A DNA stretch of 64,000 nt from an uncultured Bacteroidaceae bacterium. GTDB taxonomy: Bacteria > Bacteroidota > Bacteroidia > Bacteroidales > Bacteroidaceae. Below, in pieces: positions 1-64,000 of the stretch. The stretch's first letter is position 1. Each line of letters opens with the position of its first letter. The translations under genes were made by a program, and so were the position numbers. The notes under the pieces were generated by a model that saw only the letters and a list, made by a program, of their open reading frames with translations, made no database searches and was not told the DNA's origin. The stretch is from contig CAJOLZ010000010.1 in assembly GCA_905235575.1 (NCBI GenBank), positions 13,186 to 77,185 on the forward strand. Direction: 5' to 3'.

Positions 1-1033
1 AGTCGAAACGCACATTGCGGAATTCCAGACTGCCATCCGTCACCTGCATGAGCGGATGCTTGGGATTCACGATGTCAGGTTCCTCGTGAAGCACTTCGCA
101 CACTCGCTGGGCCGAGGCCGCGCTCTGTGTCAGCATGACAAATATCATGGAAAGCATCATCAGCGCCTGCAAAATCGACATGATATAGGTGAAAAGCGAA
201 GTGAGCTGACCCGTGGTGAGCGTACCACCCACCACAAAATGCGCGCCCCACCACGAGAGGGCGATGATGCAGCCGTACATCACCAGATTCATTACGGGAT
301 GGTTCAAAGCCATCAGGCGCTCCGCCCGCGTATACAGGCGATAAAGCCCTTCGGCAGCAGTCTCGAACTTGCTGTTCTCATGCTCCTCCCGCACAAAAGC
401 CTTCACCACCCGAATGCCCTGCACATTCTCCTGCACACGCAGGTTGAGCGCATCGTATTGGGCGAACACCTGACGAAACAGGCCGGCGGCACGCGAAATA
501 ATCAGGTAGAGACACAGCCCCAACACCAGCAAGGCCACCACGAAGATGAGCGAGAGATGCGGATTGATGACCAGACACATCATCACCGAGAGCAACAGGC
601 GGAAAGGGGCCCTCACCGTGACACGCATAATTTGCTGGAAGGCCGACTGCAGGCTCTGCACATCGGTGGTCATCCGGGTCACAAGTCCCGACGTAGTAAA
701 ACGGTCGATGTTGGCAAACGAAAAAGTCTGTATCCGGTCATATATCGCACTGCGCAGATTGGCGGCGAAGCCCGTGGAGGCGTAGGCTGAGACACGCCCC
801 GCCGTCACCCCCAGCAACAGGGAGAGAAAGGCCAGGAGCAGCATCAGCGCGCCATACTTCCAGACATCAGGCATGCTTCCCACCGACAGACCGCGGTCGA
901 TGAGCAGCGCCGTCTCGTAGGGAATCAGCACATCGGCCACCGTCTCCAGTGCCGTCAGCACAGGCGTGGCTACAGCTGCCCATCGGTAGGTACCAATCTG
1001 GCGGACAAGCGTTCCTAATACAGATTTATTCAT
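1..1033 (-). CDS. ABC transporter permease/ATP-binding protein (type I exporter), N-terminal transmembrane domain. The 3' part lies outside the window.
   Basis: I translated the minus strand from the ATG at 1031-1033. It reads MNKSVLGTLVRQIGTYRWAAVATPVLTALE...TTDVQSLQSAFQQIMRVTVRAP...QGIRVVKAFVREEHE...GSLEFRNVRFD and stays open to position 1. This is an ABC exporter TMD running into the start of the NBD. It is missing from the ORF track because it has no in-window stop. The listed + ORF 56..790 is its antisense shadow. Confidence 0.85.
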   Translation of the reverse strand, partial: MNKSVLGTLVRQIGTYRWAAVATPVLTALETVADVLIPYETALLIDRGLSVGSMPDVWKYGALMLLLAFLSLLLGVTAGRVSAYASTGFAANLRSAIYDRIQTFSFANIDRFTTSGLVTRMTTDVQSLQSAFQQIMRVTVRAPFRLLLSVMMCLVINPHLSLIFVVALLVLGLCLYLIISRAAGLFRQVFAQYDALNLRVQENVQGIRVVKAFVREEHENSKFETAAEGLYRLYTRAERLMALNHPVMNLVMYGCIIALSWWGAHFVVGGTLTTGQLTSLFTYIMSILQALMMLSMIFVMLTQSAASAQRVCEVLHEEPDIVNPKHPLMQVTDGSLEFRNVRFD

Positions 1034-1044
1034 CTTTCCGACTG

Positions 1045-1052
1045 CAAAGATA
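1045..1052 (-). promoter_or_regulatory. candidate -7 promoter box (TATCTTTG on the minus strand) for the ABC exporter gene
   Basis: Matches TAnnTTTG but lies only 12 nt upstream of the ATG at 1033, which would give a very short leader. Confidence 0.3.
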
Positions 1053-1094
1053 CAAAGAAGTCGGCGAAAAGGCACTATAGAGACATCAAATTAT

Positions 1095-1217
1095 GCGAAC
1101 ACCACGCAGCGTGTGGAACACCTTCGGATGACGCACCACGCTTTTCACTTTGACGCACCACGGTGCGAAGGCCTGCGCACCACGTTGCGACGCCCGTCGC
1201 AGCGTGGTGCGTTTTTG
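1095..1217 (+). repeat. 22-bp-periodic palindromic repeat element (locus A)
   Basis: ...GACGCACCACGCTTTTCACTTT|GACGCACCACGGTGCGAAGGCC|TGCGCACCACGTTGCGACGCCC|GTCGCAGCGTGGTGCGTTTTTG. A 16-bp stem (1176-1191 / 1196-1211) with a 4-nt loop is followed by T5. It lies in the divergent ABC/sppA spacer. Confidence 0.9.
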
Positions 1218-1303
1218 GACGTAACGGCGTCTGGTTTCGACTTCGCGACGGCGCGCATGCGCAGAAAAGGGTCGAGAAACTTGGTCGAAAGGAAAAGTCT
1301 TTG

Positions 1304-1311
1304 TATTTTTG
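1304..1311 (+). promoter_or_regulatory. candidate -7 promoter box (TATTTTTG) for sppA
   Basis: Matches TAnnTTTG and lies 54 nt upstream of the ATG at 1366. Confidence 0.4.
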
Positions 1312-1365
1312 TAACCAACTTGGACAAATTTTCAATTCAAAAATAACAAAACAACTAACAAAAAA

Positions 1366-3141
1366 ATGAAAAGTTTTCTGAAGTACACTCTGGCAACCAT
1401 CGTAGGCTTGTTCCTGTTCAGCATCGTTGCCACTATCATTACGATTGTCTCGGTTGCTGGCATGGTGGCTGACGAAGGTACATCCAAAATCGAGAAGAAT
1501 TCCATTCTGCGCATCTCGCTCAACGGCACTATGGTGGAACGCTCGGAGGGCGACGAGACCCCCGATGTGGTAGAGCTGATGATGGGCAACGAGACAAATG
1601 CCATCGCTCTTCAGGAGGCGCTGACGGCATTGGAGAATGCTGCAGAGAACAAGAATGTGATAGGTGTCTATCTGGAGGGTGGCGGACTTTCTGCTACGCC
1701 GGCAATGACAGAGGAACTGCGCAACGCCCTGGTGAAGTTCAAGGAGAGCGGCAAATGGGTGGTGGCTTACGGCGACCAGTTCTCGCGGAGTGCCTACTAT
1801 CTGGCTTCTGCGGCAGACTCGGTGTGGCTCAACCCCGAAGGAATGCTCGACTGGAGCGGTATGGCTACTCGGCTCTACTTCCTGAAGGGGGCGCTGGAGA
1901 AGATCGGCATCAAGATGCAAGTGTTCAAAGTGGGTACGTACAAGAGTGCTGTGGAGCCCTATATCTGCACGGAGATGAGCGACGCGAACCGCGAACAGGT
2001 GACGAGTTTCCTGAACAACATCTGGGCTACGATGCTGAAAGACGTGGCCGAGAGCCGCGGCATGGACACGGAGCGACTGAACACGATTGCCGACAGCCAG
2101 ACAATTCTGACCGACCCGACAGATGCGCAGAAGAACGGTCTGGTGGACGGTCTGCACTACATCGGCGAAGTGAAGCAGGCGCTGAAAGACATCGCAGGAC
2201 TGGGCGAGAAGGACAAGCTGAAGTTCGTCTCCATCAAAGATGTGGCTAATGCACAGACGCTGAAAGAAAAGATTAAAGAAGAGATTGCAGTATATTATGC
2301 TTACGGCGACATTGTTGACGAGGCGGGAAGCGGCTTGCAACAGACGCACCAGATTACGGGCAAGGGCATGACGAACGATTTGCAGAAGCTGCGCGAGGAC
2401 GAACGCGTGAAGGCTGTAGTCATCCGCGTGAACTCAGGCGGCGGCAGTGCCTACGCTTCGGAACAGATTTGGCGCGAAGTGGAGCAGCTGAAGGCTGTGA
2501 AGCCCGTAGTGATCTCGATGGGCGGCATGGCTGCCAGCGGCGGTTATTATATTTCGTGCGCTGCCAACCGTATTATTGCAGAGCCTACGACGTTGACGGG
2601 CAGCATCGGCATCTTCGGCATGATTGCTGACTACAGCGAACTGGCTACGAAGAAACTTGGTGTGACTTTCGACGGTGTGAAGACAAACAAACTGAGCGAC
2701 TTCGGTGCCATGGGTCGCCCGTTCAACGAGACGGAGGGGGAACTGATGCAGGCTTACGTGGAAAAGGGTTACGACTTGTTCACTCGCCGCGTGGCTGACG
2801 GCCGTGGCATGGAGCAGGACAGCGTGAAGGCGATTGCAGAAGGTCGTGTATGGACCGGCGAGCAGGCACTCGGACTGGGTCTGGTGGACGAACTGGGTGA
2901 CCTGAACGATGCCATCGCTGCTGCAGCCGAAGCTGCTGAGGTGGAGAAATACACAGTGGGACGCTATCCCGCAGCCTCGCCTTGGTATGTGAACATCATC
3001 GACAAGCAGAAGAACAATTATCTGGAAAGCCAGATGCGCTCGACCTTGGGCGAGTTCTACCCGATGTTCATGATGGTGAAGTCTGCCGAGAACCTCAATG
3101 GTCTGCAGGCTCGCATGCCTTTCTACATGGAAATCAAATAA
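1366..3141 (+). CDS. sppA: signal peptide peptidase SppA, 67K type
   Basis: 591-aa ORF with an N-terminal TM anchor (LATIVGLFLFSIVATIITIV) and two S49/ClpP-like halves (VAYGDQFSRSAYYLASAADSVWLNP; VISMGGMAASGGYYISCAANRIIAEP). Confidence 0.9.
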   Translation: MKSFLKYTLATIVGLFLFSIVATIITIVSVAGMVADEGTSKIEKNSILRISLNGTMVERSEGDETPDVVELMMGNETNAIALQEALTALENAAENKNVIGVYLEGGGLSATPAMTEELRNALVKFKESGKWVVAYGDQFSRSAYYLASAADSVWLNPEGMLDWSGMATRLYFLKGALEKIGIKMQVFKVGTYKSAVEPYICTEMSDANREQVTSFLNNIWATMLKDVAESRGMDTERLNTIADSQTILTDPTDAQKNGLVDGLHYIGEVKQALKDIAGLGEKDKLKFVSIKDVANAQTLKEKIKEEIAVYYAYGDIVDEAGSGLQQTHQITGKGMTNDLQKLREDERVKAVVIRVNSGGGSAYASEQIWREVEQLKAVKPVVISMGGMAASGGYYISCAANRIIAEPTTLTGSIGIFGMIADYSELATKKLGVTFDGVKTNKLSDFGAMGRPFNETEGELMQAYVEKGYDLFTRRVADGRGMEQDSVKAIAEGRVWTGEQALGLGLVDELGDLNDAIAAAAEAAEVEKYTVGRYPAASPWYVNIIDKQKNNYLESQMRSTLGEFYPMFMMVKSAENLNGLQARMPFYMEIK

Positions 3142-3164
3142 TAACACATTGATAAACAGCCCGC

Positions 3165-4247
3165 ATGGACCAAGGTTTTGTCCATATATCGAAGTTTCTC
3201 TTGCCTCTGAGCTGGCTCTACGGAGTGGGCGTGGAGGTGAGGAACTGGCTGTACGACCGCGGCTGGCTAAGGTCGCAGGAGTATGGACTGCCGGTCATCG
3301 GTGTGGGCAATATCACTGTGGGCGGAACGGGGAAGACGCCTCACACAGAATACTTGGTGCGGCTGCTTGCCTCGCAATACAGGGTGGCGGTGCTCAGCCG
3401 AGGTTATAAACGGAAGAGCAAGGGATACCGGCTGGCGGCGAATGACACTCCGATGGAACTGATTGGCGATGAGCCTTGGCAGATGAAGCAGAAGTTCGGC
3501 GAGGAGGTCATTGTTGCTGTCGATGCCGACCGACGCCACGGCATCGAACGCCTGCAGCATGACGAAGCGACAAGCAACGTAGAAGTGATTGTGCTGGACG
3601 ACGCTTTTCAGCATCGTGCCGTGAAGGCGGGACTCAACCTGCTGCTTGTGGACTATAACCGCCTCATCACGGACGATTGTCTGCTGCCTGCAGGTCGTCT
3701 GCGCGAACCAGCCAGCGCCAAGCACAGGGCGGACATCGTCGTCGTGAGCAAGTGCCCCCGCAACATCTCGCCCATTGACTACAGCGTGGTGCAGCAGAAG
3801 CTTGCCTTACGACCTTTCCAGTCTCTCTTCTTCAGCACACTGCGCTATGGTTTGCTGCAGCAACTCTTTAGCAGTCAGACCCATCCACTGGAATGGCTGA
3901 AGACCAATCCTGTTTCGGTGCTGCTGCTTACGAGCATCGGCAATCCGCGCCAGATGGAAGCCGACTTGCGGCAATTCACTGAACGCATTCAACCTCTCAG
4001 TTTCCCCGACCATCACTACTTCTCAGAGCGCGACATCGAACTCGTCCGCACGTCTTTTGACCGCCTGCCAAAGCCGCGCATCGTGATAACCACCGAGAAG
4101 GATGCCGCCCGCTTGCTCATGCTGCGGAGCCTCCCCGAGGAACTGAAAGAGAAAATCTATGTCCTGCCCGTTGAGGTTGAGATAATGAGAAACGAATCTA
4201 CCATGTTTAACCAAAAGATACTGAGTTATGTACGAAAAAATTCTTGA
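3165..4247 (+). CDS. lpxK: tetraacyldisaccharide 4'-kinase
   Basis: 360-aa ORF with the characteristic LpxK P-loop region VIGVGNITVGGTGKTPHTEYL, followed by VLSRGYKRKSKG. Confidence 0.9.
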   Translation: MDQGFVHISKFLLPLSWLYGVGVEVRNWLYDRGWLRSQEYGLPVIGVGNITVGGTGKTPHTEYLVRLLASQYRVAVLSRGYKRKSKGYRLAANDTPMELIGDEPWQMKQKFGEEVIVAVDADRRHGIERLQHDEATSNVEVIVLDDAFQHRAVKAGLNLLLVDYNRLITDDCLLPAGRLREPASAKHRADIVVVSKCPRNISPIDYSVVQQKLALRPFQSLFFSTLRYGLLQQLFSSQTHPLEWLKTNPVSVLLLTSIGNPRQMEADLRQFTERIQPLSFPDHHYFSERDIELVRTSFDRLPKPRIVITTEKDAARLLMLRSLPEELKEKIYVLPVEVEIMRNESTMFNQKILSYVRKNS

Positions 4248-5037
4248 GACAGCGGCGTGGCTGAAGGAACGCATGCCCAATAAGCCCGAGACAGCCATCG
4301 TCCTGGGAACAGGACTTGGACAACTGGCTGACAAAATAGAGAAGATACTGGCCATTCCCTATCGCGAGATTCCCAACTTTCCCGTGTCCACGGTGGAGGG
4401 TCACCACGGACAACTGGTCTTTGGACGTCTGGGCGGACGCGACATCATGGCCATGGAGGGACGCTTCCACTACTACGAGGGCTACACGATGAAGGAGGTA
4501 ACCTTCCCCATCCGCGTGATGTACGAACTGGGCATCAAGACGCTCTTTGTGAGCAACGCTGCGGGAGGTACAAACCCCAGCTTCCGCATCGGCGACATCA
4601 TGATTATCACCGACCATATCAACTTCATGCCCGAAAATCCGCTCCACGGACCGAACATCCCCACTGGTCCGCGCTTCCCCGACATGGGTGAGCCCTACAA
4701 CAACGAGCTCATCGAGATGGCCGACGCCATAGCTGCCGAGAAGGGCATCAAGGTGAGGCACGGCGTATATCTGGCCACACAGGGTCCCACCTTCGAGACA
4801 CCGAGCGAGTACAGAATGTTCGCGCGATGGGGTGCCGACGCCGTGGGCATGAGCACCGTGCCCGAAGTCATCGTTGCCCGCCACTGCGGAATACGCTGTT
4901 TCGGCGTGAGCGTCATCACCGACCTGGGAACCTACGGAAAGCTCATGAAGGTGACTCACGAAGACGTACAGAAGGCTGCCAACGAGGCTCAGCCGCGCAT
5001 GACAGCCATCATGGAAGAAATGATCAGAAGACTCTGA
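4228..5037 (+). CDS. punA: purine nucleoside phosphorylase (trimeric PNP family)
   Basis: 269-aa ORF with PNP family motifs IVLGTGLG, GRFHYYEGY, VSNAAGG, QGPTFETPSE and VGMSTVPEV. It overlaps the lpxK 3' end by 20 nt. Confidence 0.85.
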   Translation: MYEKILETAAWLKERMPNKPETAIVLGTGLGQLADKIEKILAIPYREIPNFPVSTVEGHHGQLVFGRLGGRDIMAMEGRFHYYEGYTMKEVTFPIRVMYELGIKTLFVSNAAGGTNPSFRIGDIMIITDHINFMPENPLHGPNIPTGPRFPDMGEPYNNELIEMADAIAAEKGIKVRHGVYLATQGPTFETPSEYRMFARWGADAVGMSTVPEVIVARHCGIRCFGVSVITDLGTYGKLMKVTHEDVQKAANEAQPRMTAIMEEMIRRL

Positions 5038-5040
5038 AAG

Positions 5041-6117
5041 ATGGAAATATCAGAACTGGGCGAGTTCGGGCTCATACGCCGCCTCACCGAACAAATGCAG
5101 CCTCAAAACGAGACGACGCGACGCGGCGTGGGTGACGATTGCGCCGTAATTGCTCCCACCGAGGGAATGCAGACGCTCGTGACTACCGACATGCTCATGG
5201 AGGGCGTTCACTTCGACCTCACCTACGTGCCGCTGCATTATCTGGGTTACAAGTCCGTCATGGTGAACCTGAGCGACATCTATGCCATGAACGCGAAGCC
5301 CCGACAGATTACCGTCAGTCTGGCCATCAGCAAACGCTTCAATGTCGAAATGATGGAGGAACTCTACGAAGGGATGCGGCAGGCATGCGAGGAGCACCAC
5401 GTCGACATCGTGGGCGGCGACACCACCAGCAGCCTCACCGGACTGGCCATCAGCATCACTGCCATCGGCGAAGCACGCCCCGAGGACATCGTCTTCCGCA
5501 ACGGTGCGCACGAAACCGACCTCATCTGCGTGTCGGGCGACCTGGGTGCCGCCTACATGGGACTGCAACTGCTCGAGCGCGAAAAGGCCGTCTATAACCA
5601 GCAGTGGGCCAATGCACAGCGTTCAGGAAACCCACAGGAGATGGAGCGCCTCAAGGACGTGCAGCCCGACTTTGCCGGACACGAATACATCCTGGAACGG
5701 CAAATGAAGCCCCAGGCACGCCGAGACATCGTGGAGGCACTCGCCGAGGCTGGCATCCGTCCCACAAGCATGATTGACATCAGCGACGGGCTGAGCAGCG
5801 AACTCATCCACCTGTGCACACAGAGCCACACCGGTTGCCGCATCTACGAAGAGCGCATTCCGCTCGACTACCAGACGGCTTCGATGGCCGAGGAACTGAA
5901 CATGAACGTCACGACCTGCGCGCTGAACGGCGGCGAAGACTACGAACTGCTCTTCACCGTACCGCTGACCGACAACGAGCGCGTGGAGCAGGTGAAGGAC
6001 GTCCACATCATCGGATACATCACCAAAGAGTCGCTCGGACGCACGCTCATCTGCCGCGACGGAGTGGAGATGGAGCTGAAAGCGCAAGGGTGGAACCCAC
6101 TGAAAGAGAAGGAATAA
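5041..6117 (+). CDS. thiL: thiamine-monophosphate kinase
   Basis: 358-aa ORF starting ISELGEFGLIRRL...GDDCAVI, with AIR-synthase-like N and C domains (GGDTTSS). Starts 4 nt after the PNP stop. Confidence 0.85.
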   Translation: MEISELGEFGLIRRLTEQMQPQNETTRRGVGDDCAVIAPTEGMQTLVTTDMLMEGVHFDLTYVPLHYLGYKSVMVNLSDIYAMNAKPRQITVSLAISKRFNVEMMEELYEGMRQACEEHHVDIVGGDTTSSLTGLAISITAIGEARPEDIVFRNGAHETDLICVSGDLGAAYMGLQLLEREKAVYNQQWANAQRSGNPQEMERLKDVQPDFAGHEYILERQMKPQARRDIVEALAEAGIRPTSMIDISDGLSSELIHLCTQSHTGCRIYEERIPLDYQTASMAEELNMNVTTCALNGGEDYELLFTVPLTDNERVEQVKDVHIIGYITKESLGRTLICRDGVEMELKAQGWNPLKEKE

Positions 6118-6158
6118 ACCCACAAAAGTCAACCAAATATAAGCCACACAGACAAGCA

Positions 6159-6199
6159 GCCGCACTGCGCCCAAACGGCGTCGGTGCGGCTTTCTTTTT
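6159..6199 (+). terminator. intrinsic terminator downstream of thiL
   Basis: GCCGCAC (6159-6165) pairs with GTGCGGC (6184-6190), with an inner GCGCC/GGCG(T) helix and a CAAAC loop. TTTCTTTTT follows. Confidence 0.7.
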
Positions 6200-6289
6200 G
6201 TCATCCTCTAATGAGTTTTCTATTACACTTTTTGTTTTCTAAAACGAAGAGACACTCGACGAGGGGCTGAAGAGCGTGGAGTTCGGACT

Positions 6290-6305
6290 GTCGCACCACG
6301 GTGCG
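6290..6305. repeat. solo unit of the 22-bp palindromic repeat family (locus N)
   Basis: GTCGCACCACGGTGCG matches the family core. It lies in the thiL/ComEA-like convergent spacer. Confidence 0.6.
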
Positions 6306-6394
6306 TTGACCCTCGAAACACGGTCTTCATGCAAAATCCTGCCGATATTTCAGAGCGAAGTTCAACTTGCGCAGAAAAAATCAATTTTCGAGAG

Positions 6395-6409
6395 TATTGA
6401 TAATCAAAC
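6395..6409 (+). repeat. TATTGAWAATCAAAC intergenic motif, copy 1
   Basis: The sequence is TATTGATAATCAAAC followed by TATTAG. Near-identical strings occur at 61736-61750 and 63724-63737. Confidence 0.5.
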
Positions 6410-6441
6410 TATTAGTTTTTCATCAGAGCGAAAAAGACACG

Positions 6442-6478
6442 AAAAAGGGGCGAAAAACGTCATTTTTCGCCCCTTTTT
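6442..6478. terminator. bidirectional intrinsic terminator (serves the minus-strand ComEA-like gene)
   Basis: AAAAAGGGGCGAAAAA-cgtca-TTTTTCGCCCCTTTTT forms a perfect 11-bp GC-anchored stem, extended by the A5/T5 arms. It sits 68 nt downstream of the 6546 stop on the minus strand. Confidence 0.75.
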
Positions 6479-6545
6479 GGGTAGGCCTCAGAAAAGCCAA
6501 ATCAGCAAAAATCAGCCGAAATGTTTACAGATGTGGCATTCGCAG

Positions 6546-7499
6546 CTATTCAAAAACTACATAAGGATTGAGCCGTTCGCGCGCCTCGGGTGGAAAGGTC
6601 GAGAGCAGCGAAAGTTCGTCGAGCGACTTCAAGGGGCCGTGCTTGCGCCGATACTCCACCAAATCGCGCGCCTGATAGAACGAGAGATAGGGGTGCTTCA
6701 TCAGCTGTTGCACGGAGAGCGTGTTGACGTTGAGACGGCGTGGCGACGGTGCGGAAACGCACACCCACTGGAGCAGTTCGTCGGGCATCTCGCACGCCTC
6801 CATCACCTGCTCAGCCGAGACGAATCCGCCCAGTTGTTGCCTGTATTCCACTATCTTACGCGCACGATAAGAGCCAATGCCAGGGATGCGTTTCAGCTCG
6901 GTGGTATCGGCCATGTTGATGTCCACCAATGTGCCCGGCTCGTATTTCGGGACTTGCCGGAGGGTGTCGCGCGGCGGTGTGGGAAGGGATGCTGTGCGAG
7001 TGGTATCGACAGGCGCAGGCTTCTCGGGCATCGACGTCGAAGACTTCGGGGTGGGTTCCAGATAACGGAAGCGTTCGGCAATCCTCACCTGCGGTCCGAG
7101 TCGTTCCCAAAGTTCGCCCGTCATGCCAGGCAGACGGCGGAAATCCTCAGCCGAATGGTAGCGCCCGTGCTTGGCACGATACCGATAGATGGACCTCACC
7201 TGCCATGGCGAGAGTCCGAGTCGAAGCAACGTGGTGCTGTCGGCCGTATTCGGGTCGAAGGGAAACGTCTCCACGGGTTCCTCGGTCACGGCATAAGTGA
7301 CTGGAGCCGAGCGCGAATAAGTATTTCGGTGCGAGAGCGAAGTGGAGTCGGCTGCGGCAGAAGCACCCTTTCGTCCCGAAGGCTGAGGCTGCATCCATCC
7401 ATAAACAGCCACGCCCAAAACGACCAGTATAAGCACCCACTCAAGGATGAGCAATGCACGACGGTCGGCCTTCGAGAGAAACGGCAGGCGACGATTCAT
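6546..7499 (-). CDS. helix-hairpin-helix (ComEA-like) DNA-binding protein
   Basis: 317-aa ORF with an N-terminal TM segment (ALLILEWVLILVVLGVAVYG) and repeated HhH modules (NTADSTTLLRLGLSPWQVRSIYRYR; NMADTTELKRIPGIGSYRARKIVEYR; NTLSVQQLMKHPYLSFYQARDLVEYR). Confidence 0.8.
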   Translation of the reverse strand: MNRRLPFLSKADRRALLILEWVLILVVLGVAVYGWMQPQPSGRKGASAAADSTSLSHRNTYSRSAPVTYAVTEEPVETFPFDPNTADSTTLLRLGLSPWQVRSIYRYRAKHGRYHSAEDFRRLPGMTGELWERLGPQVRIAERFRYLEPTPKSSTSMPEKPAPVDTTRTASLPTPPRDTLRQVPKYEPGTLVDINMADTTELKRIPGIGSYRARKIVEYRQQLGGFVSAEQVMEACEMPDELLQWVCVSAPSPRRLNVNTLSVQQLMKHPYLSFYQARDLVEYRRKHGPLKSLDELSLLSTFPPEARERLNPYVVFE

Positions 7500-8848
7500 C
7501 CCAGCAGTTCGTTCACAAAGACTAAGGCTATGACGGCGGGCACCACGTAGCGAATCAGGAAAATATAGGTGCTGAAAAGGCGGAAACGCAGCGTGCCGTG
7601 ATTAGTTATCTCATCGCGGACCATGTTGCGGTCGAGTTTCCATCCCACAAAAAGACAGATGACGATGCCACTGAGCGGCATGATAACCTTGGACGCCGTG
7701 AAGTCGAAAAGGTCGAAGATGCTCATTCCGAAGACCTTGAAATCGCTCCACGGGCCGAATGAAAGCGAGCACGCTACACCGAGCAACATACAGGAAACCG
7801 AGACGATGGCAGCAGCAGTGCGACGCGACATGCCCGTAGCCTCGAGCACATAGGCCGTGACAGATTCGTGAAGCGAGATGGCACTCGTGAGCGCAGCCAG
7901 CAGTAGCAGCATATAGAAGAGAACGGAGAAGATGTAACCCATCACGGGATAGCTGGAGAACGTCATGTGAAAAACGTTGGGCAGCGTGATGAACACCAGC
8001 CCCGGACCGGCATCGACTTCGACACCAGGCACGCTGAAAACAGCCGGGAAGATGATGAAACCACTCAGAATGGCCACCATCGTATCGATGATGCTCACGT
8101 TGAAAGCCGTACGCGCCAGCCGCGTCTCGTCCTTGAAATACGAAGCGTAAGTGCAGAGACAACCCATGGCAATGCTCAGCGAGAAGAAGGCCTGCCCCAT
8201 GGCACTGAGTACGACACGTGTCGTAACCTTCGTAAAATCGGGTTTGAGCAGGAAACGAAGTCCATCGTGCGCACCGGGCAAGCTAAACGAGCAGCCCACC
8301 AGCACCGCGATGATTATCAACAGAAGAGGCATCAGCACCTTGCTGAAACGCTCAATTCCACTCTGCACACCACAAGACACCACCCAATGGGTCATCGCCA
8401 TAAAGCCGCAGGCATAGGCTACCGGAAGCCAGGGATGCGAGACAAAGCTGTTGAACTCGCTCTGAAAATCTTGCTCCACAGGAAGGAAACCAGAGAGCGA
8501 GTCCACAAGGTAGAAGAGCGTCCAACCAGAAATGACCACATAGTAGGAGAGGATCAAGAAGGCTACGAAAACGCCTGCCACGCCCTCGAAACGCCACCAT
8601 GAGCGCAGAGCCAGCTTGGCATAGGCCGTAATGGTATTGGCATGAGTGTGCCGACCAACCACAAACTCGCTGATCATCACAGGCATGCCGATGAGAATGA
8701 CATTGAAGAGATAAATCAAGATAAAGGCAGCGCCACCATTGTAACCTACCTCGGTAGGGAAACGCCACACATTACCCAGTCCGACGGCCGAGCCAGCTGC
8801 AGCCAGCACGACACCCATCTTGCTTCCGAAATTCTTTCTTTTTTCCAT
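7496..8848 (-). CDS. sodium-dependent transporter (SNF / neurotransmitter:sodium symporter family)
   Basis: 450-aa polytopic ORF with the NSS signature AAGSAVGLGNVWRFP near the N-terminus. Confidence 0.9.
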   Translation of the reverse strand: MEKRKNFGSKMGVVLAAAGSAVGLGNVWRFPTEVGYNGGAAFILIYLFNVILIGMPVMISEFVVGRHTHANTITAYAKLALRSWWRFEGVAGVFVAFLILSYYVVISGWTLFYLVDSLSGFLPVEQDFQSEFNSFVSHPWLPVAYACGFMAMTHWVVSCGVQSGIERFSKVLMPLLLIIIAVLVGCSFSLPGAHDGLRFLLKPDFTKVTTRVVLSAMGQAFFSLSIAMGCLCTYASYFKDETRLARTAFNVSIIDTMVAILSGFIIFPAVFSVPGVEVDAGPGLVFITLPNVFHMTFSSYPVMGYIFSVLFYMLLLLAALTSAISLHESVTAYVLEATGMSRRTAAAIVSVSCMLLGVACSLSFGPWSDFKVFGMSIFDLFDFTASKVIMPLSGIVICLFVGWKLDRNMVRDEITNHGTLRFRLFSTYIFLIRYVVPAVIALVFVNELLG

Positions 8849-8854
8849 TGTTCT

Positions 8855-10210
8855 CTATCTTCCAATCAGTCCGTTAACAAATATAATGGCGACACCCACT
8901 GGCGCCACCCACCGCAGCAGGAAGAGCACCACGCGGGCCGATATGCGTGCAACATGGCCGCCGTTGGTCAGTTCGTCCATCACCAGGCGACGTTCCAACC
9001 TCCATCCTACAAAGAGCGATATGACGATGCCGCCCAATGGCATGATGAACTTAGCCGTGGCATAGTCGAAGAGGTCAAAGAAGCCCATGCCAAAGATCTT
9101 CACCTCGCTCCACGCACCGAACGAGAGCGAGCAGGCACTTCCCAGCACGATGCACACGGCTGTCACTATTGCGGCAGCCCATCGACGGGATAGCGAGAAC
9201 CGTTCGAGAATGAAGGCGGTGCAAATCTCGTGCATCGAAATGCTGCTCGTCAGCGCGGCCAAAAGCAGGAGCACATAGAACAGCAACGAGAAGCAATAGC
9301 CCAGCACAGGCAGTCCACTGAAGGCCGAATCGAATACGCTGGGCAACGTAATGAATACGAGGCCCGGACCGGCATCGGCCGATATGCCGTCCACACTGAA
9401 TACGGCGGGGAAGATGATGAATCCGCTCAGCACAGCCACCAGCGTATCAATCATGCAAATTTTGAAAGCCGACGACATCAGACGCGTCTCGCCATCGAAA
9501 TACGAGGCATACGTAACCATGCAACCGATGCCCACACTCAGCGAGAAGAAAGCCTGACCCACGGCGCTCAACACCACGGGCGTTGTGAGTCGCGAGAAGT
9601 CAGGCTGCAGAAGGTATCTCAGTCCCTCACGCGCTCCCGGCATATTGAGCGAGCAAAACACCAGTATCAGGATGATTATGAAGAGCAGAGGCACCATGCA
9701 CTTCGAGAAACGCTCGATGCCATTCTGCACACCTCGTGACACCACCAGATGGGTAAGCAAGAGGAAAACGAACAGATAGGCCAGCGGACGGAAGGGATGA
9801 GACACGAAGGAGTTGAAGAGCACGGCATGGTCGAGGCCGCCCGAGATATGTCCCATGAGCGATGAGCAGGAGTAGTGGAGCGTCCATCCAGCTACCACCG
9901 AATAGAACGACAGCACCATGAAACCTGCCAAGACGCTCAGATAGCCCATCATATGCCACCGTTCGCCGGGTGCCAGACGGCGGTAGCAGTCCACGGTATT
10001 GGCCTTCGATGCGCGTCCGATGACAAACTCGCCCACCAACACCGGCATGGCCAGAAAGAGGACGAAGAGCAGATATACCAATATGAAGGCAGCCCCACCG
10101 TTTCGGCCCACCTCGGTGGAGAAACGCCAGATATTGCCCAATCCCACAGCACTACCCGCCGAGGCCAGTACGACCCCAATGCGACTTCCAAAACGTCCGC
10201 GACTTTCCAT
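8855..10210 (-). CDS. sodium-dependent transporter (SNF family), tandem paralog
   Basis: 451-aa polytopic ORF with SAGSAVGLGNIWRF. It aligns along its whole length with the neighbouring 7496..8848 product. Confidence 0.9.
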   Translation of the reverse strand: MESRGRFGSRIGVVLASAGSAVGLGNIWRFSTEVGRNGGAAFILVYLLFVLFLAMPVLVGEFVIGRASKANTVDCYRRLAPGERWHMMGYLSVLAGFMVLSFYSVVAGWTLHYSCSSLMGHISGGLDHAVLFNSFVSHPFRPLAYLFVFLLLTHLVVSRGVQNGIERFSKCMVPLLFIIILILVFCSLNMPGAREGLRYLLQPDFSRLTTPVVLSAVGQAFFSLSVGIGCMVTYASYFDGETRLMSSAFKICMIDTLVAVLSGFIIFPAVFSVDGISADAGPGLVFITLPSVFDSAFSGLPVLGYCFSLLFYVLLLLAALTSSISMHEICTAFILERFSLSRRWAAAIVTAVCIVLGSACSLSFGAWSEVKIFGMGFFDLFDYATAKFIMPLGGIVISLFVGWRLERRLVMDELTNGGHVARISARVVLFLLRWVAPVGVAIIFVNGLIGR

Positions 10211-10314
10211 TTTCGTCGTTTGTCAGTCCCTACTTCGCGAGCAAAGGCGGAAAATCCACACACCAAGCGAAGCCCGGGAACTTACAGATTCCTTTTTTAA
10301 TGATTAAAACTCTG

Positions 10315-10322
10315 CAAAATTA
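10315..10322 (-). promoter_or_regulatory. candidate Bacteroidetes -7 promoter box (TAATTTTG on the minus strand) for the SNF transporter pair
   Basis: Matches TAnnTTTG and lies 105 nt upstream of the ATG at 10210. Confidence 0.35.
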
Positions 10323-10335
10323 CAAATAAATCCCG

Positions 10336-10343
10336 TAAATTTG
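10336..10343 (+). promoter_or_regulatory. candidate -7 promoter box (CGTAAATTTG context) for the VanZ-like gene
   Basis: TAAATTTG lies 28 nt upstream of the ATG at 10372. The same CGTAAnTTTG context is seen upstream of gyrB, recO, the PPIase and 40040. Confidence 0.5.
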
Positions 10344-10371
10344 CAACAAATTACAAACCAAACAGTCCAAA

Positions 10372-10758
10372 ATGCTTACATATTATATAAAACGCTATCC
10401 ACTGAGCCTGCTCACCGTGGTGGCCATCGTAATACTTTCGCTGGCTCCCATCCCGGAAGTGAAGATGCTCGAAAATGTCAGTCTGGCCGACAAATGGACG
10501 CACATGATTATGTACGCAGGCCTCAGTTCGGTGATATGGTTCGAGTATCTGCGCAGCCACGCAGGCATCTCTGCCGCCCGACTGCTGCTCGCAGCCTTCG
10601 TCTGTCCCGTCGTGCTGGGTGGATTACTCGAATTGGCACAAGCCTACCTAACCACCTACCGTTCAGGTGAATGGCTCGATGCCGTAGCCGACACCATCGG
10701 AGCCCTCGCAGGTCAGTTCGTGGGACTGGCAATGGCACATTTCGGAAGAGGGAAATAA
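10372..10758 (+). CDS. VanZ family membrane protein
   Basis: 128-aa ORF with four predicted TM segments and a VanZ-like pattern (DKWTHMIMYAGLS...LELAQ...R.GEWLD..AD..GA). Confidence 0.7.
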   Translation: MLTYYIKRYPLSLLTVVAIVILSLAPIPEVKMLENVSLADKWTHMIMYAGLSSVIWFEYLRSHAGISAARLLLAAFVCPVVLGGLLELAQAYLTTYRSGEWLDAVADTIGALAGQFVGLAMAHFGRGK

Positions 10759-10765
10759 TCAGATT

Positions 10766-10851
10766 AAAAACGCACCGTGCTGCGACGGGCATCGCACCGT
10801 GTTGCGACAGCTGTCGCAGCGCGGTGCGTCGTACGTCATAGCGTGGTACGT
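10766..10851 (-). repeat. 22-bp-periodic palindromic repeat element (locus B)
   Basis: AAAAACGCACCGTGCTGCGACGGGCATCGCACCGTGTTGCGACAGCTGTCGCAGCGCGGTGCGTCG... It fills the whole spacer between the VanZ stop (10758) and the CYTH stop (10853). Read on the minus strand it ends in GCGTTTTT. Confidence 0.85.
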
Positions 10852-10852
10852 A

Positions 10853-11332
10853 TCAGAGTGTATCGCGCCAAAGGCGGAAAGGATTGCGGCGCAGGTGGGA
10901 ATTGTAGAAGCGGCGGTCGCCTGTCACTTCGCGCCCAATGAAAGGAGGTTTTTCGAACGGCTCGTCCTCGCTGTGGAGCTCCACCTCGGCCATTATGAGC
11001 CCCTCGTTGTCGCCATAGAACTCGTCCACCTCGAAGATGTGATTTCCGCTGCGCACCAGATGGCGCGTCTTGTCGATGATGCCGGGCTCGCAGATGGCAA
11101 GCAACTCGAGTGCGTCCGAAGCCGCAATCTCCGTCTCGAACTCGTAGCGTGCCAATCCTGCGCGGTCGCTGGGTCCCTTGATGGTCAGATAGCCCCGGTC
11201 GTCTCTCAGACGCACGCGAACCGTCTTGCCGTTGCCCGTCAGGATGTAGCCCTGACGAATGCGACTGCTGTTGTAGACCAAGTGACGGAACTCACCGTCG
11301 ACGAGGAACTTACGTTCTATCTCGAGCGCCAT
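10853..11332 (-). CDS. CYTH domain protein (triphosphate tunnel metalloenzyme)
   Basis: 159-aa ORF beginning MALEIERKFLV (the CYTH ExExK signature), with downstream RVRL and EVE motifs. Confidence 0.8.
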   Translation of the reverse strand: MALEIERKFLVDGEFRHLVYNSSRIRQGYILTGNGKTVRVRLRDDRGYLTIKGPSDRAGLARYEFETEIAASDALELLAICEPGIIDKTRHLVRSGNHIFEVDEFYGDNEGLIMAEVELHSEDEPFEKPPFIGREVTGDRRFYNSHLRRNPFRLWRDTL

Positions 11333-11334
11333 GG

Positions 11335-11475
11335 TCAGATGATGAGCACCATCGCGATGGCCACCAGCATGAGCAGGATGAGTGCTCCTGCCACGTAACG
11401 AACAACCTTGCGGCCTTCCTGTGCCTCACGGCGTGCCTTCTTGGCAGCACGCATTTCTTTTTTTGCTTTACTCAT
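11335..11475 (-). CDS. small tail-anchored membrane protein (46 aa), hypothetical
   Basis: My translation is MSKAKKEMRAAKKARREAQEGRKVVRYVAGALILLMLVAIAMVLII*. It falls below the ORF-track size cutoff. It has a basic N-terminus plus one C-terminal TM helix. Its stop lies 2 nt before the CYTH start, and its start lies 39 nt after the prfB stop. Confidence 0.5.
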   Translation of the reverse strand: MSKAKKEMRAAKKARREAQEGRKVVRYVAGALILLMLVAIAMVLII

Positions 11476-11514
11476 GATATGATATAGTTTTTAGGTTTTT
11501 ATGGATTTGTGAGT

Positions 11515-12627
11515 TTATTCCGTTTCACCGAACTCCATGAGGTAGGCTTTGATGAATGCATCGATTTTTCCGTCCATCACGCCGCCCACGTCGCTCGTCT
11601 GATAGTTTGTACGGTGGTCTTTCACGCGTCGGTCATCGAAGACATAGCTTCGTATCTGGCTACCCCACTCGATTTTCCGTTTGCTGGCCTCCACCTTGGC
11701 CTGTTCAGCCATACGGTGCTGCAGTTCCTTGTCGTAGAGAATGGAGCGCAACAGGCGCAAAGCATTCTCCTTGTTTTTGGGCTGGTCGCGCGTCTCGGTG
11801 TTCTCGATGAGAATCTCCTCTTCCTCGCCCGTGTAAGGGTCTTTGTACTGATAGCGCAGGCGTACTCCGGACTCCACTTTGTTGACGTTCTGTCCGCCGG
11901 CACCGCTAGAGCGGAAGGTATCCCACGAGATACGCGCCTGCTCGATGTTCACTTCGATGGTGTCGTCCACCAGCGGCGTCACGAAGACCGAGGCGAAAGA
12001 CGTCATGCGCTTGCCCTGTGCATTGTAGGGCGACACACGCACCAGGCGGTGAACGCCGTTCTCGCTCTTGAGGTAACCATAGGCATAGTCGCCCTCAATC
12101 TCGAGCGTGCACGACTTGATGCCGGCATCATCGCCGTCGAGCACATTACTTACCACACACTTGTATTTGTTTTCCTCGGCCCATCGCATATACATTCGCA
12201 TGAGCATCTGTGCCCAGTCCTGCGCCTCTGTGCCGCCGGCACCTGAGTTTATCTTCAGTACAGCCGACATCACATCTTCCTCCCTGCGTAGCATATTCTT
12301 CAGTTCCAGGTCTTCGATGGATGCAATGGCGTTCGAGTATATTTCATCCACCTCGGCCTCGGTGACCAGTTCTTCCTTATAGTATTCGAAAGCGAGTTCA
12401 AGCTCGTCAGTCAGGCTCTTCACCTCGGCATAGCCCTTTATCCACTTCTCCAGTCCCTTCACCAGTTTCATCTGTGCCTCGGCCTTCTTCTGGTCGTCCC
12501 AGAATCCGGGAGCCTGTGTGCGCAGCTGTTCCTCCTCAAGCTGAATTTTCTTGCTGTCGATGTTCAGGTATCGGTGCAGCTGCGCGGTGCGGTCCTTGAC
12601 TTCTTTCAGTTGTTCTGCAGTTATCAT
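11515..12627 (-). CDS. prfB: peptide chain release factor 2
   Basis: 370-aa ORF with the GGQ motif (SSGAGGQNVNKVESGVRL) and an RF2-type recognition loop (VHRLVRVSPYNAQGKRMTSFASV). The frame is continuous, with no internal frameshift site. Confidence 0.9.
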   Translation of the reverse strand: MITAEQLKEVKDRTAQLHRYLNIDSKKIQLEEEQLRTQAPGFWDDQKKAEAQMKLVKGLEKWIKGYAEVKSLTDELELAFEYYKEELVTEAEVDEIYSNAIASIEDLELKNMLRREEDVMSAVLKINSGAGGTEAQDWAQMLMRMYMRWAEENKYKCVVSNVLDGDDAGIKSCTLEIEGDYAYGYLKSENGVHRLVRVSPYNAQGKRMTSFASVFVTPLVDDTIEVNIEQARISWDTFRSSGAGGQNVNKVESGVRLRYQYKDPYTGEEEEILIENTETRDQPKNKENALRLLRSILYDKELQHRMAEQAKVEASKRKIEWGSQIRSYVFDDRRVKDHRTNYQTSDVGGVMDGKIDAFIKAYLMEFGETE

Positions 12628-14435
12628 TATTCTTCGTACATTTTTTCTATTTGCGCTGCGTAGTTCTGGTTGAGCACGGGACGTTTCACCTTGAGTGTGT
12701 TCGTCAGTTCACCCTTCTCCAACGAGAACGGCTCGGGCAGCAGCGTGATGCGTTTCACTTGCTCGTAGTGGGCAAATTCCTGTTGCAGCGTGTCGAGACG
12801 ATACATCACGAATTCCACCACCTTAGGATTGCTGCAAAGGTCTGCACGGTCCTTAAATTCGATGCCATGCTTATGGGCGAAATCCTCGAGCAACTTGTAT
12901 TCGGGGATAATCAAGGCGGAGACAAACTTGCGTTGGTCTGCGATGATGACGATTTGGTCTATGTATCTGTCCACCACCAGCTTGCTTTCGAGCATCTGCG
13001 GAGCGATATACTTTCCGTTGCTCGTCTTGAAGAGGTCCTTGATGCGGTCAGTGAGAAATAGCTCTCCATCTTTCATATATCCGGCATCGCCCGTGTGGAA
13101 CCAACCCTCGTCGTCGATTGAGAGGGCAGTCACTTCTGCCTTACGATAGTATCCCTTTGTGATGGTCTCTCCCTTGAGAAGTATCTCGTTGTTCTCCCCA
13201 AACTTCACCTGCACTCCGTCGAGCACTCGTCCTATGGAGCCAATGGTCACAGGTTGATTCCAACGGTCGCATGACACGGTGGCTGTGCTCTCGGTGAGTC
13301 CATATCCGGCCACCATCATGATGCCCACCGAATGCACGAACTCCTCCACCAGCGGCGGGATGGCAGCACCGGCTGTGGGAAAGAAGTTGTGGCGTTCCAA
13401 ACCGAGCGTCTTCAGCAGGAGGGCAATGATGGTCTTCTCGTACACCTTGTATTGCATTTTCAGGCTGAGCGGCGGCGTCAGGCCCTTCATCATGTAGTCC
13501 ACGTTGTATGCCTTGCCTACGCGCAGTGCGTCCAGGATGAGTTTCCGTTCGATGGCGCTGCTCGAGCTGATCTTTTCCTGCACACCGTTGTAGACCTTTT
13601 CCCAGAAGCGGGGCACGGTGCACATGCAGGTGGGATGCACCTCCTGAAGCGACACCAGTATGTCCTGAGGACGCAAATTGACGGCCAGCGTACAGCCTTC
13701 AGCCAGACAGAGATACGACCACCCACGCTCGAAAACATGCGTGAAGGGCAGGAAGTTCATCACCAGTTCGTCCTCGGTCATGCGCAGTGCACCCTGATGT
13801 CCGCGCAGAGCAGCCATATACATCCGATGGGTGAGCATCACGCCCTTGCTCAGTCCGGTTGTGCCGCTGGTATAGAGGATGTTGGCAAGGTCGTCGATGT
13901 CTACTTCGGCAGTACGGTGTTCCACCTCGGCCTGATGCTGCAGAGGCTCTCCAATCTTCAGGAACTCGTCGAAGTAGATACTCACCTGGTCTTGTTGGTC
14001 TTTCTTCACCTTCGGGTCGAAGATGATGAGCTTGCAGATACCCGGGTCTATCTTCATCACGCGGTAGGCCGTGTCATACTGATACTGCTCGCCCACGAAG
14101 ATGTAGCGAATCTTGGCATCGCTTATCATATATTTTATCTGCATCTCGCTGCTGGTGGCATAGAACGGGATGGTGACTGCGCGGATGCCATAGGCGCCGA
14201 AATCGACAAACATACACTCGGGCATGTTCTGCGAGAAGACGGCCACCTTCTCCTGGATGTCCACGCCCAGTTCCAGCAGGGCATTGCTCACCTGACGCAC
14301 ACATTGCGAGAAGCGATTCCACGAGATATTCTTCCATACATTCTCGTCATAGTCGCGATACATCATAGCCGTACGCTCGCCGTAACGGGCAGCCTGACTG
14401 TGAATTAGTGTAGAAAAAGGGCTTGTGTTCTGCAT
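12627..14435 (-). CDS. long-chain fatty acid--CoA ligase (AMP-binding family)
   Basis: 602-aa ORF with the AMP-binding signature ILYTSGTTGLSKGVMLTH and a C-terminal GWFHTGD...DRIKD motif. Confidence 0.85.
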   Translation of the reverse strand: MQNTSPFSTLIHSQAARYGERTAMMYRDYDENVWKNISWNRFSQCVRQVSNALLELGVDIQEKVAVFSQNMPECMFVDFGAYGIRAVTIPFYATSSEMQIKYMISDAKIRYIFVGEQYQYDTAYRVMKIDPGICKLIIFDPKVKKDQQDQVSIYFDEFLKIGEPLQHQAEVEHRTAEVDIDDLANILYTSGTTGLSKGVMLTHRMYMAALRGHQGALRMTEDELVMNFLPFTHVFERGWSYLCLAEGCTLAVNLRPQDILVSLQEVHPTCMCTVPRFWEKVYNGVQEKISSSSAIERKLILDALRVGKAYNVDYMMKGLTPPLSLKMQYKVYEKTIIALLLKTLGLERHNFFPTAGAAIPPLVEEFVHSVGIMMVAGYGLTESTATVSCDRWNQPVTIGSIGRVLDGVQVKFGENNEILLKGETITKGYYRKAEVTALSIDDEGWFHTGDAGYMKDGELFLTDRIKDLFKTSNGKYIAPQMLESKLVVDRYIDQIVIIADQRKFVSALIIPEYKLLEDFAHKHGIEFKDRADLCSNPKVVEFVMYRLDTLQQEFAHYEQVKRITLLPEPFSLEKGELTNTLKVKRPVLNQNYAAQIEKMYEE

Positions 14436-14457
14436 TGCTTATCTTCTTTTCTCTCCA

Positions 14458-14465
14458 CAAAGGTA
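14458..14465 (-). promoter_or_regulatory. candidate -7 promoter box (TACCTTTG on the minus strand) for the fadD-prfB operon
   Basis: Matches TAnnTTTG and lies 22 nt upstream of the ATG at 14435. Confidence 0.5.
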
Positions 14466-14517
14466 AAACAACTTGGGATAAATCCCAAATTTATTTGGAA
14501 CTTTTGAAATTAAGGCC

Positions 14518-14525
14518 TACCTTTG
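14518..14525 (+). promoter_or_regulatory. candidate -7 promoter box (TACCTTTG) for the M20 peptidase gene
   Basis: Matches TAnnTTTG and lies 20 nt upstream of the ATG at 14546. Confidence 0.5.
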
Positions 14526-14545
14526 TTTCCTGAAATCTGCTAAAA

Positions 14546-15610
14546 ATGGAACCCCAAGACCTTTCCAAGGAAGCCATAGGGCTGCTCTGCCGGCTCATAC
14601 GCATCCCAAGTTTCAGCCGTCAGGAGAAGGAAGCTGCCGACGCGCTGCAACTCTTCATGACCGAACACTGCCACCTCCCCGTGCAACGCTCGGGTAACAA
14701 TCTGTGGACCATTGCGCCCGGATTCGACGAAAACCGACCCACCCTGTTGCTGAACGCACACATCGACACGGTACGTCCCACCGACGGATGGACGCGACCG
14801 CCACACGAGCCCGTGACAATCGACGGACGTCTGTACGGACTGGGCAGCAACGACGACGGAGGCAGTCTGGTGTCGCTTCTCCAGACGTTCAGATGGCTGT
14901 CCGACCGTCCTCAGACCTACAATCTCATCTATCTGGCCAGTGCCGAAGAAGAGGTGAACGGCAAGGGAGGCGTAGAGAGCGTACTGCCCCAGCTACCGCC
15001 CATCAGCGTAGGTCTGGTGGGAGAGCCCACGGGGATGCAGCCCGCCATAGCCGAGCGCGGACTGATGGTGCTGGACGCCGTAAGTCACGGAAAAGCAGGG
15101 CACGCCGCGCGCAACGAGGGCGACAATGCCATCTACCATGCCATCGACGACATACAGCGGCTGCGCACATTCCGGTTCCCGCGCGTGTCGCCTCTGCTGG
15201 GCGAGGTGAAGATGTCTGTGACAATCGTCAACGCCGGCACTCAGCACAACGTGGTGCCCGACCGCTGCACCTTCACCGTCGACGTGCGCACCAACGACCT
15301 CTACTCAAATCAGGAGGCCCTCGAAATCATACGTTCGCTGGTGACGAGCGACGTGGAGCCCCGTTCCACACGTCTCGCCTCGTCGCACATCAGCCCCACC
15401 CATCCGCTCGCGGCCCGCGCCATAGCCCTCGGCAGGGAGCCTTTCGGCTCGCCCACCCTCAGCGACCAGACGCTCATGCGCTTCCCCACACTCAAGATGG
15501 GGCCGGGCCAGAGCAGCCGCAGCCATACAGCCGACGAGTTCATACTGGAAAGCGAAATCGAAGAGGCCATTCCGCTCTACTGCCAGCTGCTCGACGGGCT
15601 GCGCCTCTGA
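14546..15610 (+). CDS. M20 family metallohydrolase (ArgE/DapE-like deacylase)
   Basis: 354-aa ORF with M20 metal-binding motifs LLLNAHIDTV, GSNDDGGS, ASAEEEV and a C-terminal SRSHTADE. Confidence 0.8.
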   Translation: MEPQDLSKEAIGLLCRLIRIPSFSRQEKEAADALQLFMTEHCHLPVQRSGNNLWTIAPGFDENRPTLLLNAHIDTVRPTDGWTRPPHEPVTIDGRLYGLGSNDDGGSLVSLLQTFRWLSDRPQTYNLIYLASAEEEVNGKGGVESVLPQLPPISVGLVGEPTGMQPAIAERGLMVLDAVSHGKAGHAARNEGDNAIYHAIDDIQRLRTFRFPRVSPLLGEVKMSVTIVNAGTQHNVVPDRCTFTVDVRTNDLYSNQEALEIIRSLVTSDVEPRSTRLASSHISPTHPLAARAIALGREPFGSPTLSDQTLMRFPTLKMGPGQSSRSHTADEFILESEIEEAIPLYCQLLDGLRL

Positions 15611-15632
15611 CACCCATCGACCATCCCCCGAA

Positions 15633-15730
15633 GTGCGCTTTTCGACGCACCGTGGTCCGACAGCCGTCGCAGCGTGGTGCGACGGGCAACGCAGCGTGGT
15701 GCGACACGTGTCGCAACGCGGTGCGTTTCT
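15633..15730 (+). repeat. 22-bp-periodic palindromic repeat element (locus C)
   Basis: Four 22-nt units: GACGCACCGTGGTCCGACAGCC|GTCGCAGCGTGGTGCGACGGGC|AACGCAGCGTGGTGCGACACGT|GTCGCAACGCGGTGCGTTTCTC. It lies directly downstream of the M20 gene. Confidence 0.85.
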
Positions 15731-15751
15731 CAGTGTTTCAAAGCAGGAAAC

Positions 15752-15800
15752 AAAAAAAGCAGTTCTCCCTCATACGGATACGAGGGAGAACTGCTTTATT
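15752..15800 (-). terminator. intrinsic terminator of rpsT
   Basis: Perfect 14-bp stem AGCAGTTCTCCCTC / GAGGGAGAACTGCT (15758-15771 / 15782-15795). On the minus strand it is followed by a T7 run (A-run 15752-15758 on the plus strand). Confidence 0.8.
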
Positions 15801-15824
15801 CTATGCGCGGCAGACGGGCGCGAC

Positions 15825-16079
15825 TCAGCTTAACTTCTTGATGTATGCCGAGAGCTTCGACTTCAGGTTCGAAGCCTTGTTCTTGTGGATGATATTCCGC
15901 TTGGCCAGCTTGTCGAGAATCTTCTGCACGCTGGGGAACATCTCGGTTGCAGCAGCCTTGTCGGTAGTGGCACGCAGCTTACGGACAGCGTTACGCATCG
16001 TCTTGGCGTAATATCTGTTGTGCAACCTTCTCTTCTCCGTCTGACGGATACGCTTTAAGGATGATTTGTGGTTTGCCAT
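15825..16079 (-). CDS. rpsT: 30S ribosomal protein S20
   Basis: 84-aa [39 protein letters not shown]..., a typical bS20. Confidence 0.95.
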
Positions 16080-16115
16080 TTTTGTGTCTGTCTTTACTTT
16101 TATTTTTCTTTCTTG

Positions 16116-16187
16116 TAGTCCCTAGGAGAGTCGAACTCCTCTTTAGAGAATGAAAATCTCTCGTCCTAACCGATAGACGAAGGGACC
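16116..16187 (-). tRNA. tRNA-Glu (anticodon TTC)
   Basis: I folded the minus strand by hand: GGTCCCT TC GTC TATCGGTTAG GAC G AGAGA TTTTCAT TCTCT AAAG AGGAG TTCGACT CTCCT AGGGACT A. This gives a cloverleaf with a 7-nt anticodon loop reading T-T-[TTC]-A-T and a TTCGA T-loop. Ends are +/-2 nt, and no CCA is encoded. Confidence 0.85.
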
Positions 16188-16241
16188 GGCCACGAGTCTC
16201 AGGGAGAGTCTCGGCATTCGAGGTCACCTCAATTGCGGTTG

Positions 16242-16249
16242 CAAAGGTA
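16242..16249 (-). promoter_or_regulatory. candidate -7 promoter box (TACCTTTG on the minus strand) for tRNA-Glu/rpsT
   Basis: Matches TAnnTTTG and lies 54 nt upstream of the tRNA 5' end. Confidence 0.4.
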
Positions 16250-16522
16250 AAGGTTTTCCTCCGACTGGCAAAATTATTTGGCGAAAAAATGTCTTTTCGC
16301 GTGAGAATTTCGTTCTTTTGCCCCTTTTCGGCCCTCTTTGGCGAGACTTGAACCGCTCATAACGATGACTGCGGAGGTGGTTTCGGCCGAAATTTCTGCC
16401 GAGGACGAAAAAGCGGCACACGTTTTTGTTTTTCTGCACGCTTATTCGTGACTTTGACCCGAATCGGACTTACTCTCGCTCGGAAAAACTCAAATAAATT
16501 TGGCTTTTCCCTCGCTTATTCG

Positions 16523-16530
16523 TAACTTTG
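16523..16530 (+). promoter_or_regulatory. candidate -7 promoter box (CGTAACTTTG) for recO
   Basis: TAACTTTG lies 24 nt upstream of the ATG at 16555. It is part of a 19-mer duplicated 74 bp upstream (16439-16457). Confidence 0.5.
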
Positions 16531-16554
16531 AAAACCCAAAGGACGAAAAGAAAA

Positions 16555-17286
16555 ATGCTGGAACGCACACGGGGCATTGTCCTGCACACACTGCGATACG
16601 ACGACGAACGCATGATAGCCTCGGTTTTCACCGAAAGCCGCGGCTATGTCTCGTTTCTGACACGCATGCCACGCTCGCGACGAAGTAGCGTGAGGTCGGT
16701 GCTGCTGCGACCAATGAGCATACTGGAAATGGACTTCGATTTCCGTCCACAACAAAACCTGCAGCGCATACGCGAGATGAGTGTCGATGTTCCGTTCCTC
16801 TCACTCCCCTACCACCCCGTGAAAGCCTCGCTGGCACTTTTCTTCTCGGAGTTTCTGCACCACGCACTGCGTCACGAAGGCGAGAACCGCGCGCTTTTTT
16901 CCTACATGGAATACGGCCTGCGCTGGCTCGACGAAGCCGAGGCAGGACTTGCCAACTACCACCTGGTGTTCCTCATCCACATGTCGCGCTTCATGGGTTT
17001 CTGGCCCAACGTAGGACGAAGAGGGGGCGGAGGGCATGAGGTATTCGACCTGCGCGAAGGACGACTCACGAGCATTCTGCCGCAGCACGAGGACTTCCTG
17101 CGACCGTCGGAGGCATCGAACGTGTCTCTCTTGCTTCGGATGGACTACGATACGATGGGGCTTTTCCGCATGAGCCGCGAACAGCGCAACCGCGTGCTGG
17201 AGGTGATAATAAAATACTACCGACTCCACGTGCCGGAGATTCCGGACATGAAGTCGGTAGATATATTACGCGAACTTTTCAGTTAG
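16555..17286 (+). CDS. recO: DNA repair protein RecO
   Basis: MLERTRGIVLHTLRYDDERMIASVFTESRGYVSFL... is an OB-fold N-terminus typical of RecO. The start is trimmed from the track start at 16528 because the -7 box overlaps that start. Confidence 0.85.
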   Translation: MLERTRGIVLHTLRYDDERMIASVFTESRGYVSFLTRMPRSRRSSVRSVLLRPMSILEMDFDFRPQQNLQRIREMSVDVPFLSLPYHPVKASLALFFSEFLHHALRHEGENRALFSYMEYGLRWLDEAEAGLANYHLVFLIHMSRFMGFWPNVGRRGGGGHEVFDLREGRLTSILPQHEDFLRPSEASNVSLLLRMDYDTMGLFRMSREQRNRVLEVIIKYYRLHVPEIPDMKSVDILRELFS

Positions 17287-17312
17287 CCGCTGGGTGACTT
17301 CGTCTTCCTCTG

Positions 17313-18653
17313 TCACGACTCGGCTGTCGGTTCATTCTGCTGACCTATCTTACGCAGCTCTTCTTTGGTGCGGCGCGAGGTGGGCAACGTCTCGACCATC
17401 GAGATAATCTCATCGTTATCCAACTGGTCGTCCTCGAAAATGTATGCGTTGTACTGGTGACGTATGGAGGAAGTAACCACGCCGCTGTAGAGCGTCGCAA
17501 TGTAGTTATCACGACGCAGCTGAGCCTCCTCATCGATACTTGCCTCGGCCAGTCTCTTCGGGTCCATCATTTCTGGCATTCCCGGCACGTTCTCGAGCCC
17601 GAAACCAGTAGCCAGCAGCGTTATCTTGACCTTGCTGCCAAGCGAACTGTCGGTGGCAAGCCCCCACTTGGTTTCGACGTCCTTGCGGAACTTGCTCATG
17701 AAGTCGTTCACCTCGTTCATTTCCTCCATCATCAGACTTCCACTCTCGTTGTCGTCACAGAAGTTGATGTTGAGCAGAACCTTGCGCGAGTTGAAGATGT
17801 CGTTGTTGTTGAGGAGCGGGCTGTTGAGTGCCTCACTGATGGCCTTCGTGACGCGGTTTTCGCCCTCGCCGTAACCTGTACTCATGATGGCCACACCACC
17901 GTCCTTGAGCACGGTGGTAACATCTTGGAAGTCGAGGTTTATGATGCCACGCATGGTGATGATTTCAGCAATGCTCTTTGCGGCGATGCTGAGCGTATCG
18001 TCTGCCTTTGCAAAGGCATTGACGAGTGTCAGCTCAGGATAAATCTCACGCAGGCGTTCGTTGTTGATGACCAGCAATGCGTCTACATGTTTAGCAATCT
18101 CCTCGACGCCATCAAGTGCCTGATTGATTTTCTTGAGACCCTCGAAGCGGAAGGGGATGGTGACAATACCCACAGTGAGAATGCCTGCATCCTTGGCACA
18201 CTGCGCTATGATGGGGGCTGCACCAGTGCCGGTTCCACCGCCCATTCCGGCAGTAATGAAGACCATGCGTGTGCCGTCATTGAGCATCTGTTTGATTTCA
18301 TCCAGACTCTCCTCGGCTGCCTTCTTTGCCTTCTCGGGAACGTTGCCAGCCCCAAGTCCATCGGGACCTAACTGCAGATGATTGGGCACAGGTGAATCTT
18401 CAAGTGCTTTCTTATCCGTGTTGCACACCACGTAGGTGACGTCGTGAATGCCTTCGCGATACATGTGGCTCACGGCATTTCCACCGCCACCGCCTACACC
18501 CACGACCTTGATGATGCACGGGTTGGGATTCTTCTTTTCAGGGAAATTGATAGGTAATCCCTTACTGCCCAGAATGGAGTTGTTTTCTGTGTCTCGGGTG
18601 TGAGTTGGGAAGTTGAACCCAAGTCCGCCACTATTGAATTTAGAATCTTGCAT
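17313..18653 (-). CDS. ftsZ: cell division protein FtsZ
   Basis: 446-aa ORF with tubulin/FtsZ signatures VVGVGGGGGNAV and GMGGGTGTGAAPIIA. Confidence 0.95.
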   Translation of the reverse strand: MQDSKFNSGGLGFNFPTHTRDTENNSILGSKGLPINFPEKKNPNPCIIKVVGVGGGGGNAVSHMYREGIHDVTYVVCNTDKKALEDSPVPNHLQLGPDGLGAGNVPEKAKKAAEESLDEIKQMLNDGTRMVFITAGMGGGTGTGAAPIIAQCAKDAGILTVGIVTIPFRFEGLKKINQALDGVEEIAKHVDALLVINNERLREIYPELTLVNAFAKADDTLSIAAKSIAEIITMRGIINLDFQDVTTVLKDGGVAIMSTGYGEGENRVTKAISEALNSPLLNNNDIFNSRKVLLNINFCDDNESGSLMMEEMNEVNDFMSKFRKDVETKWGLATDSSLGSKVKITLLATGFGLENVPGMPEMMDPKRLAEASIDEEAQLRRDNYIATLYSGVVTSSIRHQYNAYIFEDDQLDNDEIISMVETLPTSRRTKEELRKIGQQNEPTAES

Positions 18654-18677
18654 AGTTCTGATGTTTTTCGGGGTTTG

Positions 18678-20012
18678 TTAATCTTCCGGTTCCTCGAAGA
18701 GCTTACTCACTTTATCCCACAGCCGGCTCAGTTTCTTACCAGTTCCTTCACCTGGCGCTTTCTTGGGTTCATCGGTCGTTTCTTCCTGATTCTCCAGAGC
18801 AGTCTCTGTGGTTATTTCAGAGGCTCCGAAGTCTATTTCTTCCTGAACACCGTCGGAAGATTCACCGACGCACGATTGGTCGCCATGCTGCAAGAGGGCC
18901 ATCAGGGTGTACAGTGTGTCGGGCTCAGCTATGTTGAGACCGTGTGCAAGTTTGACATTGGTGGGGAGTCCCTTTACGACACGAATGAGCTTGTCGCTGT
19001 GGGTATGTTTTCCGAAGCCTTCGGCCAAGTCTTTCACACGGGCTGCACCTCCAGTAAATACGATGCCGGAAAGAAGTCGTTCGCTGCGACCATCTATCTG
19101 TTTCCATATATTCAGGAAGATTTCTTCGTAACGTGCCTCGATTATTTCTTGCAGGGAGAGTTCGTCGATGCTGCGGCTATGGCTCAACGAGATGCTGTTG
19201 ACACCTTGTTTGCCCGGTTCGCTCCGATATGCCGTACCATACTTCAACTTCAATGTCTCGGCCTCGTCGGTCTCGATGCTGTTGCTTGCGATGTCGGACG
19301 TGACAGTGCTTCCGCCCAGAGGAATGACACAAAGGTGACGCAAGATGCCGCGGTCGTAGACAGAAACAGTTGTCGTCTCGCCGCCCATGTCGACCAATGC
19401 ACAACCGGAGATCTTCTCGCTGCTCGACAGTAACGTGTCGGCCAGACATAGCGGCGAGATGAGCAGTTCTGCCAACTCGAAGCCTGCATCGTGGACACAC
19501 TTTTCGATATTCTCCTTCAAGTTGGTACGCGCCAGCACATTCAGGAAATTGGCTTCGATGCTGTCGCCCTGCATACCCACAGGGTCGGCAACCTGACGAT
19601 TGGCGATGCGATACTCCTGCGGAATCATGTCGAGAATCTCCGAACCTGCGTAGGTCACAGCTCCGTTGGCATCCTTCATCTCGTCTATAATCTGATGAGT
19701 GATGTGTGTCTTCTCGGTGAACTGACGTGTCACCACATTCTGCTTGCTGCGCAACGACTGTCCGGAGAGACCCACATAGATGCTTTTGGTGTGGATGTTC
19801 AGTTTGTCGTTGATTTGGCGTACTGCCTGACGAATGGTCTGTGTGGTCTTGTCAATGTTGTCTACAACACCCTTGTGAATCGTGTTGGCAGCCTCTTCCT
19901 GAACCACAGCAAGAATCTGCACAGACCCGTCGGGCTCTTTCCGACCTGCGATAGCTCGGATGGCAGTGGAGGCCAGCTCCACGGCAACGATGATGTCCTT
20001 CTCTGCTCCCAT
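18678..20012 (-). CDS. ftsA: cell division protein FtsA
   Basis: 444-aa actin-like ATPase (VDMGGETTTVSVY, GGSTVTSDIA, FTGGAARVKDL). It sits between ftsQ and ftsZ. Confidence 0.9.
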   Translation of the reverse strand: MGAEKDIIVAVELASTAIRAIAGRKEPDGSVQILAVVQEEAANTIHKGVVDNIDKTTQTIRQAVRQINDKLNIHTKSIYVGLSGQSLRSKQNVVTRQFTEKTHITHQIIDEMKDANGAVTYAGSEILDMIPQEYRIANRQVADPVGMQGDSIEANFLNVLARTNLKENIEKCVHDAGFELAELLISPLCLADTLLSSSEKISGCALVDMGGETTTVSVYDRGILRHLCVIPLGGSTVTSDIASNSIETDEAETLKLKYGTAYRSEPGKQGVNSISLSHSRSIDELSLQEIIEARYEEIFLNIWKQIDGRSERLLSGIVFTGGAARVKDLAEGFGKHTHSDKLIRVVKGLPTNVKLAHGLNIAEPDTLYTLMALLQHGDQSCVGESSDGVQEEIDFGASEITTETALENQEETTDEPKKAPGEGTGKKLSRLWDKVSKLFEEPED

Positions 20013-20038
20013 ATATATATTCTGTTTATGTTTATTTC

Positions 20039-20764
20039 TTACTTAGTGCACACTATCTGTCCGTCAAAAGCGAGGTTGATGGTCTTGTATTTGTTCCAGC
20101 CCACCTCGGGCAGTCCTTTCCGATAGAACAGCATGAGACGCTGCAGTTTGTTCTGAATGTTCGATGCGTCGCCCAGGATGATTGTATGGTTTCCTACGCG
20201 CGGATAGGCTTCAATCTGATATTCCGAGGGCACGTGTATCTGCTGTATCTGCTTGCTCCAGAAGTCGTCTTCGTAGATGTATTGTGCCAAGGGGATGAGC
20301 TTCGTGCGTGCAAACTCGCGGCTGATGCGTCCCGTGGCGACACATAGGTCGGCATTGACGGTGTCGACGGGCATCAAGACACCTTTGCTGTCGAGGTAGT
20401 AGTCATCGCCATTTTGAGCCATGACGTGCAGTATGGGGTGCTGTGCCCTCACCTGTATGCAGAGTTTTCCGCTACCGGTGTAGTAGCAGTGAACCGTATC
20501 GATGTAGGCATTCACCTGCAGGAGGCTCTCCACCTGAGCCAGGTCTATCTCGCTGAGGGGCATGCCCTCGGCGTAAATCTTGTTTTTCCTGAGCATGCCA
20601 TGAATGTCGTCTTCTGTGATGATTTTCGAGGTGATGGTATCTGTGAAGGAGACCACCACCCCCTCGCACGTCACCTCTTCGGAGGGGCGTGAGAGTTTTA
20701 TGACGGCAAATATCATATAGCCGAATATACACAGCAGCAGGACAATCTTGATGGCAGTTTTCAT
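20039..20764 (-). CDS. ftsQ: cell division protein FtsQ
   Basis: 241-aa ORF with an N-terminal TM anchor (IVLLLCIFGYMIFAVI) followed by a POTRA-like region. The position in the dcw cluster supports the call. Confidence 0.8.
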   Translation of the reverse strand: MKTAIKIVLLLCIFGYMIFAVIKLSRPSEEVTCEGVVVSFTDTITSKIITEDDIHGMLRKNKIYAEGMPLSEIDLAQVESLLQVNAYIDTVHCYYTGSGKLCIQVRAQHPILHVMAQNGDDYYLDSKGVLMPVDTVNADLCVATGRISREFARTKLIPLAQYIYEDDFWSKQIQQIHVPSEYQIEAYPRVGNHTIILGDASNIQNKLQRLMLFYRKGLPEVGWNKYKTINLAFDGQIVCTK

Positions 20765-22299
20765 TAGGCAGTCAGTATTTTCGTGATTTCGTCAGCATAG
20801 TTCTCGATATCGCCTGCGCCAAGTGTGACGAGGACGTCGAAGCCACCCTGCCGCACGATGTCGAGCACTTCGTCCTTGCGACACATGCAGCGGTCGATGC
20901 CCGGGCGCAGGTTGTCATAGATGAGTTTACTGGTAACACCCGGTATCGGTTCTTCGCGTGCCGGGTATATATCGACCAGTGCGACATCGTCGGCCAGCGA
21001 GAGCGCCTCGGCAAACTCGCGGTAGAAGTCGCGTGTACGGGTATAGAGGTGCGGCTGGAATATCACTTTTATCCGTCTATCCTCGTAAAGTTGGCGTATG
21101 CTGATCAGGCTCTGGCGTATCTCGGCCGGATGGTGGGCATAGTCGCTCAGATAGGCCATGCGGTCGGTTCTCACATGGAAGTCGAATCTGCGGTCCACGC
21201 CTCTGAACGAAGCCATGGCACTGCGAATCTCGTCTTCTCCGGCACCGGCCACCTGAGCCAACGCCATGGCTGCTATTCCGTTCTCGATGTTGACAGCCAC
21301 GGGCACACCGAGCTGTATGTCGGCGATATTACCGAACGGAGAGACGAGGTCGAAGACAATCTCGCCATGGCCGATACGGATATGTTCGGCATGAAAATCG
21401 CCCTGGTCCTGGCTGTATGTATAGGTGGTCACACCATCTTGCGTGGCTGGCTGCATCTTCAGCCCCGTGTGCAGGATGAGGAAACCGCCGGGCTGGATGA
21501 GACTGCTGTAGTGGCGGAAACTTTCCAGATATGCTTCTTCGGTGCCGTAGATATCCAGATGGTCGGCATCGGTGGCTGTGATGACCGATGCATAGGGTGA
21601 AAGCCAGTGGAAGGAGCGGTCGAACTCGTCGGCCTCGATGACCACATAAGGACTGTGCTGACTCAGAATATAATTGGTGCCGTAGTTCTTGGTGATTCCA
21701 CCGAGGAAGGCGTTGCAGTCCACATGGCTCTGGTGCAGCAGATGGGCCGCCATGCTGCTGGTGGTGGTCTTTCCGTGGGTGCCTGCCACACAGAGGCCTT
21801 TCAGCGACCGGGTGAGCAGCCCCAGCACCTGGGCACGCTTCTGAATCTCGAACCCGTTCTGGCGGAAATATACCAACTCGGCATGTTCGGCCGGAATGGC
21901 CGGTGTGTAGATGACGAGCGTCTGTTCGCGCTCCAGGCATGCCGTGGGAATCAGCCCTACATTCTCCTCGTAGTGGATGTCGGCGCCTTCCTGACGGAGT
22001 TTCTCCGTGAGTTCGCTGGGGGTTTTGTCATAGCCTCCCACGACGATGCCCTGGTGCAGGAAATATCGGGCAAGGGCACTCATGCCGATGCCGCCGATGC
22101 CAACGAAATAGACAGCCTTTATTCCGAGACTTGCGTCGGGGGCTGTTTTGTCGCACTGTGGTGCGTCGTCTGTCGCAACGTGGTGCGACGCCTGTCGCAG
22201 CGTGGTGCGTTGCCCGTCGCAGCGTGGTGCGTTTTCGAGGGGACTGACGGGCTGTTGCTCCGCCGGGCGTTCCGGGTTTATGGTCGAGAGATGTGACAT
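20764..22299 (-). CDS. murC: UDP-N-acetylmuramate--L-alanine ligase, with a roughly 60-aa N-terminal extension partly encoded by a repeat element
   Basis: Mur ligase motifs YFVGIGGIGMSALARYF and VAGTHGKTTTSSM. The ATG at 22299 lies 4 nt after the murG stop. There is no in-frame ATG/GTG/TTG between it and the Rossmann motif. Residues ~22-50 (ENAPRCDGQRTTLRQASHHVATDDAPQCD) come from repeat locus D. Confidence 0.85.
   Translation of the reverse strand: MSHLSTINPERPAEQQPVSPLENAPRCDGQRTTLRQASHHVATDDAPQCDKTAPDASLGIKAVYFVGIGGIGMSALARYFLHQGIVVGGYDKTPSELTEKLRQEGADIHYEENVGLIPTACLEREQTLVIYTPAIPAEHAELVYFRQNGFEIQKRAQVLGLLTRSLKGLCVAGTHGKTTTSSMAAHLLHQSHVDCNAFLGGITKNYGTNYILSQHSPYVVIEADEFDRSFHWLSPYASVITATDADHLDIYGTEEAYLESFRHYSSLIQPGGFLILHTGLKMQPATQDGVTTYTYSQDQGDFHAEHIRIGHGEIVFDLVSPFGNIADIQLGVPVAVNIENGIAAMALAQVAGAGEDEIRSAMASFRGVDRRFDFHVRTDRMAYLSDYAHHPAEIRQSLISIRQLYEDRRIKVIFQPHLYTRTRDFYREFAEALSLADDVALVDIYPAREEPIPGVTSKLIYDNLRPGIDRCMCRKDEVLDIVRQGGFDVLVTLGAGDIENYADEITKILTA
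22150..22237 (+). repeat. 22-bp-periodic palindromic repeat element (locus D), inside the murC 5' coding region
   Basis: Four direct 22-nt units: GTCGCACTGTGGTGCGTCGTCT|GTCGCAACGTGGTGCGACGCCT|GTCGCAGCGTGGTGCGTTGCCC|GTCGCAGCGTGGTGCGTTTTCG. The T-rich end is on the strand antisense to the dcw transcript. Confidence 0.9.
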
Positions 22300-22303
22300 G
22301 CGC

Positions 22304-23422
22304 TTACTGTTTGTTTGCAAGTTTCATAACCTCGTCGGCGATGATGCGTGCCGAGTCCTTGTATGCCATCTGATAGGCATGCTCGCCCAACGACTTGAGT
22401 TTGGCTGCGTCTTTCACCGTTCTTATGGCCAACGTGATGAGTTTCTCTTTCGCCTCGGAATCCTTCACCATAAGCGCAGCGCCCTTCTCCGTCAGGGCCA
22501 TGGCATTGTGCGTCTGATGGTCCTCTGCCACGTTGGGGCTGGGGACGAGGATGGCGGGTTTGCCCAACAGACAGAGTTCGCTGATGCTGCTGGCTCCGGC
22601 ACGGCTGATGACGAGGTCGGCCGCACAGTAGGCGTGGTCCATCTTACTGATGAAATCGGTGACATAGAGGTTGTCGGGCTTACCTTTTCTGGCCAGTTCC
22701 TCCTTGATGCTCTGGCTGTAGTATCCTCCTGTCTGCCAGATAAACTGTATGGGAGCCTGGGCTATGGCGTTCAGGTTGTGCAGCACACTCTGGTTCAGGG
22801 TGCGTGCGCCCAGACTTCCTCCCACCAGGAGAATGGTGGGAATGCCCGGGCTCAGGTTGAATGTGGCTGCCGATTCCTGACGGGTGAGGTTGGGAGAGAG
22901 CAGATTCTGTCTGACCGGATTACCCGTGATGAGAATCTTGTCTGCGGGGAAGAATCGTTCCATCCCTTCGTAGGCGACGCATATTTTCTCAGCCTTGTTT
23001 GCAAGTTTCTTATTCGTAAGGCCTGCAAAACTGTTCTGTTCCTGAATGAGGCACGGAATGCCCAGCTCGTAGGCTGCCTCGAGCGTGGCTGAACTGGCAT
23101 ATCCTCCCACACCCACAGCGACCTGCGGCTTGAACTGGCACAGTTTCTTCTTAATCTTCCATTTGCTGTAGACGTAGTTGATGATTACTCCGATGTTGCC
23201 CGGTTTCCAGAACGGACGCAACAGTCCGCGCAAGGGCAGGCCGATTATCTCGTAGCCCGCAGCGGGCACACGCTGCATCTCCATCCTGCCTTCGGCACCC
23301 ACAAAGAGTATCTCAGCCTCGGGATTTATCTCCTTTATGGCATTTGCGATGCTGACTGCCGGAAAGATGTGTCCGCCCGTGCCTCCACCGCTTATTATTA
23401 TTCTTAGATTCTTCTCTGCCAT
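22304..23422 (-). CDS. murG: undecaprenyldiphospho-muramoylpentapeptide beta-N-acetylglucosaminyltransferase
   Basis: 372-aa ORF with the GT28 N-terminal motif IISGGGTGGHIFPA and C-terminal ISRAGASSISEL. Confidence 0.95.
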   Translation of the reverse strand: MAEKNLRIIISGGGTGGHIFPAVSIANAIKEINPEAEILFVGAEGRMEMQRVPAAGYEIIGLPLRGLLRPFWKPGNIGVIINYVYSKWKIKKKLCQFKPQVAVGVGGYASSATLEAAYELGIPCLIQEQNSFAGLTNKKLANKAEKICVAYEGMERFFPADKILITGNPVRQNLLSPNLTRQESAATFNLSPGIPTILLVGGSLGARTLNQSVLHNLNAIAQAPIQFIWQTGGYYSQSIKEELARKGKPDNLYVTDFISKMDHAYCAADLVISRAGASSISELCLLGKPAILVPSPNVAEDHQTHNAMALTEKGAALMVKDSEAKEKLITLAIRTVKDAAKLKSLGEHAYQMAYKDSARIIADEVMKLANKQ

Positions 23423-24666
23423 TATTCGTCGTTTCTTGCTGTCGTATCAATGATTTCCAATTCCGGTTCCTTGTATTTCACTTTCTTCTTGGCCGTGTGG
23501 CTCACGCTGAGTATCATGCCGATGTAGGCACAATTGACAAACGTACTCGTGCCACCTTTACTGATTAGCGGGAGCGGTTGGCCGGTGACAGGAATTACTC
23601 CCACGGCCACCGCCATGTTGACCATGGCCTGCACGACCATCATCAAGGCCAGTCCCATGACCAGATAGGCTGGGAACAGGGCCTTGCATTTACTGGCTAT
23701 CTTCATGGCCCTCCACATCAATAACAAGTAGAGGAACATCACAAAAGCCCCGCTGGCAATGCCTCCTTCCTCAATAATGATGGCATAGATGAAGTCGGAA
23801 AAGGCAAGCGGCAGGAAGTCGCGCTGAACCGAGTTTCCAGGCCCCTTGCCCACCACATTGCACGAAGCCACCGCTATGCGTGCATGAGTGGTCTGGACAT
23901 TCTTCTGTGTTATCTTGTAATCCGCAGGATCGTCGGGCAGTTTCTCGTGGTCGGTGATGCGTCCCACCCACACCGGCAGTCGGTGCAGAGGCCCGTCGCT
24001 CTCGCTCCACTTGTCAAGTGTCGTCTTCGGAATGGAGAGTGCAACAGAGAGACCGATGGCAACACCTATCGCAATCAGACCACCGGACCATGCCAGATAT
24101 TTGATGCGGACCTGTGCGATGAAACAGATAAGGAACATCACAACGAAGATGATGGCAGCCGTAGAAGCATTCTCGGTGACGATGAGTGCCAACGTGAATA
24201 CGACCTCCAGAAAGACAATCTTCGTTGCCGTAGGCGAGGCTCCTTTCTCGTCGCGAAGCGTAGCAAGGATGAAGGCTACGAATCCGACAAGGCATATCTT
24301 AGCAATCTCGCTCGGCTGGATGGTCTTTCCTCCGATGTGAATCCAGCGCGCAGCATCGTTGGTAGCCGTAGAGAAAAGTGCGAACACCAGAAGCGGATAG
24401 GCTATCAGATGGAGTGAGAATGTGCTGAGGGCCTTGAATATGTTGCAAGGGAACAGGTGGATGATCCACGTGATGCCAATGCCCACCAAGACATATGTAC
24501 CGTGCTCGATGATGGGGTCCCAATACTGGCCACGCTTGTAGCTCATGCTACTGCTGGCGCTGTAGACCTCAATGATGGAGACCATGCAGAGCAGGATGAA
24601 CACCATCCACACCACCAGGTCGCCCTGTATGAATCCATTCTTCAGAAATCCTTTCCTCAGTGTCAT
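23422..24666 (-). CDS. ftsW: FtsW/RodA/SpoVE (SEDS) family cell division protein
   Basis: 414-aa polytopic ORF with a SEDS motif near the C-terminus (VIPVTGQPLPLISKGGTS). It lies between murD and murG. Confidence 0.9.
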   Translation of the reverse strand: MTLRKGFLKNGFIQGDLVVWMVFILLCMVSIIEVYSASSSMSYKRGQYWDPIIEHGTYVLVGIGITWIIHLFPCNIFKALSTFSLHLIAYPLLVFALFSTATNDAARWIHIGGKTIQPSEIAKICLVGFVAFILATLRDEKGASPTATKIVFLEVVFTLALIVTENASTAAIIFVVMFLICFIAQVRIKYLAWSGGLIAIGVAIGLSVALSIPKTTLDKWSESDGPLHRLPVWVGRITDHEKLPDDPADYKITQKNVQTTHARIAVASCNVVGKGPGNSVQRDFLPLAFSDFIYAIIIEEGGIASGAFVMFLYLLLMWRAMKIASKCKALFPAYLVMGLALMMVVQAMVNMAVAVGVIPVTGQPLPLISKGGTSTFVNCAYIGMILSVSHTAKKKVKYKEPELEIIDTTARNDE

Positions 24667-24696
24667 AGTTCTCTCCGTTTTCTTCTTTATCTGTGA

Positions 24697-26037
24697 CTAC
24701 AAGGCTCTCACAAGTGCCTTGAACTGGTCGCCGCGGTCCTCCATGTTCTTGAACAGGTCGAAACTGGCACAACACGGGCTCAACAACACCGTATCGCCCG
24801 GCTTTGCCATTCTGGCGCAGGCTTCCACACAGTCTTTCATGCTGTGCGTATCAGCCACGGGGATGCCCAGCGAATCAAAGAACTGGTGCAGTTTCGTATT
24901 GTCGGCACCCAAATATACCAGTCCCTTGCATTTCTTCACCACCAGATCCTTGATGGCGTTATAGTCATTTCCCTTGTCACGGCCACCGATGATGAGTATG
25001 GTGGGCGTGGTCATACTCTCGAGGGCATACCAACATGCATCTACGTTGGTGGCTTTCGAATCGTTGATATATTGCACTCCGCCGACACGGGCGACCTTCT
25101 CCAACCGATGCTCCACACCCTCAAAATCGCTCAGACTCTGACGCAAGTTCTCGTCCTTGATGCCGCTCAGATGAGCTGCGATGCCGGCTGCCAGCGAGTT
25201 GTACATATTGTGCTTGCCACTCAGACTCAGCGACTCCTGCTCCATATTGAATGGCGTAGGCCGCTCGATGACGTATTGTCCATCGGAAATGTAGCCAATC
25301 ATACCATTCTTCTCAAGGATACTGAAAGGACACATCTGAGCCCGTATGCCGTATTTCGTCAGTTCACGCTTGATGATGGGATCGTCAGCCCAATAGACAA
25401 AAGCATCGTCTTCGGTCTGGTTCTGCAGGATGCGCATCTTCGAGTCGGTGTATTCCTGCATACCATGATAGCGGTCCAGATGGTCGGGAGTGATGTTGAG
25501 CAGTACGGCGATGTTGGCACGGAAGTCATACATATTGTCCAACTGGAAACTGCTCAGTTCGATGATGTAGTAATCGAACTTCTTTCCCTCGGCAATCTGC
25601 AAGGCCAGACTGCGCCCGATATTGCCAGCCAAACCGACATTGTAACCAGCCTCCTTGAATATATGATAGATGAGACTGGTGGTCGTGGTCTTGCCGTTCG
25701 AGCCTGTCACACATATCATCTTGGCGTGGGTATAACGTCCGGCAAACTCTATCTCACTGATAATGGGAATACCTTTGCTCTTCAGTTTAACCGGTATTGG
25801 CGCATCGTCGGGAATGCCTGGGCTTTTAATCACCTCATCGGCATTCAATATCAATGCCTCCGTATGGTGACCTTCCTCCCATTCAATGCCGTATTGGTTC
25901 AGTGTCTGCTTGTAGCTTTCCTTTATGGTACCCATATCGCTGACAAAGACATCGAAGCCCTTTACCTTAGCCAGCGCAGCAGCACCAACACCGCTCTCAG
26001 CAGCACCCAGTATCACTATCCTCTTCTTCTCTTCCAT
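24697..26037 (-). CDS. murD: UDP-N-acetylmuramoylalanine--D-glutamate ligase
   Basis: 446-aa ORF starting with a Rossmann motif (IVILGAAESGVGAA) and carrying the Mur ligase P-loop VTGSNGKTTTTS. Confidence 0.95.
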   Translation of the reverse strand: MEEKKRIVILGAAESGVGAAALAKVKGFDVFVSDMGTIKESYKQTLNQYGIEWEEGHHTEALILNADEVIKSPGIPDDAPIPVKLKSKGIPIISEIEFAGRYTHAKMICVTGSNGKTTTTSLIYHIFKEAGYNVGLAGNIGRSLALQIAEGKKFDYYIIELSSFQLDNMYDFRANIAVLLNITPDHLDRYHGMQEYTDSKMRILQNQTEDDAFVYWADDPIIKRELTKYGIRAQMCPFSILEKNGMIGYISDGQYVIERPTPFNMEQESLSLSGKHNMYNSLAAGIAAHLSGIKDENLRQSLSDFEGVEHRLEKVARVGGVQYINDSKATNVDACWYALESMTTPTILIIGGRDKGNDYNAIKDLVVKKCKGLVYLGADNTKLHQFFDSLGIPVADTHSMKDCVEACARMAKPGDTVLLSPCCASFDLFKNMEDRGDQFKALVRAL

Positions 26038-26040
26038 CTT

Positions 26041-27306
26041 TTATCTTATCTTCAATGTTACAATGGTCAATGCGGCCATGATAATACTTACAATCCAGAA
26101 ACGTGTGGTTATCTTCGACTCCAACCAGCAACCCTTGGGCCAGTTAATCAGAATGCGGAAATTGGATGGCAACTGACCAGGCTTTACACGGAAAGTGTCG
26201 TGGATGGGAGCACGCTTGAAGACACGCCACTTCAGTCCACGGCGGTTTCCCATCTTAGCATATTGTGTCTGCAGAAGCACACTAATACTCTCCATCAGGA
26301 ATACGAAACACAACAGCGGAATGAGCAATTCCTTGTGAATGATGATGGCCAAGACGGCAATAATGCCACCGATAGCCAGGCTGCCCGTGTCACCCATAAA
26401 GATCTGAGCCGGATAGGCATTATACCAAAGGAAACCAACCAGCGCACCAATAAAGGCACATAGGAATATCACCAGTTCCTGACTACCGGGTATGTACATG
26501 ATGTTAAGGTAACTGGCCATCTCAATATGGCTACTGACATAAGCCAGCACACCCAACGCCACGCACATGATGGCTGAGTTGCCTGCGCACATCCCGTCCA
26601 TACCGTCGTTCAGGTTGCTACCATTGCTGACAGCCATCACGACAAACGTAGTAACAATCACAAAGAGCAGCCATCCTGCTGCACGTTTATACTTTCCACA
26701 GAATCCCATCACCTCGGCATAGCTCAGGTTGTTGTTCTTCAGGAAAGGTATCGTCGTGATGGTACTCTTCACCGGCTCGCTTTTATGAATGACAACATTC
26801 TCGGTCCCATTGCTTGATATGCTTACATTCTCACATACCACAGCATCGGGACTCAGCCATAATGTCAAGCCTATACCAAGTCCCAATACAGCCTGTCCAA
26901 TCAACTTATAGATGGGGCGCATTCCGTCTTTCGACACCTTCATCTTTATGTAGTCGTCGGCAAAACCCAAGAAGGCGAGCCATATCGTTGTGGCAAGCAT
27001 AAGCAACATATAGATATTGCGGAGGCGACCGAACAGCAGGCAGGGCACTACTGTGGCAATAATGATAATGATGCCACCCATTGTGGGAACACCTTTCTTT
27101 TCTACGCCATAAGGATCGATGCTGACATCACGTTGCGTCTCACTGGCATTATGCCGACGCATCCAACGGATAAAGTACTCGCCGAACCACATTGATATCA
27201 GCAGACTGAGCACCAAGGTAAGCACTGCACGGAACGAAATGTAGTGCCAAAGGTTGGCACCTGCAATTCCATATTGGCCCAAATATCTGAAGAAATAGTA
27301 TAGCAT
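26041..27306 (-). CDS. mraY: phospho-N-acetylmuramoyl-pentapeptide-transferase
   Basis: 421-aa polytopic ORF with GT4/MraY motifs GGIIIII, NLNDGMDG, FMGDTGSLAIGG and PIHDTF-like (APIHDTF). Confidence 0.95.
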   Translation of the reverse strand: MLYYFFRYLGQYGIAGANLWHYISFRAVLTLVLSLLISMWFGEYFIRWMRRHNASETQRDVSIDPYGVEKKGVPTMGGIIIIIATVVPCLLFGRLRNIYMLLMLATTIWLAFLGFADDYIKMKVSKDGMRPIYKLIGQAVLGLGIGLTLWLSPDAVVCENVSISSNGTENVVIHKSEPVKSTITTIPFLKNNNLSYAEVMGFCGKYKRAAGWLLFVIVTTFVVMAVSNGSNLNDGMDGMCAGNSAIMCVALGVLAYVSSHIEMASYLNIMYIPGSQELVIFLCAFIGALVGFLWYNAYPAQIFMGDTGSLAIGGIIAVLAIIIHKELLIPLLCFVFLMESISVLLQTQYAKMGNRRGLKWRVFKRAPIHDTFRVKPGQLPSNFRILINWPKGCWLESKITTRFWIVSIIMAALTIVTLKIR

Positions 27307-27308
27307 AA

Positions 27309-28760
27309 TCAGATTCCGAATGTTTCTCTTATTATCTCATGATCATCAAAATGATGCTTCACACCTTGCACTATCTGATAATCCTCGTGACCTTTTCCTG
27401 CGACAAGTATCACATCGCCAGGCTGTGCCATCATGCAGGCTGTGCGGATAGCTTCCCTCCGGTCCACAATGCTCAGCACTCCACGGCGTTCCTCGTCGGA
27501 GAGACCTGCCAGCATATCATTTATGATTTCCTGTGGGTCTTCGAAGCGGGGATTGTCACTTGTGATGATTACACGGTCGCTGTTTCTCACGGCCTCTTGT
27601 GCCATCAGCGGACGCTTGCCTTTGTCACGGTTGCCACCGGCACCACACACGGTCCAGCACTGTCCTCGATGTTTCAGCACTTCGTTTATCGTGCTGAGCA
27701 CATTCACCAGTGCATCGGGAGTGTGAGCATAATCCACGATGGCAGTGACACCATTGCGAGAGCGTATTGTTTCGAAACGACCGTTAACGGGTTTCATGGC
27801 ACTGAGTTGTATCAGTGCCTCCTCGGGCTGGACACCCATCATTACGGTTGCGCCGTAGACTGCCAACAGATTGCTGGCATTGAAACGACCGACGAACTGC
27901 ACACTGACTTCACGTCCGTCCACTTCCAAGTTCATACCCTCGAAGCTTTCTTCCAAAATACGAGCCTTGAAGTCTGCCGCACTTCGCAGCGAATAGCTTT
28001 TCACCTGTGCTTTGGTGTTCTGAACCATCACTGCGCCGTTCTTGTCATCAATGTTGGTGACAGCGAAAGCATTTTTAGGCAACGAGTCAAAGAATGCCTT
28101 CTTGGCATCGCGATAGTTCTCGAATGTCTTATGATAGTCCATGTGATCGCGTGTCAGATTCGTAAAGATGCCGCCGGCAAAGGTCAGACCGGCAATACGT
28201 TTCTGGGCAACGCTATGGCTGCTGACTTCCATGAAAGCATACTGACAATCTTCGTCGGCCATGCGGCCCAGTAGGCAGTTCAGCGTGATGGGGTCTGGCG
28301 TGGTCACTTCAGTTGGAACAGGTTCGCCGTCGATGTAGTTGCACACCGTACTGCAAAGGCCACAACGATAGCCTAAGCGTCGGAATATATGATAAAGCAG
28401 AGTGGCAATAGTGGTTTTCCCGTTGGTTCCAGTCACGCCCACAAGTTTCATCCGCTCTGTGGGATTTCCATAGAACTGTGTTGCCAGAATGCCTGTGACT
28501 GCTTCTGTGTCGGGATATATAAGATAGGTTACGTCGGATCTGGTTTCTTCTGGCAGATGTTCGCAGACCACCACGCCTGCGCCTTGCTCTACAGCTTTCG
28601 GGATAAACGTATGTCCATCAACCTGAGTGCCGCGCACTGCCACAAAGACATCGCCGGCTTTCACCTTGCGCGAATCTATTTCGATGCCGCTCACCTCACG
28701 CGCTGTCGATCCCACGACTTGCGTCGGCGTGCAATTCTTTATCAATTGTTCAAGTTTCAT
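27309..28760 (-). CDS. murE: UDP-N-acetylmuramoyl-L-alanyl-D-glutamate--2,6-diaminopimelate ligase
   Basis: 483-aa ORF with the Mur ligase P-loop [13 protein letters not shown] and the DAP-specific DNPR motif ([11 protein letters not shown]). Confidence 0.95.
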
Positions 28761-28786
28761 ACTACCTTATATATAATATATATAGT

Positions 28787-30916
28787 TCACTCATGCAGTG
28801 TCAGTGTAATGGTGCTACCCTTCGTGACAGGCGAGGCTGGAGCGATGCTCTGCTCTTTTACCAGTCCGATGCCGTTCAGTTTCACTTTCAGTCCTCGCTG
28901 CTGCAAGCTGTATACAGCCTCACTGGCAGCCATGCCTCTTACGTCAGGCACCTTGTTTGCAGGCATTGTGTCTGTTTTGCTCTCAGCTATCTCGTCCGTG
29001 TCCAGACCCATTTTCTTTACCAGAGTACGTGTCTGTTCCACATTTCCATTAGCTACGCGAGGCACATAAACCGAATTCGAGTCAGCTGCCTCGGAGGGTT
29101 CTCTGTACACACCCTTCGACATGATGTATTGCGAGATTTCACTGAACACAGGTCCTGCCTGACCGCCACCGGAAGCTGGCAAGCCTCTCTTGACGATGCA
29201 GACGATGCAACTGTAACGGGGAGCCTCCGATGGGAAGTATCCACAGAAGCTGACCATATAGCGCGGTGTGCCACTGCGGTAACCGCCACCTGAGCCCGAA
29301 GCGATCATTGCGGTGCCCGTCTTACCACTCACCTTGAAGTATTTTCCTCCGTTGCCGGCTTTCTTACCCAAGCCTTGGCTGACCACTTTCTCCAGGATTT
29401 CCTGTATGTCGGCCAGTGTGCTGGGCTTGCAGATGCTCTGCTTGATGACCTCGGTCGGATATTCGCGCACCACATGTCCTTCGTTCAGTTCGGCAGTCAC
29501 AAAGCGTGGCTTTACCATACATCCGTTGTTGGCGATGGCATTGTAGAATGTCAACGTGCTGATGGGCGGCAACATGGTCTCGTAGCCGATGCTCATCCAT
29601 GCCAACGCCGTGTTGCTCCAGTTCTTCCAGAAACGTCCTTGCTTCACAGGATGACGAACCCACGGTTCGCCTGCTCCCACGAACGGCAGATTGAGTTCCA
29701 GACCTACACCCTCGCGGTTCAGTCCACGTACAAACGCATCGGGGTCATCGTGATAGGCATCGTCTATCAAACGACTCACACCAATGTTCGAACTGTATTC
29801 CAGTACACCGCTCACCGTCAGTTCGCCATATCCGCCGTGATGCCAGTTGTGGTCTTTCATGTTGCTGCCGTGCATACGGTAGATGCCGTTGCCGGTATCC
29901 ACTCGTGAGTCCTTCGTAATCTTTCCGTCCTCCAGAGCCACCATGATGCTGGCAGTCTTGAACGTAGAGCCTGGTTCCATAAGGTCGCTCACGGCATTGT
30001 TCTTCATCTCGTAGTATTTCCCGTCACCTGCACGTGTCAGGTTGGCGATAGCTTTCACATCACCCGTCTTCACCTCCATTACCACAGCAATGCCCAGTTC
30101 GCCGTTTACCTCTTTCTCCATCAGTTTCTTGCGCAGGGCGCGATCCACCACGTCTTGCAGTTCAATGTCGATGGTTGTCATCAGGTCGTGACCGTCCACC
30201 GGTTCCTGGTCGATGTAGGTATGCCATGCACCGCGCAGTTTTGTACGGTGGCTGCTTCCGGGTGTGCCACGCAGTATGCTGTCGAAGCTCAGTTCGAGTC
30301 CACACTTGGCACGGTCCGAGTCGCGATAGAGATCACCCAAAGTACGCGAGGCCAGCGAACCATAAGGTTTGTGACGCTGCAATATCTCCTCTACGTGGAA
30401 GCCACTCTTCAGCGACGACTCGCGCAGCATTGGCAACTTCAGGCATTCCTTATATTGTATATAGCTGGCATAGCCGGGATAGATGCGGTAGGCGAACTTG
30501 CCGCGCTTCTTGCCATCGGCCAGTCTTTGACGGAACCACTTGGCATCATATTCAGGGAAGATGTTTGCCAGTCCGATGGCTATGCTGTCGGCACAGACTG
30601 CAAAGGCTGAATCGCGCCAAGCGATGGTGCGTGCTTTCGAGGCACTGTCGGGGTCAGCCACACGGAAGTCCATCAACAGACGATACTTCGGCAGTGTACC
30701 CACAAGTATCTGCCCGTCGCAGCCCAGCAGATTGCCGCGCGCAGCCTGCACAGGAATGTTCGCTTTCGTGAAGCGCTTGCTCACCTCCATCCAGTATTCG
30801 CTCTTCGGTGGCAACATGGTACGCAGCGCCTTCCCAAGTATACAGAGACCGACGAAAGCCGTTATGAAGATGATGCCCCTGTAACGTCCTATCGAATTGT
30901 TCTTGTCAAGCTTCAT
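28787..30916 (-). CDS. ftsI: penicillin-binding protein (FtsI/PBP3-type transpeptidase) with a C-terminal PASTA domain
   Basis: 709-aa ORF with an N-terminal TM anchor and the class B PBP motifs STFK (EPGSTFKT), SSN (YSSNIGV) and KTG (SGKTGTA). The C-terminal PASTA-like region reads VPDVRGMAASEAVYSLQQRGLKVKLNGIGLVKEQS. Confidence 0.9.
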   Translation of the reverse strand: MKLDKNNSIGRYRGIIFITAFVGLCILGKALRTMLPPKSEYWMEVSKRFTKANIPVQAARGNLLGCDGQILVGTLPKYRLLMDFRVADPDSASKARTIAWRDSAFAVCADSIAIGLANIFPEYDAKWFRQRLADGKKRGKFAYRIYPGYASYIQYKECLKLPMLRESSLKSGFHVEEILQRHKPYGSLASRTLGDLYRDSDRAKCGLELSFDSILRGTPGSSHRTKLRGAWHTYIDQEPVDGHDLMTTIDIELQDVVDRALRKKLMEKEVNGELGIAVVMEVKTGDVKAIANLTRAGDGKYYEMKNNAVSDLMEPGSTFKTASIMVALEDGKITKDSRVDTGNGIYRMHGSNMKDHNWHHGGYGELTVSGVLEYSSNIGVSRLIDDAYHDDPDAFVRGLNREGVGLELNLPFVGAGEPWVRHPVKQGRFWKNWSNTALAWMSIGYETMLPPISTLTFYNAIANNGCMVKPRFVTAELNEGHVVREYPTEVIKQSICKPSTLADIQEILEKVVSQGLGKKAGNGGKYFKVSGKTGTAMIASGSGGGYRSGTPRYMVSFCGYFPSEAPRYSCIVCIVKRGLPASGGGQAGPVFSEISQYIMSKGVYREPSEAADSNSVYVPRVANGNVEQTRTLVKKMGLDTDEIAESKTDTMPANKVPDVRGMAASEAVYSLQQRGLKVKLNGIGLVKEQSIAPASPVTKGSTITLTLHE

Positions 30917-30923
30917 GCGTACA

Positions 30924-31379
30924 TTATTTATTTACGAGGATATAAGGAGGTGTCTTGCCGGGAAGCAATGTGCTGTCACCGTTCTGATAGAGCATGTCCA
31001 GCACGTTGGACTGACGGGTGCGATACGTCAGTTCGCTGTTGCGAGTGATGCTGCGGTACTTCCAGTCGAGCAGTTCTTTTCTGAGGCGGTCTTCCTCCAG
31101 CATCTCCTGCTGCGCCTGGTAGCGGTTGGTGATATAGACAATCACGCCGAGCACAATCAGGCAGATGAGTTTTATCTGCTGCCTGAACCACTTGCCGTCG
31201 ATGCTCAATGCGCGCAGCACGTCACGCAGTTGTCCCATCTCGGGGCGTTTCTCCTCGTCCTCGCTCAAGAGCGATGAGAAGAGCCTGCTGCGGTTGCTTT
31301 CATCGGGCGTTCCACGCTGCGCCTTGGTTTCTTTGGGCTGCGTTTCGGTTTCCGGGTTGTTCTTTTCCTTTATGCTCAT
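30924..31379 (-). CDS. FtsL-like cell division protein (Bacteroidetes type)
   Basis: 151-aa ORF with a single TM (IKLICLIVLGVIVYI) followed by a coiled segment. It occupies the conserved slot between rsmH and ftsI, and its start overlaps the rsmH stop by 4 nt. Confidence 0.75.
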   Translation of the reverse strand: MSIKEKNNPETETQPKETKAQRGTPDESNRSRLFSSLLSEDEEKRPEMGQLRDVLRALSIDGKWFRQQIKLICLIVLGVIVYITNRYQAQQEMLEEDRLRKELLDWKYRSITRNSELTYRTRQSNVLDMLYQNGDSTLLPGKTPPYILVNK

Positions 31380-32290
31380 TGTGTGTCTTTTTCTGCTATT
31401 CTCAGTTTAGCCGAGCGGCTTCTTGGGTTGCGTTCCTGCTCCTCGGGCGTAGGTGTCACCACGTTGGGTGCGATGCTCTTCAGTGGCGAGGGCAGTGTGC
31501 CGAACACATCCTCGGGTCGTTGCCCATCGGCATTGCCGGTGCGGATGACGTTCTTTACGATGCGGTCCTCCAGCGAGTGGTAGGTGATTACAGCCAGTCT
31601 GCCTCCGGGCTTGAGCAGCTCGGTGGCGGCCTGCAGCATCTGTCGCAGTGCGTTCATTTCGCCGTTCACTTCTATGCGCAGGGCCTGAAAGACACGCGCC
31701 AGGTCTTTCTTCTCACGGTCGTAGCGCATCAGTGGTTTCATCACCTCGGCCAGCTGCCCGGTGGTTTCTATCGGGCGCTGACTGCGTTGCTTTACGATGA
31801 GCGAGGCGATGCGTCGGCTTTGTTTCAGTTCGCCGTAGAGGTAGAAGATGTCCGCCAACTGTTCTTCGGTGTACTCCTCCACCACACGGCGCGCCGTAAG
31901 CGTGGCCTGTTGGTTCATTCGCATGTCAAGCGGTGCATCGTAGCGGAAACTGAATCCACGCTCGCCGTCGTCCAAGTGGTGACTGCTCACACCGAGGTCG
32001 GCCAGTATGCCGTCCAACTGCTCTATATCGTAATACCGCATCCAGTTCTGCAGGAAGCGGAAGTTGCTGCGTACGAAGGTGAAACGCTCGTCGGCCAGTG
32101 CCTCTCGCTGTGCATCCATATCCTGGTCGAAGCCGTAGAGGTACCCCCTTGCACCGAGGCGATTCAGTATCTCCCTGCTGTGTCCGCCGCCCCCGAAGGT
32201 CAGATCCACGTAGATGCCGTCTGGTTTGACGTCGAGTCCGTCGACGCTTTCCTTCAGCAATACGGGGATATGGTATGTCTCGCAGTTCAC
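31376..32290 (-). CDS. rsmH: 16S rRNA (cytosine1402-N4)-methyltransferase
   Basis: 304-aa ORF YHIPVLLKESVDGL...DLTFGGGGHS...DLGVSSHHLD, which are classic MraW/RsmH motifs. Confidence 0.95.
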   Translation of the reverse strand: MNCETYHIPVLLKESVDGLDVKPDGIYVDLTFGGGGHSREILNRLGARGYLYGFDQDMDAQREALADERFTFVRSNFRFLQNWMRYYDIEQLDGILADLGVSSHHLDDGERGFSFRYDAPLDMRMNQQATLTARRVVEEYTEEQLADIFYLYGELKQSRRIASLIVKQRSQRPIETTGQLAEVMKPLMRYDREKKDLARVFQALRIEVNGEMNALRQMLQAATELLKPGGRLAVITYHSLEDRIVKNVIRTGNADGQRPEDVFGTLPSPLKSIAPNVVTPTPEEQERNPRSRSAKLRIAEKDTQ

Positions 32291-32303
32291 GTGCAGAGGT
32301 TTG

Positions 32304-32753
32304 TCAGGGGTTGCTTCGCATCATCTCCTCGAGGTTGTCGGCCAGCGTGTCGGGTTCGCTCAGCAGAGCATCGGCAGCCTGGCGCTCCCATACCTCGATG
32401 GTGTCGTCCACGCCAATGAAGCGCACATCGGTCTTGATGCCAGTTTCTTCGAGATAGCGGCGCGGAATGAGCATGCGTCCGCCGCTGTCGAGCGTAATAG
32501 CCTCAGCGCCAGCCACAAAGCGGCGCAGTGCATCGCGTCCTTGGCGGTCGAACATGTTGGTGCGTGCCGTGATGGCATCCACCTGGGCATTCCACACTTC
32601 CTGTGGATAGAGCACCAGACAGCGCTGGAACACGTCGCGACGCATGATCAGGCCCTGGCAGTCCTCGCGCTGCAATATCTTTCGGAAGCTGCTCGGCACG
32701 AAAACACGACCTTTTTCGTCCACTTTGGCATCTATGTTGCCTGTAAATCGCAT
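32304..32753 (-). CDS. mraZ: division/cell wall cluster transcriptional regulator MraZ
   Basis: 149-aa ORF with two MraZ/AbrB-type repeats carrying DxxGR motifs (VDEKGRVFVPSSFR; LDSGGRMLIPRRYL). It is the first gene of the dcw cluster. Confidence 0.95.
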   Translation of the reverse strand: MRFTGNIDAKVDEKGRVFVPSSFRKILQREDCQGLIMRRDVFQRCLVLYPQEVWNAQVDAITARTNMFDRQGRDALRRFVAGAEAITLDSGGRMLIPRRYLEETGIKTDVRFIGVDDTIEVWERQAADALLSEPDTLADNLEEMMRSNP

Positions 32754-32785
32754 CGTCTTATTTGCTAATTATTACTTTCTGCGGT

Positions 32786-32793
32786 CAAAGGTA
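32786..32793 (-). promoter_or_regulatory. candidate -7 promoter box (TACCTTTG on the minus strand) of the mraZ/dcw operon
   Basis: Matches TAnnTTTG and lies 32 nt upstream of the mraZ ATG (32753). Confidence 0.55.
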
Positions 32794-32797
32794 CAAA

Positions 32798-32817
32798 ATT
32801 CCCCACAATTCCCCACA
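32798..32817 (-). promoter_or_regulatory. probable MraZ operator: tandem 10-bp direct repeats TGTGGGGAAT x2
   Basis: The minus strand reads TGTGGGGAAT TGTGGGGAAT TTTG TACCTTTG. That is two perfect 10-bp-spaced GTGGGG boxes abutting the -7 box and covering the expected -33 region. A third similar box (GGTGGGGAATTT) is at 32979-32990 on the plus strand. Confidence 0.6.
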
Positions 32818-32896
32818 ACTTTTTGAAACTTTTTTTCGGACCATTTTTCTGAGAGGTTCGCGCAAGGTGGTTGAAGGAGGTCTCAAAAACGGAAAC

Positions 32897-32923
32897 TTTC
32901 TCGATGAAATGGGCGATTTTTGC
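32897..32923 (-). repeat. 27-bp inverted repeat, left copy
   Basis: The plus strand reads TTTCTCGATGAAATGGGCGATTTTTGC. Its reverse complement matches 34050-34076 at 26 of 27 positions. It lies 143 nt upstream of the mraZ start codon. Confidence 0.85.
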
Positions 32924-33076
32924 ATGAAATGGCCATTTTTGAGGCCTGAAAAAAATTTTTGTGGAGATGCTGATTTTTGGTGGGGAATTTTTGTGCGTTC
33001 AGTCTTGAAGAACGTCAAAAGGGGAAGCTGAAAAGAAAAATCGGGGAAATTCATTTGCCGTGCGGACGATTATCCG

Positions 33077-33084
33077 TAATTTTG
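33077..33084 (+). promoter_or_regulatory. candidate -7 promoter box (CGTAATTTTG) for the cyclophilin gene
   Basis: TAATTTTG lies 21 nt upstream of the ATG at 33106. It is only 3 nt from the alternative ATG at 33088, which argues for 33106 as the start. Confidence 0.5.
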
Positions 33085-33105
33085 CGAATGAAAACTGCGA
33101 AAAAG

Positions 33106-33807
33106 ATGAAAAAGACAGTCATTTTTGCACTAATTGCCATGCTGTGCATCCCCCTCACCTGCGAAGCCAAAAAGAAAGAGAAACGCTCGGTGGTGCGTCT
33201 GGAGACCTCCGAAGGCATCATCCGCGTGGCGCTCTCGGACGACACGCCAATCCACCGCGACAACTTCCTGCATCTGGTGGACAAAGGATTCTACGACGGT
33301 ACGCTCTTCCACCGCTGTATCGCCGATTTCATGATACAGGGCGGCGACCCCGATTCGCGCACGGCCGCTCCGGAACAGGTCTTGGGCGATGGCGGCGTGG
33401 GCTACACACTGCAACCCGAGTTCTGTCTGCCGTACCTCTACCACTGGCGTGGCGCACTGGCTGCAGCCCGCGAGCCCGACGAGGTGAACCCCGAGATGCG
33501 CAGCAGCGGATGCCAGTTCTACATTGTCTATGGAAAGAAGCAGAAGTCTCAGGACCTGAGTAAAATACGTCCGTTGATAAGCGAGCGTGGGTATGAACTG
33601 ACGGCACCGATGGCCGACGACTACAGGACGCGCGGCGGCACACCCCACCTCGATGGCGCCTACACAGTCTTCGGCGAAGTGGTGGAAGGCATGGACGTAG
33701 TGCAAGCCATACAAGCGGTGCCCACCGACGGGAACGACCGCCCGCTCAAAGACATCGTAATCCGCCACGCCGAGGTGGAACAGCGCAGCAAGGAGGCAGC
33801 GAAATAA
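33106..33807 (+). CDS. peptidyl-prolyl cis-trans isomerase, cyclophilin type, secreted
   Basis: It has a signal peptide (MKKTVIFALIAMLCIPLTCEA) and then cyclophilin motifs FHRCIADFMIQGGDP and SSGCQFYIV...LDGAYTVFGEVVEGMDVV. The alternative start at 33088 cannot be excluded. Confidence 0.85.
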   Translation: MKKTVIFALIAMLCIPLTCEAKKKEKRSVVRLETSEGIIRVALSDDTPIHRDNFLHLVDKGFYDGTLFHRCIADFMIQGGDPDSRTAAPEQVLGDGGVGYTLQPEFCLPYLYHWRGALAAAREPDEVNPEMRSSGCQFYIVYGKKQKSQDLSKIRPLISERGYELTAPMADDYRTRGGTPHLDGAYTVFGEVVEGMDVVQAIQAVPTDGNDRPLKDIVIRHAEVEQRSKEAAK

Positions 33808-33816
33808 AGAAGTGTT

Positions 33817-33905
33817 AAAAACGCACCGTGCTGCGACGGGCAACGCAGCGTGGTGCGACGGCTGTCGCAACGTGGTGCGTCAGGCTGAAAACCGTGGTGC
33901 GTTTT
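33817..33905. repeat. 22-bp-periodic palindromic repeat element (locus E)
   Basis: AAAAACGCACCGTGCTGCGACGGGCAACGCAGCGTGGTGCGACGGCTGTCGCAACGTGGTGCGTCAGGCTGAAAACCGTGGTGCGTTTTCC. It has an A-run on the left and a T-run on the right, and begins 10 nt after the PPIase stop. Confidence 0.85.
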
Positions 33906-34049
33906 CCGAAGGTCTCCGGACACCTGTTGCGAACCACGAAAAAGTTAGTCAGAAAAAGACTTCTCGGACATCCGCCGAATAGCATTTCCCATCCGAGACA
34001 CTCCACGGAAAGGAAAATGGTGTCACATGGAGGATTTTTCGCCGAACAC

Positions 34050-34076
34050 GCAAAAATTGCCCATTTCATCGAGAAA
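34050..34076 (+). repeat. 27-bp inverted repeat, right copy
   Basis: GCAAAAATTGCCCATTTCATCGAGAAA matches the reverse complement of 32897-32923 at 26 of 27 positions. It lies 146 nt upstream of the ATG at 34223. Confidence 0.85.
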
Positions 34077-34167
34077 ATGATGCCTACAATTTCGGTACAA
34101 AGCACATTTTCGACCTAAATTTCCGCTTTTTATACCTCATTTTCTCGCGCGTACCTTTTTTTCTCGT

Positions 34168-34175
34168 TAATTTTG
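34168..34175 (+). promoter_or_regulatory. candidate -7 promoter box (TAATTTTG) for the surface-protein operon
   Basis: Matches TAnnTTTG and lies 47 nt upstream of the ATG at 34223. Confidence 0.4.
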
Positions 34176-34222
34176 CATCGATTTTGCGAAATGTGCCCTT
34201 AGGCTGATATAAAGAGAAAAAG

Positions 34223-35425
34223 ATGAACAAGTACGCGAAACTGCTGCCGCTGGTATCCGTAGCCCTGCTTTCGGGCTGCATCCAGGACGAGCCGATGAAT
34301 GCCGAGTGCGACATCGAATATGCCTCGGTATCTGTGGAGAACCCCACCGACATTTTCTATCACGACTACGATACGTTGCAGACCATATCGACCGTAACGG
34401 ACAGCATCGGTTTTCTGGTGCGCCGCACGGCTCAGGTGGGCATGCTGCCACTCACGCTGCAAGCCACCGAGGGTGCCCGTGTGCTGATTGTGGACGGCAA
34501 CGAGGAAGTGCCATTCGTGAACGGCACCCCACTGGATTTCTCCAACGAACAGAAGCACCGCTTCAAAGTGGTGTCGCAAGACGGCGGATGGAGCCGCACC
34601 TACGAAGTGAAGGTGGTACGTGACTCGAACTTCGACTACGACCACATGTATATGACTTTCGATTTCGAACAATATAGTCTCGAAAGCGGTAACAAATACT
34701 ACGTGTGGAAAGAGACCGACCCCATAGCCACCGGCTACTGGATTGGCAACGACCCCATGTGGAAGAATGGCAACCCGGGCTACAAGCTCAGCGTGTCGTC
34801 GGCAAAACCCGAGGACTATCCCTCGGCACCCATCGCAGGTGGCGGCCCCGACGGCAGCGACTGTGTCAAGCTGGTGACGAGAGATACGGGGGCTTTCGGA
34901 CGCATGGTGAACTACCGTCTGGCATCGGGTAGCATGTTCATCGGCGAATTCGACGTGGCCAACGCGCTCAAGGACGCACTGGCTGCCACCCTCTTTGGCG
35001 TTCCCTTCAAGCACAGACCGACACGCATCTCGGGGTGGTTCCGCTATATCCCCGGTCCACATTTCCAGAACCGCGATGGTGTGATACTGCCCGACTCCAT
35101 CGACCAGCCCGACTTCTACGCCGTGATGTATCGCAACCAGGATGCAGAGGGTCACGAGGTGCGCCTGAACGGAGCCGACATACTGATAAATCCGCACATC
35201 GTGGCCATGGCGCGACTGCCGCACCCCAACCACGGACTGACCGACGAATGGCAATACGTGGTGCTCGACATGGTTTATCGCGAAGAGCTCGATCCGGAGC
35301 TGCTCGAGAACAACGGATACAGCTTCACCGTGAGTGTGGCCAGCAGCTATCGCGGCGGCGAATTTGAAGGATGCGTGGGCAACACACTCTATGTGGATGC
35401 CATAACGGTGGAATGTGAATACTAA
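34223..35425 (+). CDS. PCMD-domain lipoprotein (putative carbohydrate-metabolism domain)
   Basis: 400-aa ORF with a lipoprotein signal (LLPLVSVALLSGC) and a C-terminal region resembling the Bacteroidales PCMD domain (WKNGNPGYKLS...DCVKLVTRDTGAFG...SGSMFIGEFD...RISGWFRY...YVDAITVE). The family assignment is from memory, not a search. Confidence 0.65.
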   Translation: MNKYAKLLPLVSVALLSGCIQDEPMNAECDIEYASVSVENPTDIFYHDYDTLQTISTVTDSIGFLVRRTAQVGMLPLTLQATEGARVLIVDGNEEVPFVNGTPLDFSNEQKHRFKVVSQDGGWSRTYEVKVVRDSNFDYDHMYMTFDFEQYSLESGNKYYVWKETDPIATGYWIGNDPMWKNGNPGYKLSVSSAKPEDYPSAPIAGGGPDGSDCVKLVTRDTGAFGRMVNYRLASGSMFIGEFDVANALKDALAATLFGVPFKHRPTRISGWFRYIPGPHFQNRDGVILPDSIDQPDFYAVMYRNQDAEGHEVRLNGADILINPHIVAMARLPHPNHGLTDEWQYVVLDMVYREELDPELLENNGYSFTVSVASSYRGGEFEGCVGNTLYVDAITVECEY

Positions 35426-35428
35426 CGG

Positions 35429-36220
35429 ATGATGAAGATACGACAGATACTCCCCATCCTGCTGCTGACGACAGTCTCCGCACTGCAGGCACAGGAAGAT
35501 GAGTGGGAAAAGTGGGGACCCACAGACAAGCAATCGAAAGTTGGCGTGCTGCTGCGCGCAGGCTATACCATAGGCGGCACTACCCCGCTTCCACTGCCCG
35601 AGGAAATACGCTCCATCAAGGAGTTCTCCCCGAAAGGCGGAGCTACCGTGGGCGTCGATGCCTACAAGATGTTCTCGCGACGCTGGGGTGCAAGCATCGG
35701 ATGGCACTTCTTCTACGAAGGATTCCACACCGTGGCCGAAGTGAAGAACTACAAGATGAGCCTCACGATGGAAGGCAACACCATGTCGGGATACTTCACA
35801 GGTACCGACGTCACCAACAACTCCATGTGGGGCATGACCATACCCCTGCTCGCCACCTTCCGCATGAGCCCACGGTGGAATGTCAGCATGGGTCCCTATG
35901 CATCCGTGTTCATCACACGAAAGTTCGACGGACGCGTGTATGACAACAGCAAGGGCGTCGGCTATCTGCGCGTGGACGACCCGACGGGAGAAAAGGTGAA
36001 CATCGACCGCGAAAACCCTGCCACCTACGACTTCGATGAGAACATGCGCACATGGAACTATGGCATCGAACTCGCCTTCGACTGGAAAGCATTGCGACAC
36101 ATGAACGTCTTCGGCAAGATAGACTGGGGTTTGAGGAACGTGTGGCCCGAGAACTTCGACGCTGTGGACTTCCGCATGTACCCCATCTATGCCACGGTGG
36201 GTCTGGCATACAGATACTGA
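35429..36220 (+). CDS. outer membrane beta-barrel protein
   Basis: 263-aa ORF with a signal peptide (ILLLTTVSALQAQ), alternating hydrophobic beta-strand patterning, and a C-terminal aromatic residue (...GLAYRY). Confidence 0.7.
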   Translation: MMKIRQILPILLLTTVSALQAQEDEWEKWGPTDKQSKVGVLLRAGYTIGGTTPLPLPEEIRSIKEFSPKGGATVGVDAYKMFSRRWGASIGWHFFYEGFHTVAEVKNYKMSLTMEGNTMSGYFTGTDVTNNSMWGMTIPLLATFRMSPRWNVSMGPYASVFITRKFDGRVYDNSKGVGYLRVDDPTGEKVNIDRENPATYDFDENMRTWNYGIELAFDWKALRHMNVFGKIDWGLRNVWPENFDAVDFRMYPIYATVGLAYRY

Positions 36221-36265
36221 CCTGCGAGGAAATAAATCAAGAAGAAACATAAAAACAAAAAGCTT

Positions 36266-36856
36266 ATGAAAAGAGAATTACTCATTGCAAGCATCTGCAT
36301 GCTCGGCTTAAGCGCCTGGGCACAGACAAAGACTTACACCGACGACCTCATCGTCAGCGTTAACGGACAAAGCATCTCTCCCCAGTCGACAACGGTTCTG
36401 GTAGAATACAACGAGGATGGTACCATCAACTTTAACCTGAAGAACTTCATGCTTGTGGAAGAAGGGAACGAAATACCCGTTGGTAACATTTTCGTGGAGA
36501 AACTGAAACTGACCCCGGAAGACAATACGCAGTCATTCGTCTACGACGATGACCTGCAGATTACCCCTGGAGACATGGAAGGCATGAGCGAAGGTGAATG
36601 GTATGGTCCAGTGATTGGCCCCATACCCCTCAACCTGAGCGGAAAGATGAACGACGACAAACTCTACGTGGTTATTGACATCGATCTGGATGGTCTACAA
36701 GTCCATGTGACATTCGGATCCGACGATTTCCCAACTGGCATAAAGAAAGTGGAGAACTCGCGCCAGAACGAAGCAATATATGACCTCAGCGGCCGTCGCG
36801 TATCGAACCCCACCAAGGGAATCTACATCGTGAACGGAAAGAAAGTGCTGCGCTAA
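36266..36856 (+). CDS. secreted calycin/lipocalin-like protein with a T9SS C-terminal sorting domain
   Basis: 196-aa ORF with a signal peptide (ICMLGLSAWAQ). The C-terminus AIYDLSGRRVSNPTKGIYIVNGKKVLR is typical of type A T9SS CTDs. Confidence 0.7.
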   Translation: MKRELLIASICMLGLSAWAQTKTYTDDLIVSVNGQSISPQSTTVLVEYNEDGTINFNLKNFMLVEEGNEIPVGNIFVEKLKLTPEDNTQSFVYDDDLQITPGDMEGMSEGEWYGPVIGPIPLNLSGKMNDDKLYVVIDIDLDGLQVHVTFGSDDFPTGIKKVENSRQNEAIYDLSGRRVSNPTKGIYIVNGKKVLR

Positions 36857-36954
36857 AACAAACTTCAAAAGTATTAATCCGAATAAACATTAACAATTAT
36901 GAAAAAACACATTCTCCCGCAGAAGAGGTTCTTCCTCTTAACAATGGTTGCATT

Positions 36955-38364
36955 GTGCATCACAGGACAAGTCTTTGCCCAAGAACAAGTATACCAACTA
37001 ATAGCGGCTTTGAAAATTGGGAAGGAGTTCAGTACAATTCTAGAAAAGGAGAAGAACCCATTAACTGGAGTTCTTTCATGACAATGACGGGCAGTTTTAT
37101 AACTGTTCCATTCGCCGCATACGAACAAGTAACAAAGAATACAGACAGTCATTCCGGAAATTACAGTGCATATATTTTTGCACGCGATGTATCGGGTATT
37201 GCGATCGCTCAAGGGAACCTCACAACAGGTTGCATCAACGGTGGCTCAACGACTGCATCAGACGGAGCCAATAACTACAACTACACAAACGAAAATGTAA
37301 AAGGACAGGCTATGTACTTCACCGGACGCCCCGACGCAATGCGCGTTTGGCTGAAGGGTAAGACAAAAGAGACCGTGAAAATCTCTGCCTACCTGCACGA
37401 GAAAGGGTATTATCAAGACCCGAATACGGCGAACACCGGCAAATTGGTGGGACTGATTGCCAGTGCAGCAGGGACGCCCAACATTACAGCAGATTGGGCT
37501 CCCTACACCGTCAATTTCACCTACGCAAGCGAAGACCGTCCCTATTATGCACTGGTAAGTTTTGCCACTTGCAGCACCCCTGGCGGAGGAGATACAAGTG
37601 ACTACATGTATATCGATGACGTGGAAATGATTTACAACTCCGAGCTGGCCAAGGCTACCTACAACGGGGAGGAAATCGTATTTGAAGATGGAAAAGGCAC
37701 TGTGGATGCCCTTTATGACGAGGAGAAGCTCGCGCTGACAAGCAACGGTGTTGCTGCAAACATCGAGACAAGCTTCGACGAGGCAGAGGCTGTGCTCACC
37801 GTGACGGTGAAGGGTGACAACATATCCGAGGCCCCCACCAACCAGCACATCTACACCATCCAGTTCAAGAAAATCTACAACTCCGAACTGGCTACAGCCA
37901 CCTACAACGGGGAGGAAATCGTATTTGAAGATGGAAAAGGCACTGTGGATACCCTTTATGATGAGGAAAAGCTCGTGCTGACAAGTAATGATGCCGCTGC
38001 AACCATCGAGACAAGCTTCGACGAAGTGGAGGCTGTGCTCACCATAACGGTAAAGGGTCAAGATATATCCGAGGACCCCACCAACCAGCACATCTACACC
38101 ATCCAGTTCAAGAAGTATCTTAAGGGCGACGCAAACGGCGACGGCAAGGTGACCATCACCGACGCTGTGGCAGTGGTGAACTATATCCTGAACACAACGC
38201 AAACCAAGTTCATCAAATCGGCTGCCGACATTGACTCTAACGGAGAAATCACCATCACCGACGCTGTGGGTATCGTGAATATCATCCTCAACAGCAGCAG
38301 CGAACCTGCCGCTGTAAAGGAGCGCCGCGCTACGGAAACCAGCACCGAGAAGGACCCCGAATAA
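36955..38364 (+). CDS. PCMD domain / 2x cadherin-like repeat / dockerin-type protein. The signal peptide lies in a different frame (36899..~36990), so this is a possible frameshift or pseudogene.
   Basis: The body contains FENWEG...PCMD-like region...YMYIDDVEM, two 81-aa repeats ending YTIQFKK, and two dockerin Ca-binding repeats (GDANGDGKVTITDAVAVVNYIL; DIDSNGEITITDAVGIVNIIL). The only signal peptide (MKKHILPQKRFFLLTMVALCITGQVFAQEQ) belongs to ORF 36899..37081, in another frame. Confidence 0.75.
   Translation: MHHRTSLCPRTSIPTNSGFENWEGVQYNSRKGEEPINWSSFMTMTGSFITVPFAAYEQVTKNTDSHSGNYSAYIFARDVSGIAIAQGNLTTGCINGGSTTASDGANNYNYTNENVKGQAMYFTGRPDAMRVWLKGKTKETVKISAYLHEKGYYQDPNTANTGKLVGLIASAAGTPNITADWAPYTVNFTYASEDRPYYALVSFATCSTPGGGDTSDYMYIDDVEMIYNSELAKATYNGEEIVFEDGKGTVDALYDEEKLALTSNGVAANIETSFDEAEAVLTVTVKGDNISEAPTNQHIYTIQFKKIYNSELATATYNGEEIVFEDGKGTVDTLYDEEKLVLTSNDAAATIETSFDEVEAVLTITVKGQDISEDPTNQHIYTIQFKKYLKGDANGDGKVTITDAVAVVNYILNTTQTKFIKSAADIDSNGEITITDAVGIVNIILNSSSEPAAVKERRATETSTEKDPE
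37630..38115 (+). repeat. tandem 243-bp (81-aa) duplication within the dockerin protein gene
   Basis: Copy 1 is 37630-37872 and copy 2 is 37873-38115. IYNSELAKATYNGEEIVFEDGKGTVDALYDEEKLALTSN...HIYTIQFKK aligns with IYNSELATATYNGEEIVFEDGKGTVDTLYDEEKLVLTSN...HIYTIQFKK, near-identical at the DNA level. Confidence 0.9.
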
Positions 38365-38537
38365 GTCCTGATTGCGCCATAATCCGGAATCGGTCTTTAG
38401 CATTTATGTCAGAGTGATATTTGTTTTCGAGCAGATTGTAAGTAGCGTCTTCGAAACGATTGTTGCAATGGCATAAAAAGACTTCGAGAAAAGAGAATAG
38501 CCACTTTTGTCGGTCAAACGACTGATTTTGAATAACT

Positions 38538-38630
38538 GAAAACGCACCATGTTGCGACGCGTGTCGCAGCGTGGTGCGTTGGCTTTCGCAGCACAGTGCG
38601 TCGTGCAACGCAGCGCAGTGTGACAACGCA
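38538..38630 (-). repeat. 22-bp-periodic palindromic repeat element (locus F)
   Basis: GAAAACGCACCATGTTGCGACGCGTGTCGCAGCGTGGTGCGTTGGCTTTCGCAGCACAGTGCGTCGTGCAACGCAGCGCAGTGTGACAACGCA. It includes a 17-bp hairpin, 38542-38558 / 38563-38579. Confidence 0.85.
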
Positions 38631-38723
38631 AGGGAGGTCTTTTCCCCATGACAAATTCAGTTTAGTGGCAAAACAAGTCAGAAAAAAGGAACTCGAAAAT
38701 TTGTCTTTTTGGATGCATACCAC

Positions 38724-38731
38724 TATCTTTG
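38724..38731 (+). promoter_or_regulatory. candidate -7 promoter box (TATCTTTG) for the membrane AraC-type regulator
   Basis: Matches TAnnTTTG and lies 19 nt upstream of the ATG at 38751. It sits inside the longer track ORF, which supports the trimmed start. Confidence 0.5.
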
Positions 38732-38750
38732 TAGGCGTAACGAAGAAAAG

Positions 38751-39863
38751 ATGCAGTCCAACGTCGTTCTACTGATATTTGCCTGTTGTGCCACCGCCCA
38801 ATTCATAGCCGCCAGTGTGATGGCGGTCTATTCGCGCCACCGTGTGCAATATCTGGCGTTGCCATGGGTGAACGGCATCTTCGCTTTCATCCTGCTGGGA
38901 GAGGCCATTTTCTACCAGTCCATCGCCACCTTTCCGCCGGGCATTCTGAACCCCGTCATCCTGCTGTCGTTCCTTGCCGGAATCTTTCTCCAGAGCATCT
39001 ATCCGCTGGGCATCCCGCTGCCGGGTTTCCTGCAATGGGGCCGCATGTGGCAATACGCCTCGCCCATACTGATATTGCTGGGCGTATATCTGCTGACGCT
39101 GCTTTGGAACGGCGGCATCGTGTTTCTGATGACGTGGGAAGAGCTCGTGGACCATCTGCTGAGTGTCGATATCGTGTGCCGTCTGCTGGCAGTGGTGCTG
39201 AGCATCTACTATATCGTGAACATCTTCCGTCTGCCCCGTGCAAAGGCGCGCAGCACCTACGTTCCCAAATATCTTCTGGCTTACAGCACGGCACTGGGCC
39301 TCTCGGTGGTGTTCTATCTCTACGTGGTGCTGTTCTACGACATACGTCTGCTGATGGTCTATCACGTCATCTTCACGCTGCTGAACCTCTATCTGGTATT
39401 CCGCACACTGGAGACCATCGCGCTGGAACTGCCCCATCCCTCCATCGAAATCGTAGAGGAAGAACCGACGGAGGTGCCTGAGCCTGAGAACGAAGAGGGC
39501 GACTTCAACGAGGCCAACCTGCAGCGTTTCCACCGCATGGAATACTGGATGCAGAACAATCCGACGGAATGGATGGAGAGCTCGTTCGGGCGCGACCGCC
39601 TGTGCAAGGAGGTGGGCATCAACCGCCACCTGATGCTGCAGTGCGTACGCAGCCAGGGATACAACAACGTGCACGACTACATCAACCGCTACCGACTGGA
39701 GGCACTGAAACGACTCATACGTCAGGGCGAGGTGCGAAACGTGGCCGACTGCACCATCACCGGCCTGGGTACCACGAAAACGGTGCGCTCGTGCTTCTTC
39801 AAATTCGAGAGCATGACGCTCGACGACTATCTGCAAGAGCAGTCCCGACCGGCATCGAGCTGA
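38751..39863 (+). CDS. membrane-embedded AraC-family (HTH) transcriptional regulator
   Basis: About 230 aa of multi-pass TM segments are followed by an acidic linker and a C-terminal AraC-type HTH (FGRDRLCKEVGINRHLMLQCVRSQGYNNVHDYINRYRLEALKRLI). Confidence 0.75.
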   Translation: MQSNVVLLIFACCATAQFIAASVMAVYSRHRVQYLALPWVNGIFAFILLGEAIFYQSIATFPPGILNPVILLSFLAGIFLQSIYPLGIPLPGFLQWGRMWQYASPILILLGVYLLTLLWNGGIVFLMTWEELVDHLLSVDIVCRLLAVVLSIYYIVNIFRLPRAKARSTYVPKYLLAYSTALGLSVVFYLYVVLFYDIRLLMVYHVIFTLLNLYLVFRTLETIALELPHPSIEIVEEEPTEVPEPENEEGDFNEANLQRFHRMEYWMQNNPTEWMESSFGRDRLCKEVGINRHLMLQCVRSQGYNNVHDYINRYRLEALKRLIRQGEVRNVADCTITGLGTTKTVRSCFFKFESMTLDDYLQEQSRPASS

Positions 39864-39930
39864 GACACACCACGCTTTTACGTGTGACGCACCGTGGTGC
39901 GCTGCGTTGCCTGTCGAACCACGGTACGTT
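39864..39930 (+). repeat. 22-bp-periodic palindromic repeat element (locus G, 3 units)
   Basis: GACACACCACGCTTTTACGTGT|GACGCACCGTGGTGCGCTGCGT|TGCCTGTCGAACCACGGTACGT. The first unit resembles the first unit of locus A. It starts 1 nt after the stop at 39863. Confidence 0.8.
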
Positions 39931-40010
39931 AAACCGTCCCCCGTGAAGCATCTTTTCACGCGCGTGCGAACTTTTTCTAATAAATACTTGTGTGTTTGAC
40001 GCTTTTGTCG

Positions 40011-40018
40011 TAAATTTG
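40011..40018 (+). promoter_or_regulatory. candidate -7 promoter box (CGTAAATTTG) for the 40040-47965 operon
   Basis: TAAATTTG lies 21 nt upstream of the GTG at 40040. Confidence 0.5.
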
Positions 40019-40039
40019 CGGTTACTAAATTGAGAAATT

Positions 40040-40396
40040 GTGTGGTTATCTGAACGTAGACCGATACACCGAATTCTGCTCGGGCTTGCACTGCTGGCTG
40101 TTGTCGGCAGCGGAAGTGTCGTGCTGGCAGCGCTGTCGCCCGACACGCTGACCGTGAGAGAGGCGTTCCGCGACTTCGGTCCGCAACGGCGCATGAGCCT
40201 CTCGGCCTACCCTGTGGAGGTGAAGCAGATGGGCCGCGCACTCAGCATCAAGAGCAACAACAACCAGATACTGCCCATATACACCGAGAGCGGAGTCCTG
40301 TACATGGTGATGCGCCTCTCGAAGGGCACCAACTGGCTGAACGGCCTGCCACGCGGAAAATACTTCATCAACAACCACCCTATCTCCGTCAAATGA
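40040..40396 (+). CDS. hypothetical small secreted/anchored protein
   Basis: 118-aa ORF with a GTG start and an N-terminal hydrophobic segment (ILLGLALLAVVGSGSVVLAAL). The C-terminal ~70 aa (LSIKSNNNQILPIYTESGVLYMVMRLSKGTNWLNGLPRGKYFINNHPISV) loosely resembles a T9SS CTD. Its stop overlaps the next ATG (ATGA). Confidence 0.5.
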   Translation: MWLSERRPIHRILLGLALLAVVGSGSVVLAALSPDTLTVREAFRDFGPQRRMSLSAYPVEVKQMGRALSIKSNNNQILPIYTESGVLYMVMRLSKGTNWLNGLPRGKYFINNHPISVK

Positions 40397-41229
40397 GCAC
40401 CGAGCAAGAAAACGTGAAGACCGAGGGCATACGCGAAATCGACATCGAAGCTATCGTGCGGGAGCGAATGGGAAAGAAGGCCCGCTACATCCCTCGCTTC
40501 ATACTCAACTGGCTGAAAGGCCTCATACACCAAGATTTCATCAACACATATCTGCGCGAAGGACGCACGGGTGTGGACTTCTGCAAGGGTACCGTGGAGT
40601 ACCTGAAAGCCGACATCACCGTGGAGGGCCGCGAGAACCTGCCCGAGGACGACCGCTGGTACACCTTCGTGAGCAACCATCCGCTGGGCGCCATCGACGG
40701 TGTGACGCTCGGATGGATTATCGGTGAGCAATACAACGGAAAGATAAAATACCTGGTGAACGACCTGCTGATGAACCTCGAAGGTCTGGCTCCGCTGTGT
40801 GTGCCCATCAACAAGATAGGCCACCAGGCACGCAACCTGCCGGCCATGGTGGAGAGCGCATTCTCGGGCCAGAACCACGTGATCATGTTCCCCGCAGGAC
40901 TGTGCAGCCGACGCATGGACGACGGCACCATCCACGACCTGCCATGGAACAAGACATTCGTGGCAAAGAGCGTACAGCACCAGCGCGACGTGGTGCCCAT
41001 TCACTTCATAGGGCACAACAGCTCGCGCTTCTACAACGTAGCACACTGGTGCAAGCGGCTACACCTGCCCAACTTCGCCATGGCACTACTGCCCGACGAG
41101 ATGTATCGCAACGTGGGCGGACACTATACCGTACGCATCGGAAAACCTATCCCATATCAGACATTCGACAAAAGCCGCACACCCTCGGAATGGGGACAGT
41201 GGGTGGAAGAACAAGTATATAAACTGTAA
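40393..41229 (+). CDS. lysophospholipid/1-acyl-sn-glycerol-3-phosphate acyltransferase family protein (GlsA/OlsA-like O-acyltransferase)
   Basis: 278-aa ORF with the acyltransferase HX4D motif (VSNHPLGAIDG) and FPAG motif (MFPAGLCSR). It is immediately followed by an OlsB-like gene. Confidence 0.75.
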   Translation: MSTEQENVKTEGIREIDIEAIVRERMGKKARYIPRFILNWLKGLIHQDFINTYLREGRTGVDFCKGTVEYLKADITVEGRENLPEDDRWYTFVSNHPLGAIDGVTLGWIIGEQYNGKIKYLVNDLLMNLEGLAPLCVPINKIGHQARNLPAMVESAFSGQNHVIMFPAGLCSRRMDDGTIHDLPWNKTFVAKSVQHQRDVVPIHFIGHNSSRFYNVAHWCKRLHLPNFAMALLPDEMYRNVGGHYTVRIGKPIPYQTFDKSRTPSEWGQWVEEQVYKL

Positions 41230-41231
41230 GC

Positions 41232-42224
41232 ATGGAGAACATAATAGAACGAATACCGCGCGAGGTGCTGCTCGAGGAGCTCACACCTGACAAGCGGTTG
41301 AGGATGACAAACAAGAGCGGTAACGAAATATACGTTGTCACCTGGCACGACTCACCCAACGTGGTGCGCGAACTGGGCCGACTGCGCGAAATAGCATTCC
41401 GCGCCGCAGGAGGTGGCACCGGCAAAAGCCTCGACCTGGACGAATACGACACGATGGCCAATCCCTACAAGCAGCTCCTTGTGTGGGACCCCGAGGAACA
41501 GGAGATTCTGGGCGGCTACCGCTATCTGCTGGGCAGCGAGGTGGAGACCGATGCTGAAGGACAGCCTGTGCTGGCCACCAGCCACATGTTCCGTTTCTCG
41601 GAACGCTTCATGCGCGAATTCATGCCCTACACCATCGAGCTGGGCCGCAGCTTCGTGACACACGAATACCAGAGCAGCCGCATGGGAGCCAAAAGCCTCT
41701 TCGCACTGGACAACCTGTGGGACGGACTGGGTGCCCTCACCGTGGTGAAGCCCAACGTGCGCTACTTCTTCGGGAAATTCACCATGTACCCCAGCTACGA
41801 CCGCACGGCACGCGACATGATACTCTTCTTCCTCCACAAGCACTTCGAGGACAAAGAGCATCTCATCGAACCGATGAAGCCCCTGCAGATTGAAAGCGAC
41901 CCCACCGAACTGGAGAAACTCTTCTGCGAAGACGACTTCAAGCAAGACTACCGCATACTGAACCGCGAAGTGCGACGCCTGGGATACAACATCCCGCCAC
42001 TGGTGAACGCATACATGGGACTAAGCCCCACCATGAAACTCTTCGGCACCGCCATCAACTATGGCTTCGGCGACGTGGAAGAGACTGGCATCCTGATTGC
42101 CGTGGACGAGATACTGGAAGAGAAACGTATGCGCCACATCGACACCTTTGCAGCGGAAAACCCCGACCTGGTGCGCATCACCAGCGGTGCCAACCGACTG
42201 CTCTACAAACAGAAAAGCGAATGA
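41232..42224 (+). CDS. GNAT-type N-acyl amino acid synthase (OlsB/GlsB-like, 'hemolysin'-annotated family)
   Basis: 330-aa ORF with LGRLREIAFRAAGGGTGKSLDLDEYD...LLVWDPEEQEILGGYRYL, characteristic of OlsB-like lipid N-acyltransferases. Confidence 0.75.
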   Translation: MENIIERIPREVLLEELTPDKRLRMTNKSGNEIYVVTWHDSPNVVRELGRLREIAFRAAGGGTGKSLDLDEYDTMANPYKQLLVWDPEEQEILGGYRYLLGSEVETDAEGQPVLATSHMFRFSERFMREFMPYTIELGRSFVTHEYQSSRMGAKSLFALDNLWDGLGALTVVKPNVRYFFGKFTMYPSYDRTARDMILFFLHKHFEDKEHLIEPMKPLQIESDPTELEKLFCEDDFKQDYRILNREVRRLGYNIPPLVNAYMGLSPTMKLFGTAINYGFGDVEETGILIAVDEILEEKRMRHIDTFAAENPDLVRITSGANRLLYKQKSE

Positions 42225-43561
42225 TGGAGTGGGGACGGCTTATCACAAACAAGCGACTGGGGCAGGAGATGCGTCATGTGCTTCGTCACGACGACCGCTC
42301 CGAATTCAGACGCGACTGTGACCGTCTTATATTCTCGGCTCCCTTCCGCCGCCTGCAAAACAAGACGCAGGTGTTTCCCCTGCCGGGAAGCATCTTCGTA
42401 CACAACCGACTGACCCATAGTCTGGAAGTGAGCAGCGTAGGCATGTCGCTGGGCAACGACGTGGCCTGCCGCCTCATGGAGGTGCATCCCGAACTGCGAA
42501 ACACACTCTTCGAAGAAATAGGCACTATCGTCTCGGCCGCCTGTCTGGCACACGACCTGGGCAACCCACCATTCGGGCACAGCGGCGAAAAAGCCATGCA
42601 GACATTCTTCTACGAAGGCCCCGGAGAGGAAATACGCAACATGGTGAGCCACGCTTTCTGGTGCGACATCACACACTTCGAAGGCAATGCCAACGCCTTC
42701 CGTCTGCTCACACATCGCTTCAAGGGACGCCGCGACGGAGGTTTCGTGATGACATACAGCACCCTGGCCTCCATCGTCAAATATCCACGTCCGTCGTACC
42801 ACGCTGGCGAAGGTGAGAAGTTCGGCTTCTTCACGACAGAACACGACAACTACGTGCGCATCGCCAACGAACTGGGCATTCCCATGCTGGACGACGGAAG
42901 CGGTCAGGAACGCTGGGCACGACACCCACTGGTTTATCTGGTTGAGGCAGCAGATGACATCTGCTACGAGATAATGGACATAGAGGACGCCCACAAGCTG
43001 AAGATTCTCACCTACGAAGAGACAGAGCGCCTGCTGCTGGGATTCTTTGACGAAAAGAGGCAAGAGCAGATACGCAACCGCATCGTCGAAGAGGGTGTCA
43101 CAGACGAGAACGAACGGGTGGTATACCTGCGGGCTTGCGCCATCGGACTCTTGGTGAACGAATGCGTGGAAGCCTTCGTTGCACATGAGGAAGAAATACT
43201 GGACGGCACGTTCCAAGGCACGCTGGTGAAACGCATTTCGCCTCGCGTGGCCAAAGCCTACGAGGAATGCAACCGCGTATCGGTGGATAAAATATACAAC
43301 AGCAAACTGGTGCTGACAGTGGAACTGAGCGGATACAAGATTATGGAGACGCTCATGCAGACGATGGTGGAGGCAGCACTCTACCCCACACGTTTCCACT
43401 CGCAGCAACTCATCAACCTGGTGAGCAACCAGTACGACATACACAGCGACAATCTGGAGACACGCATCATGGCAGTGCTGGACTACATCAGTGGCATGAC
43501 CGATGTATTTGCCCTCGACCTATACAGAAAGATCAACGGCATGAGCCTGCCGAATGTATAA
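42221..43561 (+). CDS. dgt: dGTP triphosphohydrolase-like HD-domain protein
   Basis: 446-aa ORF with FRRDCDRLIFSAPFRRLQNKTQV, HNRLTHSLEV and HDLGNPPFGHSGE. Its start overlaps the preceding stop (ATGA). Confidence 0.85.
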   Translation: MMEWGRLITNKRLGQEMRHVLRHDDRSEFRRDCDRLIFSAPFRRLQNKTQVFPLPGSIFVHNRLTHSLEVSSVGMSLGNDVACRLMEVHPELRNTLFEEIGTIVSAACLAHDLGNPPFGHSGEKAMQTFFYEGPGEEIRNMVSHAFWCDITHFEGNANAFRLLTHRFKGRRDGGFVMTYSTLASIVKYPRPSYHAGEGEKFGFFTTEHDNYVRIANELGIPMLDDGSGQERWARHPLVYLVEAADDICYEIMDIEDAHKLKILTYEETERLLLGFFDEKRQEQIRNRIVEEGVTDENERVVYLRACAIGLLVNECVEAFVAHEEEILDGTFQGTLVKRISPRVAKAYEECNRVSVDKIYNSKLVLTVELSGYKIMETLMQTMVEAALYPTRFHSQQLINLVSNQYDIHSDNLETRIMAVLDYISGMTDVFALDLYRKINGMSLPNV

Positions 43562-43582
43562 CTACACGCAAGAGAGAGAAAA

Positions 43583-44017
43583 ATGAAAGTGAAGATAATC
43601 AACCGCAGCCACCACGCACTGCCCCAGTATGCCACAGCACAGTCGGCCGGTGTTGACCTGCGTGCCAACCTCAACGAACCCATCACATTGCAACCGCTGC
43701 AACGCTGTCTGGTGCCCACAGGTCTGTTCATTTCGCTTCCGCAGGGAGTGGAAGCACAAGTGCGTCCACGCAGTGGGCTGGCCATCAAGAAAGGCATCAC
43801 CGTGCTGAACACTCCGGGAACCATCGATGCAGACTATCGCGGCGAAATCTGCGTGATACTGGTGAACCTCTCGCAAGAAGCATTCGTCATCAACGACGGC
43901 GAGCGCATTGCACAAATGGTGATTGCCCGCCACGAGCAAGCCGAATGGGAGGAAGTGGACGTGCTGGACGAGACAGAGCGCGGTGCAGGTGGCTTCGGAC
44001 ATTCGGGGGTGAAATAA
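43583..44017 (+). CDS. dut: dUTP diphosphatase
   Basis: 144-aa ORF with dUTPase motifs [25 protein letters not shown] and [11 protein letters not shown]. Confidence 0.95.
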
Positions 44018-44031
44018 AACACAGACGGGGA

Positions 44032-45750
44032 ATGGGACATAAGGTTTCCTTGCTGGTGGTGCTGATGCTGATGTCGTTCTGCGCATCGGCACAGACGCGC
44101 TTCGACTATTTCTTCCTCGAAGCAGAGAAGTTCCGCATGGCAGGTGACTTCACCACAGCCGCTGAACTCTATCAGCATTGTCTCGACATCAATCCAGACG
44201 CAGCCGAAGCCGTCTACAACCTGAGCCTCTTCCAGTTTGGTTTCCGGCAAGATTCTCTCGGCATGGCACAGCTGAAACGTGCCACCGAACTGGCACCCGA
44301 CAATCCATGGTATCTGGAAACGCTGGCATCGCTCTATCTGCAGGAACGAAACACCGATGAGGTCATTCCTGTGCTGGAACACATTACGACCATACAGACA
44401 CGCCGCTCGGACATTCTCGAGCAGCTGTCCAACATCTATCGCACCGTGGGCCGCACCGACAAAGCCATCGAAGCACTGAATCGCATCGAACTGCTCGAAG
44501 GGAAGTCGGCACAGCTCAGTGTGGAGAAAGCATCGCTCTACAAAGAGTTGGAACAAGATGAGAAAGCCGAGGCTGAACTGCAATCGCTGATGGAAGAATT
44601 TCCGCACGACATGAACACGAAAGTGATTGTGGGTAACGAATACCGAAAATACGGAGAAAGCGAAAAGGCTTGGGCTGTGTATCGCGAAGTTCAGGAACAG
44701 GAACCCACAAACGCCTATCTGCAGTTGGCTCTGCTCGACTACTACCAATCAGTAAGCGATTACACACGTTTCAACCATCTGCGCGATTCGCTCCTCTATG
44801 ACGACCATACCGCCAACCGCCTGCGAGTGGCACTGATGCGCGATTACATCGACAAGTCGCAACGCGATACCTCGTTGCGTGCTTCGCTCATGCAGACATT
44901 CGACGCTGTGCTGGCCCGACCGCAAGACGATATTCAGTTGCTCTCGCTGAAAGCCGCTTACCAGACTTACATCAAAGTCGACAAAAAGGATGTGGCACAG
45001 ACCATGAGACAGATTCTAGAGGTGGAGCCTGGCAACCAGTGGGCTCTCTCTACATTGCTCCAATTCTACGCCGAGGAAAACGACTTCGAAGGAGTGGAAG
45101 ACATCTGCCGACAAGGAGTGAACTATCGCCCCGAGGAACTGGGCTATCCTTATTATCTGGCACTGGCACTCAGCATGCAAGACAAGCCTCAGGAAGCCAT
45201 CGACGTGCTTTGTCAGGGACTGCGTACAAAGGGTGACGATGCCATGCCCGAACTTCTCTCTGACATCTATTCCGTCTTGGGCGACCTTTATGCACAGGAA
45301 AAACGCATACAGGATGCCTTCGAAGCATACGACTCGGCTCTCGTCTATGTGGAGGACAATCCCAGCGTGCTCAACAACTATGCCTACAACCTGAGCCTGC
45401 GTGACGAACAGCTCGACCGAGCCGAACAGATGAGTTACCGAGCCATCAAAGCTGAGCCGCGCAACATCAACTACCTCGACACCTATGCCTGGATTCTCTT
45501 CATGAAGGAGGATTATGCCGCAGCACGCATATATATCGACAAGGTCGTGAGCCCCACTGCAACCGATGAGGAACTGCTCGCACAAGACAGCCTCACGGGC
45601 GTTCTCATCGAGCATGCCGGAGACATTTACATGCGTTGCGAGGAACCGTCACAGGCACTACGCTACTGGAAACTGGCCGAGAAAAAAGACGACGGCACAT
45701 GCAGCAAGATGCTGCACAAGAAAATAAAACGCAAGAAATTCCTTAAATAG
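44032..45750 (+). CDS. tetratricopeptide repeat (TPR) protein, secreted
   Basis: It has a signal peptide (MGHKVSLLVVLMLMSFCASAQ) and many TPR-like A/Y/L-periodic repeats. The start is trimmed from the track start at 43945, which overlaps dut. Confidence 0.8.
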   Translation: MGHKVSLLVVLMLMSFCASAQTRFDYFFLEAEKFRMAGDFTTAAELYQHCLDINPDAAEAVYNLSLFQFGFRQDSLGMAQLKRATELAPDNPWYLETLASLYLQERNTDEVIPVLEHITTIQTRRSDILEQLSNIYRTVGRTDKAIEALNRIELLEGKSAQLSVEKASLYKELEQDEKAEAELQSLMEEFPHDMNTKVIVGNEYRKYGESEKAWAVYREVQEQEPTNAYLQLALLDYYQSVSDYTRFNHLRDSLLYDDHTANRLRVALMRDYIDKSQRDTSLRASLMQTFDAVLARPQDDIQLLSLKAAYQTYIKVDKKDVAQTMRQILEVEPGNQWALSTLLQFYAEENDFEGVEDICRQGVNYRPEELGYPYYLALALSMQDKPQEAIDVLCQGLRTKGDDAMPELLSDIYSVLGDLYAQEKRIQDAFEAYDSALVYVEDNPSVLNNYAYNLSLRDEQLDRAEQMSYRAIKAEPRNINYLDTYAWILFMKEDYAAARIYIDKVVSPTATDEELLAQDSLTGVLIEHAGDIYMRCEEPSQALRYWKLAEKKDDGTCSKMLHKKIKRKKFLK

Positions 45751-45759
45751 CGCACAGCG

Positions 45760-46620
45760 ATGAAACATTTCAGATACCTCATACTCCTGCTCGCAGCCAT
45801 TCTCGTGGCAAGTTGCGGCAGCCGAAAGAAAACCCTCGAGGCCAGCTCCGGGACGTTGCCCGAAATGATGGACAACTCTGCCTCTGCCCTCAATGCGATG
45901 GTAACATCAATCAACGACAACCGTCTGACGACGCAGGCTTTCACGTCGCGCATGAATCTCTCGCTGGCTGCAGGAGAGAAAAGCATAAACGTGGGAGGCA
46001 CGCTGAAGATGAAGCGCGACGATGTGATACAGATGACACTCGTCATGCTGGGACTGATGGAAGTGGGCCGCATGGAACTGACGAAGGATTACTTCATGAT
46101 TGTAAACCGCATGGAGCGTCAATACGTGAAAGCGTCGTACGACGACATCGCGTTCTTCAAACGCAACGGCATCGACTTCTACGCCTTCCAGTCGCTCTTT
46201 TGGGACGAGCTCTTCCTTACCGGTGGGCAAGGCTCAGCGCCCGACGCAAAGAAGTTCACCAAGACGGTCGAGGGTAGCAACCTGCGACTTGTCAACAGCG
46301 ATGCACGCCAGATGGTGCTCACATTCCTTGCCGACATGGCCAAGGGCACGGTCCGCAGCACTTCGTTCGCCAGCAAAGACGCTCCGGACGAGGTTGTGCT
46401 GAACTGGAATTATCAGGACTACACGAAACTGAACAAACAGGACTTCCCGTCGCGGATGCAAGTGCAGGTAAACGCTTCGTCGAAGCCGCTTTCAGCCACC
46501 ATATCGCTGAGCAACCTGAAAGCCAGTTCCGACTGGGAGAAGCGCACTGAGCTTGGAAAGAAGTACACACAGATCTCGATGGACGAGGTCGTCAACAGCA
46601 TCATGCGTCTGGCAAAATAA
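45760..46620 (+). CDS. DUF4292-like lipoprotein (LolB-like fold family)
   Basis: 286-aa ORF with a lipoprotein signal (LLLAAILVASCGS). The dut-TPR-DUF4292-M23 neighbourhood is one I recognise from Bacteroidales. Confidence 0.65.
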   Translation: MKHFRYLILLLAAILVASCGSRKKTLEASSGTLPEMMDNSASALNAMVTSINDNRLTTQAFTSRMNLSLAAGEKSINVGGTLKMKRDDVIQMTLVMLGLMEVGRMELTKDYFMIVNRMERQYVKASYDDIAFFKRNGIDFYAFQSLFWDELFLTGGQGSAPDAKKFTKTVEGSNLRLVNSDARQMVLTFLADMAKGTVRSTSFASKDAPDEVVLNWNYQDYTKLNKQDFPSRMQVQVNASSKPLSATISLSNLKASSDWEKRTELGKKYTQISMDEVVNSIMRLAK

Positions 46621-46630
46621 ATTCGTGGCT

Positions 46631-47965
46631 ATGCGTCGTTTTCTCATCCTCGGCCTTCTGCTCCTTTCCCTGCACAGTGCTGCGCAAAACAGCAAGCAGG
46701 TGAAAGCGCTTCAGCAGCAAAAGACCGAGCTGCAGAAGACGCTCAACAAGGCGCGTGCCGACCTCGACGTAGCCAAGCAGAAAGTGCGCACCGGGCAGCA
46801 GAGCCTCAGCTTCCTGGACATGCAGATGGACACACGTCTCAACTACATACGCCAGCTCGAAACCGAGATGAACAGCCTCGACGCAGACATCGCCAAGCTG
46901 CAGAACAACATCAGGGCCGGCGAAAAGGAACTGGCCGTCAAGCGAGAGAAACTGAAACAGGCCCTGCTTTATGCACGCACCCGACGCACTCAGCAAAGCC
47001 CCCTCCTCTTTCTGCTCTCATCGAAGAACGTCACACAACTCTACAGACGTGCACGCTACGCCAATCAATTTGCGCTATATCAGCACCGTCTGGGTGAGCA
47101 GATCATGGCGAAACAGAACCAGTTGCTGTCCGACGAGAGCCGTCTGCTCGATTCGAAGAGTCAGATGAACGGGCTGCTGCGCGAAGTCATGGACCAGCGG
47201 CGACAGCTGAACGTGCAGCAAATCCAGCAGCAGAAACGTGTGAACGGTCTGAAACAGCACGAGACCGACCTGGCCGGAAAAGTGGCACAGCAACAGAAGC
47301 AACTGAACGCGCTGAACAAGAAAATTGACGAGCTGATTGCCTACGAAATTGAGCAGGCACGCAAGCGCGCTGAGGAGGCCGCCAAGAAAAAAGCTGCCGA
47401 GGAAGCTGCGAAAAAGAAGAAGACCACAACGACCACCAAGGGCAAGAGCACCACGACGAAGGAGAAGACCACCTCCACAACATCCACCTCAAAGACCACA
47501 ACGACAACCGCCGCCAAGAAAGACGGATGGCTCACCCCCGAAGAACGCAAGCTGAACGGCTCGTTCGAGCAGAACAAGGGTCGTCTGCCCGTGCCCATCA
47601 CCGGCCAGTATATGCTGGGCAACCGATTCGGCGTCTACAACGTGCAGGGACTGAAAAACGTGCAGCTCGACAACAAGGGCACCAACTATGTGGGCCATCC
47701 CGGCGCCCGCGCCCGGAGCGTCTTCGACGGCGAGGTCACGGCCGTATTCCAGTTCGACGGAACGAAAAACGTCCTCGTGCGCCACGGCAGCTACATCTCG
47801 GTCTACTGCAACCTCTCGTCGGTCATCGTTACCAAGGGGCAGAAGGTGAAGGCACGCGACGTGCTCGGCACCGTAGCCACAGATTCCGAGGGAAACTGCA
47901 TCCTCCACTTCCAGCTCCGCAAGGAGACGGCCAAACTGAATCCCGAAGCCTGGATAGGGCGATAG
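46631..47965 (+). CDS. M23 family metallopeptidase / murein hydrolase activator (EnvC-like)
   Basis: It has a signal peptide (MRRFLILGLLLLSLHSAAQ), a long coiled-coil, a K/T-rich linker and a C-terminal LytM-type domain (KGRLPVPITG...GVFDGEVTAV...VLVRHGSYISVYCNL...ILHFQLRKE). Confidence 0.85.
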   Translation: MRRFLILGLLLLSLHSAAQNSKQVKALQQQKTELQKTLNKARADLDVAKQKVRTGQQSLSFLDMQMDTRLNYIRQLETEMNSLDADIAKLQNNIRAGEKELAVKREKLKQALLYARTRRTQQSPLLFLLSSKNVTQLYRRARYANQFALYQHRLGEQIMAKQNQLLSDESRLLDSKSQMNGLLREVMDQRRQLNVQQIQQQKRVNGLKQHETDLAGKVAQQQKQLNALNKKIDELIAYEIEQARKRAEEAAKKKAAEEAAKKKKTTTTTKGKSTTTKEKTTSTTSTSKTTTTTAAKKDGWLTPEERKLNGSFEQNKGRLPVPITGQYMLGNRFGVYNVQGLKNVQLDNKGTNYVGHPGARARSVFDGEVTAVFQFDGTKNVLVRHGSYISVYCNLSSVIVTKGQKVKARDVLGTVATDSEGNCILHFQLRKETAKLNPEAWIGR

Positions 47966-47967
47966 CA

Positions 47968-48052
47968 GGAAACGCACCGTGGTGCGACAGGCATCGCAAC
48001 GTGGTGCGACGGCCGTCGCAGCGTGCTGCGTCACACGTCGTTCCACAGCACC
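47968..48052 (-). repeat. 22-bp-periodic palindromic repeat element (locus H)
   Basis: GGAAACGCACCGTGGTGCGACAGGCATCGCAACGTGGTGCGACGGCCGTCGCAGCGTGCTGCGTCACACGTCGTTCCACAGCACC. It starts 3 nt after the M23 stop. Confidence 0.85.
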
Positions 48053-48071
48053 TTTTCCCGACCTCTCATGA

Positions 48072-48095
48072 AAGCCTCTTAAAGAGGCTTTTTTT
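48072..48095 (+). terminator. intrinsic terminator downstream of the M23 gene
   Basis: AAGCCTCT-taa-AGAGGCTT forms an 8-bp stem followed by TTTTT. Confidence 0.65.
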
Positions 48096-48131
48096 CTACC
48101 CTCATTGCTTGTGTATTTGGGAAAATATCCG

Positions 48132-48139
48132 TAAATTTG
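48132..48139 (+). promoter_or_regulatory. candidate -7 promoter box (CGTAAATTTG) for gyrB
   Basis: TAAATTTG lies 24 nt upstream of the ATG at 48164. Confidence 0.55.
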
Positions 48140-48163
48140 TACCGAATTAAGAAACAACAAAGA

Positions 48164-50128
48164 ATGGAAGAAATTCAGAGGAATAATGCTGAGTATAGTG
48201 CCTCGAACATACAAGTGCTCGAGGGCTTGGAGGCAGTGCGCAAACGACCTGCCATGTATATTGGCGACATCAGCCGAAAGGGTCTGCACCATCTGGTATA
48301 CGAGACGGTGGACAACTCCATCGACGAGGCACTGGCCGGATATTGCACACACATAGAGGTCTTCATCAACGAGGACAACAGCATCACCGTGCAGGACAAC
48401 GGCCGCGGCATCCCCGTGGACATGCACGAGAAGGAGCACAAGAGCGCGCTCGAAGTGGTGATGACGGTGCTCCACGCGGGAGGTAAATTCGACAAAGGCT
48501 CCTATAAGGTGAGTGGCGGTCTGCACGGCGTGGGTGTCAGTTGCGTGAACGCCCTTTCGACCAAAATGATTTCGACCGTCTATCGCGACGGAAAGATATA
48601 TCAGCAGGAATACTCCTGCGGCAAGCCCACGACGGGCGTGGAGGTGGTGGGCGAGACCGACCTGCGCGGCACACGCCAGCAGTTCTGGCCCGACGGCAGC
48701 ATCTTCACCACCACCACATACGAATATGACATTCTGGCCAACCGCATGCGCGAACTGGCCTATCTGAACGCAGGAATCACCATCACACTCACCGACCTGC
48801 GTCCCGACGAGGAGGGTAACACCCGCACCGAGAAATTCTACAGCGAGGGTGGTCTGCGCGACTTCGTACGATATATCGACTCGAGCCGCACACACCTCTT
48901 CAACGACGTCATCTACCTGAACACCGAAAAGCAGGGCGTGCCCATCGAAGTGGCCATCATGTACAACACCGCCTACACCGAGAACCTGCACTCCTACGTC
49001 AACAATATCAACACGATAGAGGGTGGAACTCACCTGCAGGGCTTCCGCACCGCACTGACACGAACCCTGAAGACCTACGCCGAGGCACAATGCCAGAAGG
49101 AACTCGAGAAACTGGCCAAGAACCATGTGGAAATCAGCGGCGAGGACTTCCGCGAGGGTCTGACAGCAGTCATCAGCATCAAGGTGGCAGAGCCGCAGTT
49201 CGAGGGACAGACCAAGACAAAGTTGGGCAACTCGGAGGTGGCAGGCGCTGTGCAGCAGGCTGTTGGCGAGGCACTTTCGAACTATCTGGAAGAGCATCCT
49301 CAGGAGGCAAAACTCATTGTGGACAAGGTGATGCTGGCCGCCACGGCACGTGTGGCAGCACGCAAGGCCCGCGAGAGTGTGCAGCGCAAAAGCCCCATGG
49401 GCGGCGGCGGACTGCCCGGCAAACTGGCCGACTGCTCCGACAAAGACGCTGCCAACTGCGAGCTCTTCATCGTGGAGGGCGATTCGGCCGGCGGCTCAGC
49501 CAAGCAGGGACGCAAACGTCAGTTCCAGGCCATCCTGCCCATTCGCGGTAAGATTTTCAACGTGGAGCGCGTGATGTGGCACAAGGCCTTCGAACACGAG
49601 GAGGTGAACAACATCATACAGGCACTGGGAGTGCGCTTCGGACTGGGCGAGGACTCAAAAGAAGCCAACTACGAGAAGCTGCGCTACTACAAGACCATCA
49701 TCATGACCGATGCCGACGTCGATGGCTCGCACATCGACACGCTGCTGATGACGCTCTTCTACCGATACATGCCCGAACTCATCCAGAACGGCCACCTCTA
49801 CATCGCCACACCCCCACTCTACCGCTGCCGTGTGGGAAAGAACGAGGAATACTGCTACACCGAGGAGGACCGTCTGCGCTTCATGGAGAAATACAACGGC
49901 GGCAAGGAAGACGGCATGTTCACACAACGCTACAAAGGTTTGGGTGAAATGAACCCCGAACAGCTGTGGGAGACCACCATGAACCCCGAAACACGACTGC
50001 TCAAGCAGGTGACCATCGACGATGCCGCCCGCGCCGACTACGTGTTCTCGATGCTCATGGGCGAAGACGTGGGACCGCGCCGCGACTTCATCGAGCAGAA
50101 CGCAACTTTCGCAAACATAGACGCTTAA
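48164..50128 (+). CDS. gyrB: DNA gyrase subunit B
   Basis: MEEIQRNNAEYSASNIQVLEGLEAVRKRPAMYIG, a GHKL ATPase (DNGRGIP, LHGVGVS), a TOPRIM domain (FIVEGDSAGGSAKQGR, PIRGKIFNVE) and IMTDADVDGSHI. The start is trimmed from the TTG at 48137. Confidence 0.95.
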   Translation: MEEIQRNNAEYSASNIQVLEGLEAVRKRPAMYIGDISRKGLHHLVYETVDNSIDEALAGYCTHIEVFINEDNSITVQDNGRGIPVDMHEKEHKSALEVVMTVLHAGGKFDKGSYKVSGGLHGVGVSCVNALSTKMISTVYRDGKIYQQEYSCGKPTTGVEVVGETDLRGTRQQFWPDGSIFTTTTYEYDILANRMRELAYLNAGITITLTDLRPDEEGNTRTEKFYSEGGLRDFVRYIDSSRTHLFNDVIYLNTEKQGVPIEVAIMYNTAYTENLHSYVNNINTIEGGTHLQGFRTALTRTLKTYAEAQCQKELEKLAKNHVEISGEDFREGLTAVISIKVAEPQFEGQTKTKLGNSEVAGAVQQAVGEALSNYLEEHPQEAKLIVDKVMLAATARVAARKARESVQRKSPMGGGGLPGKLADCSDKDAANCELFIVEGDSAGGSAKQGRKRQFQAILPIRGKIFNVERVMWHKAFEHEEVNNIIQALGVRFGLGEDSKEANYEKLRYYKTIIMTDADVDGSHIDTLLMTLFYRYMPELIQNGHLYIATPPLYRCRVGKNEEYCYTEEDRLRFMEKYNGGKEDGMFTQRYKGLGEMNPEQLWETTMNPETRLLKQVTIDDAARADYVFSMLMGEDVGPRRDFIEQNATFANIDA

Positions 50129-50168
50129 CACACGAATCGGTCGTCAGACCGACAGACGCGAACATCAA

Positions 50169-50200
50169 ACAAAAGGCTCTCAGGAGCCTTTTGTTGTTTT
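50169..50200 (+). terminator. intrinsic terminator of gyrB
   Basis: ACAAAAGGCTC-tcag-GAGCCTTTTGT forms an 11-bp stem followed by TGTTTT. Confidence 0.7.
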
Positions 50201-50263
50201 ATGGGGTCGTCATGTTTTCATGCTTCTCAAGTTCATGCATTCAGGAGTCGAAGTGGAGATCTT

Positions 50264-50347
50264 AAAAACGCACCGTGGTTCGACAGGCGTCGCAGCACGC
50301 TGCGACAGCCTTCGCAACGTGGTGCGACAAGCGTAGAACCACGGTGG
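50264..50347 (-). repeat. 22-bp-periodic palindromic repeat element (locus I)
   Basis: AAAAACGCACCGTGGTTCGACAGGCGTCGCAGCACGCTGCGACAGCCTTCGCAACGTGGTGCGACAAGCGTAGAACCACGGTGG. It abuts the stop (50349) of the minus-strand GH-like gene. Read on the minus strand it ends in GCGTTTTT. Confidence 0.85.
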
Positions 50348-50348
50348 A

Positions 50349-52247
50349 TTATTTCAGCCAGCGAAAACGGAAGTTGAAACGACGGTTGGGAGCCGTGTCA
50401 CCAGTGGTGCAGAGCGAAATTATGCTGTCCAAGTCACTCGGATTGTCAGCCCACTTGAAGTCGAAGTCGATTCGGTTTCCATCGGCACCAAGCAACTTGC
50501 GCGGAACGGCTATTTCCATCTGATTGCCGTTTGCAGCATAAGCCAGCTCGGCCGTCTGTGTCCACTGGCTGCTGCCAGCATCGTACTGCATGAGCGTGGT
50601 GCGGCGGCCATCCACGACACGGTTGTTGATGACGAATTCATAACCCTCCCATCCGGTGGAGACATTCTGGTCCGCATCGATGAAGAGCATCATCCAGCAG
50701 GGGTCAGTGCTGGGCGTGAGGGGCTTGGCGGTCTGGACATAGAAATAGACGTTACGTTTGTCCACCGCCACACGCGAAACGACAATATCGTTGCGACCGC
50801 TGCTGTCGCGATAGTGCAGATTGCCATAGCCGTCGTGGTCGCGGTGCGTTACATCGCCCTTTGTATCCTCATAATCAACCATTTCCGCATCCCAATCGAC
50901 GAAGTTCCCGTCGACCTTGATATTGCGGAAGCCTCGATTCAGGGGGATTTCGTGCACGCCCTTGTAGCGCCGGATATTCTGCACCATCTGCATGTAATAA
51001 TTGTCGGTGAAACCGCCCTTCATGGGGGCTATGGTGCGGCAGAACTCGGCATTATACTGGTCCACGAAATAGAAGGGGTTTGCGCGGCCCAGAAAGGTCG
51101 TGGGGCCGGGGAGGGTACCCGACGGATCGGTGCCGCTCTTATACTTGCCTGCGGTCCACTCGTTCCAGTCGTTCAGATAGACGAAATCGGGGTCAGCAGC
51201 CAAGGCCTCGTCCCATCGGTCCTGAAAATATATGCCGTAGGCCGTAGGGTTGTCCACCTCCTTTTCCAACCAGGGCACATAGGCTTTGGCCGGCATGTCG
51301 TGGTCGTCAAGCTGGGGTTCCTTGGTGTCTCTGCGCCAACTTTTCCCGACGATGCTTATGGGGTGCTGCGCCGGTGTCACGGCCATTTCCTCCAGTCGAC
51401 CTTCGTGGCGAGAGGCCAGTTCCTGAGGCGAGAGAGCACCCACCTTCGGGTCGTGCAGCTCGTAGCCGAAACTCCAGTTATCCTCGGTGCCCACGAACCG
51501 CTTGCCTGCCCACATATAGTATCCCCACCACATGTTGCGGAGCGTGAAAAATTGCTTCACCTCAGGCGAATAGTCGTTCTTGTCCATGCCGCCACCTACG
51601 TGGTTGGCATCCACATCGGGGTTCGCATTGTAGAGCAGGAGTGGCTTGCCGTGCCAGTAAAACCAGAGGTCCTGATAACGCGACGTGGCGTAGTAACGTT
51701 CGTAAAGCATCTGCACCACCCACGTCGTAGGCCCGTTGAATGCCCAGAAACAGAACTGGGGCACGCGGTTGCCCTCTGCCTTCATCTCAGTCATCGTCTG
51801 GAAGAGAACATCCCACTCGTCCCAATAGTGCACGGCATTCGTAACGTCCAGGATGAGCACGTCCACCCCCGCGTCGGATAGCATCATCAGGTCGTGGCGG
51901 ATGACGTATCGGTCCTGCGAAAGAAAGTATCCATATTCGGGTTCGCCCCAGTGATAGGAGCCGCCGGTCCATGCCTTACTCTCGTTATCGAGACGCGCAT
52001 TCGGGTCGGCATTCAGCACCTTCGTCACGTCGGCCTTGTATGGATTCCCGTCGTGCAGATTCTGCGTATGCCAAGTGATATAGAAGATGCCCACGGTGCG
52101 CGGTTTGTCGGTCTTCAGCGGAGCCTCCTCGTACGTAGGCATGACACGGCCCAAGCCATCGGTCGCAACCCATGTGTCGGCATTTTGTGCCATGATATTG
52201 ATGGTGCAGAAGAGAAAGAGCAAGGAGACAGGAAAAAGTTTTTTCAT
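50349..52247 (-). CDS. secreted glycoside-hydrolase-like protein (TIM-barrel-like N-domain plus C-terminal beta-sandwich). Family not resolved.
   Basis: It has a signal peptide (MKKLFPVSLLFLFCTINIMAQ). The N-terminal region FYITWH...YHWGEPEYGYFLSQDRYVIRHDLMMLSDAGVDVLILDVTN is reminiscent of uncharacterised GH-like families. The C-terminal VDGNFVDW...FIDADQN...FDFKWADN resembles a carbohydrate-binding module. The start is trimmed to the ATG at 52247. Confidence 0.5.
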   Translation of the reverse strand: MKKLFPVSLLFLFCTINIMAQNADTWVATDGLGRVMPTYEEAPLKTDKPRTVGIFYITWHTQNLHDGNPYKADVTKVLNADPNARLDNESKAWTGGSYHWGEPEYGYFLSQDRYVIRHDLMMLSDAGVDVLILDVTNAVHYWDEWDVLFQTMTEMKAEGNRVPQFCFWAFNGPTTWVVQMLYERYYATSRYQDLWFYWHGKPLLLYNANPDVDANHVGGGMDKNDYSPEVKQFFTLRNMWWGYYMWAGKRFVGTEDNWSFGYELHDPKVGALSPQELASRHEGRLEEMAVTPAQHPISIVGKSWRRDTKEPQLDDHDMPAKAYVPWLEKEVDNPTAYGIYFQDRWDEALAADPDFVYLNDWNEWTAGKYKSGTDPSGTLPGPTTFLGRANPFYFVDQYNAEFCRTIAPMKGGFTDNYYMQMVQNIRRYKGVHEIPLNRGFRNIKVDGNFVDWDAEMVDYEDTKGDVTHRDHDGYGNLHYRDSSGRNDIVVSRVAVDKRNVYFYVQTAKPLTPSTDPCWMMLFIDADQNVSTGWEGYEFVINNRVVDGRRTTLMQYDAGSSQWTQTAELAYAANGNQMEIAVPRKLLGADGNRIDFDFKWADNPSDLDSIISLCTTGDTAPNRRFNFRFRWLK

Positions 52248-52274
52248 GTAGTTTCGATATTTTATTTGCTTATG

Positions 52275-52282
52275 CAAATTTA
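52275..52282 (-). promoter_or_regulatory. candidate -7 promoter box (TAAATTTG on the minus strand) for the GH-like gene
   Basis: Matches TAnnTTTG and lies 27 nt upstream of the ATG at 52247. Confidence 0.5.
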
Positions 52283-52316
52283 GCCATAAATTCCGGATTA
52301 TTCAGAAAATAATGGT

Positions 52317-52324
52317 TATATTTG
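52317..52324 (+). promoter_or_regulatory. candidate -7 promoter box (TATATTTG) for ispG-rmuC
   Basis: Matches TAnnTTTG and lies 23 nt upstream of the ATG at 52348. Confidence 0.5.
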
Positions 52325-52347
52325 CATGATATAACACCCAAAGAAAG

Positions 52348-53742
<1,395 letters not shown>

Positions 53743-53754
53743 CATCTACACAAT

Positions 53755-55188
53755 ATGCAGGTCATTTATCTCATTATAGGTCTGGCCATTGGCGCGGCTC
53801 TCGGCACGCTGATTGCATGGCTGGCAGCACGTTCGAAGCACGAAGCGCTCAAGGTGCAACTGGAAACGAAGACTGAAGAACTGAAGAAACAGCAAGAGCA
53901 ATTCGACAAGAAGACTGCCGAAGAAGCCGAGCGCAGCAAGCAGACGCATGAGGAAACAAAGCAGCACTACGAACAACGCATCTCTGACATCGTCCAGCAG
54001 AACAGCCTGCAAGTGGAGACGCTGCGCAAGGAGCAGGAACGACACGACAAGGCTCAGAACGAACAATGGAATCAGCAGATGGCACTGCTGCGCGAGCAGA
54101 TGAACACCGCGAGCGAGCGTATTCTGAAGGAACGTGCACAAGAACTATCCACCGTCAACCGCGAGCAACTCTCCGTCATCCTCACACCTCTGCAGGAACG
54201 TCTGCAGGTGATGCAGCAGGAAAGCGAGAAGATGCGCCACGACCACAGTGTATCGCTGGAACGACTCGATGCTGCCATCCGCACGGCATGGGAGCGAGAG
54301 AAAGCCATGGGCGAGCAGACCGAGCGACTAGCACAGGCACTGACGGGCGAAAACAAGATACAGGGAAACTTCGGCGAACTGCGCCTGCGTCAGATTCTGC
54401 AAGACATGGAATTCGAGGAGGGCACTCAATATGAGGAGCAGAGCACGTTGCACGATGAGAACGGACGCACCCAGCACGATGCAGAGGGTCATCGGTTGGT
54501 GCCCGACGTGGTGCTGCACTTCCCCGACCATCGCGATGTCATCATCGACAGCAAGATGTCCTTCACCGCCTTCGTCGATTATCAGAACGCCACGTCGGAC
54601 GAAGAACGTACCTCAGCCCTGAATCGCCACCTGCAAAGCATGCGCAATCACGTGAAGGAACTGGCTCAGAAACAATACTATAAGTACACAAAACGAGAAC
54701 ATGCGCGCCTCGACTTCGTGCTGATGTACGTAAGCCAGGAGAGTGCCCTCCAGTTGGCGCTCATCAACGATGCCACGCTCTGGAAAGACGCCTACGACCA
54801 GGGGGTGGTCATCTCGGGCAGCCAGACGCTCTACATGACGCTGCGCGTTCTTGAGATGACGTGGAAGCAAGTGCAACAGGTGGAAAACCAAGAGAATATC
54901 ATGAAGGCTGCCAGCAACATCATCGATCGCGTGCAGAACTTTGCAGAGCGCTTTGCCCGCGTGGACGAGATGCTGACAAAAACACGCAAGGCGTTCGACG
55001 ACGTGAACACCGTCACGGCCACCTCGGGACAAAGCATCACCACGGCGGCACGCCAGTTGCTCAAGTACGGAGCACAAGAGAACCGCAAGAAAAAGTCGCT
55101 ATCAGCAGCCTCGCCCGCCATCGAACTGACGGACACTCAGGAGACGCCGAAACCCGAAATCACTGAGACGAGCGACACCGCAGAGTAG
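53755..55188 (+). CDS. rmuC: DNA recombination protein RmuC
   Basis: 477-aa ORF with an N-terminal TM, a long coiled-coil, and an RmuC nuclease-like core (PDVVLHFPDHRDVIIDSKMSFTAF...VLMYVSQESAL). Confidence 0.85.
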   Translation: MQVIYLIIGLAIGAALGTLIAWLAARSKHEALKVQLETKTEELKKQQEQFDKKTAEEAERSKQTHEETKQHYEQRISDIVQQNSLQVETLRKEQERHDKAQNEQWNQQMALLREQMNTASERILKERAQELSTVNREQLSVILTPLQERLQVMQQESEKMRHDHSVSLERLDAAIRTAWEREKAMGEQTERLAQALTGENKIQGNFGELRLRQILQDMEFEEGTQYEEQSTLHDENGRTQHDAEGHRLVPDVVLHFPDHRDVIIDSKMSFTAFVDYQNATSDEERTSALNRHLQSMRNHVKELAQKQYYKYTKREHARLDFVLMYVSQESALQLALINDATLWKDAYDQGVVISGSQTLYMTLRVLEMTWKQVQQVENQENIMKAASNIIDRVQNFAERFARVDEMLTKTRKAFDDVNTVTATSGQSITTAARQLLKYGAQENRKKKSLSAASPAIELTDTQETPKPEITETSDTAE

Positions 55189-55237
55189 CCTCCACCCCGA
55201 CCTTGTATCAGCGTGGCCTAAGGGAACAATTTCCGAG

Positions 55238-55321
55238 GCACTGCGTTGCGACGCTTGACGCACCACGTTGCGAAGGCTGTCGCAGCGTGCTGCGACGCCT
55301 GTCGAACCACGGTGCGTTTTT
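55238..55321 (+). repeat. 22-bp-periodic palindromic repeat element (locus J)
   Basis: ...GTTGCGACGCTT|GACGCACCACGTTGCGAAGGCT|GTCGCAGCGTGCTGCGACGCCT|GTCGAACCACGGTGCGTTTTTC. The T-run end points away from the rmuC stop. Confidence 0.85.
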
Positions 55322-55387
55322 CAGCATGGCAAACAGCCATCGCGCTACATGGACTTGAGGGAGGGCGATACGGCTCGGGACGAATCA

Positions 55388-56206
55388 CTACCACAAGAAC
55401 ATCATACCCATGGAAAGACTCTGGAAATCAGGGCCGAAGTCGGTATCGAAAGCCGAACTGGGCGTATAGCGCATATAGAATCCCAGTTGCTTCCACGAAA
55501 GAGCGGCCATGATGCTGACCATACTGTTCTGGACGTGTACGTCGCGATACATCTCCTTATATTTCTTCCCGTCCAGCGTGTAGCGCGTCTTTATGGTGCG
55601 GGTGTGCTTGTTGCATCCGGCGTTGAAGGCAAACTCAGGTCCCAGAAGGAAGTCCATGCCGTTGGGGAATCGATGTATGTAGTGAAGTGGCAACGTCATG
55701 TGGAGGGTGTGGAGCCTCGAGAACTTCGGATTGGCTCCCTCGGGATAGGGCTCGACAGCGATGTTGCCATCCGTGGCAGGCAGGAAACGATAGTGATTCA
55801 TCATACGATAGTTGCGCCACAGCAGACCGAAACCCACCGAGAATGCGTTTTTCGGATTGAGGTTATAGGCCACTCCGATGATGTCGGTCAATCCGACCTC
55901 AACACTACGCCCCATCTTGAGTGAGACGTTCTGTGGCTCGTCAATGCCATGGATGAATCCCAGTGTGACCCCACCCATGAAACATTCGAAAGTCGAGCTA
56001 TGTCTTTGATCCCCAGTACTCAGCACAGACAGACTGAAATTAGAGAAATCGTATCCGCCGGGATGTTTCTCGTTTTCCAGTTCCTCTTCGTTGGCTTTCT
56101 CATCTACATTTTCGGGAAGCTGAGCCAAAACCTGAACGGGCATAGACAGGCTCAAAGTGACCATCAGCGCACAGGTCATCAGGCGCTTTACATGCAGAAA
56201 TTTCAT
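55388..56206 (-). CDS. outer membrane beta-barrel protein, hypothetical
   Basis: 272-aa ORF with a signal peptide (LMTCALMVTLSLSMPVQVLAQ), beta-strand periodicity and a C-terminal aromatic residue (...MGMMFLW). Confidence 0.65.
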   Translation of the reverse strand: MKFLHVKRLMTCALMVTLSLSMPVQVLAQLPENVDEKANEEELENEKHPGGYDFSNFSLSVLSTGDQRHSSTFECFMGGVTLGFIHGIDEPQNVSLKMGRSVEVGLTDIIGVAYNLNPKNAFSVGFGLLWRNYRMMNHYRFLPATDGNIAVEPYPEGANPKFSRLHTLHMTLPLHYIHRFPNGMDFLLGPEFAFNAGCNKHTRTIKTRYTLDGKKYKEMYRDVHVQNSMVSIMAALSWKQLGFYMRYTPSSAFDTDFGPDFQSLSMGMMFLW

Positions 56207-56253
56207 AATCTTCTGTTTTTCTTTCTGTTTATACTATAGTTTATTTGATACTT

Positions 56254-56712
56254 CTATTTTTTCCGGAAGGTCTTGCGCAGGTCGCGCAGCGTGGCTTTCC
56301 CTTCGAGGTAAACGAGCGTTACGGTGAAGGCGTCGGGGCGCGACTTGTAGCATTGATAGCAGAGATAGCGTTTGTGACGAATGGCAGGCAGTGAGAGGAT
56401 GCAATAGGTGAGATGACCGTTCTGCATCTCATACTCGGCTCCGTCCTCGCGGTCCATCATTCCCTTGCCATCGTTCATGACAAGTGTCTCGATGTGTTGG
56501 CGTTCGACAGAATCAACCTCCATCTTCATGCCACGATACAACTCCAGTTTGTATTCCTTCAGAGCAGCACCACGCACCATGGTCTCCTCGATGCGATTCC
56601 GCGGTATGAGGCCACCGTCGAAGACTCTCTCCACATGAAGGCCTTTCTGTGCCAGCGCCCACAACGGGGCCGAGAGGATGAAGAAGCAGACGATAATTCT
56701 TTTCATAGGCAT
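56254..56712 (-). CDS. hypothetical secreted protein (ECF sigma module member)
   Basis: 152-aa ORF with a signal peptide (IIVCFFILSAPLWALAQ). I recognise no catalytic motif. It is packed 3 nt downstream of the putative anti-sigma gene. Confidence 0.55.
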   Translation of the reverse strand: MPMKRIIVCFFILSAPLWALAQKGLHVERVFDGGLIPRNRIEETMVRGAALKEYKLELYRGMKMEVDSVERQHIETLVMNDGKGMMDREDGAEYEMQNGHLTYCILSLPAIRHKRYLCYQCYKSRPDAFTVTLVYLEGKATLRDLRKTFRKK

Positions 56713-56715
56713 ATA

Positions 56716-57171
56716 TCAGCGGCTTAACAGGTTAGACATTTCTTCTTCTACACGGTCGGTCGTCGGTTGTGCAAGCAGACTGCACATCGTACCTTCCATC
56801 ATGTTCATCACGAGGGTTTCATCATGTATCTCCTGACCATAGAGATTGGCCATGGCATAGGTCGGTGCATCGCTGTCTTTGGGCAGGGCGATGAGGAGAC
56901 TCACCACGATGCAGGCTGCAGCAGCCACGGCTGTCCAGCGCCAACGCAGACGGAGACGACTGCGGCGCTGTGCCACCAGGCGGTCGTAAACGTCCGTTTC
57001 GTCTTCCTCGAGCCATTCGGTCCGAGGCTCGCTCTTGTGCAGAGAGAGCATGCTCATCAATGCAAGCTGCTCGCGACTGGGGTGAGCCTCCTGCCGAAGC
57101 TGCCGGAGGAGTTGTGCTTCCTCCTCGCACGAGGTCTGTCCGGCTAAATACTTGTCTGTAAGGGTTTTCAT
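56716..57171 (-). CDS. putative anti-sigma factor (single-pass membrane protein)
   Basis: 151-aa ORF with a cytoplasmic N-terminal helix, a basic stop-transfer sequence (RRSRLRLRWRW) and a TM (TAVAAAACIVVSLLIAL). Its start overlaps the ECF sigma stop by 4 nt. Confidence 0.55.
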   Translation of the reverse strand: MKTLTDKYLAGQTSCEEEAQLLRQLRQEAHPSREQLALMSMLSLHKSEPRTEWLEEDETDVYDRLVAQRRSRLRLRWRWTAVAAAACIVVSLLIALPKDSDAPTYAMANLYGQEIHDETLVMNMMEGTMCSLLAQPTTDRVEEEMSNLLSR

Positions 57172-57665
57172 TGACTTTTACGTTTGATGTATTCGAATAT
57201 CTTTCTGCGCGCTCCCGACAGTTTTGCACTGATGCTCCTCGGCTTCATACCCGTGAGCGAGGCCATTAGCTCGAGTGACATCTCGCTCTCCTGACGGAGC
57301 AGGAAGAGACGACGTTCCGAGGGCGTGAGGTGCTCGAGGGCTTCGTGCAGGAGACGGTCGTTCTCGGCATTTTCCACGACGTCGTCACTCACAGCAGGTT
57401 GCGCCGCATCGGGAAGTGAGAGACTCTGGTGGTGTCGCACCTGCTGGCGTCTCCACTGGCTGACACAGACGTTACGTGCAATGCGGAGAGCCAATGCACG
57501 GAGCTCGTCCCCCCGAGGAAGGCGGTCGCGAAGCAACCATAGGCGCAGGAGCGTTTCCTGCGATATGTCCTCGGCCTCCTCCCCGTTGCGAAAGAACTCT
57601 CTGCCTATCTGCAAGAGGAGAGGCCGAAGACTTTCAACATGGGTGATGTATTCGCTTTCTGTCAT
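57168..57665 (-). CDS. ECF-type RNA polymerase sigma-70 factor
   Basis: MTESEYITHVESLRPLLLQIGREFFRNGEEAEDISQETLLRLW (region 2) ... LTPSERRLFLLRQESEMSLELMASLTGMKPRSISAKLSGARRKI (region 4 HTH). The start is trimmed from the track start at 57779, which runs into repeat locus K. Confidence 0.85.
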   Translation of the reverse strand: MTESEYITHVESLRPLLLQIGREFFRNGEEAEDISQETLLRLWLLRDRLPRGDELRALALRIARNVCVSQWRRQQVRHHQSLSLPDAAQPAVSDDVVENAENDRLLHEALEHLTPSERRLFLLRQESEMSLELMASLTGMKPRSISAKLSGARRKIFEYIKRKSQ

Positions 57666-57743
57666 GCGTCCGCCTGTCGGTTTCTGATTTATAAACGCAC
57701 AAGGGTGGCAAATGTTAACGCAAGATATTGAAAAAAGTATATG

Positions 57744-57832
57744 AAAAAACGCACCATGTTGCGACAGCCTACGCACCACGTTGCGACAGGCGTCGCAGCG
57801 TGGTGCGTTTCATGTTGCAGCGTGGTGCATGT
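57744..57832 (-). repeat. 22-bp-periodic palindromic repeat element (locus K)
   Basis: AAAAAACGCACCATGTTGCGACAGCCTACGCACCACGTTGCGACAGGCGTCGCAGCGTGGTGCGTTTCATGTTGCAGCGTGGTGCATG. It lies 9 nt downstream of the rnr stop on the minus strand and ends in GCGTTTTTT in that direction. The segment 57766-57787 is the exact reverse complement of 60241-60262. Confidence 0.9.
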
Positions 57833-57840
57833 CTGCGAGG

Positions 57841-60054
57841 TCAGTCGCGCACGAGTTTATAGTCGAGTTGCTTGCGATAGAGATCGGCGCGTGCGACCTG
57901 CACTTTCACGCTGTCTCCCAGATTGTAGGAGCGGTGGGTGCGCCGTCCACGCAGGCAGTAGTTTTTCTCGTCGAACATGTAGTAGTCGTCGTCGAGGTCG
58001 CGCAGGGGTATCATACCTTCGCACTTGTTGTCGTTCACCTCCACATATAGGCCGAATTCGGTAACGCCACTGATGGTTCCCTCGAAGGTCTCTCCGAGGC
58101 GTTCGCTCATGAACTCCACCTGCTTGTACTTGATGCTCGAGCGCTCGGCCTGTGCTGCCAGCTGTTCCATGTCGGAGCACTGCTCGCAGAGCGACTCGTA
58201 CTTATCCTGGTTCACGTTGCGACCGCCCTCGGCATAGCGCGTGAGCAGGCGGTGAACCATCAGGTCGGGATAGCGGCGGATGGGGCTTGTGAAGTGGGTA
58301 TAATAGTCGAACGCCAGCCCGTAATGACCGATGTTGTGGGTGCTGTATCGGGCCTTCATCATGGCGCGCAGCGTTACCATCTCCACGACGTTCTGCTCCT
58401 TGCGTCCTTTGACATCCGAGAGCATCTTGTTCAGGTTCTTGCTTATCTCGTTGCGACTGCCGGTGGTTTTCAGCTTATGACCGAACTTGCCGACGAAGCT
58501 CGACAGGTTGAGCAGTTTCTCGGGGTCGGGAGTGTCGTGCACACGATAGGGCAACACCTTGGGTTTCTGATTGCGTGGCACCTTGCCGATGCTCTCGGCC
58601 ACGGTGCGGTTGGCCAGCAGCATGAACTCCTCGACGAGCTTGTTGGCATCCTTGGCCACCTTGAAATAGACGTTCTCGGGGTGGCCCGTCTCGTCTATCT
58701 CGAAGCGGACTTCGCATCGGTCGAAGTCCACAGCGCCGGAAGCGAAACGACGGCGACGCAGTTCGTGCGCCATGCGGTTCAGGATGATGAGCTCGTCGGC
58801 GAAATCCTCAGCCGGACGTGCGTCGGGTGTGATCGGTGCAAAATGGTCGCCGGGGCTGTTATAGTCCTCGGGACTTGCCTCGTGGTGTGCCTCCAACACC
58901 TGCTGCACCTCCTCGTAGGTGAAACGACGGTCGCTGCGGATGACGGTGTGTGCCAGGTGCCAGTCCTTCACTTCACCCTTCTCGTTCATCTTGAAAATGA
59001 CGCTGAAGGTGAGTTTCTCCTCATCGGGACGCAGCGAGCAGATGAAGTTGCAGAGCCTTTCGGGCAGCATGGGAATAGTGCGGTCCACCAGATAGACGCT
59101 TGTTCCGCGCTTCAGTGCTTCCTTGTCTATCATGCTACCCTCCTTCACGTAGTGCGACACGTCGGCGATGTGCACACCCACCTCCCACAGGTTTGCCTTC
59201 AGTTTGCGAATGCTCAGCGCGTCGTCGAAGTCTTTGGCATCGCGTGGGTCGATGGTGAAGGTGAGCACGTCTCGCATGTCCTCGCGCCGCGATATTTCCT
59301 GCTTGGTGATGGTGGCGTCTATGTTATCGGCTGCCTGTTCCACTTGTTTTGGATAGACGTACGGCAGTCCGTATTCGGCCAGTATGGCGTGCATCTCGGC
59401 GTTGTTCTCGCCCGTCTTGCCCAGGATATCGACCACCTTTCCGATGGGGTTCTTCGAGTCGTCGGGCCACTCTACAATCTTCACGACGGCCTTGTCGCCG
59501 GTCTTTCCCTTCTTCAGGTTTCCCTTGGGGATGAGGATGTCGTTGGCCAGTGTGCGGTCCTCGGTGAGCAGATAGGCGTAGTCCTTGCGCACCTGAAGCG
59601 TACCCACGAATTGCTTGTCGTTGCGGTGGAGAATCTCGGTGACGGCAGCTTCGCGCACATGGTGTTGCCTGCGTGCCAGCATGGTCACGCGTACCGTGTC
59701 GCCGTCCATGGCGTGCATGCTGTTGCGCTCGGCCACCAGTATGGGCTCGCCTCCGCCCGAGGGTTCGAAGGTGTTCTTGCCGTTGGCCTTGCGGCGGAAC
59801 GTGCCTTCCATCACCTGGGTGGGCGCGTTCAGCGAGTAGGTGTACTTCTTGCTCTCCTTGATGTAGTCGTCCATCTGGAGAGCCTCCAGCACGTCCATAC
59901 ACACCATCTTTGTCGGATGGGTGGTGAGGTGCAGCAGACGGAAGATGTCCTTCAGTTCGAATTCACGCGTGGGGTTTTCCTGAAACAGTTCGATGACCAT
60001 GCGTTCCAGGTCCTTCTTCTTGAGGCTGCGGCCTCCACTCGATTTCTTGCCCAT
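57841..60054 (-). CDS. rnr: ribonuclease R
   Basis: MGKKSSGGRSLKKKDLERMVIELF..., an RNB catalytic domain (TIDPRDAKDFDDALS, HYGLAFDYYTHFTSPIRRYPDLMVHR) and a C-terminal S1 domain (FEGTISGVTEFGLYVEV). The start is trimmed from the track start at 60228. Confidence 0.9.
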   Translation of the reverse strand: MGKKSSGGRSLKKKDLERMVIELFQENPTREFELKDIFRLLHLTTHPTKMVCMDVLEALQMDDYIKESKKYTYSLNAPTQVMEGTFRRKANGKNTFEPSGGGEPILVAERNSMHAMDGDTVRVTMLARRQHHVREAAVTEILHRNDKQFVGTLQVRKDYAYLLTEDRTLANDILIPKGNLKKGKTGDKAVVKIVEWPDDSKNPIGKVVDILGKTGENNAEMHAILAEYGLPYVYPKQVEQAADNIDATITKQEISRREDMRDVLTFTIDPRDAKDFDDALSIRKLKANLWEVGVHIADVSHYVKEGSMIDKEALKRGTSVYLVDRTIPMLPERLCNFICSLRPDEEKLTFSVIFKMNEKGEVKDWHLAHTVIRSDRRFTYEEVQQVLEAHHEASPEDYNSPGDHFAPITPDARPAEDFADELIILNRMAHELRRRRFASGAVDFDRCEVRFEIDETGHPENVYFKVAKDANKLVEEFMLLANRTVAESIGKVPRNQKPKVLPYRVHDTPDPEKLLNLSSFVGKFGHKLKTTGSRNEISKNLNKMLSDVKGRKEQNVVEMVTLRAMMKARYSTHNIGHYGLAFDYYTHFTSPIRRYPDLMVHRLLTRYAEGGRNVNQDKYESLCEQCSDMEQLAAQAERSSIKYKQVEFMSERLGETFEGTISGVTEFGLYVEVNDNKCEGMIPLRDLDDDYYMFDEKNYCLRGRRTHRSYNLGDSVKVQVARADLYRKQLDYKLVRD

Positions 60055-60086
60055 AGTTTTTTGCGGTTTAAAGATTGTTTCCTTTG

Positions 60087-60094
60087 CAAAGTTA
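60087..60094 (-). promoter_or_regulatory. candidate -7 promoter box (TAACTTTG on the minus strand) for rnr
   Basis: Matches TAnnTTTG and lies 32 nt upstream of the ATG at 60054. Confidence 0.5.
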
Positions 60095-60196
60095 CGATTT
60101 CGGAAGCAGAAAAACAAAACTTGTTTTGATTTTTCTCGGCCATGCGTGAGAGCGTATGGTTTGAGCGACAAATCGGAGAGGCGAAAGGCTGTTTCT

Positions 60197-60284
60197 GACG
60201 CACCGCAGTGCGACGCTTGTCGCACCACGGTGCGAAGGCCGTCGCAACGTGGTGCGTAGGCTGTCGCAGCGTGCTGCGTTTTTC
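60197..60284 (+). repeat. 22-bp-periodic palindromic repeat element (locus L)
   Basis: GACGCACCGCAGTGCGACGCTT|GTCGCACCACGGTGCGAAGGCC|GTCGCAACGTGGTGCGTAGGCT|GTCGCAGCGTGCTGCGTTTTTC. It lies in the divergent rnr/SDR spacer. Confidence 0.9.
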
Positions 60285-60479
60285 AGCGCACCTCAGAAGT
60301 CTGTTTTTCCTGCGCGTACCTATATAATATATAAGCGCAGTGCACATCGCGGCATGAATTGGAGGGCGGAAAGCAAAAAAAGGAAAGTGCACGAGGCTTT
60401 TATGACAGAAAAAGCGTAACTTAGCATCGCAAAACCGCAGAGACAGATACAAACAGAAGTAACAAACTACCCAACCGAT

Positions 60480-61526
60480 ATGAAAATTCTTATCACCGGA
60501 GCCAGCGGCTTCATAGGCAGTTTCATCGTTCAGGAAGGCCTCCGAAAGGGCTTCGACGTGTGGGCCGGCATGCGCTCCACCAGCAGTAAAGGCTATCTGA
60601 CGGACGAACGCATCCACTTTGCCACCCTCGACCTCTCGGCTCCCGACAAGCTGCGCACACAGCTGCAACAATACAAAGCGGAGATGGGCGGACAGGGCTG
60701 GGACTACGTGGTACATGCCGCCGGAGCCACGAAATGCCTGCATGAAGAGGATTTCTTCCGCACCAACACCGAGGGTACCCGCAACCTCATCGATGCCTTG
60801 CGTCAGGAGGACATGGTGCCCCGACGCTTCGTATTCGTAAGCAGTCTGAGCATCTTCGGTGCCATACGCGAAGAGTCCGTACGTCGCGCCACGGCAGATA
60901 ACCCATGGATTTACAGCCCCATAAAGGACACCGACACACCGCAGCCCAACACGACATACGGACGCAGCAAACTGGAGGCCGAGAAGTATCTGACCTCCGT
61001 CAGCGGCTTTCCCTACACCATCCTGCGGCCGACAGGCGTCTATGGCCCACGCGAGAAAGACTATTTCCTGATGGCGAAAAGCATACGCCAGCACATCGAC
61101 TTCGCCGTGGGCTACCGTCCGCAGGAGATTACCTTCGTCTACATGATGGACGTGGTGCAAGCCGTCTATCGCTGTCTGGACGCACCGGCAGCCGAGGGCC
61201 GCGCATATTTTCTCTCCGACGGGCAGATATACAACAGCCGACGCTTCAGCGACCTCCTGCAGCAGGAGCTTGGAAACCCATGGGTGTTGCACATAAAGGC
61301 CCCGCTGTGGTTCCTGCGCGCCGTGTGCTGGGCAAGCGGACGCATCAGCCGACTCACCGGAAAAATGAACGCGCTGAACAACGACAAATATCACATTCTG
61401 GCTCAAAGAAACTGGCAATGCGACATCGAGCCAGCCCGACGCGACTTCGGATACGAACCTGAGTGGCCACTGGAACGCGGCGTACGCGAAACTGTCCGCT
61501 GGTACAAAGAGAACGGTTGGATTTGA
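60480..61526 (+). CDS. NAD-dependent epimerase/dehydratase family (extended SDR) protein
   Basis: 348-aa ORF with a Rossmann motif (MKILITGASGFIGSFIV) and the catalytic YGRSK (YxxxK). Confidence 0.85.
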   Translation: MKILITGASGFIGSFIVQEGLRKGFDVWAGMRSTSSKGYLTDERIHFATLDLSAPDKLRTQLQQYKAEMGGQGWDYVVHAAGATKCLHEEDFFRTNTEGTRNLIDALRQEDMVPRRFVFVSSLSIFGAIREESVRRATADNPWIYSPIKDTDTPQPNTTYGRSKLEAEKYLTSVSGFPYTILRPTGVYGPREKDYFLMAKSIRQHIDFAVGYRPQEITFVYMMDVVQAVYRCLDAPAAEGRAYFLSDGQIYNSRRFSDLLQQELGNPWVLHIKAPLWFLRAVCWASGRISRLTGKMNALNNDKYHILAQRNWQCDIEPARRDFGYEPEWPLERGVRETVRWYKENGWI

Positions 61527-61547
61527 ACAGAACCATCATAAACGACA

Positions 61548-61586
61548 AACGGGTCTCCCTGAGAGTGAGGAGACCCGTTCTTTTTT
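61548..61586 (+). terminator. intrinsic terminator of the SDR gene
   Basis: AACGGGTCTCC-ctgagagtga-GGAGACCCGTT forms an 11-bp stem followed by CTTTTTT. Confidence 0.75.
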
Positions 61587-61735
61587 CGACTTGCAGAAGG
61601 CACTACCACGATTTTTCTATGCAAAAGTAGCGCTTCAAAAAGGTAAATCCATTACGATTACGGAACAAATAATTGTGAATTTAATGCTTTTATTCCAAAA
61701 AAATTGTAATTTTGTGTCGCCCTAAAGGATTGAAC

Positions 61736-61750
61736 TATTGAAAATCAAAC
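61736..61750 (+). repeat. TATTGAWAATCAAAC intergenic motif, copy 2
   Basis: The sequence is TATTGAAAATCAAAC followed by CATTGAG. It matches copy 1 (6395-6415) at 18 of 21 positions. Confidence 0.5.
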
Positions 61751-61871
61751 CATTGAGATTACAGCAGTGAGAAGCCTGAAAATCGTTTCAAACAGCCCCG
61801 TTTCGCTTTGCAAAAAGGCGAAATGTACATAACTTCGCACTGCTTTTCAGGATAAAATTGACCCAAAAGAC

Positions 61872-63530
61872 ATGAAAAAAGGAAACTATTCAGCACATGG
61901 GCTCACTATGTTTGGAAGAATCTTCCTGATTCTGACATGCAGCATCCTGCCTACCAAACGCCTTGTGGCCAACGATTCCATCGACAGTCTCTATCGCGAG
62001 GCACTCACCACAAACCATTTCGACTACAAGCAGGCCAACCGCCTGATGCTGATGCTCGACGTGGAAGGTGTGACGGACAGCCTAATGACCTTCGACAGCA
62101 ATACCGACAAACAGGAGATGATGGCATCGGTACATTTCTATGTATCAACCTATTACTTCGAAGTGGCACAGCGCATGACGGCAGCCATAAAAGCCGCACA
62201 GCGCGCCGAAGCGATTGCACGCGAAGCCTGCGACACCCCTATGATTGTGGAAGCACTCTCGACACAATCGGTGGCGGCCATACGTACGGGGCAGATGGAG
62301 AGCGCCCTCAGGACGGCGAAGGAGGAGCTGCGCATTGACCAACTGACGGGCGACATAGCCAACCTTTCGCGCGCCTACAACATACTGGCCGCGCTGAGTC
62401 TGCAGGGCAACCGACTGGACGACGCCGAAAAATACATCCTGAAAGCCATTGAGATGGAACGCTGCGTGGAGGACAGTTCGCACCTGAGCATGCGCTACGG
62501 GATTGCAACGGAGATATTCACGAAGCGTGGCGAATATGACCGCGCATACGAGTTCGGCGAGCGTGCCTACGAGATGGACCGCAGTTCGGGCGACAAGGTG
62601 AAGGCGGCACGCAGGCTTTCGCAGATAAGTGACATCTATATGGCGCAGGGCAAATATAGCGAGGCCGAGACGTTCTGCCAGCGCGCCATTGCCGCGTTGA
62701 GGGAGGCCGAGGAACTGACGTCGCTTTCAATCACGCTGAAACAGCTGGGGCAAATCTATCTGAAACAGAACCTGAAACAAAAGGCGTACACAACGCTGAA
62801 GGAATGTGAGGACATCTGCCGCGCCACCGAGCACCATTACATCCTGCAACAGGTGTGCCGCATGCAGGCCGAGGCGCTCGGCAACGACAATCCACGACAG
62901 GCGCTCGCCTATCTGCAGGAGGCACTGCAACTGAGCGATTCGCTGCACACCGAGAGAGCCGAACAGCTGGCCAACGAGATACGCGAGGGACAATACGACG
63001 AACTGGCCGCGCAGCCAGCCGAGGAAAAATCGCGCTCTACGGCACGGGCGGTGGTCATCATCGTGCTGCTCGACCTGCTGGCACTGACCTCCATTTGGAT
63101 TTCCTTCCGCCGAAAGACCGGACGTAAGATGATGGCGGAGGCCGAAATGCTGGTGGAAAGACAGGGAGAGCACATAGAAAGAATAGAGGATCAGGACTTG
63201 GAATTCCTGGTAAAAGTGACGGAACTGTACGAAAAGAGCCTGGACAAACAGCGACTGAACGTCGACGAGCTTTCTGCAGCCATGAACATGAGCCGTTCGC
63301 AGTTCACACGCCGCATCGTGGCCACCACCGGCTCCACCCCGAACAACTACTTCAACCGCCTGCGACTGGAGAAAGCGGCGCGCCTGCTCAAGAACTCAGA
63401 ACGCTCCATCAACTCCGTCGCCTACGAATGCGGCTTCGAAGACACGCCCTACTTCTGCAACCTCTTCAAGAAATACTTCAAGGTGACGCCCATGCAATAT
63501 CGCGTGATGCCCGAGAGGGAGAAGAAATAG
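61872..63530 (+). CDS. TPR-repeat sensor / AraC-family HTH transcriptional regulator (single TM between domains)
   Basis: 552-aa ORF with an N-terminal signal/anchor, TPR-like repeats, a TM (AVVIIVLLDLLALTSIWISF) and a C-terminal AraC HTH (LSAAMNMSRSQFTRRIVATTGSTPNNYFNRLRLEKAARLL...SVAYECGFEDTPYFCNLFKKYFKVTP). Confidence 0.8.
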   Translation: MKKGNYSAHGLTMFGRIFLILTCSILPTKRLVANDSIDSLYREALTTNHFDYKQANRLMLMLDVEGVTDSLMTFDSNTDKQEMMASVHFYVSTYYFEVAQRMTAAIKAAQRAEAIAREACDTPMIVEALSTQSVAAIRTGQMESALRTAKEELRIDQLTGDIANLSRAYNILAALSLQGNRLDDAEKYILKAIEMERCVEDSSHLSMRYGIATEIFTKRGEYDRAYEFGERAYEMDRSSGDKVKAARRLSQISDIYMAQGKYSEAETFCQRAIAALREAEELTSLSITLKQLGQIYLKQNLKQKAYTTLKECEDICRATEHHYILQQVCRMQAEALGNDNPRQALAYLQEALQLSDSLHTERAEQLANEIREGQYDELAAQPAEEKSRSTARAVVIIVLLDLLALTSIWISFRRKTGRKMMAEAEMLVERQGEHIERIEDQDLEFLVKVTELYEKSLDKQRLNVDELSAAMNMSRSQFTRRIVATTGSTPNNYFNRLRLEKAARLLKNSERSINSVAYECGFEDTPYFCNLFKKYFKVTPMQYRVMPEREKK

Positions 63531-63586
63531 GAAGATGATGGTAAATAAAGCCGACACTTATTTGATTTCATTCCGAAGAAGACATG

Positions 63587-63659
63587 CAAAAAACGCGTCA
63601 CAGCGTGCTTCGCAGTTTGACGCACCGTGGTGCGACGGCCGTCGCACCACGGTGCATTT
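63587..63659 (-). repeat. 22-bp-periodic palindromic repeat element (locus M, about 3 units)
   Basis: AAAAAACGCGTCACAGCGTGCTTCGCAGTTTGACGCACCGTGGTGCGACGGCCGTCGCACCACGGTGCATTT. Confidence 0.8.
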
Positions 63660-63723
63660 CGACAAAGAGCGTGTTCCAGCCAAAAATTCCGAAGCCAGAA
63701 GGGAATCATGCAAAATTTGCAGG

Positions 63724-63737
63724 TATTGATAATCAAG
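63724..63737 (+). repeat. TATTGAWAATCAAAC intergenic motif, copy 3
   Basis: The sequence is TATTGATAATCAAG. The 14-mer GTATTGATAATCAA is identical to 6394-6407, and both copies are preceded by CATGCAAAAT. Confidence 0.5.
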
Positions 63738-64000
63738 AGGTTAGAAATTCAACATTTCGCACCACGCACTGCCTCGCAGCCGAGCACATCGATTCTCACA
63801 ACTTCTCACACCCTTTTTCGAGGCCCCATGTACGAGGAAATGCAAGGCAACATTCCGATTTTCGTACATCTGAGCCAATCTACATCGGACTTCGCCTCGA
63901 TTTGAACTACGATATGGTCTGAAATACGTACCAAGTTTCGCCTTTCGACTCGATTATTCGCACCGTCAAAGCGCCTGCTGACGCGAATCAGGAGGAAAAA

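What the first reader, a model, noticed from the sequence alone, without database searches (positions are those of the whole stretch)
1095..63659. Dispersed ~88-bp GC-rich palindromic element made of four 22-bp units: 13 copies plus one solo unit in 64 kb
The core GTCGCARCGTGGTGCG (reverse complement CGCACCACGYTGCGAC) recurs with a strict 22-bp period. It forms blocks of about 3-4 units (67-98 bp; locus A, at 123 bp, also carries degenerate upstream units) at 1095-1217, 10766-10851, 15633-15730, 22150-22237, 33817-33905, 38538-38630, 39864-39930, 47968-48052, 50264-50347, 55238-55321, 57744-57832, 60197-60284 and 63587-63659. A solo unit sits at 6290-6305. The blocks look like copies of one composite element rather than random arrays, because specific units are shared between loci. 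Units 1152-1173 and 60219-60240 match at 21 of 22 positions. Unit 57766-57787 is the exact reverse complement of 60241-60262. Units 1130-1151 and 39864-39885 share the unusual CACGCTTTT variant. One end of the element is nearly always GGTGCGTTTTT (AAAAACGCACC on the other strand). Neighbouring units form TGCGAC-N4-GTCGCA hairpins or 15-17-bp stems. The core has no stop codon in any of the six frames. This explains the many spurious track ORFs carrying HHVAT, AAWCD, PSQRGA, RTTLR and APRCD peptides. In six loci the T-run end points away from the stop codon of the adjacent gene (CYTH, M20, PPIase, GH-like, rmuC, rnr), like an intrinsic terminator. Other copies are in the opposite orientation or sit in divergent promoter regions. 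I cannot assign it to a known element class. It behaves like a REP/BIME- or MITE-like family with unusually high local density in a housekeeping region.
Basis: seen in the sequence. Interest (0 to 1): 0.75.

Follow-up and report, generated by a model that had tools for sequence, protein, structure and literature searches.

The report
Dense REP-like palindromic repeat family
An uncultured Bacteroidales gut or rumen bacterium carries one copy about every 5 kb of a roughly 88-bp element made of four exactly phased 22-bp palindromic units, a lineage-specific relative of the REP/BIME repeats of E. coli that is real and undescribed but not a new kind of biology.

Summary
The core gives 33 hits against 0.17 expected. 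Units are 14-bp near-palindromes, CGCA-n-C-RY-G-n-TGCG, spaced exactly 22 bp centre to centre whatever their orientation.

There are 13 arrays plus one solo unit, all intergenic. Eleven arrays align without gaps as one discrete element: an A-run followed by four units.

The density is genome-wide, not local. Three other regions of the same organism carry 8 more arrays in about 33 kb. Syntenic DNA of relatives (75-83% identity, about 134 kb) has none. Phage, plasmid and Rfam searches found nothing. JGI metagenomes gave one related array. Two other organisms carry related 22-bp palindromic arrays.

The element is best read as a DNA-level, REP/BIME- or REPIN-like non-autonomous repeat. Both strands fold equally well, and I found no covariation and no strand bias.

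It lacks the GTAG and CGTC tags, target-site duplications and IS-type ends. No RAYT gene lies in the roughly 97 kb I could see, so how it spreads is inferred, not shown.

Five of its six loci lie between convergent genes, and arrays also sit in divergent promoter regions and inside the dcw operon.

Verdict: a new variant of a known kind, of moderate interest.

The parts
1095..1218 (-). Array with four units (14-mers at 1198, 1176, 1154 and a half-unit at 1132) plus degenerate extra units at 1095-1127. The T-run lies on the + strand at 1212-1216. It sits in the divergent region between a minus-strand ABC-transporter-like gene (start about 1040) and sppA (1366, +).
6290..6305 (.). Solo perfect-palindrome unit GTCGCACCACGGTGCG, in the spacer after thiL and upstream of a unique bidirectional terminator at 6442-6478.
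10764..10853 (+). Four-unit element with the A-run on the + strand. It fills the whole 94-bp spacer between the convergent VanZ-like (+) and CYTH (-) genes, 1 nt from the CYTH stop codon.
15633..15732 (-). Four-unit element (L L L P) lying 22 nt after the M20 peptidase stop codon. A separate unique 19-bp-stem terminator follows at 15756-15797.
22149..22238 (-). Four-unit element inside the dcw operon between murG and murC. All four units share one orientation. On the mRNA-sense strand it has no long hairpin (z = -1.4) and no T-run. Public gene calls extend murC spuriously to 511 aa through it.
33815..33905 (+). Four-unit element with an A-run on the left and a T-run on the right, between the convergent PPIase (+) gene and a 683-aa (-) gene.
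38536..38630 (+). Four-unit element with a decayed 3' half, between codirectional + genes. Its T-run is on the antisense strand.
39862..39932 (-). Degenerate copy lacking one unit, starting 0 nt after the stop codon of the 370-aa gene.
47967..48055 (+). Four-unit element 2 nt after the M23 peptidase stop codon and about 110 bp upstream of gyrB. Its T-run is antisense to both genes. An unrelated small hairpin follows.
50261..50351 (+). Four-unit element 1 nt from the stop codon of a 632-aa (-) gene. gyrB has its own unique terminator at 50168-50195. This copy is 91% identical over 85 bp to the reverse complement of 55235-55323 (97-98% over the 71-74-bp BLAST hit).
55235..55323 (-). Four-unit element 49 nt after the rmuC stop codon, between convergent genes. 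It is the near-identical inverted twin of 50261-50351.
57744..57832 (+). Four-unit element (L L R R) that folds as one 33-bp nested hairpin (DNA -34.5 kcal/mol, z = -6.7). It lies 8 nt after the rnr stop codon, with its T-run in sense for rnr.
60196..60285 (-). Four-unit element in the divergent region between the rnr (-) start and the epimerase (+) start.
63587..63673 (+). Truncated, partly decayed copy (A-run, one decayed unit, two good units) lying 56 nt after the AraC/TPR regulator stop codon.

Best explanation
This is a lineage-specific family of non-autonomous, REP/BIME- or REPIN-like repeat elements that acts at the DNA level. The copied unit is a discrete segment of about 85-93 bp: an A-run (a T-run on the other strand) followed by four 22-bp units. 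Each unit is a 14-18-bp near-palindrome, (GT)CGCA-n-C-RY-G-n-TGCG(AC), plus a 4-bp linker, so dyad axes recur every 11 bp. Shown: the whole element has been copied to many intergenic sites across the genome of one uncultured Bacteroidales species, and it is absent from syntenic DNA of its nearest available relatives. Inferred: copies spread through single-stranded hairpin intermediates handled by a trans-acting HUH/Y1 (RAYT-type) enzyme encoded elsewhere in the genome. Subclass 2.6 RAYTs of Bacteroidetes are known to be flanked by atypical, non-GTAG hairpins. I put about 0.35 on that specific enzyme and about 0.6 on the broader claim of a selfish, copy-and-paste repeat family. Also inferred: as a by-product, a copy supplies a very stable hairpin followed by a U-run on one strand, so in the right orientation it can end or stabilise transcripts, and harmful orientations and structures are removed by selection.
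For: The element is discrete. Eleven window copies and L140 align without gaps from the A-run through four units.

Whole-element copying is visible. The copy at 50261-50351 and the reverse complement of 55235-55323 are 91% identical over 85 bp and 97-98% over the 71-74-bp BLAST hit, against a family mean of 72%. Identical 22-mers are shared between 57744 and 60197.

Density is genome-wide: 13 arrays in 64 kb; 4 in 20 kb in the lepA-rnf region (L143); 3 in 10.6 kb (L147); and 1 in L140 (2 kb, from a sister sample, so same-organism identity is inferred). That makes 21 arrays in about 97 kb.

Thirteen of the 22 intergenic regions of at least 95 bp in the window carry an array, and no array is in coding DNA.

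The family is lineage-specific. nhmmer finds 0 hits in about 134 kb of syntenic or related loci (L130-L136, L139, L141, L142; RmuC 66-81% amino-acid identity, rnr 83% nucleotide identity). In L133 the rnr 3' end has an ordinary unique terminator instead.

The signal sits in DNA rather than in a strand-specific RNA. Fold energies are equal on both strands. There is no within-element covariation for any unit-to-unit pairing. The A-run lies on the + strand 7 times and on the - strand 6 times. Single-stranded DNA hairpins score z = -4 to -6.7.

Selection on context is suggested by one case. The only copy inside an essential operon (murG-murC) has all units in one orientation, no significant hairpin on the sense strand (z = -1.4) and an antisense T-run.

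There is precedent. Bacteroidetes RAYT subclass 2.6 genes are flanked by non-GTAG hairpins of 24-30 nt that recur elsewhere in the genome (PMC6006769).

Assembly artefact is excluded. The same arrays appear in independent assemblies from five samples, built with different tools.
Against: No transposase of any kind is linked to the family. A regex for the HUH and Y motifs finds nothing in the window or in any related locus, and the rest of the genome could not be reached.

No insertion polymorphism within the species could be observed, because all available contigs are 99.98-100% identical.

The GT[AG]G foot that RAYTs use is absent, and no consistent target-site duplication is present.

Mean pairwise identity is only 72%, with palindrome arms near-invariant and linkers free. 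That pattern fits host-level constraint such as protein binding as well as it fits replicative selection.

Positions 5 and 10 of the 14-mer vary independently rather than covarying (complementary in 15 of 44 units), which does not favour a strict hairpin requirement.
Confidence: 0.6

Rival explanations
1. The arrays are phased arrays of duplex binding sites for a dimeric DNA-binding protein, such as a nucleoid-associated, topology-related or insulator-like factor. Four dyad-symmetric 14-bp sites exactly two helical turns apart would place four dimers on one face of the helix. The repeats would then be maintained by the host for that function, much as BIME-2 binds gyrase and RIB elements bind IHF in E. 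coli.
For: Spacing is strictly 22 bp whatever the unit orientation. The half-site positions CGCA, C6/G9 and TGCG are conserved at 86-98%, while position 5 of each half-site varies independently, as expected for a non-contacted base. There is no hairpin covariation and no strand asymmetry. Unit number is constant at four. Arrays occur in divergent promoter regions as well as at 3' ends.
Against: No candidate protein is known. One array per 4.6 kb with 72% mean identity and many decayed fourth units looks more like a decaying repeat population than like maintained operators. Close relatives lack the arrays completely, so any such function would be dispensable or very young. This reading does not exclude a mobile origin.
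Confidence: 0.15
2. The arrays are primarily intrinsic transcription terminators or 3'-end stabilisers. On this reading a modular terminator cassette has been duplicated to many gene ends because it is useful there.
For: Most copies carry GGTGCG followed by T4-T7 on one strand, directly after a very stable GC-rich hairpin. All six convergent spacers of at least 50 bp are occupied, five by arrays and one by the solo unit, against 2 of 7 divergent spacers. Six window arrays lie within 0-9 nt of a stop codon. The copy inside the dcw operon is in the harmless orientation.
Against: Orientation at the informative codirectional sites shows no bias: 1 to 2 sense against about 4 antisense. Four of 21 arrays lie in divergent promoter regions. 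Three arrays sit next to an independent canonical hairpin terminator at 15756-15797, 50168-50195 and about 48075-48100. The difference between 3'-containing and divergent spacers (11 of 15 against 2 of 7) is only suggestive. Relatives use ordinary unique terminators at the same genes.
Confidence: 0.1
3. The arrays are minisatellites produced locally by replication slippage of a 22-bp unit, rather than copies of a dispersed element.
For: Another organism (L146) has a single head-to-tail 12-copy 22-bp array of a related unit, with a second, unrelated 22-bp tandem repeat beside it. P. gingivalis BrickBuilt has a variable 23-nt minisatellite (PMC4596501).
Against: In this organism the unit number is fixed at four. 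Units occur in both orientations within an array, which slippage cannot produce. The same A-run terminus and the same positional unit variants recur at unlinked loci.
Confidence: 0.05
4. The arrays are a structured RNA, either a small RNA or a cis-regulatory element.
For: Predicted folds are very stable, with z down to -10.8.
Against: There is no Rfam match even at E = 5 apart from noise. Both strands fold equally well. There is no compensatory covariation. Orientation relative to genes is random, and copies occur in every intergenic context.
Confidence: 0.03

Closest known systems
REP / BIME elements of Enterobacteriaceae and REPIN-RAYT systems of Pseudomonas
   Same: Short GC-rich imperfect palindromes that are strictly extragenic and number in the hundreds per genome. 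They cluster in regularly spaced composites containing both orientations, favour spacers that contain a 3' end, lie close to stop codons, form long hairpins when adjacent units are inverted, and are lineage-specific.
   Different: There is no GT[AG]G foot. Units are 22 bp with exact phasing rather than about 35-40 bp with defined linker types. The composite has a fixed four-unit length and a polar A/T-run end. Orientation within a composite is not strictly alternating. No RAYT has been found so far. The host is Bacteroidales, where such high-copy families have not been described in the literature I could search.
Atypical hairpins flanking subclass 2.6 RAYTs (Bertels group 5) in Bacteroidetes (Quentin et al. 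2018, PMC6006769)
   Same: Same phylum. They are non-GTAG hairpins of 24-30 nt with 8-10-bp stems and 3-nt loops, and copies occur elsewhere in the genome.
   Different: There is no sequence similarity to the listed examples. Those were described as RAYT-flanking motifs, not as phased four-unit composites at about 1 per 5 kb. Association with a RAYT is untested here.
CGTC-tagged REPs (Di Nocera et al. 2013, PMC3733652)
   Same: Many units are preceded by C/TGTC. This REP superfamily has no dedicated transposase and is reported from Bacteroidetes among other phyla. Head-to-head dimers occur.
   Different: Here GTC is paired inside the palindrome rather than forming an unpaired head. The stem does not start with A-T pairs, the loop is 2-6 nt rather than 4-5, there is no CCA tail, and clustering is the rule rather than the exception.
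BrickBuilt MITE of Porphyromonas gingivalis (Klein et al. 2015, PMC4596501)
   Same: [quoted passage not shown]
   Different: [quoted passage not shown] The element here has no leader or tail, exactly four units and roughly 30 times the density. A single IS5-like GAGACCTTCGGA lies beside one array only.
BOX elements of Streptococcus pneumoniae, and Correia and dRS3 elements of Neisseria
   Same: Modular composite intergenic repeats that form hairpins and can affect transcript ends and stability.
   Different: The modules, sizes and sequences are unrelated. Correia elements have terminal inverted repeats and a TA target-site duplication.

Membership tests
REP (GTAG-type, RAYT-mobilised) | A short (20-40 nt) imperfect palindrome that is high-copy and extragenic | tested here: met
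   Units are 14-18-bp near-palindromes. There are 21 arrays of about 4 units in about 97 kb, all intergenic.
REP (GTAG-type, RAYT-mobilised) | A conserved 5' GT[AG]G tetranucleotide at the foot of the hairpin | tested here: not met
   The foot is (C/T)GTC-GCA for internal units or AAAA for unit 1. No GTAG or GTGG is present.
REP (GTAG-type, RAYT-mobilised) | A single-copy RAYT (Y1 HUH transposase) gene flanked by the repeats (a REPtron) | not testable with these tools
   No HUH or Y motif is found in any six-frame ORF of the window or of loci L126-L142; L143-L148 were fetched after that scan and were not checked.
BIME | REPs at regular spacing in alternating orientation, joined by conserved linker motifs | tested here: inconclusive
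   Spacing is perfectly regular at 22 bp. Orientation patterns vary (LLLL, LLRR, LRRR, PRD and others) and the 4-bp linkers are not conserved.
CGTC-tagged REP families 1-4 | An unpaired CGTC head, an 8-9-bp stem starting with A-T pairs, a 4-5-nt loop and a CCA-like tail | tested here: not met
   GTC is part of the palindrome, the stem is CGCA..., and there is no CCA tail (compared with the description in PMC3733652).
MITE | Terminal inverted repeats matching an IS, plus target-site duplications | tested here: not met
   The flanks of 11 copies show no consistent direct repeat. An IS5-like terminal repeat is found beside one copy only. No IS is present in the window.
BrickBuilt (P. gingivalis) | A 23-nt direct-repeat core flanked by leader and tail segments with IS5-type terminal inverted repeats | tested here: not met
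   The flanks are unique at every locus, the period is 22 bp, and orientations are mixed.
Intrinsic (Rho-independent) terminator | A GC-rich hairpin immediately followed by a U-run, located at the 3' end of a transcription unit, and ending transcripts | tested here: inconclusive
   The sequence criterion is met on one strand for most copies. The location criterion is met for only some copies, and orientation at codirectional sites is unbiased. Actual termination cannot be tested here.
CRISPR array | Repeats of 23-47 bp separated by unique spacers of similar length, usually with cas genes | tested here: not met
   The repeat is 14 bp with an 8-bp linker, there are four units per locus, and there are 13 loci in 64 kb.
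Any Rfam RNA family | A match at the family's gathering score | tested here: not met
   Only tRNA-Glu passes. At E values up to 5 the arrays give only noise hits such as mir-5366 and Srn266.

The most novel reading that the evidence does not exclude
The arrays may not be ordinary selfish REPs. They could be a new class of phased, dyad-symmetric DNA element: four 14-bp palindromes exactly two helical turns apart, occupying about 60% of sizeable intergenic spacers. Such an element would be bound cooperatively by a lineage-specific protein, for example to insulate transcription units or organise the nucleoid, or would be spread by an as yet unknown, non-RAYT mechanism that builds 22-bp units. Related 22-bp palindromic arrays of other lengths in other Bacteroidales (L129 with at least 6 units, L146 with 12 units plus a second, unrelated 22-bp tandem repeat beside it) and the 22-23-nt repeats of P. 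gingivalis hint at a clade-wide process that generates 22-bp units.
Probability: 0.15. Interest if true: 0.7.

Novelty: new variant of a known kind. Interest (0 to 1): 0.45.

Why it matters
High-copy REP-like families are textbook features of Proteobacteria. In Bacteroidales the literature I could search describes only a few low-copy MITE-like repeats. Here about 2% of the DNA, and most sizeable intergenic spacers, of an uncultured gut or rumen Bacteroidales species consist of one repeat with an unusually regular architecture.

Practical consequences:
- The arrays are open in all six frames and generate spurious ORFs and N-terminal extensions in public annotation. One example is murC called as 511 aa; others are the 60-170-aa 'proteins' recovered from the protein databases.
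- Identical 22-bp units are a plausible cause of short-read assembly breaks in such genomes, although I did not test this.

Scientific consequences:
- The family offers a compact system for asking how REP-type composites with fixed spacing are built and spread when the canonical GTAG foot is missing.
- It also allows a test of whether Bacteroidetes subclass 2.6 RAYTs really mobilise such elements.

Tried and rejected
This spent the only genome scan, so the host genome and any RAYT could not be reached.
2. A metagenome-contig scan with a 36-bp dimer pattern found only 2 loci. L128 is an unrelated 43-bp tandem repeat. L129 is a related array.
3. Viral contigs gave chance single hits for the 16-mer and none for the dimer pattern. 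Plasmid and phage BLAST gave no match.
4. A protein-word search with a synthetic translation of the arrays gave one hit, P0121, which led to L140. A profile of real array translations searched against 1.84 billion proteins worked better, giving 17 hits.
5. Exact-protein look-ups failed for two ORFs. The ORF at 56-790 proved spurious; 61872-63530 probably has a different start codon, because L137's gene call corresponds to 61908.
6. I tested covariation for the pairings U1:U4, U2:U3 and adjacent units, and found none above permutation.
7. I tested identity against genomic distance as a check for local spread or gene conversion. Spearman correlation was -0.09, p = 0.24.
8. I searched the flanks for target-site duplications and found nothing consistent. 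An 'AAAAC' after unit 4 recurs in some copies but appears to be part of a hybrid fourth unit.
9. I searched for an IS5/BrickBuilt-type terminal repeat. There is one exact GAGACCTTCGGA beside array 33817 only.
10. I considered and rejected the following:
- DNA uptake sequences, because there are no coding-region copies and the arrays are phased.
- Integron attC sites, because the flanking genes are housekeeping genes in both orientations.
- parS, matS or Noc-type sites, because the arrays are far too dense.
- Bacteroides invertons, because nothing lies between the repeats.
- CRISPR.
11. The PINSR 188-bp repeat of Prevotella intermedia is unrelated.

Full report

Yes. The core GTCGCARCGTGGTGCG, allowing up to 2 mismatches, occurs 33 times. 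Dinucleotide-preserving shuffles give 0.17 on average and never more than 2. Tandem Repeats Finder reports period-22 arrays at the stated loci.

Each unit is a 14-bp near-palindrome, extended to 18 bp by GT...AC, followed by a 4-bp linker. Dyad axes therefore recur every 11 bp.

An nhmmer profile built from the aligned copies recovers exactly the 13 arrays and the solo unit, and nothing else in the window. It finds nothing in 967 kb of unrelated control loci.

**2. Anatomy**

When each array is oriented with its A-run on the left, eleven window copies and one copy from another contig align without a single gap through four units. The structure is A3-6, then CGCACC-RY-GnTGCG-AC-NNNN-GT and so on, ending with the fourth 14-mer.

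This is therefore a discrete element of about 85-93 bp, not a variable array. Three copies also end in a T-run (33817, L143:10091, L143:13775).

Conservation is position-specific. CGCA, C6/G9 and TGCG are conserved at 86-98%. Position 5 and its symmetric partner, position 10, vary independently and are complementary in only 15 of 44 units. The centre is GT or AC, and the linkers vary freely.

Units with R at position 5 mostly have a GT centre, and units with Y at position 10 mostly have an AC centre. They therefore behave as two orientations of one slightly asymmetric unit. The order of orientations differs between copies (LLLL, LLRR, LRRR, PRD and others).

Mean pairwise identity of whole elements is 72%. 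One pair, 50261-50351 and the reverse complement of 55235-55323, is 91% identical over 85 bp and 97-98% identical over the 71-74-bp BLAST hit. Identity does not fall with genomic distance.

**3. Context**

Pfam scans and public gene calls give a housekeeping gene map that includes the dcw/mur cluster, ftsAZ, recO, gyrB, gcpE, rmuC and rnr. All arrays are intergenic, and intergenic DNA is about 10% of the window.

The real gene there is a minus-strand ABC-transporter-like gene starting near 1040; this rests on my reading of its translation, since I ran no family search on it. Array 1095 therefore lies in a divergent region.

Among spacers of at least 50 bp, occupancy is as follows:

| Spacer type | Occupied | Total |
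|---|---|---|
| Convergent | 5 arrays plus the solo unit | 6 |
| Codirectional | 6 arrays | 9 |
| Divergent | 2 arrays | 7 |

Six arrays begin or end within 0-9 nt of a stop codon. One lies inside the dcw operon between murG and murC.

**4. Is it local, and whose genome is it?**

RmuC and MurG look-ups show the window belongs to an uncultured organism assembled independently from several samples. Those contigs are 99.95-100% identical to the window, repeats included, which rules out an assembly artefact. The nearest named relatives are 'Bacteroidaceae/Prevotellaceae bacterium' MAGs at 60-66% RmuC identity.

To sample other parts of the genome I exploited the fact that the arrays are open in all frames. 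I built a profile from their translations and searched it against 1.84 billion proteins. This returned 17 small spurious 'proteins'. Their contigs gave two new regions from the same samples:

- the lepA-rnf region (L143/L144/L145), with 4 arrays in 20 kb
- a region with an RND efflux pump and a fucosidase (L147/L148), with 3 arrays in 10.6 kb

Adding one array in L140 gives 21 arrays in about 97 kb, or one per 4.6 kb. L140 comes from a sister sample, so assigning it to the same organism is an inference. The density is therefore genome-wide, and about 500-750 copies would be expected in a 2.5-3.5-Mb genome. Two of the new copies lie in divergent promoter regions.

**5. Distribution in relatives**

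Syntenic or related contigs contain no copy by pattern search or by nhmmer. These include the following, about 134 kb in total:

- L130 (RmuC 75% amino-acid identity)
- L133-L136 (RmuC 66%)
- L139 (RmuC 81%)
- L141 and L142 (rnr 83% nucleotide identity)

Where this organism has an array after rnr, L133 has an ordinary unique bidirectional terminator.

Phage and plasmid collections contain nothing. JGI metagenomes contain only one related locus. Rfam has no family for it.

Related but distinct arrays do exist elsewhere:

- L129 has at least six units of CGCAACGTGTTGCG at 22-bp spacing.
- L146, from a different organism with GC 0.595, has a single head-to-tail 12-copy array of GATGCAGCGCGCTGCGTTGGCG.
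- L139 has four 22-bp units of a different sequence, AAAACAGCGTGCCGTGTG, in both orientations and with A/T-runs, at the very position after rmuC where this genome has its array.

**6. DNA or RNA, hairpin or duplex?**

Both strands fold equally well: mean RNA minimum free energy is about -48 kcal/mol for each orientation class. As single-stranded DNA the elements score z = -4 to -6.7.

The variable positions give no support to any particular unit-to-unit pairing beyond permutation. The A-run lies on the + strand 7 times and on the - strand 6 times.

These results argue against a strand-specific structured RNA and for a DNA-level palindrome. They do not separate a hairpin recognised as single-stranded DNA from a duplex site bound by a dimeric protein.

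**7. The terminator idea**

Most copies carry GGTGCG followed by T4-T7 directly after a strong stem on one strand, so in that orientation they look like intrinsic terminators.

At the informative codirectional sites I count 1 to 2 sense and about 4 antisense. Four of 21 arrays are in divergent regions. Three arrays sit beside an independent canonical terminator, at 15756-15797, 50168-50195 and about 48075-48100.

One observation does suggest selection on context. The murG-murC copy is the only one whose four units all share one orientation. On the mRNA-sense strand it has no significant hairpin (z = -1.4) and no T-run. This is a single case.

**8. Most likely explanation**

This is a lineage-specific, non-autonomous repeat family of the REP/BIME/REPIN kind. 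The whole four-unit element has been copied to many intergenic sites of one species.

- **Shown:** it is discrete, shows whole-element copies, has genome-wide density, is restricted to intergenic DNA, is absent from the nearest available relatives, and has the character of a DNA-level palindrome.
- **Inferred:** it spreads through single-stranded hairpin intermediates handled by a trans-acting HUH/Y1 enzyme. The precedent is the subclass 2.6 RAYTs of Bacteroidetes, whose genes are flanked by atypical non-GTAG hairpins of 24-30 nt that recur in the genome (PMC6006769).

No such gene lies in the DNA I could scan, and the rest of the genome was out of reach. I give the general reading 0.6 and the RAYT step about 0.35. 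Termination or 3' stabilisation is a plausible by-product rather than the reason the element exists.

The main rival is a host-maintained array of duplex protein-binding sites. It is favoured by the exact two-turn phasing and the independent half-site variation, and I give it 0.15.

**9. Comparison with known families**

The element works like REP/BIME elements but fails their defining sequence test, because it has no GT[AG]G foot.

It is not a CGTC-tagged REP as defined in PMC3733652. GTC is paired inside the palindrome, the stem does not start with A-T pairs, and there is no CCA tail.

It is not a MITE, because it has no consistent target-site duplication and no IS-type ends.

It is not BrickBuilt, which has 23-nt direct repeats with leader and tail segments and IS5-type ends, at about 19 copies per genome (PMC4596501). 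It is not PINSR, a 188-bp repeat (PMC4755523).

I found no description of such a family in the searchable literature.

**10. Verdict**

The element is real and was carefully observed. It is best filed as a new variant of a known kind, a REP/BIME-like dispersed palindromic repeat. Its architecture is unusual (four exactly phased 22-bp units plus an A-run) and its host clade is one where such families are essentially undescribed. Interest is moderate at 0.45. How it spreads, and any host function, remain open.

Noticed in passing
window 37633-38114: A 243-bp tandem duplication (2.0 copies, 89% identical) lies inside the gene for a dockerin-domain protein (37078-38364, +). It is probably a repeated protein domain.
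   Followed up: no
window 1-1040 (- strand) versus 56-790 (+): The long + strand ORF at 56-790 is spurious and has no Pfam hit or database record. The opposite strand, on my reading of its translation, encodes the N-terminus of an ABC-transporter-like membrane protein that starts near 1040 and runs off the window; I ran no family search on it.
   Followed up: partly
window 20764-22299 (-); L126 11124-12659: Public gene calls extend murC to 511 aa by reading through the repeat array. The Mur ligase domains start at about residue 63. The arrays also produce free-standing spurious 'proteins' of 60-170 aa in public protein databases (P0121, P0133-P0138, P0143, P0145, P0148).
   Followed up: partly
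window 15756-15797, 50168-50195, 6442-6478, 61547-61580: Unique, canonical long-stem terminators (12-19-bp stems; several carry A- and T-runs on both sides) coexist with the repeat family. Two of them lie within 26-70 bp of an array.
   Followed up: partly
L139 2400-2527: In a relative (RmuC 81%), the spacer after rmuC holds four 22-bp units of a different sequence, AAAACAGCGTGCCGTGTG, in both orientations. The middle two form an A-run/stem/T-run hairpin. This is an analogous element at the same site and shares only the heptamer CAGCGTG with the family studied here.
   Followed up: partly
L133 about 5300-5450 and about 18790-18880 (also L134 and L136): The 66% relative has its own small repeat family built on AAATGCGACGTGTAGTTT in inverted pairs. 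It occurs once between convergent genes and once in a divergent region.
   Followed up: no
L146 10121-10384 and 10404-10464: A different organism (GC 0.595) has a 12-copy head-to-tail 22-bp array of a related palindromic unit. It is followed 20 bp later by 2.8 copies of an unrelated G-rich repeat that is also 22 bp long, GGTTGGGAGGGGGCTCGCTGAC.
   Followed up: partly
L141 4668-6878 and 8613-9227; L142: A relative carries a full rnr gene plus a second 204-aa ORF, about 1.7 kb downstream, that duplicates the C-terminal RNB/S1 part of RNase R. Just upstream of that ORF lies a 75-bp fragment matching the rmuC 3' end. This looks like a local rearrangement.
   Followed up: no
window 33905-33916: An exact GAGACCTTCGGA on the minus strand lies immediately beside array 33817. 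It closely resembles the IS5-type terminal inverted repeat reported for P. gingivalis BrickBuilt and ISPg1. It occurs only once, so it may be chance or a relic.
   Followed up: partly
L140 680-1160: The array in this 2-kb contig sits next to a markedly AT-rich stretch, unlike the roughly 55% GC of the window. This may be an island boundary or foreign DNA.
   Followed up: no
L128 7320-7575: The metagenome pattern scan also hit an unrelated tandem repeat of about 43 bp that contains CGCATCACGCTGCG, in a contig with GC 0.625. It is not part of this family.
   Followed up: no
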